Shown here piece by piece: positions 1 to 64,000 of a DNA stretch of 64,000 nt. The DNA comes from Trichosphaerium sp. ATCC 40318. Taxonomy: Eukaryota; Protista; Tubulinea. The first letter of the stretch is position 1. Every line of letters starts with the position of its first letter. The DNA lies in assembly GCA_038496445.1 (NCBI GenBank), contig JALMLS010000420.1:620001-684000 (forward strand), given 5' to 3'. The position numbers and the translations under genes were made by a program. The notes under the pieces are model-generated. The model saw only the letters and a program-made list of their open reading frames with translations. It made no database searches and was not told the DNA's origin.

Positions 1-140
1 CAGCTAAAATACTTATTTTCCATAAAACTGAGGACAGACAGCGAATTTAGTGTGTCAAAAATTACCATTTACGCTATTAGAACTTCTCTGGCGTGGAACT
101 AGATATTAATTCTCGCCTGGGCGATTTATGTATTTCAGAA

Positions 141-2338
141 ATGAATTTCCGAGTTAAGAGACGTACGAAAACCGCGCTAGTCTGTTTTTTAACCTCGAAC
201 ACATAGCTGTACAATCTACACCGCGTAGAGAATCAATTGCAAGTCAAGCAAGTCAGCCAACGCAACCAGCTCAACCAACAAGCGCAAGAGCACCAGTAGT
301 AGCGCCAATAGCTAAAAGTAATCCTTTATTTTTGTAATTCCAAAAACCGAAAAGAAAACTTACTTTTTTTTGTAGTAGCTAAACGTGTCAAATGTCATAC
401 AGCTTTTGAGCCAGAAGGTGATACTGAGGTTCAAATAAAGCCTGGAGATGTAATAGACATCATCAAAGAAGCAGATTCTGGTTGGTGGAAAGGAGTCAAT
501 ACCCGTAGCGGCGAAGAAGGTAGGCGCTTGTAGCAGAGTTTCCATTTTTTAATTGTTTTTTTTCAAAAAAGGTTGGTTTCCACCAGCGTATGTCACAGAA
601 ATAAAAGAAGAACCAAAGAAACCATTAGGCGTTGTAACAGCACCAAGAGGTATACATTTATAGTCAATTTCCATTACTTATTTGGTTTTTGTAGATTTGC
701 AACAGTCGGCTGGATTTTTCGCGAAAGGACCTAGTCCTAAGAAAACACCAAGTTTAATGCCACCAAAGCAACCTAGGTACATGACCATGAGGAGAAGGAG
801 TGTTGTTTAAATCTAACCTGAGTTAGCCTTGGTATTCAAACTGCGCCACACGCTGCAAAACCTGCGCCTGCGCCTGCATCATCTGGATCAATTTATGGTG
901 CATTTCCACCTTCCACATCTACTTCTGGTCGAAAGTTTGCCACTCCACCAAAATTTGCTCCTCCAAAGGCACCTATGGTGCGGTACAACTCCCAGAGCAA
1001 TGTTCGCGCTGGCGCCGGTAAAGTGACCTTTCATCCGAGGTAATAGCTTGAATACTTTGTCGTTCGAAAACTAACTACCCTTTCAGCACGCAAAAGCGAC
1101 CACAAGTGGCCGCTGCACCTGATCATAAATTTAACAAAGGGTACAGCGTGGGAGCAGCACCATCGACATACGGTGCTATACCTAGAGAAAAGCCTTTTTC
1201 GCGGCCTGAGCCTGTAGCTAAAGCTGCACCTACTACATCAGGATATGGAAGTATTCCAAGCTCATCTACATCGCCTGTACCTGCAAAACGTCCTGTACCT
1301 ACTAGCTTCCAAGGACCTTCAGTACAAGCAGAGTTTAACAAACCAAACCCTAAACAAGCGCCATCATCTTATGGGTACATTTGGTTTTATTTGCTTCCTC
1401 TTTTTTCTTGTAGACTTCTATTTCTTACGTTGTGATTTAGTGCGTTTCCTGTTCGTCAAGGGTCAGCTAAAGTACCTACGTCATTCAACCCTCCTAGTGA
1501 CAAAGCACCAGCAAAGAAAGCTTTCAACCCAGCAGCTAAGAAGAATGGTTTTGGACCAAAGAAAAATGGTTTGCGTGTTTTTCCAAAAAGGACTATCCCT
1601 AGTTTTGGTGGCGGCAGAAAGCGACCTGTTTCATCGTATGGAGCATTCCCTGCTACCCGACCAGCCAAGAGACCGGCTGCTATACCTCCAAAGAAGCGTA
1701 TAATGGCCAAAAGACCTATCCCTCGAGAATTTTCGCCCGGAAGAAAGATAAACCCTGTCTCTCCTCCAGTAGTGTCTAAGCCTGCTGTTGATGTCAGTGT
1801 CCAGGCAAATGTTACTGCGCCACCATCTGGCATCCCTCGAAAACCTAGTGGTCGTCCAACATCACCAAACATGCCACCACCAACACAATACACATCTGCT
1901 CCAACAAGACCTCCAGCACAGCCTTCTCCTGCTCCTGCTCCTGCTCCTCAGGTGGTAGCACCCACTGCAACCGTTACTGCACCTCAGGTGAGTACTATAG
2001 GCAATGCTGAAGTGCGTTTGCCTGGAGACAATTATGATGCCTTCCCAAGTATGGACGCTAATGTCCAAGTTGAGGCTAGTGCTCCTCAAGTTGCTGTTTC
2101 AGTCGCTGTTCAAGAACCACAACGTCCAGTTACCCCACCACCTCCTGCACGACCTACTGTTGATGAAATAGATGTTGGGGAGCTTGTCGAGGTTATGGAT
2201 ACACCTAAACCATCAGTATATGATGCAATGTTCGCTGGTATTAAGCTAGAGCTCATAAAGAAGGATGAAATGATTTTCACTCTTCAACAGAAAATTAGAG
2301 ATTTACAAGATCATATATTGAGCTTGCAAGCATCGTAG
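141..2338 (+). CDS. SH3-domain, proline-rich protein with short C-terminal coiled coil (multi-exon)
   Basis: Spliced exons give MNFRVKR..., then SH3 'KRVKCHTAFEPEGDTEVQIKPGDVIDIIKEADSGWWKG...G|WFPPAYV', a long Pro/Ala-rich region with repeated SYG-x-x-P motifs, and the tail 'LIKKDEMIFTLQQKIRDLQ'. Confidence 0.85.
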
Positions 2339-2399
2339 TGTTTTTTTAACTATGATTTTCAATACACGTGTAAAATGTACAATAGAAACCTACAAAAAA

Positions 2400-3990
2400 A
2401 AATGTTGTTAGTTTTTTAGCTGAAGCGATCCCAAGGGCTTTGTTGACTCTCTTGTTTTTTACTGTAGAGGTGTAACTTTATGTTGTATACTAAATTTGGA
2501 TGTTTTGCGGAACTACTAAAAAGGTGAGTATAAAAAAACGTGACAAATAAACAACAAAAATTGAATTCAATTAGAATTATATTGTGTTTCATGCAACAAG
2601 GCTGTTACAAACATGGCCTAGAGAACTCTCGGAAGTAGCATTAGCCCTTTGACAAGTGCAACAAAGCATACCAACATTACACTCTAACAGCAGTACTGTT
2701 GCGAACAAGTCACAATGCCCACTAAATTGTCAGCAAACAAACAGTGCGGGTTTTTTTGAGCACCGAAATAAAATCTATTTTCAGTACAAGTATTTTTTTA
2801 TTTACATCGTTGTTAGTTTTTATGAGCTTGGATAACTCTACCCCATGTTCAAGAGCCCACTCCTCAAACACTGTACAAAACAGCTTCTCGGAAACGTCTT
2901 CGTTAGGGTCAATCATGCAAGCTTCTGGTTTATGGTCTTGTTGGTGGTAAGAGTCACCTACCTTTCTTTTAGTCTTTTGGCTTTGTTTGTGCATACTGGA
3001 ACCGTTTTCTTCGTTTTTTGCCTCGCAGTTTTGAATTCCTGCGTTCCTGCCTTTCCTCTACACGTCCTGCTTTTTGTCTTGTTTGCGTGCTTTGGCTTCT
3101 TAGCAACGTTCTGATTTGTCTCTTCGCCTGTCTCGCTCGTTTCAAATTCCATAATGTTACAATGAGCTTGTGTGCTGTATACCGATTCTGCATCACCAAA
3201 CAGACTATTTGTGGCGTGGCAGTGGAACTGCTTCCCGGCTAATTTTGGTGCTCTTCTTATCCGTTTTTTGTCGCCTGAATAGAGCTCGGCTGAGTGATCA
3301 TGTGATAATTGACATGTTTTGTTATCTTGAGGTTGTTTCGCAATTGTTGTAAGTAACCTACATGCATGTTAAGTCAGTAACCTCGTTGAACACAGTGCTT
3401 GCTCTGGCATGGACGTTAGTATCTTAATCTTTGAGGACGGCATTTTTGGGTAGCTGGCACAGAAAGATTGCCATAGTAAATGAGCACACTAAACCGCGAA
3501 GAAAGTCGGTAAACGGTACGATCACGTTTTTTCAAACCAAAAAAGGCAAGCAATAAAGATCAAAACGTCACAAATGCTATAACGCACTTTTGTTATAAAA
3601 TCAATAGTGTTTTTGAGCGACAAACAGCTAAAAGAAGCTGTAACACAGAGACCATCCTTTTTTTGGATCAAAACAACCCTGAACCGCCATGATTTTTTAC
3701 AGAACACATGCGTTTAATACGGTTAGCTTCTTGTGTATTTTTTGTGGTGTTGAATTGCAGTACGTAACGAATTCATCTAAAAAAGAAATTTACAAAGCCG
3801 AAGCCTATGCCTGGTGTGTTCGAAGTAACGACACACATGCCGCCAATTTTGTCAAAAAAAGAGCAAGTGTTCGCACCATTTTCATTTTTTTTCCGCTGGT
3901 TTCTCCATCCAATTGTATACAATTCAGATAGTAATAGCAATGCTTTCAGCAAGGTACATTTGCAGATTTCCAAACAATAAACGCTCATGT
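2400..3990 (-). CDS. Hypothetical multi-exon protein
   Basis: Minus-strand open stretch of about 3355-2958 continues in frame into the ORF 'MEFETSETGEE...' and is flanked by plausible GT-AG introns. No family recognised and the ends are uncertain. Confidence 0.3.
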
Positions 3991-4235
3991 GCGTTCTCTA
4001 CGCATCAAAGAAGTATAAAACCAATAGCGCAACGCCAAAGCGTATTGAGACGCCAGGTAAACGTGAATAAAGAAAAAAAAACGCACACGGCCCTTTACAC
4101 TGCAAAGAGCTATTTAATCTACTTTTACTACAAGCCTAACCGCATCACGGTATTTGCGGTAAAACTGACGGGCTGTCGTAGAAATTTGGTCGTATTTCGG
4201 ATATATTTGCTAGAACCTATTCAACAACGCAACAA

Positions 4236-5419
4236 ATGAGCACAGAAACACTAAAATTATATAACTCTGACTTCTGTCCTTTTGGACAAAGGGTACAACA
4301 TGATTTAACAGTCAACTTCTAATATTAAGTGTTCAGGCATGGATCGCAGCCATAGAGCTTGGTATACCGTTTAAAACTCAACACGTTAATTTTTTGGATA
4401 AAGGGCGTGAGGACACTAAAGAATTCCTTGCTGTATCACCTAGCGGTACTGTACGTCTTTTAAAGCAAGTTACACAAAGAAAAAAAAATTCGTTATCAAT
4501 CGTTGGTCTTTTTTTATGGATGAAAACTTCGTTTGTTGAGTACTACCCTTAGGTTCCTGCTGGTATTTACAAGGGTAACGAAGTTTATGACTCGTTAAAC
4601 ATGATTGAATACCTGCAAAATGCGTTTGGTGGTGATGTTAAACTATTCCCTGAAGACCCTTATGAAGGCTTTAAAGCACGTGCTATGTTAGAGAAACATG
4701 GTAAATACGTAGGAGCTTTTTATCAATTTTTGATGGCTCAGGTATGTCACTTCTCCATGTGTTTTTTCCAAGCTCACAAACAGAACAGGGAGATGATATT
4801 CCAGCAAAAAAGAGGCGTATGTTGCGTGCTTGAAGGCTCTAAATGAAGATATTGTTGGTCCGTACTTTATGGGCAAAGACTTTACTATTCTTGATGTTGT
4901 ACGTTATCTTTTGGAATTTCAACAGAACTCATTGGTTTTTGTTATTCCTATTTTTTTCCTTCTAATTTACTCCAATAGGCTTTTATTCCTTTCAACGAGC
5001 GCGCTGAGATTCTTTTACCGCACTACAAAAACTTCGAAACGCCTAGCGAGCTTACAAACTTTTTAAAATGGGTAGAAACAGTCAAACAACGCGAATCGTA
5101 CAAGGTACTACTAACTCTTTGATATCACGTGGACAACCTCATTAAGTTTTCGAGTTTAACTTCAATAGTAACCCGCTATTTAGGTATCCGCTGCTGATAG
5201 AGTCAAAGGAAGCATAGAGGCACTACCAGAGGACTGGGCTCACATCACTGATAGAACTGAATATATTAGAACAGTGTTCGTCCTTTTTTTAACTTCCAAG
5301 CCATCACAATTCTAATTTCATGTAGATACGCTGGATACGCATCAGGTGATGGTCCGGGAAAGTTCAGAAAAGCTTACCAAGAGCGCATGAACGAAAAGCG
5401 CGCAAACGCCAAAAAATAG
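4236..5419 (+). CDS. Glutathione S-transferase, omega/lambda/DHAR-like
   Basis: MSTETLKLYNSDFCPFGQR|AWIA... with the CPF active-site motif, 'SPSGT|VP', 'DSLNMIEYL' and 'GPYFMGKDFTILDV'. Confidence 0.9.
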
Positions 5420-6214
5420 ATTGTTGAGATAATCTAGAACAAGTGTTAAATAAATTTTGATTAAAAAGTTCGACACCAAAAGATACAAGTACTAGCTCGT
5501 ATTAAATGCTGCGCCACTAAATTTGCCAAGTATACATTTCTTTCATTTAAAAACCAGCGTGTGATGACTTCGTTTATTGTGGCGCTCTGAAATCTAAACC
5601 TTACGGGTGAGGTAGATTGATAAAAAATGTAATTCTACGATTATTAGCTATCAATGGTAAGTTGCAAATCTTGTTTCACATTTCACGTGACTGTATTCTA
5701 TTGCAAAATGTCAATTGTAAACAACACTGTATACCACTTTACAGCCACTCGGTGCTGTTTGATGGCATTTGTTTGCAAACAAACCAAAAATGACTACGCT
5801 ACTACGAATTGTTAAAGCCAGATTTCTGTGGTGCAGAGCATTACTCCAGAAACCTACAAAAACGAGGGTGTTCACTATCGTCAGGTCCACTACTTACGCC
5901 CAGTTTATGCATGAATAGCGCTAAGTAAGTGTAATAACACCATTGCGAGTATTTTCAGCAAGTAGAAATGCAATACCTTTGCTTGAAAATCATTTCCTGG
6001 CTTTTTTCGATACGAATGCTACTGTACCAGCGTTTTTTTAAGTTTTGACAGACTTGAAACGGCTAAAATACGATTTTGTCGAGCGAGGTTCGCTATAACA
6101 CCTAGGGCTACTGTACGTATTAACAGCGCACAGCGGGTGGTTTCTGTACTTAATGGTAAAATAAAGCGGCTTAAAATTCGAACAGTAAACTTGGATTTTT
6201 AGTGAGCCAATACC

Positions 6215-8317
6215 ATGTTAGTGAGAACCACATGTCGTCTCGTACAAGTACAAACTGGTGTTAGTACTACCAGAACACAGGTAAATACGCACTTGGCGAT
6301 TATATACTTACGTTGTAGACTCGCTTTGCTTCAGAGCGAGTGGACGTAGCCCAAAGAACACCTGAAGAGCGCGCTGAGAAGCGCCTTTCAAGAAATCTCT
6401 GGTTTGGACGTGGAAAGAGCCAAACAGGCGTACTTCCACTTGAGGATCAGGTAGCCGAACTCCCACCAACAGGGAAGCCACTTAAAAGACCTGGCGTATC
6501 ATCCTTCACTCTTGAAAATGGTCTACGAGTTATTACCACAGACATGCCTGTACCTGGAGTTTCTATTAGTTTGTTTAAACAATTGGGTCCTCGCTTCGAA
6601 ACAAGCAAGTCTTTTGGCTCAAGCCACTATCTCAAACATCTGTATTTGAGGGTACGTTTAATGATATTTCTCTACGCCATGCTCAAATATTCGTACTTCG
6701 TATGTATTTTAGCGTATCCTTACTTTGTTTGTGTAGGATAATGGCTGGCGCTTTAATATTGAAACAGCACGTCACTTGGAGGTCGCTGGCGCTGATATGA
6801 CTGTTTCCTACGACAGAGAGCACTTTCACCACCAATTTAAAGGTGTCAACAAAAACTCTGTAAAAGAATTGGGTATGGAGTTCGTAAGGTAAGATATACA
6901 CGAATTGGGCGCACCGCGGTTCTTTTTTCCGAGCCGCATTATTCTTTTTACCCTTACACTGCCTAACACTTATCGAAGAAATACCTGGGCACCTGGTATT
7001 CAAAATTGGGACGCAAACGAGTCCCGTAAGCTCATTAGAGAAGAAGTCGCAAGCGCAAGTTCAGACCCTCAACACGTTGTAATCGACGCTGTACACGCGT
7101 AAGCATACCCGAAAATAATTATTCAACGCATTTTGATCAAAATAACCGCGCATTGGAGCTGATTTCGTTTTTAGCAAAGCTTTCGGTTCTAATACCTTAG
7201 GTAATGGTTTGTACTGTCCTAACTACAAAATTACCAACACCAATGATGATGTCGTATACGAGTACCTCCACGGCATGCAATCCCCAGAGCGTATGGTCCT
7301 TGTAACTTCTTGCTACGATCTTGAGAAAGCAAAAGAAATGGCAAACACTTTCTATAACATGCCAAAATGCGACACTGTTGCACCTGCACCTGCTAAGTAC
7401 CTTGGTGGTGAAGAAGAAGTCATTCCTGGTGACTACAACAGCACACATGCTGCTATTGTATGGTCTGGAGAGGTGCGTACACAGGATATTTTGTTCATTG
7501 TTTTTTTTGGTTTGCGTTAGTTTTTTGTATAAATATTGTTTTGTCCTCTGTGCGGGTTTCTAATGATTGTAGACTGTTTCATCTAAGGATGCTGTTGCTC
7601 AAACCGTTCTCGCTGCTGTTCTCGGCCAATACGGACCAGTACGATAAAGAAATACGCTAAAAAACCGAATATTAATAATTTTTGTTTAGCTCAGCTGGGA
7701 AAACTCTGTTGGATCCGGTGTTTCTGGTCGTATGCACAAATTAATTAAATCTGATGATGCTATTATCCGCGGTAAGGTTCTTAACCTTCCTTACTCTGAT
7801 GGTACGTTGTAAATTGCGTCTTCGCGTTTGTCTGTTGCTGACGTTTGTTTAGCTGGTCTATTCGGTCTCGTTGCTGAAGGAGCAGATGGTACTGCCAACG
7901 AACTTGTTGTACGTATTTTTTCAAAGTGTTTGTGCGATTAGAGCTTGTTTTTGACGCTTTTTAGGACAAATTGGTCGCTCAAGCTACCGGTCTCAAATCC
8001 GTTACAGAAAAAGAACTTGCTACCGCAAAGGGTGTAGCCAAGGGCCGTGCAGTCGCTGCTTTGGATGACCCTGCAGAGTTCACCAAATTCCTTGGCGAAC
8101 AAGCCTTGTACAACGCTGTTAACTTGACACCTCAAGAATACGTCAAGGCTGTTGATGCCGTCACACTCGCTGATGTAAACCGCGTTTCCAAAAAGATTTT
8201 TAGCTCCAAACCAACAGTTGCCGTTTCAGGTACGCTACACAAAGAACTATTAAAAGACGTCATTTTCTTACTCTTCTGCTTTTAGGAAATGTCGAAAACT
8301 ACACCAAACATTTTTAG
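6215..8317 (+). CDS. Peptidase M16 family non-catalytic subunit (cytochrome bc1 core protein 2 / MPP-alpha-like)
   Basis: Basic mitochondrial-like presequence, 'TLENGLRV', 'GPRFE..GSSHYLKHL' (HxxEH degenerate), 'NLPYSD|GLFG' and 'VDAVTLADVNRVSKKIFSSKPTVAVSG'. Confidence 0.85.
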
Positions 8318-8552
8318 ATGATTTAGTTTGACAACTTCGTGGGTATTCATTGCACCAACTTTTTGTCTGTAAGTGACATGTAAAAAAGTATTAAACCAAA
8401 GACAGGACGCGGTAATAACATAATTTTTCGTGTGTGTTGTAATGTTATGATTTGTTTTCTTTGGTAAAAGAATGGTTGATAATGGAGGGAAATTTGAGGC
8501 TATCTTGGCTTATCTTGTTTTAAATTTATTGTTAAGCAACTCTTTGTGGTAA

Positions 8553-10476
8553 ATGCTTGTTCGACGCGGGTTTAGAAGTGTTTGCGAACGCGTGTATGTT
8601 GCTGGTATTTTTTTAGATTCCGTACACTAATTTATCGCTTTGTAGCAGGTTACCGCGTGTTGTGGCGCGTAGAGCAAGTAGTTCTTGTGATAGCACCAAC
8701 GTCAAACGCGTTTCAATAGACAACCAGACAAAAGGCGTAAATATCACATGGAAAGACTCACACACCAGCGCCGTACGATTTGTACTGTAGCAATTTTTAA
8801 CGCCTGTCGACAGTTTCATTTCGACTGGCTACGCGACAATTGCCCTCAGCGGGTAGAAAAACACTCCGGACAGAAACTGGATACAGTATTGGATTTCTCA
8901 AACCGCCTTTCTGTAAAAGGCCATGATTTGTACGGAACGCATCAATTTACGCAATTACTAAGCTCAAAAAGGTCATCAAAGGAGTTACAGATAGAATGGG
9001 ATAACCAACACAAAAGCACGTTTTCGTTAACTTGGCTGCGCCAAAATTGCTGCTCTCGCTCTGAGAGACTAAAACGAGCTAAAAACATCACTCCTGGTAC
9101 ACTTAAATTATCATAACGAATCTAATCCAGTGGAGATTTGTGGAACAAGAAAATTATGACGCACGACACGCTACATACAGTAGACTGCGCTACCTTTCTA
9201 GGCAACGAAGAAAGTACGTACATAAACAACAAAGGTGTAAAATCAACAGAGAAATAACATCCTTTTTTGAATAGCCCAATGGAAGTTACTTCGTGCCCTT
9301 AGTGATGATGGTATAACTCTTGTTACATCGTGCCCACAAAAGCATGGTGTAGTATCACAAGTTGCTGAAACTATTGGTCCTATATGTAACACAGTGTACG
9401 GGAAAACTTGGTTAGTTAAAGCTGTACCGGATCCTGAGAATTTGGCGTATTCTTCGCTTCCTTTGCCACCACACCAGGATTTACTGTACGTGACACATGT
9501 TAATCAAAAGTACTAATTAGTGCATGTGTTTAAAGGTACTATGAATCTCCTCCTGGCTTACAACTGCTTCATTGTATAACTTTTGATGAAATGGAAGGAG
9601 GTGAAACGTTTTTTATAGATGGCTTCAATGTACTATTTTGCTTCTATTTAGTACTTCTTTGATAGTTACTAGGCAGCTGATATACTTCGTAAAAACAATC
9701 CAGAAGCTTTTAAAACACTTACGAAGGTTCCTATGACGTTTAGTAACTTCAGGACTGAATACAAGCTAAAATACAGGTTGGTTAATAGAAAAATGAAGTC
9801 TACTCTTGTGATGGTTTTTCATGATTATGTAGGCGTCATATTATTCAATTAGATGATTTAGAAAATGTTACAGGTGTAAATATATCTCCTCCTTGGGAAG
9901 GTGCACTTGTGGCGGATTCAGAAGATGTAGGAAAATTCTACGAAAGTTACAGAGAATTTATGAAGGTACAACTTTCAAATGCAGTTTTTGAGTTGTTATT
10001 AGTACAGCGACTTTTTCAAATTACTAAAACGCAGCCACTACAGGCACATCTTTGAAATATTGTTAGCGAGCGTTTTTGATAAAACGTGTGGTAAAAGAAG
10101 TAGTGTTATTTTTTTTTTTCACTACTATCTGAAAGGCTGCGTTTTTATTTTTTTGTTAGATACTTGAGGATCCACAAAATCGTTACATGAGGAAACTAAA
10201 ACCCGGTGAACTTGTTGTATTTAATAATAGAAGATTACTTCATGGTAGAGAAGGATTTGGTGCTGATGCAGGTCACAGAGAGTTTGAGGTGAACGCAACT
10301 AGTTTTAATGCTATTTTTCCTATTTTATTCTGTTTTTTTTTGCATGTTGACGTTGATTCCAGGGAGCTTATGTGTCTCTTGATGATTTTTCTAATAGATT
10401 TCATAATCTAAAAGAAATATTTGATGATAAGGATGAAGCTGTATTGAAACGGTTGGGGAATAATAGCGTATTTTAA
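8553..10476 (+). CDS. Gamma-butyrobetaine dioxygenase-like Fe(II)/2OG dioxygenase (TauD family)
   Basis: 'DWLRDNC' N-domain, 'LAYSSLPLPPHQDL|YYESPPGLQLLHC', 'GGETFFIDGF' and 'LKPGELVVFNNRRLLHGREGF'. Confidence 0.88.
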
Positions 10477-10969
10477 ACCAAAAGAAAAACGCAGATCGTT
10501 TTGCAAAAAAAGTATTGAAGAAATATCTCTTGTGCACATAGATTATATTCTTTCTCATTGTTAAGCTCTAACCACACGATGTTTACAGCATCCTTTGTAG
10601 TGCTTTATAAACAATATTTGTACCCAACAGATAAAATCAAAAGTAAAAAAGAATCAGATTGGTTGTATTTTTAAATCACGTTATCCCTCTGTTACAATGA
10701 ACACCTTTCACCGTTTAAATTTCTGGCATCATTTGACGCTACCGTGCTACTTTTGAGGGCGTGCTAAAGTAATAATTAGCTTTGATAATGTTGAGAAGTA
10801 AACTGTTTTTAAGAGAAATTACTTGACCTTTTACGTTGCAAACGGGTTAATTTAAGGCTAATTTAAGGATTTGTACTGCATAGAGATGGTGACAATTTAT
10901 CTCATTTAGCCGGGAAATTTAATTTCTGATTCAAGAAAGGAGTAAAATGTACAAAGAACAATTTAATTA

Positions 10970-11310
10970 GGCCACATTCGACCTTCTCGCTCTCCCATTT
11001 GAACTATTTGTTTAAATTCTTAAACAAGGAAACACTATGAAGTTATTGGCAGGTGTACACATCATTGCTTGGAATCAGCCAATATAACAGGTGGAGGTGT
11101 TGTCTGGTATATATGACATTAGCTTGTCGAATATAACAGATGAAGGCTTAACAGCATTGTCAGGTATACAGTATTGATTTGAGTGTTGTCAATCACTAAC
11201 ATATAATGGCATCAAAGCAATGCCTGGTGTAGTTTATTTCAAACTGTGTAACAGAAAGGTATCAAAGCATTGGCTGGTGTTCATACAATAGTGCTTTGTC
11301 TCGTATTAAT
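10970..11310 (+). pseudogene. Decayed F-box + LRR gene fragment
   Basis: 'FDLLALPFELFV*IL' followed by broken repeats 'LAGVHII', 'LSGIYDISLSNITDEGLTALSGI' and 'GIKALAGVHTI', with frameshifts and stops and no introns seen. Confidence 0.55.
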
Positions 11311-11439
11311 GATTTCACATATCTACTATTATATTGGAGGCAAAACTGCAAAATAAGACATGTGACTTTAGCTGTTAGGCTAAAGGAATAAACTTAAAAC
11401 CAAACAAACAATGGTGACTTTCGCTGTTTTTTTTTAGGG

Positions 11440-13465
11440 TGATTTTCAATATTGTCTTCATCATTGTCTTTATCACTATCTTCACCCTCACCCCTCCTTC
11501 GTTTATTTTATCTCTTTTCTGGGATGAACCTCTTCAAGAGCTTATTTTCTAGTTTTAGTTCTTTGTTTTCCTCTTGAAGTGTTTCATTTCTATTTGGGTT
11601 CGCAAACAATTTGTTGCACTTCGGTTTCTGTGTAAAAACCCTCCGTATTCTCCTTCAAGAAGTTGAATTCTTCAAGCATCTCTCTCATACAGTCTACATA
11701 TAGAGTTAGCGTTGAAAACAAGAAAAAAAAAGAACAAAAACAACTGTTTGTTGAAAGTATGAACCGATGAAGAGTCGAGATGTTTCTGCTTTAGCTGGCA
11801 CTTTACCAGTTATTATTTTGAAACTTCTCCGTACAAAATGGAATGAATCAGGCATACTCGTTGCAAAATTAAAACCCGGGAACTGTTTTTAAAGGTTTTT
11901 GACCGGCGTGTGCAACCATATGCCTGTTTTCCACTAGTCTGTAAAGGCAGTAATCAAGGTCTTCTCTTTCGAACCTGTTCAAGCCGAGCAAGAGAACTCC
12001 CAATTTTTTTCAAAAAACGCCCTCCAGCCTGAAAGGTCTCGTATTTCGCTGTGTGCACCTCTCCAAGGTACCTTGATAGCGCTTTGCTCTACCACGTGAC
12101 GAATCAAGCGGCAGAGCAACCGTGTGGCTTTAATAAAAAACCGATGCGTTTAACTGCCCTACGTGTTTCAATCACCAGCAGAGCGATTGCCGTTCTCATC
12201 TAACACCATTTTACGCTCTGGTAGACTGTGAAAGTTGTTAGAGTTTAGGTGGAAAAAAAAGGCGAAAAACGTACTCGAAATCAAGCAGCTGTTCAAGTTC
12301 TTCTGTTTGCAGCTCGAAGCTTACTAAGTTGGTATTAGCAACGTGAACACAAAACGTAGAAAACGTACTCTTACATTTGTGGTTGAAGAGGTCCACGTTA
12401 TCTGTTGTCGGTGACGCTCTATAGCAAATTGTAAGCAAAGGAGATTTATTTTTTTTATGACGTCAAAAACAAGTGACAGGTGTAAAATAAAATAAAAAGT
12501 AGTCGATTTACTCTACGTACTTTGGTTCAGGAGAGCAGTTAGCCGTTCTGTGTGGTTTTGGTGGCTCGTTAACTAAAACCGTTAACGAAACTGTCGATGA
12601 AACTGGTAAAAAACGAATTCAAAAAGTACGCACAAGCTATGTGTGGTGATCCACTGTGCCCTGACGGTTTTGGGATAGAATTTGTGTTGTTGTCTAAATA
12701 ATGTAAGCGAAATAGAAACTTTTGAAGGCCACGTGGTATTGTAACGTACTAGTATCAGAAGAGGGTTTCTTTTAGCTCATATTGGTTTTCTTCCTTAGTG
12801 GAGGATGTAAAGTGCTTTTTGACAAGCTTTGATGTGATGTACATCGAGTCAATAAACTTCCCATCACTGTGAATATCGTCTAAAAACCTTCTCTGGATGC
12901 TATTGGTGCTCTACGTATTGTTTCCTTACGTAGAAGAGAGTGAAACACTTTTCAAGATTTTTACTTTTTTGTGTTGTGCAATATCTTTAATAATGCACCA
13001 GTTGGATATCTTGATCGCTTAAAATACGTTTTATGCAACAAAAAACGACCTATCTATTACTTGAGTGACTTTTTCTGAATGTAATTGAGAATAGTTTCAA
13101 TCACATGATTGATTTTTTTTGCCAATTTTCGAAACAGACCTTAACTTTTTTTTGCACTCCTTCCACTCTTGGAGGACAAAATCTAATGAGAATCTCACAT
13201 GTAGCCTCTGAAGCTATTGATTTCTTGAATATTACTTAAAACCAATGATGTGATTAGTGTGGAAAGTGAGAAGCACTGGCATTGAAATATTAGAATCTAT
13301 GTTTGCAAAGCAGCTTCTATTCCAGCAGTTATGAAATACAAGGTTCATTCAAAATCTATTTATTTTCAACTCAACAGTAACTTACAATCTAAACGGTGAG
13401 TAAAACGCCTTGTTCAATCAAGAAATGCAACTTTTGACTGCATTTTGTTTGCTTGTTTATCATTT
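11440..13465 (-). pseudogene. Probable degraded multi-exon gene of unknown family with C-terminal coiled coil
   Basis: Exon-like blocks bounded by GT-AG ('RSRYPTGALLKILHNTK', 'STNSIQRRFLDDIHSDGKFIDS', 'NETLQEENKELKLENKLLKR'). Several in-frame stops or frame breaks remained when I spliced by eye. Confidence 0.35.
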
Positions 13466-13586
13466 TGCGACATTATGATTTGTGTTAAAATCAGAACTAC
13501 CTATGATTCTATGAATATAATACAACTTAGACGCTTTTGGTATTTAACTTAATTGTTTCCTTCTTTATTGGACACAGCAATACCTG

Positions 13587-15140
13587 ATGACTACTACGAA
13601 AGGGGTGTTAGTATTATTGGTTATTTTAAGCATAATCCAGCTAGGACAGTGCCTAAGTACGCAGTAATACTAAAACAAAATGCTTACAAGTTGTAGCAAA
13701 TGGAGATACAGCTTACGCATTCTTAAACGCGGTAGGCTTTGCTGATAACATCTTTGACGAAGTTGCATTCACTACAGGAGGTAATGGAACTCTACCATAC
13801 ATAGACGTAGGCGGCGTAAGTAAATGACGCACAAACAATCAATAGAGCTGTTTTTTGTTACGTGATATTTGTGATATTACGAATTTGAATTATTGCTACT
13901 AAAGCAGTTTTGAAACATTTTTAGACTTTACTCAGGTCGTAGAACAGTCAAAAATCACATTTTCGTTTTTTTTGGCACATATTTGGATAATCGAATAACG
14001 TTAAATTTCCGGTCAAGGGAAATCAGCCGGAACCTTGTTCTCCGCGATATTTTGGCCTCAAATTTTTATGGAATTCTGCGAACATTCATATCACATCAAG
14101 CAAAAAAATTTAACATCTTTACTAGCATTTAATAAGCTAACTGTTTTTGTCAATTTTATAGCCTGTACTGTCTTCTGTAGCACAATTACGATTTACATTA
14201 TCTATTACGGAGACACAAGTAATCGCCACCTTTTCAGATATTTCAGGGTGTACAGACGATATATGCTCTATTGATAAATATACACTTGCTGCAACATTTA
14301 TTACTCCACAAACTACAATGCTGTCAAGTACAAAACTTCAAATTCAATTTCACAACCAAAAATCACTGACAAACTTGCAACAGATATGACACTATCTACA
14401 AACTCATGGGAAAGGGATCCTACAATTGTATTTAATGACACTTCATTTACGTACGCCTCTGATATTCTATTCTATTTCGCTCTATTTAATAGTAATGCTC
14501 CCTGGTAATGCTTACTTATTCAATAGGATAACCATCCCAAGTTCATTGTACACAATTGACAAAACATGGAGGATTGTATACGAAATCATGTCAGTACCTA
14601 CACTTGTGCCTGCAATACCTTCTACAGAATCGCCAACAACACCTCCAACAACACTACCGCCAACCACACCTCCAACAACAATACCTCCAACAACACTACC
14701 TCCAACAACATTGACGCCTACAACTGTAGCACCAACTGCAGCACCTTCAACAGAAGCGCCAACCACCACACCTCCAACATTACCTCCCACAACTACCGCC
14801 AACCACTGCAGCCCCAACATTACCTACAACTGTAACGCCAACAACAACACCACCTACAATGACACCTACGTCTGTTACACCTTCCATCACAGATGAACCT
14901 ACGGGACCAAGCAGTATTGCACCTACTGAACCAACTGCTCCTTCTATACCTACTACAGAAACGCCTACAGCTCCTTCAGTACCCACAACAAGCGCTCCAA
15001 ACTCAATTTCTCCAACAGCTCCCGTTGACACATCCACACCAACAAACTCACCAAGTGAAACATCAGTGTTGTCGGCGTCTGTACATATGTTTAGTTTCAT
15101 GTACTTGATATTGCCAATCATTCTATCAATAATATTGTGA
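13587..15140 (+). CDS. Secreted, probably GPI-anchored mucin-like Pro/Thr-rich surface protein (frameshift near 14790)
   Basis: Signal peptide MTTTKGVLVLLVILSIIQLGQC, a globular region, a long PTT/PPTT repeat stalk and the hydrophobic C-terminus 'SASVHMFSFMYLILPIILSIIL'. Confidence 0.75.
14625..14990 (+). repeat. Coding low-complexity repeat (CCA ACA ACA / CCT CCA ACA units encoding PTT/PPTT)
   Basis: Imperfect 15-nt tandem units directly visible. Confidence 0.8.
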
Positions 15141-15405
15141 TTTTTCAAGTACTGCTACCTTTTGTGTTTTGTTAAGTGGTTAATTGCGATCAGGTTTTGT
15201 GTAAATTAGACCCTGCTATCGTTGCTTGCATCTGTACAAGGAAAAAGATATGTTCAATAAAGTGAGCTGTTGCTGCTTCCTCGTCTGTGACACCCTTTTT
15301 ACGCTGACCATGATTATCATATTCATGTAAAAAAGTTGCAACAAGTCAGTCATAGTTGAAGTTGTTCATTCAAAAACACCTTAGCCTCTGTGTTCTCCTT
15401 TTACA

Positions 15406-17193
15406 ATGCAAATCATACCCCTTATTGTGCTGTTATCACTTGTACAGTAAACAAAAAGACTTTGAAACGCAACTAAGGTAATGTTTAGGGTGTAGTTGTA
15501 TCGCTACGATCTTATTCGCTTGATACTGTTACTTTAATCAAGAGTCCATTCGCTGGTTTGTCTTTTAAACTAAGATTTAACTAAAACGCCATTTGACACC
15601 CATAGGCCAATATACTAATGTCAAAATGATGGTAAATGACCTTCCTATCATTACTTATTACGATGCAGCCTACGCTCAGCTTAATTTCGCAGCGTGTATC
15701 GATGACACGTGTACCAAGAGGTTTGAAGGCGTCATTGATGGTTCAAATAGTCAACCAGGCGTACAAGTCGGTCGTTGGTCTCAAATGCGTGTTATTAATG
15801 GTAAACCTGTTGTGGCGTATACGTATGGTTGGGATCTAAAGGTTAGACACGATACAGCTGCGTCATTTTGTTTTAGTAAAAACATACCCTATTTTTGTTT
15901 CCTCACGTGATTTTTTTTTTTCTTAGGTTGCAATTTGTAATAATAACTGCTCTTCGATTGAGACTAAAGTATTGGCATCAAAAGTGGCTAATAACGTTAG
16001 TAGTAATTGTTTGTTTTTTGTTGTCTTGACGCTCTTGTTTAGAATACACATGGTGGATATACTAGCTTGGGATTCACTAGTGAATTTGCACCTGTTATTG
16101 CCTTTGGCAATGACAAAGAAGAGACGCTTTCAGTGAGAAATCAAAATTGTTAAAGCCCAGTACTAAATTGTTGAAAGATTGTAGTGTGCCATGACCCTCA
16201 GTGTTCGGGTCATACTGTTAATGTATTGGACAAAACTGCAAAATCTTATCCCGGTGTCGCTGTTTTGAAGAATGGTAACCCTGTTACAAGCTACTATGAG
16301 GATAAAGGAGCATCCATGAAGGTACACCATATTGTTTTGTTTTCGTTGATACTAATGAAATACTGCTAGTACGCTTACTGTAATGACCATCTATGCAATT
16401 CAGTGTCTACAGTTACTATTGATAATAGTACACAAGATATAGGTCGATACACCAGTACGTGATGAACTATTTGACTTTATTTTGTAGTTCTAATATTATC
16501 TGTTGTCAAAAGGCTTAACAATCGGTTCTGATGGTTTACCCATAATGATGTACACAGGTACTTCACAAATAGCTTTTTGGTAATACAAGACAAGCGTAAT
16601 AAGGCTATAGATCAAGTCAATGGATTCATCAAAGTAGCTCACTGTTCAGATGTTAAATGCCAAAAATCAGTAACTATTTCTATAATTGATAACATTGGAG
16701 TATCCTGTTATGGAGTGTTCCCTGAGATTGACATCGATCCATCCACCGGTATGTAGTATAATATCTATTAAGCGTTAGTGTCAAAGTAACAGAGTTACGT
16801 AGGGTTTGCCATTATGACGTACTTTAATCAAACAAGTTCTTTGTCTGGCTCACTAAAAATGGCTCAATGTCTTTCAGCTGATTGCTCGCAATCTCAAGCT
16901 AAAATAATATCTACTGGTCCATGTGGTTATGGTAGAGATTCATCAATTGCATTATCTAAAGATGGACACTTGTTCGTTAGTTTTCTTGATTTTAGGCACG
17001 TGCTTCTTACTCTTTTCTTCTTTTTTTCCTAATTGTTTTGTTTCTTTGTAGTTTTGGCATGGCATGTCGGCTAGCAGTATTGCACTCTACCGAAATATAT
17101 GAGAGAGCTAGTTATATTGAAGTAGAATATTCGTTCACTAATATCAGTGTCAGTAAGGAAGTTGATATATGCAGCGGGTTTAATCTTCAATAA
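15406..17193 (+). CDS. Secreted protein with seven 'G-x-Y-T-S...G-x-P-I-I-x-Y...L-K-V-A-x-C-x-D-x-x-C' repeats (predicted beta-propeller)
   Basis: Signal peptide MQIIPLIVLLSLGVVVS, with repeats such as 'GRYT|SLTIGSDGLPIMMYT|DQVNGFIKVAHCSDVKC' and 'GNPVTSYYEDKGASMK|YAYCNDHLC'. Confidence 0.75.
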
Positions 17194-17648
17194 ACATAGC
17201 ATAAAAAATGGTAATATTTGGCACAAATGTTTACTTTTTTGAGAAGTTTAACGGTTATGCACTTCTTAATGCACATGTGTCCTATTTAAAAGGCTTAAAA
17301 GTACGTGGATTCACTAAACCGGGTGTAACTATCCACTATTTTATTCAGTGTATACAAGCTAAAGTTGTTTAAAACTCCACTTTCTGGGGCGTTTATGCAA
17401 CATGAGAAGCTTTTGGTCTTACTAGCCATAACGATATCAATATAACCTGAACTTTTCAGAACGCCAACAATAGTTGTCTTGTATAACACTTGTCCTTGTA
17501 TATTTGAAAAACAGCTTCAATTTTTTGTTCGTTGACCCCAACACAGATCTGTCAAAGTAGAATGTTAGTCAACGAAGTTCACTTTTAATTCTAACTTTAG
17601 TTACGCAGTAAGTCACTCCCTGGCCATCGTTCGTAATTTAATTTAGCC

Positions 17649-18657
17649 ATGACAACAAAAAAGGTACTTACAAAAGAGATAACATATTCGCCTCACAGAA
17701 GATTAAATAGATAAGCACCGAAAAAAGTGGCAAATCAGTCTATTGAAGCTTCCACTTGAGTTACAGCTTGAAATAGTTGATTTAGACGCTGAAGTGTATA
17801 TAAAGTGGCCATTATTATCAAAGAGTACTGCGAAGACAACAAGGTTTGACGATGAGTTAAGACCCCACGGCAAATGGTTGAAATATACAAAGTGTGTGGA
17901 CATAACATCGAATGAGAAGTCAATATACATTCGAAGAAAAATGCGTACTTTAAGAAATGGTTTACGTCATGGACAGTCCTTTGTGTGGCACAGCAATGGT
18001 CAAGTATGGAAACAAATCAATTTTGTCAATGATAACATGGAAGGAGAGTACAAGTGTTGGTATGATAATGGTACTCTTAAGATACAGTATATGTATAAAA
18101 ATGGTAAACAAGGAGAGTACAAGGTTTGGTATAGTAATGGTAAAATGAAGCTGAAGAGCAATTATGTTGATGGTAAACGACAAGGAGAGTACACAATGTG
18201 GTATGAAAATGGGCAAATGAAAGAACAAGGGACTTATGTTGATTCTAAGCTTGAAGGAGCTTCAAAAGGTTGGTATGGCAGTGGAGTATTACAAAAACAT
18301 ATTAATTGGGCAAATGGTAAACGAGAAGGTGAATACAAGTATTGGCACTCAAATGGTTTATTGGAAGTACAAGGCAATTATACCAATGATGAGCTTGACG
18401 GTGACTACAAAGTTTGGTACAACAACAGTGTGTTGCATCAACAAGCTTCTTTTGTGAATGGTGTACGAGAAGGGGAATTCAAGTATTGGCATAACAATGG
18501 CCAGTTGAGCGAGTCTTATCATTATGTAAATGATATACAAGAAGGAGAATACAAAAGATGGCATTACAATGGTATATTAATGGAGCAGTGCATTTTTAAA
18601 AATGGTGAGGTTGTGGAGACAAAGCGTTGGGATGAAGGTGGTACTTTAATACCATGA
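17649..18657 (+). CDS. F-box-like + MORN-variant (YwqK-type) repeat protein, copy 1
   Basis: 'LLKLPLELQLEIVDLDAEVYIKWPLLSK..A..TRFD..L..HGKW' followed by about 9 24-aa repeats GEYKxWYxNGxL. Tiny first exon MTTKK plus one intron; needs a 1-nt correction at about 17708. Confidence 0.85.
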
Positions 18658-18927
18658 AAGAATGTGAAATGACTTGCTGTTAAATAAAGCCCTCGTAGAA
18701 AATGTAACAACATGCAATGTTGGGTTCAAAACAAATGTCAAACTATTGAAATATGGACCCTTTAAAATGGATTGTAAGCTGTTTGCAATAAAAACGTAAT
18801 CACGTGATATTAACAAGTCATTAATAGAAGGACACGGATGCTAATAGTTCGTTTAAACAATTGGCAGCAGTTTTTCCAAAACTTACGTGACTTTTGCATT
18901 TAAGTCTATTTCGCGTCAATCTATCAA

Positions 18928-20991
18928 ATGGACGGTGTAAAGCTTGATGACGATGTTCAAGAGGAGCTACAAGCCGTTTTTGATGTGTATCCGGTACCTG
19001 TGACATCAATCGTGACAAATTTGTTGACGCCTGCGCCAGGAGATCACAAGAACGAAAGGTGGATTCTCTTGGACACCAGAGAGCCGATTAGAGGTTAATG
19101 TGTTGTTTTCGTATGAAATGTAGTTCAAACTGCATTTTACGTAATATTTATGTAGTATTACGCCTGAATACCCTTCCTCACCACCAATAATCACATTTTC
19201 CGTACCTCTTCAGCTAAAAGTTCCAGAAGAGCTTGAAATTCTACAAGATCGCATTAAACGCATAGTAAACTACTACAGACGCTTAAAGATTATTAATTAA
19301 CGCCTTTTTAGGCATCACAACGCTTCGCGGATGAACCAATGCTCTTTGAGCTTATGGATCTGATAATAGAAGAGCTAGAAGAAGTACGACACTATCCTCA
19401 ACAAAAAATGTTCCCATCTGGCAATCTAACACTCTAAGGTTGTTGTACCTTCTATGGGCTTAGGTTCTTTCTCTGTGCTATCAAATGAAATGATTGTAGA
19501 AGTGTTTAATTACTTACAACCTGCATGTTTAGGTAAAGACACGCAAACAGAATTAATCACGTGGCAATCACGTGATTCTTTTGTTTCAATCTTTTAGCAA
19601 CTTACCTATATTTCGTTTTGTAATACTCAATTAGCTACGATGAACTTGGTACACACTGTCTTGATGCCAATGGTACAATATCATCGCAAGTACGCTTTTA
19701 GGTTTGTTTATTAGATCGTAATTTCTTACAAACAGCTGGGAGAAGTTTTATGAAGAATTGGGCGATTGGAAAATCCAGAGAAGAAGACTAATACATCTGG
19801 ATCATCCAGGATATTTACGTGTTAATCGTGCAACACAATTATGGTTTAGGAATAAATACGGATTGATAAGTAAAACGAAGAAACTGTCTTTTTTCAACAA
19901 ATACAGTACACTACGTAGGTGTTTTTTGTTTATCATTGGGTGATATTTTACGTTCTCTTGTATGCTAACCTATTGGCTGTAGGTACATTAATGAACGAGA
20001 ACATAGTACGCCCTTATGTGGCCACTGTTACTACAAGAGATGGTGTTGATTGTGAATGGCCTACGGTACAGTTATAACTGGCTATTGATGACGGCAAGAA
20101 TGAGATACATTTATTTTATTTAGGACAAGCATTGGACATTTTATTTTCGTGCTGAGGTAAGACATTCAATTTCTCGAACTTTTCTCTTACTTTCAACTCA
20201 GGTTCAACGAAAACTTCCTTCGATACGTATGAAACCACACAAGTCTAAGTACGTATGTTTGAATGACTATATCAATAACCTTATAAAAATAAAGTGAGGG
20301 TACAAATACAGAGCGTGGTCAGGTGATGGAGGGTAAAAAGGTTGTGGGTTATTATAACTTTCATGGAATAGAACAAGGAAGACGTCTGTGCGTTTAAAGG
20401 GTACTTGTTCAAACCTGCTTACGTGTAACGTTATAGTTATATTCTCTCCCAAGTGAATCCAGGCATGGAACCTTGCTCGCCGTATAATAGATACGAGATT
20501 GGCGTTTTTGGGTTCGAATTTATAGATAAAACTAAGTGTAAGTTACACACTTCGCATTGTTTGCTAAACTAGTTACTTTCAGTGCGTTCATTTGCAAAAA
20601 AAGTTGCAGTAGTAGCCAGAGGAAGGTTTGGAAACTCAGAATCTATTAGTAATTTAGTATCAATGGGTTAGTTGCCAATGTTTTGATGTAATCGTATGTT
20701 TTTCTTATTATATTCTTGTAGCAAATATACGTATGAATATAACTTGGCGCCATGATAAAATAACAAAATTAAGATTACAACCGTACGTAAAGATACTCTT
20801 TTCTTCGTTCACTTTTTTCTTCTTTGCAGAAACATGTCATCAATAAAATTTTATGATGATTTTTCTTTCACAATTTTTTTTTAATATTGACTTGGTTTTT
20901 ACAGAGCTAGCGGTATAGAACTTTTAGCTGATCCTGATACAAATTGTGCTTACAATACTTCTTTAAAACATCACGTGGAGTTACGTCATAG
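18928..20991 (+). CDS. RWD-domain + F-box protein (multi-exon)
   Basis: 'DVQEELQAVFDVYP', 'ITPEYPSSPPII' and 'EPMLFELMDLI' (RWD), then 'GSFSVLSNEMIVEVFNYLQPACL' (F-box). Confidence 0.7.
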
Positions 20992-21405
20992 AGAGTCAAT
21001 GAGACGAACTGTAAGAAATTATACTCAAAACGAAAATGTAACAATCTTTTTTTGGGTTATGTGCACATCTTTCGTGCCGTAGCATTGCGACTAGCACTAA
21101 ATATATGGCTTGTAAAGATATAGCTGTGGTTTTTTTGTGTTTTACGAGGAGTTAACTTAAATATGACGTTACATGCGGAATAAGGATATAACCGACGCGA
21201 ATGGGGTTAAAGAGATTACATTGCGTGAGGAGTTCAAAACCAGTCAAACTGAATCTTTTTTGTTTTTCGGTGCGTTGAGAAGTGAAGTATACATAATGGC
21301 CACAGTACGTTTCAAGCGTAGCTGTCATAGGTATTAACAAACATAGCCCGACTCCGCGATTTTGGTAATACAGCGCGCTTATAGATGCCATTTGGCATTT
21401 AAGAG

Positions 21406-23320
21406 ATGGAAAGGATTAGGTACGCGTGTTTATCTTCGCTGTTCCGTATCTCCTGCTCAAAAATCGTAAAACCGACTGTACTACTTCTTGAACGCTCTCT
21501 AAACCAATGTAGTACGAAAACATGTCCATCGTACTTATATCGCACACGAGATACTTGCAACCGAAAAAACATACGCCAAAGACTTGGGCACACTCATCGA
21601 TGCACGTTTTAGATCTATTTGTTGATGTTACGACATACTAACGGCTTTTCATCGTTAGGTTTTCGAAGTACCTCTAGAACTATCTAAAATCCTCTCAAAA
21701 GATCAAATTGCATCTATTTTCGCCAATTTAAGCGATATTGCTGGTATTCATCATGTACGTGCTGAGAAAAAACCACTCTATTTTGAATCTCATTTTATTA
21801 TTAACATAACTTCTCAATCACGTGTCAACGAGTTTATAGCGTTTTTATTTTCTTCATTCTATTGAAAATATATTAGCTCAAGTTGATTGTCACTATAGTG
21901 CAATCTACGACATTTAACAATTTTTTTCTTTTACCAAGATTTTCAGCACTTGTTTTTGTTGTTTCTTACTATTTTTTCACAGGAGTTTGTTAGTACCATA
22001 TCAAAGACTATTGAAAACTGGGACTTTAAGCAATGTCTTGGTAAACACTTTTGCGATCTTGCAAAGAAACTAAAATGCTATGAGGTGCGTTCATACAAAT
22101 GACATTTCATGTTTTCTTTTTGGTTTTCTTGTTCGCTGTATTCCTGTAGCAGCGCGATAAAACGGTTTTCTAATCCTACCATGGGACGCCTTCATACAGT
22201 TCTATTTAATCACTGTGGGCTTGTAGTATTTGTCTATTGCTACAGTTACGGAAGGTGGATATACTCATTGTTTGGTTAGGTGTATGTCAATGACTATGCT
22301 GAGCGTATGGCACTCTTCCAAAAGCTTCAAAAAACGAACTCAAAGTTTAATTCCTTTATCGCTGTACGCTTACTGAAACAATCTTTGTTTATCAACTACT
22401 TATACTTTTGTGAATCAAGAAAGCAATGGACGACCCAAGATGCAACAATCATGATTTTTTCGATTTTGCAATTGAACCAGTCCAACGGTAAGTCATGTGA
22501 TTTTATATAATTGGTTAAAGTGTGACAACTAATATACCATAGTATACCTAGATATGTCATGCTTCTTGGTGTAAGCAAAGCCGTTTTTTTTGATGATTTT
22601 TGACTTTTTTTTTTAGGAATTGATTAAAAACACTCCTGAGCACCACCACGATCATAAGTTGCTTGTAGAGGCTAAAGAGAGTATGAAACTACTCTTAAAC
22701 TACTTTAATCAAAAGAAAAAAATGGAAGATGTACAGCAAATGAGCCGTACGAAGAGCACAGATATCAAGAACGAAATGGCCGGAAGAAAAGCTGAGGTTT
22801 GTCTTCTTTCTTTTTTTTATTAAACACTCCGATGTTTGGTTTGGACTTACTTGTAGCTTTGTAGACCTTTTTCAAATCAGAACATCTATACTTGCATGAG
22901 GGCTTTATCAGTCTTACAGATAATTGCTCTGAGCACCATAAGCACGAGCCTTGTTATGCGTTTTTATTCACTGATGCAATTCTTCTTGCGTCACCTCTTA
23001 GTTCCCAACCTTTGACAGGTTTTCTGAGACGTATGACAGGATATAAATTCAGTGTATTGCACGCTATCAGGTTGGATAAATTCACTGTTAATGGTACGTT
23101 CTATTGTGACAAGTCAAAACAAGATTTTTTGTTTCTTTCGTTGTAACACAGCATAGTTTGTGAGAACGGGTTTGAGCTCATTAAGAGAGATGGTAACCTG
23201 GCGTTCACTATACATGTTGAAAAGAAAGAAGAGCTTATAGATTGGACTAGACACTTGCGTACAAGAAGAAGTTCAATTGAAGAATTGAGAAAGCTAAAGG
23301 ATGCTGTTAAGAACCTTTGA
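21406..23320 (+). CDS. RhoGEF (DH-PH) protein
   Basis: 'IAHEILATEKTYAKDL', 'IFANLSDI', 'FAIEPVQR|IPRYVMLL|ELIKNTP' and PH 'LHEGFI...YAFLFTDAILLA'. The 5' end is uncertain. Confidence 0.88.
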
Positions 23321-23495
23321 ATAACACAGTTCAATACATTTCTTTTTTCCACTTAAACGTCCTCATTTTTTTAAGCTAAGTACTAGTTGCTGAATATAGC
23401 CCTGTGTAGTCTATATGACATCTACAGTCTATAATTAAAGGTTAGTTGAGTTGTTATTTTAACGTAACAAGCGTGTAGTGAACAACTAACTTTTT

Positions 23496-24245
23496 CTACT
23501 TTATTTTTTTTTTGTTTATTTTTTCGTAGTACACAAGAACATTATTGTTATACTTTCTAAGTTCACATAGAATACCATCTTTGTTGTATTGTTTGTGTTC
23601 TCCATGAATGACACCATTAGAATAATCAATCTCAGTTAATAAAGGTCTTACACTATTAACAACACGTGCACCCCATCTTTGATACTTTCCATTAACATTG
23701 CCATCAACATAACTACACAGTACCTCTTGAGTACCATCTTTATACCATTTTTTATAAGTCCCATCAGCCTTGCCATGTTTATAAGTACATTCAAATGACA
23801 ATACACCATTTTGATGCCATTTCCTGCATAAACCCTGTCTTTCATCATTTATGTATGTACTTTCTTCTTTTAACTTTCCACTCTCCCACCATTGCTTGTA
23901 TGGTCCATTTTTAACACCGTTCATACAGTTGTAGTGATACTTCATGGTACCATTATTGTATGTTTCTTTGTATTCTTCTGTTGTTTCTGTGTAATAGTAC
24001 CAGAAAGAAGCGCCATTAGAATCCCAGTACATTTGTTCCTTTTCTTTGTTGTTTTCAAATGTTAGCTTAGCACATTTTCTGTTACCGTTGTATACAATGA
24101 ATACGCCGTGTTTATCTATATTTGAGTTGAATCTTGTTGTTGTAGCTGTTTGAAAGCAAAGTAGAGGCCATATAACATATACAAACCTATCTGTGTTCAA
24201 TATTAGATGTTGTAGTTCTAGCGGAAGCGAAGTTAGCCCCGACAT
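23496..24245 (-). CDS. F-box-like + MORN-variant repeat protein, copy 2
   Basis: Single ORF: 'LTSLPLELQHLILNTDRFVYVIWPLLC..TA..TRFN..I..HG' plus G.YK.W..NG repeats. Confidence 0.85.
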   Translation of the reverse strand: MSGLTSLPLELQHLILNTDRFVYVIWPLLCFQTATTTRFNSNIDKHGVFIVYNGNRKCAKLTFENNKEKEQMYWDSNGASFWYYYTETTEEYKETYNNGTMKYHYNCMNGVKNGPYKQWWESGKLKEESTYINDERQGLCRKWHQNGVLSFECTYKHGKADGTYKKWYKDGTQEVLCSYVDGNVNGKYQRWGARVVNSVRPLLTEIDYSNGVIHGEHKQYNKDGILCELRKYNNNVLVYYEKINKKKIK

Positions 24246-24327
24246 TCGCTACCTCCAAGAAATGAAAAGTCAATAACAGTGTTCCGATTAAATATTGCAA
24301 AAAGGACAAGCAATTCTTACGAAGACA

Positions 24328-27000
24328 ATGTCCAACGTGAGCGAAGACGCTGAGGTACTAGCTTACAACGCTCTTACTTCTCCTCTAACGCTTGATAGGC
24401 TCTAGCTCCTCCAAAACGTCAAAAAATAAATGAAACAGATACAAATATACCTACAGAAGAGCTACTATCGTTTATAACGCATGCACGCATTTTCTTGGAG
24501 TCAAATAAGCGTTTCGTTGATTATGAGGTACCTGTCACGTTTCTTTGTGCTTTTGTAATTAAACTAAATTCATAGTCGGAAATAAGCGAGTTTGGTGATT
24601 GTGTCGGTTGGTTTAAAAAAATACAACAAACCTTACCGGCTTTGGAGCAGACACTTCAATTGCGTGTACGCATAACCATAAAACAAAGCCGGCATACTGT
24701 TTCAAACCACGTGGTTTTCACTGAAATCTAACTCTGCGTACAGATTATTAAAGAGTGTGGGTCAAAGCAAAACTATTTCGACGCAATTCCACTGGAAGTT
24801 CTTGCAATGATATTTGAGTATTTGACAAAATCTCAAACAAGGTTATTGGGTCACGTGTGTAGGTATTGGAAGGATGCATTACGATTGGTGTTTGGCCGAA
24901 TATTAGAATTTGACAAGTACGTTTACTAGTGCCAGCTGTGTTGCTCGAAAATGATTAATAAAATAGGTGTTGGGTAACTGATATGATGCTAATCGGTAAA
25001 GTCAAAAGGAGAGCTGATAGGCTGCAGACGCTTATGTATGTCTCAAAAAGGGTTCAACTTGTTCTTTACTATAATTGCACCTTGTTGTTAAAGCTGACTT
25101 AATGGTTTACCTCTAGTATTAATGAATGTGGATGGTTGGAGCCAGATTCAATTGTTAAGGCCATCAGTGAATGCAGTCAGCTTACCGAGTTGAACTTGAG
25201 TGGTGTTGATGCCAGAACATGGACGATTGGAAAAGTAGTTGATTTGTTCAAAGCGATTTCAAAACAAACGTCTCTCACTACCCTTGGGTGAGTTCCTTGT
25301 CAACTGTTAGTATCAGGGTATTATACCTTTCTAATACATTCACAAATCCTAGACTGCCCTCACGTAACAGAAAGGTTGCCTCAAAGCACTTTTCACTGTT
25401 AAAGTTACCTTTGTTGACAACACTTGAAGTCTTTGACTTTAATTTTGGGAATGTTTTTTCTAAAGTGCATTCATGCTTTCCAAGCCTTAAACATTTATCA
25501 GTAAATTCTGAATCATGTAGAAAGATAGACTATGGAAGTGACATTGTACCACTTAACTTGGAAGTACGTTCATACTTTCTATTTGGTTGTTTATTTATTG
25601 GCAGAGCTTCTGGTGTACTGGCACTTTAGCACCTGAGTGGAAGTGGAACACAATAATAAACGAGCAACTATGCACAAAATTATCAATATCAAATACAAAT
25701 GTTACTAAACTTGGAGACTTACCATGCCTCAGAGAGTTATTTGTTTACTATGATGATCTTGGTAGTACAAATGATTTTGATGCCAAAGTGTTAAGAAAGT
25801 TTCCTCATCTCATTCGCTTTAAGCTACATTCACGTACTTGTTGAAAATCACTATAATTCTATAAACATTGTCAAGCTTACATCATGATTTTTTTAGAGGA
25901 GGTTAATATAGATAAAGGCTCAGGTGTGGCTTTACCTAGCCTCTTTTTTACAATGTTCTCATTTGTGCTAATGCTTGGCTAGGACCTCTATGTTTGAATC
26001 TTGAAGCTTTGACACTTCGCATTAGGGGTAATCCGGTATCTCTTTTAAAACTGTAAGCCGAAGCACTTTCAGATAATGATTTGACAGCTACTACAGGCTT
26101 CCAAGTAGTTTGAAAGAAATAAATATTGAGTATTCAATACTTGAAATTGTAGATGACGAATCGAGGGAGTGCAATCGTCTTTTACAAGACAGATTTCAAA
26201 ACTTAAGGAAACTCAGGGTATTATATTGAGATTTTTATAGAGCTAACATATGACCTTTAGATTGTTGGATTGTTTGATTATCAACTTATTCCAAACAAAT
26301 ATCATGTGGCATTTCAAGGCTTATATGAACTTGACATAAACGCTTACACTGTTTCTTCAGAGTATTTACCCACGATTGCTGGTATGTAAAGAGTACTTTA
26401 TTGTTTTCTTAACCCATGAATTAGAGAATTGTAATTTGATCAACTTGAAGCTACACCTTTACAAAGATGGTGATGCTGTTAGAAATTTAGTGGTTTCAAT
26501 GACATCACTAAAAAAGCTTAACCTCAGATCATGCGCTTGTTCTCCATTTACAATGCCACACCCCTCAAAAAAGTTAGTCAAGTCCAACAAGTATTGGTCA
26601 GCTATTAATTTTATATTTAGTTTTCATACATTGATTGAACATGGATCAACTGTGAATGGTTTGATATGTACATAACATAATATTTCTCATTTTTTTCTAA
26701 TTTATCACTTGTAGTTCCAACAATTTCTTGCCTTGATGTCCACTTTTTATTGAAGGGTAGTCTAGATTTTATGATTGGATTTATTGAGAAATCTCCTTTA
26801 TTAGAAACTATTTACATACATGGATCAGCCCATGAATCGTACTTGGAACAATTGAAAATGTTAGTGTTTTATAACCTTTTTAACTCAATGCTGACTTTGG
26901 TATGTTGTGTAGGTACCTCAAAGTTACCAAAAGGAAGTTTAAATGTTATACAGATAGATGGCGTACTGCAGTTTGTGCTATACAGCCACAATTGGTTTAA
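24328..27000 (+). CDS. F-box/LRR protein, tandem paralog 1
   Basis: NLS-like 'APPKRQKI', F-box 'YFDAIPLEVLAMIFEYL..SQTRLLGHVCRYW' and many LxxLxLxx repeats on short exons. Confidence 0.85.
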
Positions 27001-27395
27001 AAACAGAAGAAAGTCATTGTTCTATTACAATCAGTTAAGCCTTTGACATCAATATGTAGCCAAAGTGAGGCAGTATTTGCAACCACTCAATCACGTAACA
27101 TATATTGAGACGATTGATACTGTACCACCAATACCACACTCTGTACCTGCCTCCTACTTGTCAATAAAACAGTAGCAAAGGCGGAGAGCAGTTCCTGCCC
27201 TTGATTGTCACATTAAACTAAAGGCTACTAACATCTGTTCAAGCCGTAACACTATATCAGCTGTCATAAACTTACTTTGCACTATTGCAAGGTATCAAGA
27301 TCAAGGGCTAATCGTAGCTACTGCTGTTGAACACGTGTTTTAAGTGAGTATGTTGGTAAGGCGTTGTTGAAGTAAAAGCAATTATTACGAAGACA

Positions 27396-30050
27396 ATGGC
27401 CAATGAGAGCGAACGCTGTGAGGTATAGGATACTTGTCTTACGCTCCTAACGCTTGATAGACTCTAGCGCCTCCAAAACGACAGAAAATACACAAAACAG
27501 ATACAAATATACCTACAGAAGAGCTACTATCGTTTATAACGCATGCACACAGTTTTTTGGAGGCAAACGAGCGTTTCGTTGATTATGAGGTACCTGTCAC
27601 GTTTCTTTGTGCTTTTGTAATTAAACTAAATTCATAGTCGGAAATAAGCGAGTTTGGTGATTGTGTCGGTTGGTTTAGAAAAATACAACAAACCTTACCC
27701 GCTCTGGAACAGAAACTTCAATTGCGTGTACGTCACATAAATAAAAACTTCATTACGCACATTGTACAATTTTTTTTAGTGCACGTGTTTTTGCAAAAAA
27801 ATATAACCAGCTTGAGACATTCCTGTTGTTAACGTTTGGTAGATCGTTAAAGAGTGCGGGTCAAAGCAGAACTATTTTGATGGAATACCATTGGAAATTC
27901 TTGCAATGATATTTGAGTATTTGACGAAATCTCAAAGAAGGTTATTGGGTCACGTGTGTAGGTATTGGAAGGATGCATTACGATTGGTGTTTGGCAGGAT
28001 ATTGGAATTTGACAAGTACGTTTCAATCTGTGCCTTATATTGATTAACCATAACAGTTGTTGGTTAACAGATATGATGCTAATCGGTAAAGTCAAGAGGC
28101 GAGCTGATAAGCTACGGACACTCAGGTATGTCAACAGTTTTAATACTGTTTAGTTAAAACTGACTTGAATGGTTTAATTCTAGTATTAATGGCTGTGGAT
28201 GGTTGGAACCAGATTCAATTGTTAAGGCCATCAGTGAATGCAATCAGCTTACCGAGTTGAACTTGAGTGGTGTTGATGCTAGAACATGGAAGATTGAAAA
28301 AGTAGTTGATTTATTCAAAGCGATTTCAAAACAAACGTCTCTCACTACCCTTGGGTGAGTTCCTCGTCAACTTTTAGTATCAGGGTATTATACCTTTCTA
28401 ATACATTCACAAATCCTAGACTACCTTCACGTAATAGAAAGGTGTCCCCAATATATTTTTCACTGATGAAGTTACCTTTGTTGACAACACTTGAAGTCTT
28501 TGACTTTAATTTTGGGAATGTTTTTTCTAAAGTGCATTCATGCTTTCCAAGCCTTAAACATTTATTTGTAAATTCTGAATCATGTAGAAAGATAGAATAT
28601 GGAAGTGACATTGTACCACTTAACTTGGAAGTACGTTCATACTTTCTATTTGGTTGTTGCAACTTGTCTAAAGTATTTTAGAGCTTCTGGTGTACTGACA
28701 AGTTAGAAGCTACATGGAAGTGGAACACAATAATAAATGAGAAACTATGCACAAAGTTATCAATATCAATTGCAAATGTTACCAAACTTGGAGACTTACC
28801 ATGCCTCAGAGAATTATTCGTTTATAATCTTCGCAGAGGAACTAATTTTGATATCAAAATATTAAGAAAGTTTCCTCATCTCACTCGCTTGAGGATATAT
28901 TCACCACGTACTTTTTAGAAAACTTCACCAGTCATAAAATAAACAGTAATCTTACATTGACTATTGTCTTAGAGGTGCTAAATAAAGATAAAAGCTCAGG
29001 TGCAGCATGTGTTAATTATACTTTGTCATAAAAGCTATTTCATTTGTTAATGCTTGGTAGTTCCTCTTTGTTTGAATCTTGAAGCTTTGACACTTTGTAT
29101 TGATGTTAATACAGTATCTCTTTTAAAACTGTAAGCCGAAGCACTTTCAGATAATGATTTGACAGCTATTACAGGCTTCCAAGTAGTTTGAAAGAATTAG
29201 ATATTCAGCATATACATGAGGAATCAGAGGAGTGTGACCGTGTTTTACAAGACAGATTTCAAAGCTTAAGAAAACTTAGGGTGCCATATTGGATTTTTAC
29301 AGACCTATTGCGCTAGATTAGTGGACCATGGAACTATACTCAGGTGCCAAACAAATATCAAGGATTATGTGATCTCAACATAAGCGCTTGTACTGTTTCT
29401 TCAAAGTATTTACCCACAATTGCTGGTATGTAAAGAGTACTTTATTGTTTTCTTAACCCATGAATTAGAGAATTGTAATTTGATCAACTTGACGCTACAC
29501 TTTTACAAAGATGGTGATGCTGTTAGAAATTTAGTGGTTTCAATGACATCACTAAAAAAGCTTAACCTCAGATCATGCGCTTGTTCTCCATTTACAATGC
29601 CACACCCCTCAAAAAAGTTAGTCAAGTCCAACAAGTATTGATCAGCTATTAATTTTATATTTAGTTTTCATACATTGATCACACATGGATCAACAAAGGC
29701 TGATGTGAATGGTTTGATATGTACATAACATAATATTTTCTCATTTTTTTCTAATTTATCACCTGTAGTTCCAACAATTTCTTGCCTTGGCGTAAACTCT
29801 TCAAAGAGTAGCCTGGATTTTGTAACAGGATTTATTCCAAAATACCCTTTATTAGAAACTATTTACATACGTGGATTAGACCATGAATCGTACTTGGAAC
29901 AATTGAAAATGTTAGTTTTTTTCCATTTTTTTCATTATGTCTTACACACTGATGTGTAGGTATCTCAAAGTTAACAAAAGAAAGTTTAAATGTTTTACAA
30001 ATAGACGGTGTACTGCAGTTTGTACCATACAGCCAAAATCGTTCACCTAA
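27396..30050 (+). CDS. F-box/LRR protein, tandem paralog 2
   Basis: Same exon structure and high nucleotide identity to paralog 1; F-box 'YFDGIPLEILAMIFEYL'. Confidence 0.85.
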
Positions 30051-30503
30051 CAATTGCTTCAAAGGCAGCCAATAAATGTTCAACTTGTGTAGGTTTTTTT
30101 TTCAAAGTCATGTATTTCTGGCATTGAAAAGGAAATTTTTGGTGGCATGGGTGATTGCTGCTCGCCATGTAGTTTATAAGCTTTGTAGGTTGTTGTTGTT
30201 GATTTATACGAAGTCAACTGACGTTTACCCAAACGTCTGTAACGGAGTAAAACACGTGTACAGCCATAAAAATGACCGGTAGCTTGGGAAGTCAAAAAAC
30301 CAGAAAATGAGCGATTGATTTAAGTCCCCGAGACAAGCATCCAAAACGGTTGTACCAATCTACACTAACAATCGATCATACAAGACTTGGGCTTGACATT
30401 TGAGTTGAGCAACAGTTGTTGTAATTGTTTGAAGGAAAGAAATCACGTGTTAAGCGAGAAGACGTGGTAATATTGATTGAGGAAGCGATACTGAGTAAAA
30501 ATA

Positions 30504-33325
30504 ATGTCCAATGCAAGCGAAAACGCTGATGTACCATAGCTAATAACTCTCTTACGCCTCCTCTAACGCTTGATAGACTCTAGCTCCTCCAAAACGTCAA
30601 AAAATAAATGAAACAGATAAAAACATACCAACAGAAGAGCTACTATCGTTTGTAACGCGAATGAACAGTTTCTTGGAGTCGAATAAGCGTTTCATTAATG
30701 CCAAGGTACCCGTGTCATTCTACACTTAAATGTATTAACTTGTAACCAACAGCCGGATATAAGCGATTATGGCGATTGTGCAAAGTATGTCAGTTGGTTT
30801 AGGAAAATACAGCAAACATTACCGGATCTAGAACAGGACCTTCAATTACGTGTACGTTTGAATAACTTTTTTTTATCAAGAAGTAGTCACGTGTGTTTTG
30901 CCAAAAACCGTACTAAAAACTGTAATGAGAGTTTGTGTTTCTGCTGACAAACGTATTATAGTACTTTGTTATTTGTTGCTGTTGCCAATAGCGGCACGTG
31001 TACCGCAACCAGTTTTGTGAACCTTTTCTGTTTGTCTAGTTGTTCTTTAAAACCTTTCGTTCAGATTGTTACAGAAGACAAGTTAAAGAAGAACTGTTTT
31101 GATGACATACCATTGGAAGTCCTGGCAACGATTTTTGAGCACTTGACGAAATCTCAAAGGAAACTATTGGGTCACGTGTGTAGGATTTGGGGAGATACTT
31201 TACGATTGGCATTTGGTAGACAATTAGAATTCGATAAGTACGTCTAACAACTCACCAATTGCTGTGCCTTATACTGATTAACCATAACAGTTGTTGGTTA
31301 ACAGACATGATGCTAATCGGTAAAGTCAAGAGGCGAGCCGATAGGCTACTGACACTCACGTAACCATTATTTGTTCAATACTATTGTTGTTCTTTCTAAT
31401 GTTGAATGTGCCTTAGTATCAACGGATGTGGATGGCTAAGGCCAAGTTCAATTGTTAAGGCTATCAGTGAATGCAATCAGCTCACCGAGTTGAACTTGAA
31501 TGGTGTTGATGCCAGAAAGTGGAAGATTGGTGGGATAGTTGATTTATTCAAAGTGATATCAAAACAAACGTCTCTCACTACCCTTGGGTAAGCATCCATA
31601 TGGGCGTACCACACTTCTCTAACACAATTATAAATCCTAGAATGCCATCACATAACAGAAAGATGGCGTCAAAGCACTTCTCACTGTTGAAGCTGCCTTC
31701 ATTGACAACACTTGATATTGCCAACTTTAATTTCACAAATGCTGTCTCCAAAGTGCCTTTATGCTTTCCAGACCTTAAGCATTTAACATTAAATCCCAAA
31801 TTATGTCAGACGCTTGAATATCTACCCACTGTGATAGAATCACTCAATCTAGAGGTTTGCCTTATTTATTCTTAACATTTGTGACTTTGTTTTCAAGAGT
31901 TTTGTGTGTAATGACTGGGTGAACCTCAAGTGGAAGTGGAATGCAATGATAAATGAACAACATTGTAGAAGACTATCAATATCGATTTTAGACATTGCAA
32001 AATTAGGAGATCTGCCATCACTCAGAGAGTTAACTATTTATCGTGATCGTGACTTTGAGAATTTTTCTCTTGCTGTGTTAGATTTGAAGATTTTAAGACG
32101 CTTTCCAAATCTTACTCACCTAGACATTGATGCACACCGTAATAACAAAAACCTACAATTGGGTGTTCAATGAGCTTACTTTTTCTACTTAGGAATGGTT
32201 AATACTGATGATAACAGCTCAAGTAAGTTGTTTTTTAATAGTTCTGACTTTTTTTAAGTCTCTTGTAGTACCTTTTAGTCTGAATCTTGAATGTTTGACT
32301 GTTAACCTTGGTTGTAATCCACTGCTGTTATTAAAATTGTACATTAGTACCATGAGAAAAGTTGTATTGATAGGTTTTTTTTTGTTAAGGCTTTCGAGTG
32401 GTTTAAAAGAGTTGAATATAGACTATTGTTCCCAAGATGGCGATGCTGAAGCAGATGAGTGTAGTTGCATTATACGACAAAAATTTCAAAGCCTAAGAAA
32501 ACTCAAGGTGTGAAAATTTGAGGTACTATTACCTATACTTAATAGTATATGTAGATTATGAGCCTTTATAGAATACAGAAATATCACGTTAATCTTCAAA
32601 CATTATGTGATCTTGACATATCTCAGAATGCTGTTTCTGCAAATCATTTTCCTGTGATTGCTGGTAAGTACAGTTTATGACTCTTGTTTTACTTTGATTT
32701 TTTAGAACATTGCAATTTGATTAACTTGACACTACGCTGTTATTCTTGTGGCTATTCTGGAATATGTCTTATGAAAAACTTAATAATGTCCATGACATCA
32801 TTACAAAAGCTACATCTACATCACAGCTGTGTAACCTTTAAAGAGCCACACCCTTCAAAAAAGTAAGACACTTTTGTTGAGCTGTATCAACCTTTTTGTA
32901 CTAACACTTGGGGTTTTTATGTAGCTTTAACAAGTTTATCTTACTGGCAAATGTATACGATTACAATGTAGATTCTTTTAATTGTACAAAACTGTTCTTT
33001 TCTTTCTCTTTTTCTTATTCTGGTACTTAAGTTCCAACCGTCTCCTGCCTTGAAATGGATCTTTCTGTATATAAGTTGGATGCCATAACTAGATTTATTG
33101 AAAGATCACCGTTATTGGAAACTATTCATATACATGGAGTACAACAACCAGTGTTGGAGCACTTGAAAAAGTACCTTTGATTTTTTGGTTTTGAAAACAA
33201 CTTACACAGTTTTAAAATACTGACACATTTGTTCAAGGTATTACAAAAAACTGGAAAGAAACACAATATGCTTTTCAGACACGAAAAGCTCAGTTTGTGT
33301 AATCCAACCTAGCACAAAATTATAG
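30504..33325 (+). CDS. F-box/LRR protein, tandem paralog 3 (more diverged)
   Basis: 'CFDDIPLEVLATIFEHLTKSQRKLLGHVCRIW' and collinear LRR exons. Confidence 0.85.
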
Positions 33326-33476
33326 GAAATCCTACCAACGACAGACCGTCGTCACCAAAATCTTAGACAACATTAAGTTCATGGTATACAGTACAATTGA
33401 AATCAATATACTACAATCACAAACTTTATTACTAAGTGTCACATGTTCAGCACTCCAACAATACACTTTTACAGTT

Positions 33477-34169
33477 TCAGTGTTTGTAATCTCCTACTAG
33501 TTTATCATTTACAAAACAGCATTTCTCTAACAAATAGCCATTGCTATGCCACCTTTTATACTCTCCATCGTACTTACCATTGAGATAAAAACAATGCTCA
33601 CTTAAGAGCCCATTTATATACCACCTCTTACTCTCACCATTACGTTTACCATCAATTAACATATCATGAGTCTCCAATTGCCCATTTTCGTACCAAGCCA
33701 TGTACTCTCCGTTTTGCACTCCTTTGATGTAATGACTTTTTCCCATCAATAAACCATTACTATGATATCTCTTGAACTCTCCTTCTAATCTACCCTCAAC
33801 ATAAACACATGATTTCTCCAATGTGCCATTGTCATGCCAACATCTATACTCGCCATGTAGCTGTCCACTTTTCCAGTATGCACAACAAATTACAATCCTC
33901 TTTATAGGAAGCCTGGTACATCGATAATATCGAAAATATCGCGATTTACGATGTTTGTGTGTTATAACAAGCTTGTAGCAAATCCATTTGCGATGTTTTC
34001 TCAACTCGCTATCAAACCTTGTCGATGTAGCAGTATGTTTAGATAATAGCGGCCATTTTAAATACACTTCAACGTCTATATCAATGATATCAAGATGTAT
34101 CTCCAGCGGGAGCTGTAAAATATAGGAAAACGGCCCAACAGATGTACCTGTGCTCATGTGCTTTTTCAC
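33477..34169 (-). CDS. F-box-like + MORN-variant repeat protein, copy 3 (apparently nonsense-truncated)
   Basis: 'ILQLPLEIHLDIIDIDVEVYLKWPLLSKHTATSTRFDSELRKH' plus repeats; TGA falls where the repeat Trp is expected. Confidence 0.85.
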   Translation of the reverse strand: MKKHMSTGTSVGPFSYILQLPLEIHLDIIDIDVEVYLKWPLLSKHTATSTRFDSELRKHRKWICYKLVITHKHRKSRYFRYYRCTRLPIKRIVICCAYWKSGQLHGEYRCWHDNGTLEKSCVYVEGRLEGEFKRYHSNGLLMGKSHYIKGVQNGEYMAWYENGQLETHDMLIDGKRNGESKRWYINGLLSEHCFYLNGKYDGEYKRWHSNGYLLEKCCFVNDKLVGDYKH

Positions 34170-34741
34170 GTAACTGTTGTTACAGAGTCGGTTTATGAAA
34201 CAATTTGACCAACTAACATATGTAACTGCGATATTTTTTGACCTAGGATGAATCTGCCAGGTTTTCTATGCTTGTAGAAATACTAGGTATTGACACGTGG
34301 TCAGAAAGTCCATTTTGATTTTGATAGTCGGCTCTTTGGGCGATTTTACACCTTCGAAGCATCAAGTAGTTTTCAATTTAAAGCCACGAAACTGACTCAG
34401 TGCTGCTCGCCAAACGTATTTGCGTTATTTATATGAACGTAGACTGAATACTAAGTTACTTTGTTTAGAACACATGTCGCACTTAATATATTAAGGTGCC
34501 AAATGCATATTAAGTAGTTCACACCTGGTTCACAGCCTTCAGTTTACCTTTCTTTTGTAAAATTATAGTACGCCAAAGTTGCACCCGCGCCAAACTAATA
34601 TTAATAATGACAATGTTTGTTTATAACCTGTCAATGTGCTACCTCTTACGCATTACAAAACATGCTAGGCGCTAAAGCAAACACACTAGTTATAGCGTTT
34701 TTTTGTCATTCTCAGAGGTACTTATCTAAAAATAGACAAAA

Positions 34742-36366
34742 ATGGAGCAACCTGTGTTAACGAGATTGGAGCTAGAAAAAGCAATTAACTTTCAGCTTCT
34801 TATTGTACGTAAAACCTAAGCAATATACGAATATAACACTAACGCTCCGTTTACAGACAGTTGTACAAGAATCTTTTCTAAGGGAAGACATAAAAGAATG
34901 CCTACGGTTAGTCCACTCGTACCATTGCCATATTGTTCTGTATCTGACATGTTTAAGCCAAATGAAACAATTACGAGGCTATGCCCAGGCTACAAAGCCT
35001 ATTTTGCGTGATAGATTAGTTAACTTGTTGGACCTGAGAGTAAGCCAATGTGAGAAATCTAGCATCTCAGTTGACGACCTCTATGATATTTGTGTAAAAT
35101 GTGAAAGGATAAGGCACGTGCTACAAACCGTTTTTTATTCTAAACTTTCTAACAGTCATATAGTTTCCTTACAGGGAAAAGGCAGTACAAGTTTTTTGGT
35201 TGTGATAAATATCCCAGACCAGCAGTTCGTGACATCAGTAGAGCTCCTCTCCTATTCAGCTCTGCCACTCAATGTGGTCAGCTTGTTCCTAGAACTGCAC
35301 CTTTAGAGTATTACACTCCTGCAACTAGAGATGATTACAAATTTATTACGAGTCATGCCTCCCATCCTGATCCACGTGATCCCTTTCATGCCACTAAGTC
35401 AACAATTTTGTGTTGGTTCGTAAGTAGTCAGAGTGGAAAACAGCGCAGGGAATTCATTGTTCCTGAAACCTTTCGAACCAAGCGTTATTTATTGAGATGT
35501 TTCAAGTATGCACCTAGTGCCAACGACATCTACTGTCCATGGCCATTGGACCTAATTATTTTGAACAACTCATTATTGAAGCTTAACCAAGTACGTCTTA
35601 GATCTTTCGCTTTTTTTATCAAATTGTTCACGTGATTTTGTCTATCAATGACTTCGACTTTAAATTTTAATTGTAATACCAAGGGGGAATGCCTAGTACT
35701 TCAGGACCTTCGCGAAGGACGTAATGCTTTTTTTTTTGATGGAACCTTTGAACAGGTACAACGCAAGATTCAAACAAACCAGTCTTTCTTATTGTATTAG
35801 TGGTATGGTGTCGTACAAGAATATGAAGTACCATCTGTACAACATTTTTGTAACAGACTGCATTATTTATCACGCGAGGAATGCGTGCTGAAAGGTAAGC
35901 CTTTTTACAGTCCTTGTGTACAATTTTCTAAGTTTACTATTAGTCCTACTATCGTTTAATAGCACGTGTGATACCAAAGAAGTTATGTGTACGGTATCTT
36001 TGGTTGATACCTTGGGGAAACAGCGTATATCAACTCCTGGTCGTGGCATGCACTGTAACCATGTACAGGTACACTTGTTAGAGAAAGGCTCCAATACTTG
36101 TGAGTTTGTGAAACGAGTGTATTGCTGACATAAGCCGCTAGTGCTTTGATGTTGCTACATGGTTGGAGATGAATAAACGTTCAAACACTTGGCAGTGCCC
36201 TATTTGCTCGACACCTTTATGGTTATATCAGGTGGTAGTCGATTCTTACTTTGCTGCAATATTACATGATGTTTCTGGTAATGAAGCTATAATAAGAGCA
36301 GACGGCAGCTATGAGAGCGCTACTGCCATCCAAACACAGTTTAACCTCAATGCCTCTTGTCAATGA
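34742..36366 (+). CDS. PIAS/Siz-like MIZ/SP-RING zinc-finger protein (putative SUMO E3 ligase)
   Basis: 'VSLVDTLGKQRISTPGRGMHCNHVQ|CFD...WLEMN....TWQCPIC' and PINIT-like 'CPWPLDLIILNN'. The 3' end may extend to about 36690. Confidence 0.85.
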
Positions 36367-37341
36367 AGGCAGCTTAAACAGTGAGGTGCTTTGGTAACCT
36401 TTTTGTTATGTATTGGCATTTGAGTATTGTACTTGTGTTAGAGAAGTATGATACACCCATACTAAAAGTTGACACGAATTCATACCAAGGCTAGTGAGAG
36501 ATGCTTATTTGATATCCCTTTTAATAAATCAACTATCCTCCAATCTTCCATGCTCTGGCATCAACACCGCTCAATTTCAACTTGGTGAGCTGATTGCATT
36601 TGCTGATGTATCTTACGCTCTCAATCCTCGAAGTATTACTAATGTTTACCTACCAAGCTCCTCCATAGTAGACTATGCCGAATTACTATAACCGTTATAG
36701 TAATACTACACGGTTAGCATAACAAAAATAATCGCTGTACAAATTTATATCACGTGCCTTCTTCAAAGTAAATACCAATGATTGGTATTGTCAGTATCAT
36801 TTAAGTTATATTTTTGTAAGTTATTGCGAATTTTACGATACGAGAGTGAATATTCAAAGTATTTGCTACTTATCTGAATACTATCTTAAAGTACTTGGTT
36901 GTCTTAATGATCTGTGAATAATGTCTGTTTTTCGTCAACGAAAAGCCTCATGTATTTTTAACAGTACACAGTTGACGATTGCTGAATGCAAACAAAACAA
37001 ACATATTTCACTTTTCCTAACAAGAGTGTCGTGTATGAGTTCCTCTGTATCCGTTCTTCGTTACGTGAACAACGAAGTTTCTTATTATGATATAAAATTA
37101 ATAAAACCAGAATTCGCCTTACCTCGTGCCTGTAACAACTCGTCTTACCTGTAGCTAAGTTATACTACGAGAGTTACAACATCTTACACCAGCAACACGT
37201 TCTAACTTGTTTAGAAGGCGAAAAAAAAACCAAGCAAACTACAGTTTTTCTTCTACTTGATAGCTTGGACGCGTAAGAAGAAATTAAGAAAGCGTTCAAA
37301 GGGGTATATAATTTGGGGTTGACTTCAACACTTTTATTAGC

Positions 37342-38356
37342 ATGAATGAAAACAAGGTATCAGACCGTTCAATTCAAGCTCAAAAATAACTAACTACTAG
37401 AAACTTAAAGAAGAACAAGAAGAATGCCATCTATTAAACCTTCTTCCAGTTGAGATTCAGCTTGATATTATCGACTTGGACTTGTCACTGTATTATAAGT
37501 GGCCTCTCCTTTCAAAACAGGCAGCAATGAACACAAGGTATGATTGTGACATGAATAAGCATGGAAAATGGCTTCGAAGAATCAACAACCTTATTGTACA
37601 GCAAGAGTGCTGGATACATGGTCTACAAGATGGAGAGTACAAATATTGGTACTACAATGGTCAATTAAAAAGCCAGTTTAACTGCATCAATGGCAAACAA
37701 GCAGGGGAATACAAGGATTGGTATGAGAACAGTCAATTGATGAGGCAGTGTAAGTACATCAATGGAAAACGAGAAGGAGAATACAAGATGTGGTATGCGA
37801 CTGGGATATTGATGAGGCAGTGTAATTATATCAATGGCAAACAAGTAGGGGAATACAAGGATTGGTATGAGAACAGTCAATTGATGAGGCAGTGTAAGTA
37901 CATCAATGGAAAACGAGAAGGAGAATACAAGGCATGGTGTTTCAATGGCCAATTGATGGTGCTGTGCAAATATGTCAATGGTAAACGAGAAGGAGAATAC
38001 AGGGTATTGTGGAACAACGGCAAATTGATGGAGAGGTGCAAATATGTCAATGGAAAACGAGAAGGAGAATACAAGAAGTGGTATAAGTATAGCCCATTAC
38101 AGATGATTCACAAGAAAAACCATTTGATGATCCAGTGTAATTACATCAATGGCAAAAAAGAAGGAGAATACAAGAAGTGGTATGAGTATGGCGCAATACA
38201 GAAGCGTGTGTTTACATCAATGGCAAAAAAGCAGGAGACTACAAAAAGTGGTATGAGAATGGTCAATTAATGGAGTGGTACGAGTGTGTCAATGACCAAC
38301 AAGAAGGATACCACAAGAAGTGGTATTACAATGCAGGATTAATGGGTGAACAATAG
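37342..38356 (+). CDS. F-box-like + MORN-variant repeat protein, copy 4 (frameshift near 38205)
   Basis: MNENK|KLKEEQEECHLLNLLPVEIQLDIIDLDLSLYYKWPLLSKQAAMNTRYD...HGKW with highly homogeneous repeats; two further repeats continue in another frame to TAG at 38356. Confidence 0.85.
37686..37930 (+). repeat. Near-identical internal tandem duplication, 144-nt period (two MORN units)
   Basis: 'atcaatggcaaacaag(c/t)aggggaatacaaggattggtatgagaacagtcaattgatgaggcagtgtaagtacatcaatggaaaacgagaaggagaatacaag' at 37686 and 37830. Confidence 0.9.
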
Positions 38357-38529
38357 AGAAAGCCATCGATCGACAAATACCACATGTGATTTATTGCTTC
38401 AAAAGGTATTCACCATGTCATCAGCAACGCTTTTTTCGAACTATCATGCTTCAATAAAGGTTACCTATTTGTACTGTACAATGTGTTTTATTAAGAGACA
38501 TCCATGAACGTCTTTTAGGGGTTTTTTTA

Positions 38530-40138
38530 TTACAACAAACCATCAGTGATGGATTTTCTCTTCTTTGTTCTTGTTGGCGTACGTCCAGGTTCCTTAGTAC
38601 TTTTACGTTTCTTAGGTGTTAAACCTGGTGTAAGCATTCTTCTAGGTGTGCCACTACCTCTCCTAGGTGTCCTTGAAGGCGTAGCATAACTAGCACGAAG
38701 TTGATTGTCCGGTGTAACACCACGTTTTCTTAATAATGAAGCTTGTAATTTTCTTCCAGCGGTAGAAAGTGAAGGTGTTCTTGACCTCTTCTGTTTTCCT
38801 CTTCTCTTTGGTGTTTGCCCGCTCTTAGAAGCCAAATTCTTACGTGCCTTATCAGCAAGAGAGTGTGTTATTCTATCGCGTAAAGTATCCTCTTGTATAT
38901 TAAATCGAGGACCAGTTCCAGATCCAACAGAAAGAGGTGTTTCAGGTGCTGCTAACATCATGGGTGTTTGATCAAGAGTACCCCATGTAGTTATAGGACT
39001 ATCTCCTGATTGTCCTGGGTTTATTTCTGGGGTAAGAAGGAAATCATATCCATTAACATTTGGTGCTTGTGGCTTTTTTTCCGCATCGGGTTCAATCAAA
39101 TCATCGAGATCAATTTTATGTGTTCGTGCTGAACTCATTATCTCTCCTATACTTAAACCATCCTTGAGCATTTGATAAACTACCTTTTGTTCTTGTTTTT
39201 TCTTTGCCTAAAAGAGAATCAGAATAGGTCAGAACGTTGGACGAAATAAAATAAATTGTCAAAAAAAATTCTACAAAAAAAAAAAGATTACAGTGACTTA
39301 CAGACTTAGGATTCGGTTTCTTGAATACGTCAAGGCGTATACGTGTATTATGTGGTACAAGAGCCTTTGATTGACTCTTTACAGGGTCAGCTAATGTACC
39401 AATACCATCTGGCTTCCACATTAAAAGATTCTGAGGTGTATACTTCCATGATGTATTTGCTCCTGGTCCTTTAAGTAATAATTGCTGTCCTTCCTCATCT
39501 CTCATCCAGGCATTCTTTTCATACCGTTTAATACGTTCATCATTTGTTATTTGTCTATTGTAGAGGGTCAGTAATCGCTTCTAATTCGAAGGAACGGAAA
39601 AACGGATTATTTTCCGAAATTACGCCGTTGTGGCTACGTACTCAAACGAAGCGTCATCTTCTGATGTAAATCGGGCGTGAAACTGATCTACAGTTAGATC
39701 TTCAAGCATTTTAGGAACTTTTTCTTTTTTTTCGAGCTTAGTAAGCCTCCCTGTCTTTTTGACGCGAGAAAGAAGCGCTTCTTCATCGTCTTCGTCGTTT
39801 GAAGGAGCCGTTGGAGTATCTTTTGCAAAAACTGGCGTTTGTAGCGGATTTAAACGTCCCTCTACGTCAATGGTTATTATTTGAGGCGTTAATGGATTTT
39901 ACTTACTAATGTTATGTTTCTTCGCGTATTTTTGTTGAATTTCGCGCATAGCTACTAAATCTCCATTGCTTTTAGCTTGTATCCAATCCAAATGATCCGT
40001 TAATTTAGGTAGATCAGGAAAAAACTCCTTCTGAATAACCTTCTCGAGTGCTTCTATGTAATCATCTTCTTCAAGTACAATTGCTGTACTTTGTGTAGTT
40101 TTAGGCAGAGCTTTGTCTCCAAGCTTCGCTAGTTCCAT
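38530..40138 (-). CDS. ESS2: Splicing factor ESS-2 / DGCR14 homolog
   Basis: 'VLEEDDYIEALEKVIQKEFFPDLPKL', 'RFTSEDDASF', 'NGYDFLLTP', 'SPITTWGTLDQTP' and 'DNQLRASYATP'. Confidence 0.9.
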
Positions 40139-40264
40139 TTATATATATTTACAAGTGATTTTGACGAAATGGCATCGCTTCGGCCTTACAGTCAATGAAA
40201 ACTGAAAAAGTCAGAAAATGGTCAATAATAATTTTCATACAAAACAGCACCAAGTTGCCGCCTT

Positions 40265-40272
40265 TTTCGCGC
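40265..40272 (+). promoter_or_regulatory. E2F consensus site TTTCGCGC in the ESS2/E2F divergent promoter
   Basis: Exact TTTSSCGC match about 100 nt upstream of the E2F ATG. Confidence 0.5.
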
Positions 40273-40368
40273 GTTGTATTCAAATTTTCAAACGCTAAAA
40301 CTCTACGTACACGCTTGCATACGAATCTACGCCTTGTGTAGACGCAAATTACACAAAAATACAAAAAA

Positions 40369-42004
40369 ATGGCAGCGCACAAGGAAGGGTTACTTTATTT
40401 ACAAACGACACAATCGTATACGCCATTGGTAGCAGATCAGTATGTGTTAAACAAGCTTACCGGCAAAACTATCCGAAAGCAGACGATCTCCCAATTGTGC
40501 TGTCCCACAGTGGATCCGGCTTCTGTAGAAGCAATTGTTCTTCCAGAGGCAAAAGCTATTAAATCTGAACCAACAGAGACAGTTCCAAAGTACACTAAGA
40601 CCGTGCGCAACAAAGAAAACGTAAATCGAGGCAACGTGGCTGTCCGCGCACCTACAAAAAAACCCAAGGTACTTCAACTAGTTAGCTAGCCTCTCCGTTT
40701 ACGCCACGTAGAAAGTGCGAGAACGACGCTCGCAAACAGTATCTGGTCGTGTAAAAAAAACTCCAGTGAGAAAACGCACGTTTAACACTGATTCTTATGT
40801 ATCTAACTTGCTATAGCCACTGGCAGTAGAAAAGATAATTCCCTTGGCGCATTGACAAAGAAATTTATGGCTATGGTGCGTAAATAGCTTTTTTCTTTTT
40901 TGAATCTTAAATACATCCGAGTGCTCTGTAGTATACAGACTCTTAACGCTCTGTGCGCACGTACAAAATATATCCAAGAAGATTTTTTTTTGAATAAACA
41001 GAGTTTTAGCGCCATTTCTTCTAAAATCGTTCTGACGTGTTTTTTAAAGGTTGAAAGCTCAAAGGGAGGATCTCTTGACCTTAATATTGTATCAAAAGAA
41101 TTATCAGTTCAAAAAAGAAGATTGTACGATGTCACTGGTGTCTTGGAAGGTATAGGATTGCTTGAAAAACGCTCCAAAAATCATATTCAATGGAAGTACG
41201 TAACTTTTGTCCACATCCTGTTGATTTCTGGGTATTCACAAATTTTTTTTAGAGGCGGTCTACAACCTGCTAATGCACAAGATACCACTCAATTGAGTGG
41301 TATTCGAGATGAAATTCAAGCGCTTAAGAGCCGTGAACAAGAATTAGATAAACTCGTTAGTGAACGACAGAATGGATTAAAAGGATTGGTTTCACAGGGT
41401 TCACTGTTTTCTTACGTATCTCATGATGATATCCGTAACATGCCTGGTATGGAAGATCAAACGATAATTGCTGTGAAGGCTCCTACAGGGACACGCCTGG
41501 AGGTACCTGATCCAGATGAGGTATGTGTTTGCTCCATTTTTTCTGTCTTTTGCATCCGAGTAGCGGTCATTCTGGAATTCGTGTTTTCTTTGAACCTACT
41601 GGCGTTGCTGTGACTTCTTTGTTTTCTTTCATGCTTACTTTGATTGTATAGGATATGACACATGGTCGGCGACGATATCAAATTTTTCTTAAGAGCGATG
41701 GCCCAATTGATGTCTACTTGGTTTCTAAATTCGATCCTCAAGTTGCTGTACGCGTCTATCTTTTGATTAGTGGTAGTTTAATGGCTTATTAAATTGTTGT
41801 TTAGGAACCGTCAATATACGCACCAGAGACACAGTTACCAGTTAAACCGCCAGTTGACGCTGCTGATATTGATGCTTATCTTAATCTTTACACAAACGAT
41901 ATGGAGTTATCGGAACTGGGTATGTGGTTGCTACTTGTAGCTTTGCTGGTTCATTCAATGACGTACTTACTCGTGTTGTAGGCGTTACAGATTTCTACAA
42001 GTGA
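40369..42004 (+). CDS. E2F: E2F transcription factor
   Basis: '[14 protein letters not shown]', '[28 protein letters not shown]', coiled coil, '[17 protein letters not shown]' and marked box '[16 protein letters not shown]'. Confidence 0.93.
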
Positions 42005-42237
42005 TCAGTTATCAGTAATTTTAAGCTTACCTCTTGTCACGATTTTCTAAAAGAGGTTACGTGAAGATTGATACTTATAAACAGTTTTTGCGCGTTGTAC
42101 AAAAAAAAAAAAGGAATTGTAAATAAATAGTAATGAATTAATTAATTAACCTCGTTGTGTGGTTCGTTTGGGTGGTGTCTAAGTGAGAGCGGTTTTTTTT
42201 GTTAAGTCAGTTTGTGAAAAGGTGCTGGACTGAGGCA

Positions 42238-43285
42238 ATGCGAAAGGTGCTTGCGACTGATCGTATGTACATACGTTTTAGGCGTTATTAATTTGTTTTA
42301 GGTTTATCAGAACCTTTGAATTACCCAAGCAGGTTCAAACACCATTTTTTGGTTCCTGGTTACTTTTTCTAATGTTTTAACGCATTATTAGTGCCTTTAT
42401 CTCTAGATTATCGCATGAAGAGCTTACAAATACTTCCAACGCTCCGAAGCGATCGTTGGATGAAATAAAAGACCATTTAGCAACTGAAGAAATAAAATTA
42501 GAGCACGTTGATCGAATTTTGATTTAAACGCTTATGGATCTACTAGAACCGTTCGTGGCATGATTTTGAAGCAATTGCACTCTGTACAAGTACTCTACAA
42601 ACTAGTTACAGTTTAAGTTACTCACTGTCAATCAAGGTTGAGGAGAAAACATTCATTAAGCTTCTAACAACTATACGTAACGAAGCATCTTCCGTACACA
42701 ACTATCGTGTTTTTCATGACCTAAACGTTTTACAGCAAGGCCGATACGCGAAGCCTACTACCACTCAAATACCAGTAACGTCTACCAATCAAATAGCAGT
42801 AACGCAAACTCCTGAACCATCAGGTTATAACCCTTATGATGAAGATATGGGTCGTGAAGAAGATGAAGAAGATGATGATGATTATTCTTCTGATGGAGAC
42901 GCGACGGAGAGGTTTCTTAATAGTATGTTGTAATACAACAAAAGTGGTATTAATTATACTCTCTAAGAGCATAGAGGTAAGCTTGAAGGAAATAAACCTA
43001 AAGGAGATAAACTTGAAGTACACAAAGGAGATAAGATTGTTGAAGATAAGAAGAAAGGAGATAAGCTTGATGGAGACAAGCAGCATGGAAATAAGGTTGA
43101 ACCCGATGATGAGCCTGAAGAAGAAGATGATGAAGAAGAGGACAGTGACGATGAAATGAGTGCTGTACGTATTTACATAAACATAATCCAATTTCTAAAC
43201 TTTTTAATTCAAGATTCTCAACAAGTACAAAGGAAATGACTCGGATGAAGATATGCTGGACATGGCAGATGATTATTATATGTAA
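42238..43285 (+). CDS. Hypothetical protein with very acidic (D/E-rich) C-terminal half
   Basis: Spliced frame MRKVLATDRLSEPLNYPSRLSHEELT...LETVRGMILKQLHS, with a long E/D tract at 42840-43260. Confidence 0.6.
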
Positions 43286-43446
43286 AGAGAAACAAAGAGT
43301 TTGTGAATTAACAAGAAACCAAATAAAACAAAAAAACTGTATTTTTAAACAAAAACTTCACTAACTAAAATTTTTTTTTTATTTGAGTTTTCTATCAACA
43401 CAACGCACAGTCTATATAAGCTTCCTATTTAAAATCATCAAAATTG

Positions 43447-44784
43447 TCACTGGGATAATGGTGCTTCTTCTTTCTTTATAGCCTTACTCTTAAGTGTACC
43501 ATCAGCGTTCCACTCTGAAACATCACCAACATCGTCATCATTTAGTTTTGTACAAGACTTAGCCAACTGTCCATTCAAATGCCACTCTTTATACGAACCA
43601 TTCTTTTTACCTTTATCCCAGTAACAATGCATATACAACTGTCCAGTGTTATACCACTGTTTATACTCACCATGATAAAGACCATTTATATTAATAGCTT
43701 TAACATGAAGTTGACCGTTTAAATGCCATTCCTCATACGGTCCATTATCTTTACCGTTATTCATAGTAGTCCTCATAAAAATCTGACCGGATCTATGCCA
43801 TTGTTGATAAGATCCGTGTTCAACTCCATTAATTTTATTACTATGAATGAACATTTGTCCATTATCATGCCATTGCTTAAACTCTCCGTGTTTCTTACCT
43901 TCCTTAAAAGTACAATCAACATGAAGCTCACCATTCTTATGCCATTGTTTAAAAATGCCATGTTTCTCTCCTTTAACATATGTACACTCCATACAAACTT
44001 GTCCGTTTGAATGCCATTGTAAAAACTTACCTTCGTGAAGATCATTTTTTTTAGTACACAAGATATGCTGTTGACCGTTCTTATACCACTCTTTATACTC
44101 ACCTTCATCTTTACCATTAGTAACCATAACATTTATAAACAACTGTCCGTTATTATGCCATTGTCTATACTCACCATTCTCGACACCATCATTCTTAAAA
44201 CTTTGAATAAAAAGTTGTCCATTTTCATGCCATTGCTTAAACTCACCGTGTTTCTTGCCTTTTCTCTTTGTACAAAGAACATGTAGTTGTCCTGTATAAT
44301 ACCATTGTTTATACTCTCCTTCAGTTACACCATTCTCATTATAACAAGAAATATAAAGTTGTCCGTTTTTGTGCCATTCTTTGAACTCTCCGTGTCTTAC
44401 GCCTTTTTTAAAGTTTCTTGATGTTTTTTTAGCTCCGTTCGCATACCACGTCAACCAAGCGCCATGTTTGCGAAGGTTGACGTCATAGTGCGTAGCTTTA
44501 GCAGCCTTAGCGGACAGGCAATGCCATTTAGCGAAAATTTCCGCGTTGAAACCGCAAATTTCTGTTTGAAGCTCGAAAGGAAGTTCCAGTACGTGTGCGG
44601 TGCTTTTCGACGCATTACGAGTGTCTAAAAGTAAGAGTGAGCTTAAAACAGTTGAATCGTTAAAATATGATCTGTTTAAAGCCTGTTGGCGTTGGGTATC
44701 GTTCAGGATAATCGCTGATCGCGTAATTTTGTAAAAAACAAAATGGCGCTAATTGTACTTACACTCTTTTTTGGGTTCGCCCAT
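43447..44784 (-). CDS. F-box-like + MORN-variant repeat protein, copy 5 (longest, about 13 repeats)
   Basis: First exon MGEPKKE plus one intron, then 'VLELPFELQTEICGFNAEIFAKWHCLSAKAAKATHYDVNLRKHGAW' in frame with the 335-aa repeat ORF. Confidence 0.88.
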
Positions 44785-45336
44785 TGCAAACGCCTTGCTC
44801 CTTCTGACTCTTTCTTTACGTAGTATGGCAAACAAGGAAAGTCAAACCACGTCAAAACGCGAATACTACAAAATTGGGCTTTTTGGTTTATCGGGTCAAA
44901 TGTACAACCTGAAACCTCGCTGTTGGCAATAGCGTGTAGAGAACTACCAAAACCTCGGATCACAAGACACGGTCGAACCCGGGCACGTGGATCTAGTAAC
45001 GCGTGTTGTATGGTTATGTGCAGGTTCTTTCGTGCTGAAAACTACAAAAATCTTTCACAACATCACACTTGCTCACTTGTTTACAGCCTTTAGCACCCTC
45101 GTTATAATACTGCAGAGCTTGAATACTCACCCCGATGTTACATCTATATCTGGCGCTTCAGATAATCCTTGTATCCACGTGCGGTTTGTAATACACAGGT
45201 AACATTGCTGAACCTACTATCATATTATGTTCGTATGGCATTAGGATACAAATAATGAAGTGGTTAAAGTATGTTGAACTATTTTAAGGTTTATTTCTAA
45301 TATTAAGGACATTGTCTAAAGCTAAAGGAAGCATTC

Positions 45337-47273
45337 TTAGGAGAGTGCAAGTAGCAAACCAATGAATAATGCTACGCCCAAGATGGCTTCAACAAGAGTG
45401 AGCTAGCAGAATAAAAATAGGTTGTTTTGTACCAAGCGATGCTGTTTGAGACTTGTTGCCAGTGGAAGGAGCTGGTGTTGTTGCATTTGTCGGAGAAGGA
45501 GGAGGTGTAGCCTAAGGTTTTGTGTTAGGTCGTATGCAAATCTTGTATTAGACTCACAATGCCGGTTGTGAATGCCAAGTTAGCACAAGATTCAGACGCT
45601 TCAATGTGTGCTCTAATAACTTGGTTTACGCGTTCGCTCCTAGATTGAATTAGAACGAATGATAACCCAACAGTATCGTACTTGAAACCATGTTTCCCTA
45701 CTTCTCCCATGACTAATGCAAGTTGGCAGTAGGACCAACAAGGTGGCTTGTTGAGAGGTCCTGAACCAGTAACACAGTAACTCATACATACACCTGTAAA
45801 TAAAACGTCAGAAAACTTGAACTTGATTTAGACTCACCTGCATCTGGAGGTACTGGCCCATTGTTTCCACAGTTATCTATAACGGGATCGTACTGACCTG
45901 TATCATGAGTATGGTGAGACCCTACTAGATGACCAATCTAACCTTGTTAAATTTTCCAACATTGGCGGTACTACAAATAGTATGTCGTACTTCATGTGCG
46001 ATAATATATGGGTCATGAATGGCATCAAATTCAGTAGTACCATAGGTTCCAGAAATACCGGCTTCGCAATACTTGTATTCTTCACAAAGGCCACCTATTC
46101 AAATAAGTAGTTACCCTCCCTTAAAAAAAGAACCAATACATACCGACTCTTTGAGCATATCCGCCTGCCCTTCCACCTCTCAGTGCAGCCCCAACATTGA
46201 ACTCAAGATTCGGAAAGCTACTTTCAATGTATGTTTTCATTGCTGTAGCGTCCCCTGCACCAGGAGAATTTAAACCGAGATGAACAACATCTATTGTTGC
46301 AAAGAAATCGCGTTCATACATAGCAGATACCTAAAAATAGATGAAAAAAAACCCAGCACGTGACCTGAAATAAAACGTAATAAATAGGGAAACGGTGTAT
46401 ACCACGCCAATAATTGTCATCATGTAATCACGTGCTTCTTCAGAACTATTAAACTTGTCTCTGAAAGCAGTATCAGTTTCAATTGCACCCTTAAGGTGAT
46501 ATGTCTTCCCGTTTGTAGTTGATAACCCATTGCTCTCTTCAGCACGCTTTCCAGAAGGGTGAAAGCGTGTCAAATCAGGTTCGGGAATATTACTGCGATG
46601 CTTGGTTGAGCAAGAGTAGTCAATGACTTCGTCATGAACATTTCCTTGTAGCTCTCCCAACGCGAGAGAATCATTAAATTGAACATGGTGATGGTCTCCG
46701 TTAGACCAATGCACCATACCCCTAAAAAGGGACCCAGCGTTAACAGTTAGAACCTACCCAAAATATCAACAAGAAAATGAGAATTGTTAACTGAAGTGAC
46801 AAATTAACACAAAAAACCTTACCACTATACTTTTTTGATCGTTCGAAACGTGCCCTGTATACACAGTGGCCTGTTGATCCATGTCAGTAGCTTCTTTTCC
46901 TTCAATGTAAACTAGAAACTTGTAATCTGAAGAAACTATGATTCACAATACCGCGAGGCGTTGACAAATGTTTCTTCAATTTAAACTCAAGCTCTGGCTC
47001 ATTTTTATCGTAGTGACGAATACCATACACGTTGAAAGCAGTGCTAATTGTTAAATTAAAATTTGCTACGCTAGCGAATACCAGAAAGGCGATTTCTGCT
47101 CAAGAGGCATTGAAACCGTTTCTACATACGCACCCTGCTTCTATTGAACGTTTGTTGTAGGAGCCAAGAATAAAATCTTTAGCGTGGATACGCAAGACCC
47201 CAGGATTGAGAGAAGTTGATACAGCGACTGTACAGAATACAATGCATGCAAAGTAAAACTGAACGGGAGCCAT
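45337..47273 (-). CDS. Secreted/GPI- or TM-anchored reprolysin-like (M12B-type) zinc metalloprotease
   Basis: Signal peptide MAPVQFYFACIVFCTVAVS, 'IIAHE|IGHLVGSHHTHD' (HExxHxxGxxH), Met-turn 'GVCMSYC' and a hydrophobic C-terminus. Confidence 0.85.
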
Positions 47274-48044
47274 GGTTGTTAACGGTGGTCAGGTTTATTA
47301 ATACAACAACTGGCATTTTGAAGTGTGCACGTTTATAAAACTTGGGATACCGCGAGAAAATTATAGGCTCCAGTCCACACATTCATGTTCAATACTACTT
47401 CATATGCCGTTTGTTTTGATCGCAGCGATCAGTTCACAATCGCATCGCAAATTCGCAAGTACTACTATAGAGGAATGAAAAGGAAATTGCTAGCTCCATG
47501 TATTGTTTTGTTATGTGGTATGAAGTTCATCTCACATGCGAAACCTTTTTGTTAGCTCAGCAGCATTCTAACTTGTAACGAAAACTGAACATTTTAGGAT
47601 TAAACCACGTGCCATGAAATACTCGTGGCTATGCCAATTTCACTTTCTTTAAATTTTCTTATCTCCTTCGTCCACTCTATGTGTAGAACTTTGTCTTTTA
47701 AAGATTATCAAAATAGCGTGCATTAGAAAAGCGTAGTTAGTGGCTAAAAACAAGCAACAATAACCAATCACACTGAGTACAGGAGAAGGTTAATTTAAGC
47801 CAAAAGTTGTATCAGTACAGTGTCCTTAGTCTTGACGAGATCATATATACTTCATGCATCTTAGTACCATTGTTATGCTTTTTGTTGGTAATGTTGTGCA
47901 GATTGCCAAAAGATAAAAAACGGATACGCAAGTGCATTAAGTTAGGCAAATTCAATAGAGATGTTTAGCATAGATAATTATATTGTAGATCTCTTATAAA
48001 GTACTTCAAATTGACTATCAAAATTTATTGGTCTGCTCCTTTTT

Positions 48045-50302
48045 CTACTCTTTACGGGCGATACCGCCTTTGCTCATTGGTAAGTATTTTTTTGCTTCTG
48101 TCATTTGACGCTCCATGAACCACACGTTACCTTTTCCAACCGAGCTATCGCTGACTTCAGCCATTACTTTCTAAAAAAAAAGTTAAGAAGGTTGTTTGGA
48201 CAATCCTAAAACGTACAGCTGCCTTCTCATACTCCACAACCAATTGCTCAACGGCTTGTTCAGCAGATTCCTTAGCAGCATCAGCCGCTTGGCGTGCCGC
48301 AACTGCTTCGGCTGCTGCCTTTTCAGCAGCAGCTTGAGCTTCATCTGCGGCTTGTCTTGCGGCTGTTGCTGCGGCAGCAGCTTGGTCCGCAGCTTCACGT
48401 GCAGCGACAGCTTCCTTATGAGCAGCATCGGAAATCTCACGGTACTGGATAGCTTGTCTTTCTGCCTCGTCGGCTTCTTCACGTGCTACTACAGCAGCTC
48501 CATGTGCCAAATCGGCTTCTCTTCTAGCACTTACAGCAGCTTGTTTAGCAGTCTCAGCTTCATCTCTTGCTTTCTTCGCAATATTATGAGCTTCTTCAGC
48601 TGGCAAGCGTGCTTTCTCTAGAAAGAGGTCAGGATACACCACAACTCTACACAAAATGTGTACCTGCTCTTTTTGTTGCTGCTTCTTGAGTGATCTTTGC
48701 ACGACGCAAAGGAAGAGGGTCCTACAAAGACGTCAGTCGAAATACATAGTAAGAAAACAGCAATAAAACAAAGTATACCTCTGCTAAGTGCACAGCAAGA
48801 TCAGCTTTAGCTCTACCACGTGTAACTACGCCACCAACTTCACATTTTTGTTTTAAATCCTCAGTCTTTGCATTGTACGCATTTTCTTGTTCCTAATACA
48901 AAGTCAGCACTTGTTCTCGGTAATTTCTATCGTACTTGTAGCTCCTTTAATGCTTTCCTTAGCTCGTCCTCTGCAGCCCGAAGTTCATCAGCACGTGCTC
49001 TTGCTATTTCTTCCTTTGAAGCTGCTTCAGCGGCTGTTGTTATTGCCTGGTCTTCTTTTGCTTTTGCGGTTACAGCAGTAGACTTTGCGGTAGCTTCCTT
49101 ATTCCTTGCTTCACGAGCCTTATCTTTAGCATCCTCTTCTTTAAGTCTGGCGTCTTCAGCTTTTTCTCTAGCTGCGCTTTCCATCTTTTGAGCTTCAGCG
49201 GCCTACAAGGACTCAACATAAACAAGTCCGGCTCTGGTTTTAGCATGCTTGTTTCGGACTTACACTGGCTTTAGCTTCATCTTCCCTTGTTTTGGCAGCT
49301 GCTGCTTTTTGCTGAGCATCAGCTTCTTTTGCTTTGGCGTCAGCTTCTTGGGCACGTGCTTCTTTGGCTGCGGCTTTTGCTGCCTCTGCTTTTTCTTGAG
49401 ACTCTTTCAAAGCGTCTGTTACTTTTTTAAGTGCAGCTTCAGCCTTTTTAACCTCTTCTGGGTCACCCTAAAAATAAACAAAGTACGTTACAAAGGAGGA
49501 GATGTAGAAACGTCAAACGGTGCCAACGTACTTGAGGTTTTTGGCAGAAATCTTCGATAACCTTTCCGTTTTTGTAGAGACAGTACCTACAAGGAAGAAA
49601 TGTTAGTTCGGTGTTTACGTATGTTTTTTTTGTAATCAAAGACGTACTCTATTAAAGCGAGGCGCTTGTTAAAGTCTAAATCAGCTTTTGATAGCTCCAC
49701 GCGAAGTTCCTTGACAGTTTTTGTTTCACCTTTTTTTGGACAATCAATCACGTGTCACGAAGAGATGTTATCCAAACCATATGTAAGACGTACCAATACT
49801 CTCCAAGAACCTATGAGCACCGAACTAGATATACATTAGACAAAGTAAAGCGAGACAACAAAAAATTTTCGATTCAGTTTCCAAAACAAAAAAAATGATC
49901 ACGTACTTCGTCTAAATCATTTCCTTCTTCTCTTTTAGCAACATCAAGCTCTATGAATTTCTGGACCCAGTTCCAAACGTCTTCAGCCGAGTCTAGAAAG
50001 AATAACAGTTAACGAACATCTTAAAGTATCGAAAGCGATACTCACCTTTACAGTCCTCCCAATAAGCATTGAGAAAGGCCTATCCAAATACCGTTAAAAT
50101 CAAAAAAAAAAGATAAAAAGGCTTTTTCTTTCAACCGAAAAACTTTGCGAAATAATACGTTAGGCACGCATTACAGAGCGCTATCTTATCAAAAGAAAGC
50201 AGTCAAGGGGTTAAAAAATCGTTGGTGTCATCATACCTTGCCTTGGTCCATGTAAACCATGTTGGTGAAGTCTGAAAAAGCGTATTGAACAGGAGCAGCC
50301 AT
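48045..50302 (-). CDS. Protist 'TolA-like' EF-hand/coiled-coil Ala/Glu/Lys-rich protein
   Basis: 'FLNAYWED..|SAEDVWNWVQKFIELD', 'AHRFLE', 'GETKTVKELRVELSKADLDFNKRLALIE|Y', a long coiled coil and 'GSVGKGNVWFMERQMTEAKKYLP'. Confidence 0.75.
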
Positions 50303-50758
50303 TGTTGTGATGAACTAAGCGATTTGTGTTTGTGCACAATTACTTATAACGAAAACAAGCAGTCTTTGCAGTATTGTAAGCGTAAGTGCGCTGTAAGATA
50401 CAATACTATCACGTGTTAAGCCACGTGATGCAGAAAGCGAGCGACAACTTTTTTTTAATTTTTTTGAGCCAAAAAAAACCGTTAACGGACGAAACCTCAA
50501 CGTGTGATTAAACCGACACCAAATACTCGCCACATAAAGCAAACTGGTTAAAAAACTTTTGTACATTAACGGTTTATTTAAAAGGTCTAATGGGTGACTG
50601 GCACGCTCAAAAATACAGCTCTCTTGCGTTCAAGCAGGTATTCGATCAAAGGTAATGTCGCTGACGAGCGCAATACACTACTACAAGTAAGGTAACTGAA
50701 AACGGATACAGGCCAGTCACAAAAAAGCCTTTGGCTATGAGATTTTCTTGTTTCTTTT

Positions 50759-52744
50759 TTATTCTAATTCTATCATCAGTTTAGATTCCTCTTCTTTTCT
50801 GTTTTTTCTTTCTTCTTCTTCAATATCTATCATTGTATCTTTTAATCTTTTACCTCTTGTTTCTATTGGAAGAAGAAGGGAACATATAGCTCCTACAACA
50901 CCACACCCTACAAAAACACCAACTGGTATCTGAATCGAAATACTTGCAAGTGAATTAGAGAAGAAAGGAGTTGCTATCGATGATACTTTTGAAGCAGCAG
51001 TAGCAACACCAAGAGATGTTGCCCGAAGACTTGTAGGATATGCTTCTGGAGTGTAAACAAACAACAGACAGTATGAAGCCATTATAGCCATCCTAGCTAT
51101 GAATAGAGCTACAGCACCAACAACAGAACCTAAATGGTATAGTCAGTTAGAACATGGTTTGCGCTGGCAAGGTTTGTGTACCAACATCGAAAAACAACAC
51201 TGCAACAGAAGCCGAGCAAAGTGTTAAGCTTATTGCAGACAATCTCTTCCTCCCAATGCAGTCTATAATTAACGCAGGGAAGAACAGACCAGGAAGCTGT
51301 TCACATTATTGTTAAAACCAATTCCTTGAAAAGACTCGTCTTGGATGATGTTAGTACCTCAGCCAATGTTGTGATTACCACTGTTAGATAAACCGTATTT
51401 GATACAACTTGTTCACCTTCATCAGATCCACCAATTATTAAAAAGACTTTGTACCATACGTTAGATTGACAAGCCAGAAATCGTTTATAACTTGTACCTG
51501 GAGTGAATAGAATTACACCATAGTAAAGAAAAGCATTTACCATCCAAATAATCCATACTAGAATTGAAGTACACCTAAAGATAGCAAGTTATAAGCACAA
51601 TGCTATTTGCAAAACAAAACTATACTTGCAGCAAGTTCTTTGAAAACAACTGCAAGAATGGAGTTATTGATGAATGAGGCATCCTCTTTGGTACACGTAA
51701 TGTTCCTTGTGGCATTGGTTTGCTTCGAGGTAGCATTAATAAACAATTATGTCACAAAAAATCTAACCCGTTCATTTGTGCAATCTGGCGCAGTACTACT
51801 ATTGCTTCGTCTTTTCTTCCGTTTATTACAAGCCATCTAGGAGATTCCACTAGAAGAGGGTAGGCTCCAAGTAACATAACGACAGGTACTACAGTAATTG
51901 CAAGAAGGTAACGCCAGCCAAGAGTTGGTAGAACAGCCCTAAGCAATTGTTTAGTTATGTTGCATGTGTTGGAGCTATACCATGCCAGCAAAGCCTCGAA
52001 AAGTGTTCCTACTGTCCAAAACGCCGAGAACAAGAACATACACCTACCACGTGATTTCACAGGAAGGAATTCAGTAAAATATGTGAACACCAAAGCTCCA
52101 CCTAAATAACTATTAATGACCTATCACTATATTTAAAGCCTATACCTCCATCGCCAAAACCACCACCTATACGTATAATAATCAGCCAATAAAAATCAGG
52201 AGCATAGGCCGATGCAAGACCAAACACTGATACGATAATTGTAGTGAACATATAACCCCATTTTCTTCCATATCTACATATCGCGTTAACTCAACTGGAG
52301 TGTTTTGACGCTTGGAAACACGTGATTTACGCTATTTACCTGTCTCCGTACCAACCAAAAAATAAATCGCCAATTAAAATACCTAAAAACGTGCCAGAAG
52401 CAAGAAGCGCCTCTTCGTTCCTGTTTTCATTAAAAACTACCAAAAAAAAAAAGCATACCCTCCAAGACCAAGCTCAATGCGTAGAAATGGTAGTAATAGG
52501 CTCAAAACCATCACTTCTAATGCCTCTACTGCCCATACAGCACCACAAAGGAACATCATTCGAACTTGGAAGCTACCAAAGCCTATAGCATCCAAACACT
52601 GTAATTACACTTGTGTTACATAGTTTTTGTAAAATTTATTTTCTTTATTCAATCTCGTACTTCCTCGACTGTAAACTCGGTGTTCTTAGCATCTACATCA
52701 CTTAACGTACTATTTTTCTCGTGTACATCATCAGGAATGTCCAT
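50759..52744 (-). CDS. MFS transporter, SV2-related (SVOP-like)
   Basis: 'LDAIGFGSFQ', 'YFTEFLPVKSRG', 'LGWRYLL', 'ESPRWL', 'VYTPEAYPTSLRATSLG' and 'LPIETRG'. Confidence 0.9.
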
Positions 52745-53196
52745 CCTTGTGTTGGTTCGTGAAAGCAAATAAGTTGTTTTTCAACAATAGTACGCTTATT
52801 TGAAAGGCGAAATTTATGGGTTGGTTCTATAACAAGTGACATTGTTAACTTACGGATGATGTTGAAAGTAAACAAATTAACATACTAGCTCTCTTACTCT
52901 TATGGATTGGAGTACAAGTAATGTCTACTTCTTTAAAGTTTCCGCTTTCCTTCAGCAAGTTGCTTATTTTGTACTTTGTGTTAGTAGAACATCACGTGCT
53001 TGCTACTGATCATGAGAGTCGTAGGTTCCAATATGACGCTCAAGACACTGTTGCGACGTTGAAGTAGTGATATTCGTTGTACGGAACTGCAATATCTGCT
53101 TTATGGCTCAACAGAAAAAAAAGTTAACTATTTTATTTTGGCTATTTAACAACATGATACAAATGCCTTTTGTTTTTTTTTTCTGTAATGTTACTG

Positions 53197-56016
53197 CTAA
53201 GCACCCAAAGGAGAAGTATTTACATTTGCAGCAGGTGCAAATACGGGACTTGTATTTGCTGCTCCACCAATAGCGGCAGCGCCACCGGCTGCTCCAGCAC
53301 CACCAGCAGCAGCTCCTTGAATAACACGATATGCAACAACTAAGATTTTTGTTAACAGAGAACACTACGTAATTAAAATAGTCACGTACAGGCTATAGCA
53401 GCTAGTACAAGTACTGCTGATCCAACTCCAACAGCTAATCCAGTAGTTGGATCAATAACACCTGAAGGCTAAAGGGAAAAATTAATCGAAAGAAAAAGCT
53501 ATGACGAAAAAAAACGTACTGCAATAACTACAAGACACGTTCCGTTTCCATCCATTACACGGCACTGTGCATCGTCACTAATGCTACCATCTGCATTTAA
53601 CATTCTAAAGAAATGAGTCAGTCACGCAAAGACAGAGGCAAGGTTGAAAAGAAAAAGTAATGACGTACTCTGGTATGTCTTCTGGTAATGGACATTCTAG
53701 AACAAGACATGTTTCGTTGTTTTCACCAACTTCTTCAAAGTCTACACCTGCATGTATTGTTGGACAGTCAAATCGGTGAAGAGTCCCTGAAAGGTCCTGA
53801 AGAGAAGAGAGTTAACAATCAACGGTTACTTTCGTCTCAAAGCTTGTTTTCACTTACCGGACAACAGATAGGTTTTTCCTCTATACAAGGCATATCAGTA
53901 GGGGCACTAGTTGGAGTTGAAGGAGTTGGAGGTGGAGGCTAAATAGAGCGTAAATAACTTGAACAGAAACAAAAAAAACCTTTTTGTTTTCTTACCTCAA
54001 CACATCTATTCAAACAAAAGCAAATACCAGCACAACCATCGCAAGGTTGCTCATATTCTCCATCACACAACGTAGGAATGAGTTCGTTTACAAGCTTTCC
54101 AATACCTTCAAACTGCGAAGTACCAAAGAAAGCTCCATCTGATGCAATGCCTTGTAGTTGCGCTCTATTACAAATTTAATTACTTAAGCAACAACTTTGA
54201 ACATACTGATCTAATGAATCTCCTACAGCTACAACTATAATAGTAACTCCGCTTGCTTTTAGTACAGATGCCATTTTTTGTGGTGGTTCTCCATCAGTTG
54301 TATGAACTCCATCAGTTACCTTGTAAGAGTAAGTTATTGAATTCTGATTCATTATTTTTCTGGGGTTTTTTTTGGACTTACAAGAACAGCTACACGGTGA
54401 ACTTCATCTCTTCCGTCTTTGAACATGTACTAAAAAAAATTGGTTAGTTCTGGATTACGAGTAGTTTCAAAGTACAGTAGCAGCATCTAATGCTCCAGTG
54501 ATGTTTGTTTTACCACCAGTACGGTTTAGATTAAAATCAATGAGATTGTTGATTGATGCTTGTAGGTCATCGTAATCGTAGGTCAATTCTGTGTGAATAC
54601 TACCTCTTGATTCAAACGTTACAATACCAGCACGAGAGATATTCTCGTCGATGGTAATAATATTCAATTCCTAAGAGTGGTAAGAACCGAAAAAGTACAA
54701 GAAAGTTCAATGAATAGAGTGCTTTTATCGTACTGGATCAATAAATGCTTCTACAAAGGAGATAAGTGTTTCGTATTCTTGTTCATCTATTGATGATGAC
54801 CCATCTAAGATAAATGCAAGATCAACAAGTCTAAAAAGATTGTAAGGTTGGTTATGCGAAGCGAGCAAATTCACGTGTTTTTATTGAGAAGCATTGACGT
54901 ACCGTTTGCATACAGTAATATTGCCAGAAGCATCGCAATCAGCAGGAGGGTCCCAAGTTCCAGGAGGAAAGTTTCCACCAAAATCAGGAGGGATAAGGTT
55001 TGTCGCATCTAAAGTGAAAAATCACGTGTTAGAATAGTTTAAACGAAGTGCAAAAAAGGTAAAAAAAATCAACAAGAGAAAAAAATATTGACGCACTCAA
55101 GAATTCCAAAAACAAAGTGCCGTCGTTCTCAGCCTTTGGATAATTAATCGTAGCTCTTTTTATTCCATCGATAAGAGATAAGGTAAGAGATATTTCTAGC
55201 TCAACTTCAGGTGGGTTAAGAGTGTTATCAACCTATAAGAACAACATTTAGAACTTTGTGAAAAAAAGTTTCACAAAAAATAGTACCTGCTTGAAGGAAG
55301 TTTCAATAAAGCCATCTGAATTAACGTTACACATAGTATTCTAAAATGACATGAATTACAGTACTACTTTTTCCTATTTCACCGTACGTTAGCTAGTATA
55401 CCGTTATCAATATTTACTGGATCGAAGGCATCAGGTCTATGTATAAGAACAGGGAAAAGGTTTTTCGCAGGATCTGTTATGAATCTACTGCATTCTCCTC
55501 GACATGTACGAACTGTTACACCCTATTTATTTACCCCATTAGAAACAGCGATACATCAAAAATATTCAACTTTTTATCGCGCGTGCATATCACGTGATTG
55601 GTTTTGTTGTTCGAAAACTTTTTCACACAAAACGTTTCGGTTCGTTTTTTTTTATTGCTAGCGCTCTTACGTACATCAGTAAAGAACGTCCATTCAGTTA
55701 CCTCCTCGACTGTTATATCTGTAGGTGTGTATGTAATACGCATCTGCTTTTCAGGTAAATCGTAGTAAAAGATGCCTACACCTTGTAGTTAGTACTCTGT
55801 ACTTGGCGTTGTAGGGTTTTTTTCCTTTCTTGTTTTTAGTTTACCTGGATATTTTTCAGCGTCAGGTCCAGGGGCAAGACTAACATTAACGTGGTGTATA
55901 AACCTTCTACTACCAGCAGCTGATAAACAAGCATCTGTTTGAGCACCAACGTTGTGAAAACATAAAACAGAAATTACAGCAAAGAGAACTACTGTAAAAG
56001 CGTTTATCTTCATCAT
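53197..56016 (-). CDS. Type I membrane protein with vWA (MIDAS) domain, Cys-rich/Pro-rich stalk and short tail (Sib/integrin-beta-like architecture)
   Basis: Signal peptide, 'VDLAFILDGSSSID', 'TGGKTNITGAL', 'IIVVAVG', TM 'GLAVGVGSAVLVLAAIAFVAY' and a tail with NTSPVF and NTSPL. Confidence 0.8.
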
Positions 56017-56717
56017 CTTTATTGAAAAATCAAAGAGAGGTGTAGTTCGTATGAAGTGGGTTTAAGAGGTAGTACTAACTTATGTTTATTGTGAATCCAT
56101 GTTTTCTTTTTAAAAGTGTGTAACGCTCATAGCGTCATTAAACATCGAAGAAAAGAGGCACCTTGGTGCTTGTTACACTTTCAAGAAGTGGAGATTTTTA
56201 TCTCTTTTGATTTTTACAGTACATTCAGATCGGCTTTTGATATATGCACCACGCTTACTACAAGCGCGTCATAAGCCGTTCCCGCGTGTTCTGATCCAAA
56301 AACAAAATCCTTTGGGCGAGATATAAGTGGGATGCATCACGTATCTCTATGGTAGCCACTAAAGCTTCAGTGATACTATCCATGTTTTTGTATAGCGACA
56401 TGTTTGCTTTCACGAAAAAATAATATGCTCAAACAATCACGTGCGTTTACTAAAAGGAAGCATACTATATTTTCAAAATAGTTATATGTGTATTGAGTAC
56501 CACTGAGCTATTTCCTGGTTTCTGGAGGCTTTTTGAAACGCTACAATGCTCACGTGTACTAAAGAGGTGGATATTGCGTGGGGACCGAAGTAGTTACATA
56601 ACAACAACATACGTGAACGCCAGATCACTTTTCTCGCCGCTGGTGCTAAGATTTTGATAAGTCACCCTACGACTAAGGTAGCGGCTGAGTGCTGACAAAT
56701 TACATTGTACAACCGCA

Positions 56718-57690
56718 ATGGACAACCACTCGTTTAATCCATTTTGGCGTAATGATAACGAATACTATGACACGTCTCGACAGCAGTTAGCAACTTCCCT
56801 ACTAAAAACAGATATTGATATTCTCAAAAACAAAGGCGAACAATACGTCGACGCAGATACAGGCGATTTTCGCAATATTCCATTGGAATTACTTGGTATT
56901 TATCTTAAAAACCGTTAACGCCAAAAGTAGCTAGTTTAACTGTCGTTTCATGTGTTGGTTTTGGTCTTCTTATTTGTTTTAATCATTAAAACGTTTGACA
57001 TTATAGCTCTCAATAGTGGTGTATTTATTTTAATATTAGATACTATTTTATGGTACGCTGTACCACATACAGAAGGGAGACCAAAGTTTAAGAGAATGAT
57101 ACCGTTCATTACAACATGTCGTGCTTTGTATGTTTGTGGTAGGTCTCTGGGGTATATACGTAGCACTTACGATCGTCTCTTTCGGTGCGCCCTTCCATCA
57201 CGAATTGTACAAAAATTAAGACCACCCAACAGATACAGACACATCTTGAACATGGGGATTATTGAATTACACCTATGTAGTAACAAACTACAAAAGTACG
57301 TATTATTTACTTTTTTATTATCACGTGATTAATCGTCGATCATGTATCTTAATTTTTTCTGTTCTGAAAAAAGGTACCCGTTGTCATTTTCAAGAACTAC
57401 AATGCAGACGGAAGAAAATGACTATGATGCAAATACAATAGAAACTAGTGATAGACCTCCAACATGTGAAGAAATGAGGCTAGAACCAACCAGAGTTAAG
57501 ACTGTATTTAAACTAAATGAACTCAAGCTAACCGAGGTCTATACAACGCCGTCTGGTGGCGCATTCAAGTTTGCTCCAATAGCAACTCGGGTTAGTCATA
57601 ATTAAATACCTTTCTCAGCGCATTTATTGGTATGTTTAGGACACTAAATATTCTACTAAAAAGGTTGGACGAGAGTTTCAAAGTCGTTAT
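56718..57690 (+). CDS. Hypothetical protein (multi-exon)
   Basis: Consecutive ORF blocks joined by plausible introns; no family recognised. Confidence 0.45.
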
Positions 57691-57909
57691 CGCAGTGTAT
57701 GTTTTTTTTTTTGAAACCGAAAGTTTTTTTCTTTTTTCTTGTCATTAACCATTAATAGCAACGCAATAATACTCGTATGGGATTTAAGCCAAAACGAAGA
57801 AAATACACGTGAATAAGTGATTAAATCGTTGCAAATAAACAAGCAGTGGTTTATTTTTAGTATTCGTCTTTTGCCATGGTACCCATAAGTTACCATTACT
57901 CATAGCCGT

Positions 57910-60503
57910 CTACATAAACATGAATGGCATGAGTGGCTTCGATTTTTGTACCTCAATTGCATTCTTGTCAAGTTCAGGGAAACGCACTGGAACAACTGTC
58001 TTTTGGTAGTAAGCCAATCGTGCTTCAAGAGCAGCAACTTTATCTAATTGGGTAGTCAGAAAATACTGACATCGGTGGTTGCCAACTATACCTGTGTGGA
58101 CTGCTACCAAGTTTTTTCTTTCTTCAGGGTCAAGAGCCACGTTATACAAGTATATATTGTCATCGTTGTTATCTTCATCAACAGATTTCTTGTTTGCTTG
58201 CGGCCACCTAAAAAAACATCAGCTAATATTCAATTTAGCTTTCATGAAAAAGAACGCACCATTTACCTGGACCCATGCCTTTTAATAGCTTCCAATCACC
58301 TACTCTAATAGCTGCATGATCTACGTGATAAGAATTAGGAGGTAAGTTAAAGGTTATAAGTAACGAACTTGAGATAGAGTCTATGTTATGTAAAATCTCT
58401 GTTCTTGGTGAAGGCAAGTCATTTGCTATGGCTTGCCAAACGTCATATCCATCAAGCGGTGGAACGCCAGAAGGTACATTCAATGAACCTCTTAAACGCT
58501 GTTAATAACAATAAACATTCTAACATACCCTGCAAGAGACACAAACGTAGGATACCTAAAAACCGAACTCAGATAAAAGTTTGATTTAAAACTGTACCAA
58601 TCGGAGCAATGGATGAGCGCTTTGTTGAAGTAGTTAACCTTGTTTATTCCATGACCAACTATAAAAGCTGCTCCACGCACACCACCTTCCCAGAGTTGAG
58701 CTTTAGTTCCTCTTTAAAGAAATGTTAGAAAAAAACCACGATCTTGGATTTGTATGTTTACCTCAACGGTGCGTTTGACATTGCATTACCATCGTTATGT
58801 GATGAAGGCGCACCGTTATCTGTTGTGAAAAGTAATATAGTGTTATTCCAAAGTCCGCTAAAATACAGTTAAGTGTCAAAATCCAACTGACAACTTTATT
58901 GCCCATTTCAGCCAAGTTAGTCAGCTAGTTATTTTCGTCAGTTATTTTCGTTGTGGAGCTTTGTTTGTTCTAGTATCATTGGAGCACTTTTAACAAAATA
59001 AACGACGAAATACCTAGTGACTGACTTGATTGAAACGGACAATAGTAGCAATAATTACCGCTCTTTTAAAGCCTTTGTTATGTTTTTTACACCATCATCC
59101 AGAGCACCTACCATTCCAGCGTATGTCCTCCTGTCCTAAAAAATAAAATAGCAAGTCAACTTCGTGTCACGTGCGTTTGTTTTGTACTTTGTTTTTGATA
59201 TGGGATTGTTGGTCGATGTAGTACTGTGGAGCCTGAAGAAGATCCCCTGATGGTGTATCACAAGAAGGTTCTATGTAGAACATTACTAAAAGTATGAAAA
59301 TGCTTGTAGTTACCACAACTGGCTGCTCCGTGAACTGCCTAATAGTATATTGTTAGAAAAAAAGCTACACCCGCTAAAGGTACCTCGTAGGGTGCATATA
59401 AGAATAAAGGCTTGGATACATCATGCTATATATCAATGAATGGGTTGGTGTTGCTAAAAGGACTTGTACCTTGTCAATTATATCTACAATTTTACTGAAC
59501 AAATTAGCAAGGCAACTGATTCAAAGTACGTACGTTGTAAACAAATTTGTTGAGTAAACACCAGATTGACCTCTGTCTGGAGCAGTGTTTACACCTATAC
59601 TATATTGAGATATTAGCGTATTTTACGGATTACCGTCAAAATGATGCAAGTCAAGAGCTGTAAAGTTAACACCACAATGCCAACATGGACTTGTGTGATT
59701 CCAATATTCTTCATTTCCTACATTACCAGTTAGACTATGATAGTACAAATGTCACTTTGTACCAGTATAATATCCGTAAAAGGAATCAAACCCACGTTTT
59801 TGAGGTGTATAGCGAGGCTGGTAATAACCCAAATGCCACTGCCAAAAAGTAAAAAAAAACCCTAAGTTATATTAAAGTACCTTTCCAACCATGTGAGTGA
59901 TATAACCTTGGTCCTAAGTACGACTCAGTATTTCCTAAATATCCATACATACGCTTAATCTATCCGCAACTGTTTTAAACTCTAATGGAAGTCCATTCGG
60001 AATTGCATCAAGGATAACACCATGTTGAAGACCTTCAAGTTTAACCTTGTTAGTTTGTTCTAATATTCTCGCATTCCCTGCGTTTACCAGCGTGTATTGG
60101 ATAACGACCACTCATCAAGGATGTTCTAGTGGGAGTGCATATAGGATTTACATAATAGTTATGTAGAATAACACCTTTCGAAAACTTAACAGCGAAAAGT
60201 CCAAAAAAAAAAAAGAAAAAGTTTTTCGAACCTTCTTTCGCAAGTGCATCTAAGTTAGGCGTTTTAATATTAGATCCAGTGCCTAAAAGACGATATTAGC
60301 ACGCAATGAATCTTGTAGTTGGTAATTTAGCTGTAAAACGTTACCAGTGAACCCCACATCATCAAAACCGAGGTCTTAGACAAGCATTAGGCACGTGCTA
60401 AAATTTTTTACTTGCCGTCAGCAATGATCCACACGAAGTTAACAGGCGGCTTACTACAACCTACAAGCACTAAAAACGCAGCAAATATGACCAAGTTACA
60501 CAT
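57910..60503 (-). CDS. Arylsulfatase B/I/J-like sulfatase (many short exons)
   Basis: Signal peptide, 'NFVWIIAD|DLGFDDVGF', '[14 protein letters not shown]' (CxPxR), 'VGK|WHLG', 'FTTDNG', 'LWEGGVRG' and '[11 protein letters not shown]'. Confidence 0.93.
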
Positions 60504-60899
60504 TTCACTAGCGATAAAAGAAAACGGGTGCATGTTAAGCGAGCTCTTTAAGTTGGAAAAAACAAATAGAAATCTACTGCTAGAAATGAAATGGTTATAT
60601 CCTTGCTAGGAGAAAGAATACCCGATCAATGACTTCGAATTCATTGCTATCAGATTGAATCTGTTTTTGCATCTGTTGATAGCAGCATTTAGTGAAATTT
60701 TCAGTTTCGCTTTCCACGGTGCCTGATGCACAGTCATTGGTATTGAAGGTGCTGAAATGGTTCTACCGGGACATTAAATTCAAGCCAAATGAAGGTTTAG
60801 CTCAGTCCACAATTTCAACTTAGTTTAGTAGCATTTTATTCATAAAAACATTTAATTTCAGCAACCTCAAGCTTCAAACGTTGGAAACTGTTGATTACT

Positions 60900-61630
60900 T
60901 TGTTGACGAATACACCGGCAACTTTAACACTAATTAGGTACCTCACTCCTCAAAATTAGCATTAAAAATAGGATGGTCTTCTCCTTCGTTTGTGACAGCA
61001 TCCTTGATTGTCTAAATTGTACAAAAAGTAAGCACAAAGAAAAAATGGGGAAAGGAATTTTTTAACATACCAAATAAGCATCAATGGCTTCTTCTCTAGC
61101 CGTATAATAATCTTCTGCACTATTAGTTGTTACAACATATCACTAATTTCTCTTGTAGCAAGGAGTGGTAACATACCATCAACTTTAGTACATGCTCTAC
61201 AACATAAAAAAGTAAGTAAAGATGATAGACTTAAAAAACTGCTATTGTTCGATCCTTCACAAAGCAGGAAAAATGTCACCCAACTTTTTGTTTTTCTGGG
61301 CCAAAAGTCAACACAATATTTAACTTGAAGGATACCTATTGGAATTAAAGTATCACCTTTAAGTTCATTCAAGAACAATTTCGAAACCCCTGCGATGATA
61401 TGTGGGTCTGAACACTGTCAAATTTTCCTCTCTTTCTTCTATCCAAGTCTGATTTTACTGCTTTGACGTCTTCAAAAACACACGTGATTATTAAAAATAG
61501 AAACAAAGTAAAAAAAGCAAAAAGCCACCATAATAAAAATAATTTCTAGAAAAATAGAAATATTGGATTATTTAATTACCCTATCAACCTAGCAGCTGCT
61601 TCCTTCTTTTCATCTGAGGAAAATCATTTC
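60900..61630 (-). CDS. Hypothetical protein (multi-exon)
   Basis: Exon-like open blocks with GT-AG boundaries ('ACTKVDGMLPLLATREISDM', 'AEDIITAREEAIDAYL'); no family recognised. Confidence 0.3.
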
Positions 61631-61809
61631 TTTTCCCTGTAATATTTATAACTTGCATCAATGTATTTATATCAAGTTTCCCATAATTATTGCCTTCAAT
61701 CAAACCAACATAAAGCTTACATAAACCTTTTGATATAAAGTCACCAAAAAGTGGCTTTGTAAAACTGGTTAGTTGTCGCTTTTCGCAGTTTGAGCACTAC
61801 TGACATTAA

Positions 61810-64000
61810 TGCATTAAATGGGATAGTGCTTCAAGCGTCTACTAGCCCGTCAAACGCCACCAAACAATTTGGCTACTTTATGATTTTTCCAGAGGATAGC
61901 CCTGGTAAGTACTGATAGCCACACAAGGCCTTTTAGCCAAAACATCCCTTTTTGGTTACTGAGTCATGAAGTGACGTAAAACTACACTTCTACGCGTGTA
62001 AATTCCATTACAAGCTCTCTCTTACGTTTAATTTGCAAGGTACTTTGATTGTTTCATCACCTGGGGCAAACGACATATCAAATAACTTCGCAAGTGGAGG
62101 TGTGATTAACCAAGTTTTCAGGGGAAGCTTAACACCACGTACTGAAAACAAAGGGATTGTAGTTTGTCTTATTTCTTTTCCAGTAAATGAAGGGGATTCT
62201 GTACTAGATAGTGGTGTAGGGGATTCATTTGGGCTATTGCCAGTTATGGAAGGAAGCCGACTAGGAGAAGCTGCAAGTTTTTAATCCAAAACGAAAAAGT
62301 GGTTTTGGTTAAACGTTGTTTAGATTGGTTTTGTTGACTTTGATAATACTGGTAGTCTCGATTTGATTTATTCAGTAAAGTTGGGTAGATCGGAGGTATG
62401 TTATGACAAGAAATTTCTTTTTTTTATAAGTACACGTGCAAGATAATGAACTATTTTTTTTCTTCTAGCTTCTTTTTCAGCAGCACAAAAGAGTTGAAGG
62501 GTAGTGTAGCCTTCCAAACGTTGAGAATTTTGTTAGACGAGGCTGAGGGAGTTGCAAGTCAAATCATTGGTGCTGATGTAAATGGTGACGGCTTTGTAGA
62601 CCTTATTGCAACTTTTCCATTTGCTGTTTTTATTGTTTGTGGAAGCCAAAGTTCCTTTCAGCACTTTGCGGCAAATAATATTTCCTACAGTCCCTTTGAT
62701 AGGCAATTGCTAGTAAAAGAAGGAGCTAAAATAACAGCGCATTACATAATCAAATTACTCGTTTGGGTGCGTCTATTGTTTATTTAATGTTTACCAAGGG
62801 TTGCCCTACTTTTCGGCAAACATGTTCTAACTCCTAGACATCTCGTTTTTGAGCGCCCTTTTGTCTGAGAACATTTTTGCTGAAAACAACGTAGAGCAAG
62901 AATATCACATGCTACAAGTTACCTTATGTTTTCTTAGGGTCTATTAGTGGCCGTTTATCGGATCAAGGGATAAAACTAGAATCTATCTCCATTGCTTATG
63001 CCAGCGCATTTAATGGTACCGGTGAAGTCTGGATATTGAATGGACCACTCTATGAGTGGATGGCGAGATATAGATTTGATGAAAATCTAAGTAGATTACC
63101 CCCTTCTGGTTTTATTATCAAAGGTTCAGTACCAGGAGACGAATTTGGAACTGATGTACATGGGGAGATGAACTTCAACAATGACGGTTTCAATGATTTT
63201 ATGGTTTCAGACGGCAAAGGTTATTTGTAATTTTGTGTTTCAATGATTTAAGTATACAAGCTCATTATTTGGATTGTGATTTTAATGGTGATGGTAAAAA
63301 AGACATTATAATGACCTCATTAGTAGATGCTAAGACATATGTTATTTGGATTTGAAGGACTTTATACTGGAAGAACTCTAGTATCCAACTTGGCAAATAT
63401 TTACATCCTAGAACACAATATCGGTAATTTAACTCAAATGCTTTGTAATGATATGAACCGTGATGAGTACGCTGATGTTATACTTGGTGCGCCGTATGAA
63501 GTTGAAGGCAGAGTGCATTTTTACTATGGAGGTCCAGGTAACGTACATATTAACTTCGTATTTTTATGAAATATGTTACAACGGCATAGCTGTACGACAG
63601 TTCAAAACTTCAACAATTACCTTTTCAATTTAGAAAAAAGTTTATAACCTTTTGGTTAGTGTTAAGCACCGTCATATCAGATGTAGCCATAAAAATGTTT
63701 AAAGACCCTCAATTTACAGAAGAGGTAGACATTATAGATGCCAGACAAGACAAGTATTTTAGTATGGTGTTCCAATCTCCAAGGTGCAGATGTAAAAAAA
63801 ACTTATTGTCAAACGGTTTTTATATGTAGCGATGATTCTTATACTTGTAGTTCGTTTAAAGTTAAAATTACGAATATCACAGCGCCTGATTTTCCATTAT
63901 TTGCTATCCTTCAAGCCCCAGAAAATGCTGATGGTATGGAAGTTCGGTATCGCATTGATCGTGAGCATGTGGTCATACACAACCAGCACAAACGCTCTAT
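61810..64000 (+). CDS. FG-GAP repeat (integrin-alpha-like propeller) protein, runs off window end
   Basis: 'GADVNGDGFVDLI', 'FNNDGFNDFMVS', 'DFNGDGKKDII' and 'DMNRDEYADVILGAPYEVEGRVHFYYG'. Start uncertain. Confidence 0.8.

Follow-up and report, generated by a model that had tools for sequence, protein, structure and literature searches.

How did five related genes, each joining a short helical head to an array of repeats, come to lie in a single window of 64,000 nucleotides (the whole stretch of Trichosphaerium sp. DNA analysed here), and what might their products do? The reading preferred here, to which we give a probability of roughly 0.6, is that they belong to one very large lineage-specific Trichosphaerium family, which combines an F-box-like, SCF-recruiting head with a target-binding MORN_2 array and has grown by duplication inside the genome. 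An earlier note on this DNA had proposed a horizontally acquired or retroposed repeat module, coupled to an SCF adaptor and expanded as a diversifying repertoire.

Five genes of common architecture

The five open reading frames described in the earlier note are all present, on the strands and at the coordinates given there, and their parts are as follows.

17649..18657, + strand: g1, gene, recognized by its open reading frame, MORN_2 match, splice model and full-length AF2 model (pLDDT 92)
17649-17663, 17664-17715, 17716-18657, + strand: g1 splice model, with exon 1, intron (tentative, AAG acceptor) and exon 2
17749..17850, + strand: g1 F-box-like domain, LP to TRFD, 34 aa, placed by alignments, model helices and predicted Skp1 interface
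17971..18654, + strand: g1 MORN_2 array, nine units of 24 aa
23496..24245, - strand: g2, gene, one exon, the most divergent of the five copies
24126-24227, - strand: g2 F-box-like part, with MORN_2 units downward from 23906
33477..34157, - strand: g3, gene, ATG at 34157
34011-34112, - strand: g3 F-box-like part, with MORN_2 units at 33480-33854
37342..38270, + strand: g4, gene, exon 1 37342-37356, exon 2 37401-38270
37357-37400, + strand: g4 intron, 44 nt, GT..AG, phase 0
37443-37544, + strand: g4 F-box-like part, with MORN_2 units at 37632-38267
43447..44784, - strand: g5, gene, subfamily-B-like, ATG at 44784 followed by a short first exon and one intron
44482-44583, - strand: g5 F-box-like part, with 14 MORN_2 units at 43450-44463

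A family HMM built from copies across the genome matches only these five genes when the window is searched in six frames (E 1e-24 to 2e-32), a result far beyond chance. The genes stand singly, as had been claimed: those that intervene are unrelated and include canonical F-box/LRR exons at 24.3–33.3 kb. The N-terminal signature said to unite the five also aligns over about 40 aa, in which L, P, E, I, W, L, A, T and H never vary.

The repeats are indeed a MORN variant, all five genes scoring above the gathering cut-off (29.6 bits) of Pfam MORN_2 PF07661, with 38.8–114.3 bits and E 5e-10 to 1.6e-34. Their period is 24 aa and the clear units number 9, 4, 5, 7 and 14 from g1 to g5; the variable count reported earlier is thus upheld, its range of about 5–13 becoming 4–14. 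The g4 array contains an internal duplication of two units. Transcript-like contigs, whose RNA status is a guess, cover g4 at 37510-38400, and a 144-nt 'joint' in them was rejected as an intron, its length being that of two repeat units. The units recur in the periodic form GxxxxW/YxxNG, and a logo of 439 of them displays a fixed scaffold (G1, W6, N9-G10, L12, G21), with positions 5, 13, 14, 16, 17 and 23 varying freely. In the full-length AF2 model (pLDDT 92.3) the N-terminal helices are followed by an array of hairpins with pLDDT above 95, which matches the structures of MORN1 and junctophilin at E 1e-8; radial-spoke proteins are also among the fold matches. At the sequence level, phmmer of the array against the PDB returned no match, and NCBIfam yielded only a sub-threshold match to the LIC20035 adhesin, which amounts to repeat similarity.

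The claim of at most one 5' intron per gene holds. No in-frame ATG precedes the LP in g1, g4 and g5, which require a first exon of 15–22 nt and a short intron, and g2 and g3 can be single-exon genes; the splice site of g5 is ambiguous, three models being possible. The described contrast with intron-rich neighbours agrees with the genome statistics given by Tekle et al. 2023 (PMC10521059): exons averaging 154 bp and 8.7 introns per gene.

A family of hundreds of genes under purifying selection

The repertoire extends far beyond the window. Exact subfamily motif patterns occur 293 times in the genome against 2 in the control, and 132 times against 0; one shortened pattern is an undercount, because Arg is often encoded by AGR. 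A profile of the N-domain gave 1,358 first-look candidates, and the 150 that were scored all had E<1e-23. The g5 N-domain gave 1,157, of which 150 were scored (E<3e-12), nearly all at other sites than in the first set. By these profile and motif counts the family comprises at least about 425 genes and possibly over 1,000, with variable numbers of repeats; the expanded repertoire envisaged from five copies is therefore real.

The manner of growth can be read from the 5' ends. A short exon and an intron about 13 codons before the LP are needed in 32 of 56 copies, and splicing is confirmed by a transcript (P0003) that is 99% identical to one genomic copy from residue 5 onward. Retroposition, one of the two origins suggested for the repeat module, is ruled out because the copies have inherited this conserved exon and intron. 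Spread by a mobile element is likewise unsupported: in copies at 80–85% identity the similarity breaks off some 125 bp before the ORF and again where the ORF ends, with no common flanks further upstream and no shared terminal repeats seen in the loci compared. Growth probably proceeded by DNA-level gene duplication inside the genome, with the 5' exon and intron retained, repeat units gained and lost, and birth and death of copies still in progress.

Selection acts on both parts of the protein. The dN/dS ratio is about 0.23–0.36 in the head and about 0.34–0.49 in the array (0.2–0.5 overall): the family is under purifying selection, and the head is more strongly constrained. Within the repeat unit the per-position ratio is 0 at G1, W6 and G10, compared with about 1 for positions 5, 13 and 16. 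The diversifying selection that had been postulated is not demonstrated, as the mean lies below 1 in both parts and even these three positions have a ratio of only about 1.

These data also bear on the suggestion that the amplification is largely non-functional or selfish, driven by an unrecognized mobile element or by segmental duplication, with most copies decaying. Among 300 scored copies, 45 sit in open frames of <150 aa, some with stops, and a fraction of the family may thus consist of dead genes; furthermore, several groups of copies are 95–98.6% identical across whole 3-kb loci. These near-identical loci may, however, be uncollapsed haplotigs. Complete transcripts, dN/dS ratios well below 1 in head and array, and the abrupt end of similarity without common terminal repeats make this suggestion very improbable.

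A divergent head predicted to dock on Skp1

Was the earlier note right to see an F-box in the N-terminus? Sequence comparison gives little more than its first helix. The Pfam F-box profiles PF00646 and PF12937 match none of the five N-termini and none of 51 members at E<=10, and a PDB profile search with the head produced a single chance match (E 1.3). Alignment by hhalign with 11 canonical F-boxes that this genome encodes covers the LPxE..I of helix 1 only (probability 29%, P 6e-4). In the alignment of 51 sequences the helix-1 motif LPxE(I/L)xxxI is present, with P invariant, I in at least 90% and E the majority residue; in helix 3, LSK is retained, but an invariant Ala takes the place of the Trp in the canonical (V/L)(C/S)KxW. 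As no F-box profile recognizes it, the head is described as F-box-like and not as a demonstrable Pfam member.

Structure prediction is more favourable. A module of three helices (13-22, 24-32/33 and 35-40/41) appears in AF2 models of both the isolated domain and the full-length protein, with pLDDT 77–87 in the latter. For the isolated domain the model, at pLDDT 61, is too weak for Foldseek and VIA-align to have given a usable structural match. Complex prediction of the N-domain with the Trichosphaerium Skp1 (P0188) attained an ipSAE of 0.66 in three runs, compared with 0.01 for the best control; solved complexes pass the mark set for this tool in 51 of 78 cases and mismatched pairs in 2 of 108. 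Such a score measures how confident the model is in its own prediction, and F-box–Skp1 complexes already known to the model may have shaped it. At least 80% of contacts agree between the runs, the partner having pLDDT 61, and the predicted interface joins Skp1 residues 106-165, the canonical H5-H8 surface, to partner residues 6-38. P12, I19, L33, S34, K35 and A38, invariant or nearly so in the 51 sequences, all fall inside it. The head thus most likely docks, as far as modelling can tell, on helices H5-H8 at the C-terminal end of the amoeba's Skp1. What endures of the F-box claim and of the proposed coupling to an SCF adaptor is a three-helix module that behaves like an F-box in silico; recognition by a sequence profile does not.

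A different interpretation would make these proteins MORN-type scaffolds that tether to membranes or cytoskeleton, the N-terminal helices serving as a family-specific cap, dimerization or targeting element and the F-box likeness being limited to LPxE(I/L). The failure of every profile beyond helix 1 fits this view, and so does the array's structural resemblance to MORN1, junctophilin and radial-spoke proteins. It is countered by the docking score, with conserved residues in the interface, by the stronger constraint on the head than on the array, and by P0127, a protein found elsewhere in which a canonical Pfam F-box-like domain occupies the same position ahead of MORN_2. On balance the scaffold interpretation seems unlikely.

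Under the preferred reading of a ubiquitin-ligase family, the divergent head of about 40 aa would plug into Skp1 H5-H8 and recruit the SCF (Skp1-cullin) ubiquitin ligase, while the C-terminal array of MORN_2 beta-hairpins, in which the 24-aa units number from 4 to about 30, would offer a surface for binding targets, its scaffold held fixed as the six variable positions change freely. The family members are, on this modelled docking, probably target receptors of the ligase. If the head does recruit Skp1, a few per cent of the genes of an amoeba with a 70-Mb genome would constitute a single class of ubiquitin-ligase receptors, endowed with a MORN_2 recognition domain and with an F-box variant overlooked by standard annotation. 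The analysis provides a testable pair, the N-domain and P0188, and a profile with which the family can be annotated.

Lineage-specific expansions of SCF F-box receptors are known, for instance in plant F-box families and among nematode F-box genes. The Trichosphaerium family resembles these in having an N-terminal head, here predicted to dock on Skp1, variable C-terminal repeats, hundreds of dispersed or clustered paralogs, birth-and-death turnover, and a constrained head beside a freer recognition domain. It differs in its head, which no F-box profile detects, whose H1-H2 loop is shorter and which carries Ala at the helix-3 Trp position; in a recognition domain made of MORN_2 where the others use LRR, WD40, Kelch or FBA; and in its copy number, which is very large considering that the genome measures 70 Mb. 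The ANK/PRANC proteins of poxviruses bear a C-terminal, divergent or truncated F-box-like domain that binds Skp1 and accompanies ankyrin repeats. A short helical head, poorly seen by F-box profiles and fused to repeats, is common to both groups, with Skp1 binding predicted in the amoeba; the Trichosphaerium head is N-terminal, however, and paired with MORN_2.

Giant viruses and the origin of the repeats

Tekle et al. 2023 list 1,568–1,581 gene models with viral best matches, mostly with 0–2 introns, and read them as transferred viral genes; F-box and MORN are the commonest domains among these approximately 1,570 "giant-virus LGT" models (PMC10521059). That article carries no description of the fusion, of the expansion of a single family or of a link to Skp1, and it appears to have counted members of the present family as giant-virus gene transfers. 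On that account there would have been many separate acquisitions, each copy or small group deriving from Mimiviridae-like viruses. Apart from the published tallies, it can draw on a structure search of BFVD, in which giant-virus MORN proteins are the best matches (E 1e-22 to 1e-12, 15–37% identity), and on virus-like contigs that bear arrays of MORN_2 paralogs.

The head speaks against this account. Viral look-alikes exist only for the MORN_2 array, and the N-terminal modules of the virus-like contigs examined differ from the Trichosphaerium head. Among 1.84 billion representative proteins the N-domain has 55 matches; of the 20 inspected, each is an MMETSP transcript, a short JGI contig or a eukaryote-like ENA contig, with no viral sequence among them. 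A scan of IMG/VR with the N-domain found no relative. Outside the genome, it was found in the collections searched only in Trichosphaerium transcripts and in one other eukaryote-like metagenome, the ENA assembly ERZ25072490 with a GC of 0.47. All copies share this derived head, many share the position of the 5' intron, and those in the window stand singly between intron-rich host genes. Nor do the five genes look like integrated giant-virus DNA, their GC of 0.34–0.38 showing no deviation from the 0.377 of the window. The MORN region itself lacks discriminating power: in BLAST rankings outside proteins stand above about half of the family members, so that no reliance can be placed here on best-hit 'alien index' calls, and such rankings were discarded as evidence of monophyly or of a donor. 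Repeated viral transfer is accordingly judged highly unlikely. The MORN_2 module as such may plausibly have arrived by horizontal transfer.

Low-information repeats draw viral and bacterial best matches, and the roughly 1,570 genes reported as derived from giant viruses should be looked at again with this in mind: a large share of them probably represents one host family expanded in place. A bolder version, which we regard as unlikely, sees an SCF repertoire of many hundreds of receptors whose MORN_2 surfaces would follow rapidly evolving targets, for example proteins of giant viruses or of bacteria, the reported 'unprecedented gene trafficking from giant viruses' being largely the expansion of one host family. 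Were it true, any exchange could have run from host to virus, and the amoeba would possess an innate-immunity-like system on a repeat fold otherwise unused by F-box receptors. The antiviral or antitoxin-like role that the earlier note held possible is speculative.

MORN/F-box proteins of giant viruses (Marseillevirus, Orpheovirus, Pithovirus, Klosneuvirinae bins) have the same MORN_2-type hairpin array, whereas the Trichosphaerium head is found in no viral sequence searched; a further shared trait is the canonical fusion of an F-box-like domain with MORN_2 in P0127, which adjoins a DUF1796 gene. Bacterial YwqK-family 'antitoxin'/COG2849 proteins share the MORN_2 repeat family and its period, with 25–47% identity over the arrays. 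They are without an F-box-like head, whereas the Trichosphaerium genes are spliced and eukaryotic and, unlike members of YwqJK operons, are flanked by spliced eukaryotic genes such as F-box/LRR. The term 'antitoxin' is simply the annotation name borne by MORN_2 relatives.

Five fusion genes in the window

Five paralogous genes, g1–g5, reside in the window, each joining an F-box-like head, an N-terminal signature of ∼40 residues starting with LP, to a C-terminal array of 24-residue units that exceeds the gathering score of Pfam MORN_2 (PF07661).

Features of the window (exon-2 coordinates for g1–g5)
17716-18654, + strand: g1, long open reading frame, 9 clear MORN_2 units
23499-24245, - strand: g2, long open reading frame, 4 clear MORN_2 units
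24328-33325: multi-exon F-box/LRR genes between g2 and g3, e.g. open reading frame 30966-31247 (+ strand), with canonical F-box DIPLEVLATIFEHL...VCRIW
33480-34157, - strand: g3, long open reading frame, 5 clear MORN_2 units
37401-38267, + strand: g4, long open reading frame, 7 clear MORN_2 units
43450-44622, - strand: g5, long open reading frame, 14 clear MORN_2 units

In a six-frame translation of the window the family HMM retrieves exactly these five genes and no sixth member. Their aligned N-termini display invariant L, P, E, I, W, L, A, T and H, and the 24-residue register is strict across the five. The earlier note's description of five paralogs at these places and strands, sharing an N-terminal signature followed by a variable number of repeats (4–14 clear units), is confirmed. 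Their GC content (0.34–0.38) equals that of the window (0.377). The observation that each gene has at most one 5′ intron also holds: as no in-frame ATG precedes the LP motif in g1, g4 and g5, these three require a first exon of 15–22 nt and one short intron, and g2 and g3 may be read as single exons. The splice model is clean for g4 (ATG at 37342, 44-nt GT..AG intron), depends on an AAG acceptor in g1 and can take three forms in g5.

The F-box/LRR genes between g2 and g3 are a separate, intron-rich F-box family. Canonical F-boxes are also extremely numerous in this genome, as PF12937 yields 1,809 first-look candidates, with all 150 scored lying above the cut-off. An ordinary neighbour gene at 40900-41613 (+ strand) carries, by eye only, an E2F/DP-type winged-helix signature, RRLYDV..VLEGIGL.

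The head and its predicted docking to Skp1

The head had been proposed to be an F-box. None of the 51 members in the genome-wide alignment gives a Pfam F-box match at E ≤ 10, a profile search of PDB sequences with the head returns no match, and in an hhalign comparison with 11 canonical PF12937 F-boxes from the same genome only the LPxE..I helix aligns (probability 29%, P 6e-4). Threading by eye onto the F-box would imply a loop one residue shorter, LSK for VCK and Ala for the helix-3 Trp. On the other side, AF2 predicts three helices (residues 13–22, 24–32 and 35–41); the pLDDT is a weak 61 for the isolated domain, for which no structural match was found, and 77–87 inside the full-length model (mean pLDDT 92.3, pTM 0.80). 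Most telling in silico is the structure prediction with Skp1 that the earlier note advised: with the amoeba's own Skp1 the head attains an ipSAE of 0.66 in three of three runs, against 0.00–0.01 for three controls, a pass that may stem from the model's memory of solved F-box–Skp1 complexes and denotes likeness, not binding. The score mark is attained in 51 out of 78 solved complexes, compared with 2 out of 108 mismatched pairs. At least 80% of contacts are common to the runs (partner pLDDT 61), which connect Skp1 residues 106–165, corresponding to H5–H8 by alignment A4, used to place the Skp1 helices, with partner residues 6–38. P12, I19, L33, S34, K35 and A38, invariant or nearly so in the family, all fall within this predicted interface. 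The head is not an F-box by sequence profiles, but is F-box-like by predicted structure and docking.

The genome contains approximately four Skp1 loci (L031 at G000:C137:78201-81344, L032 and L033/L034), and of the Skp1 paralogs at least three have transcripts (P0188, P0191 and P0193). The gene on contig C137 has three exons, with one junction falling within helix H5, and a genomic Skp1 exon is 100% identical to the MMETSP transcript P0188. One further protein, P0127, encoded on an unrelated contig beside a DUF1796 gene, carries a canonical Pfam F-box-like domain ahead of MORN_2 repeats, so that the architecture is not unique in principle. The best reading, with a probability of roughly 0.6, is an expanded receptor family that is probably SCF-linked, and the earlier interpretation is borne out in part; the antiviral role raised there would be speculative.

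Expansion, duplication and selection

A genome-wide count with an N-terminal HMM, advocated in the earlier note, lifts the family far above five: the five-sequence profile yields 1,358 first-look candidates (E<1e-23 in 150 of 150 scored). The g5 N-domain alone yields 1,157, of which 150 were scored (E<3e-12), almost all at places different from those of the five-sequence profile. The copies form two subfamilies, A (LPVEIQLDIIDLD..VY.KWPLLSK.AA.NTRYD) and B (IPCELQTYICTFN.EVFTKFHTLSKRAAINTHFD). Exact DNA patterns, one signature per subfamily, are found at 293 and 132 places (controls: 2 and 0, respectively), and therefore at least ∼425 loci exist. The true copy number is probably between several hundred and more than 1,000; counts are probably somewhat inflated by haplotigs or very recent segmental duplicates retained in the assembly, as copies with 95–98.6% identity are alike across whole 3-kb loci. 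Near-identical groups on different contigs, matching over the full 3 kb, include loci L016/L017, L018/L019/L021, L025-L027 and L055/L056. Copies are both single and locally clustered (e.g. contigs C46, C78 and C115). The longest open frames extend to 842 aa; in 45 of 300 scored matches the frame is shorter than 150 aa, and stops occur in a few, which suggests birth and death of copies.

Retroposition of the module, as had been proposed, is rejected because a short 5′ exon and intron recur among copies, and this inherited intron favours duplication at the DNA level. The short first exon is required in 32 of 56 copies, the recurrent subfamily A model comprising a first exon of 15–33 nt, an intron of 44–60 nt and an acceptor ∼13 codons before LP. 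The family transcript P0003, 99% identical to a genomic copy, aligns with it only from residue 5, as expected if the first residues sit on an upstream exon. At 80–85% identity, similarity is limited to the open reading frame plus ∼125 bp upstream; the flanks show no element ends in common. Within g4 (37632-38267) two units are perfectly duplicated (joint 37702/37847); precisely these 144 nt are missing from one public-run contig, which reflects either polymorphism in unit number or assembly collapse.

The array is modelled as a continuous beta-hairpin sheet (pLDDT above 95), the closest structures being MORN1 of Toxoplasma, Plasmodium and Trypanosoma (E ∼1e-8), junctophilins and radial-spoke MORN proteins. 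A logo of 439 units shows G1, W6 and G10 as fixed, E2, K4, N9, Q11, L12, G21 and K22 as strongly preferred, and positions 3, 5, 8, 13, 14, 16, 17, 23 and 24 as variable. The diversifying selection envisaged earlier does not emerge from dN/dS and pN/pS values, which are crude counts and not site models: over 148 paralog pairs the median dN/dS of the head is 0.23 and that of the array 0.34, with array values of 0.3–0.57 in the closest pairs. Across 12 independent pairs, pN/pS is 0 at G1 and W6, 0.02 at G10, 0.8–0.9 at positions 14, 17 and 23 and only ∼1.0 at 5, 13 and 16 (pooled: array 0.49, head 0.36). The array is a constrained scaffold bearing near-neutral surface positions.

Origin of the parts

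In size and GC the genome (70.3 Mb here) fits the published Trichosphaerium sp. draft, which spans 70.87 Mb at 37.69% GC and has 8.7 introns per gene, its exons averaging 154 bp (PMC10521059). Tekle et al. 2023 assigned 1,568–1,581 gene models to 'giant virus origin', mostly from Harvfovirus, Hyperionvirus, Klosneuvirinae and Tupanvirus, with F-box and MORN as the commonest domains; their tables place such models, with 0–2 introns, beside others named YwqK antitoxin (PMC10521059). Their account covers neither the fusion and shared head nor the link to Skp1 or the expansion of a single family (PMC10521059), and a literature search found no paper on an F-box–MORN_2 receptor family. Much of that published class probably corresponds to the present family.

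Relatives of the array are many: unnamed metagenome proteins and bacterial YwqK-family antitoxin proteins (25–47% identity), and, in BFVD, many giant-virus MORN proteins, from Marseillevirus, Pithovirus, Orpheovirus, Hyperionvirus and Harvfovirus (E 1e-22 to 1e-12), whose likeness to the family lies in the array. About half of the family's members score below the best proteins from outside it, so array similarity alone cannot place the family. One of the best sequence matches lies on contig L081 (GCA_013565555.1, GC 0.32), which carries at 5757-14858 a virus-like tandem series of intronless MORN_2 paralogs, all reading in the same direction; they share an N-terminal module, MKFIDHNSPEKA...YMDMWISSIVEGYIYE, that differs from the Trichosphaerium head. 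Horizontal transfer is thus a plausible source of the repeat module, whichever the donor and the direction.

Among 1.84 billion cluster representatives the N-domain profile matches just 55 proteins, and IMG/VR holds no relative. The 20 matches checked comprise 15 MMETSP transcripts, three proteins on 1-kb JGI contigs and two on ENA contigs, with no viral sequence among them. Two N-domain matches occur in the protein database, one labelled Trichosphaerium sp. ATCC 40318, MMETSP0405. Both ENA matches (L079 and L080, contig GC 0.47) derive from one sample (assembly ERZ25072490) and fuse the same F-box-like head to MORN_2. Their contigs carry MCM, Rpb6 and Exo70 fragments and thus look like another eukaryote, so that the family may predate the sequenced strain.
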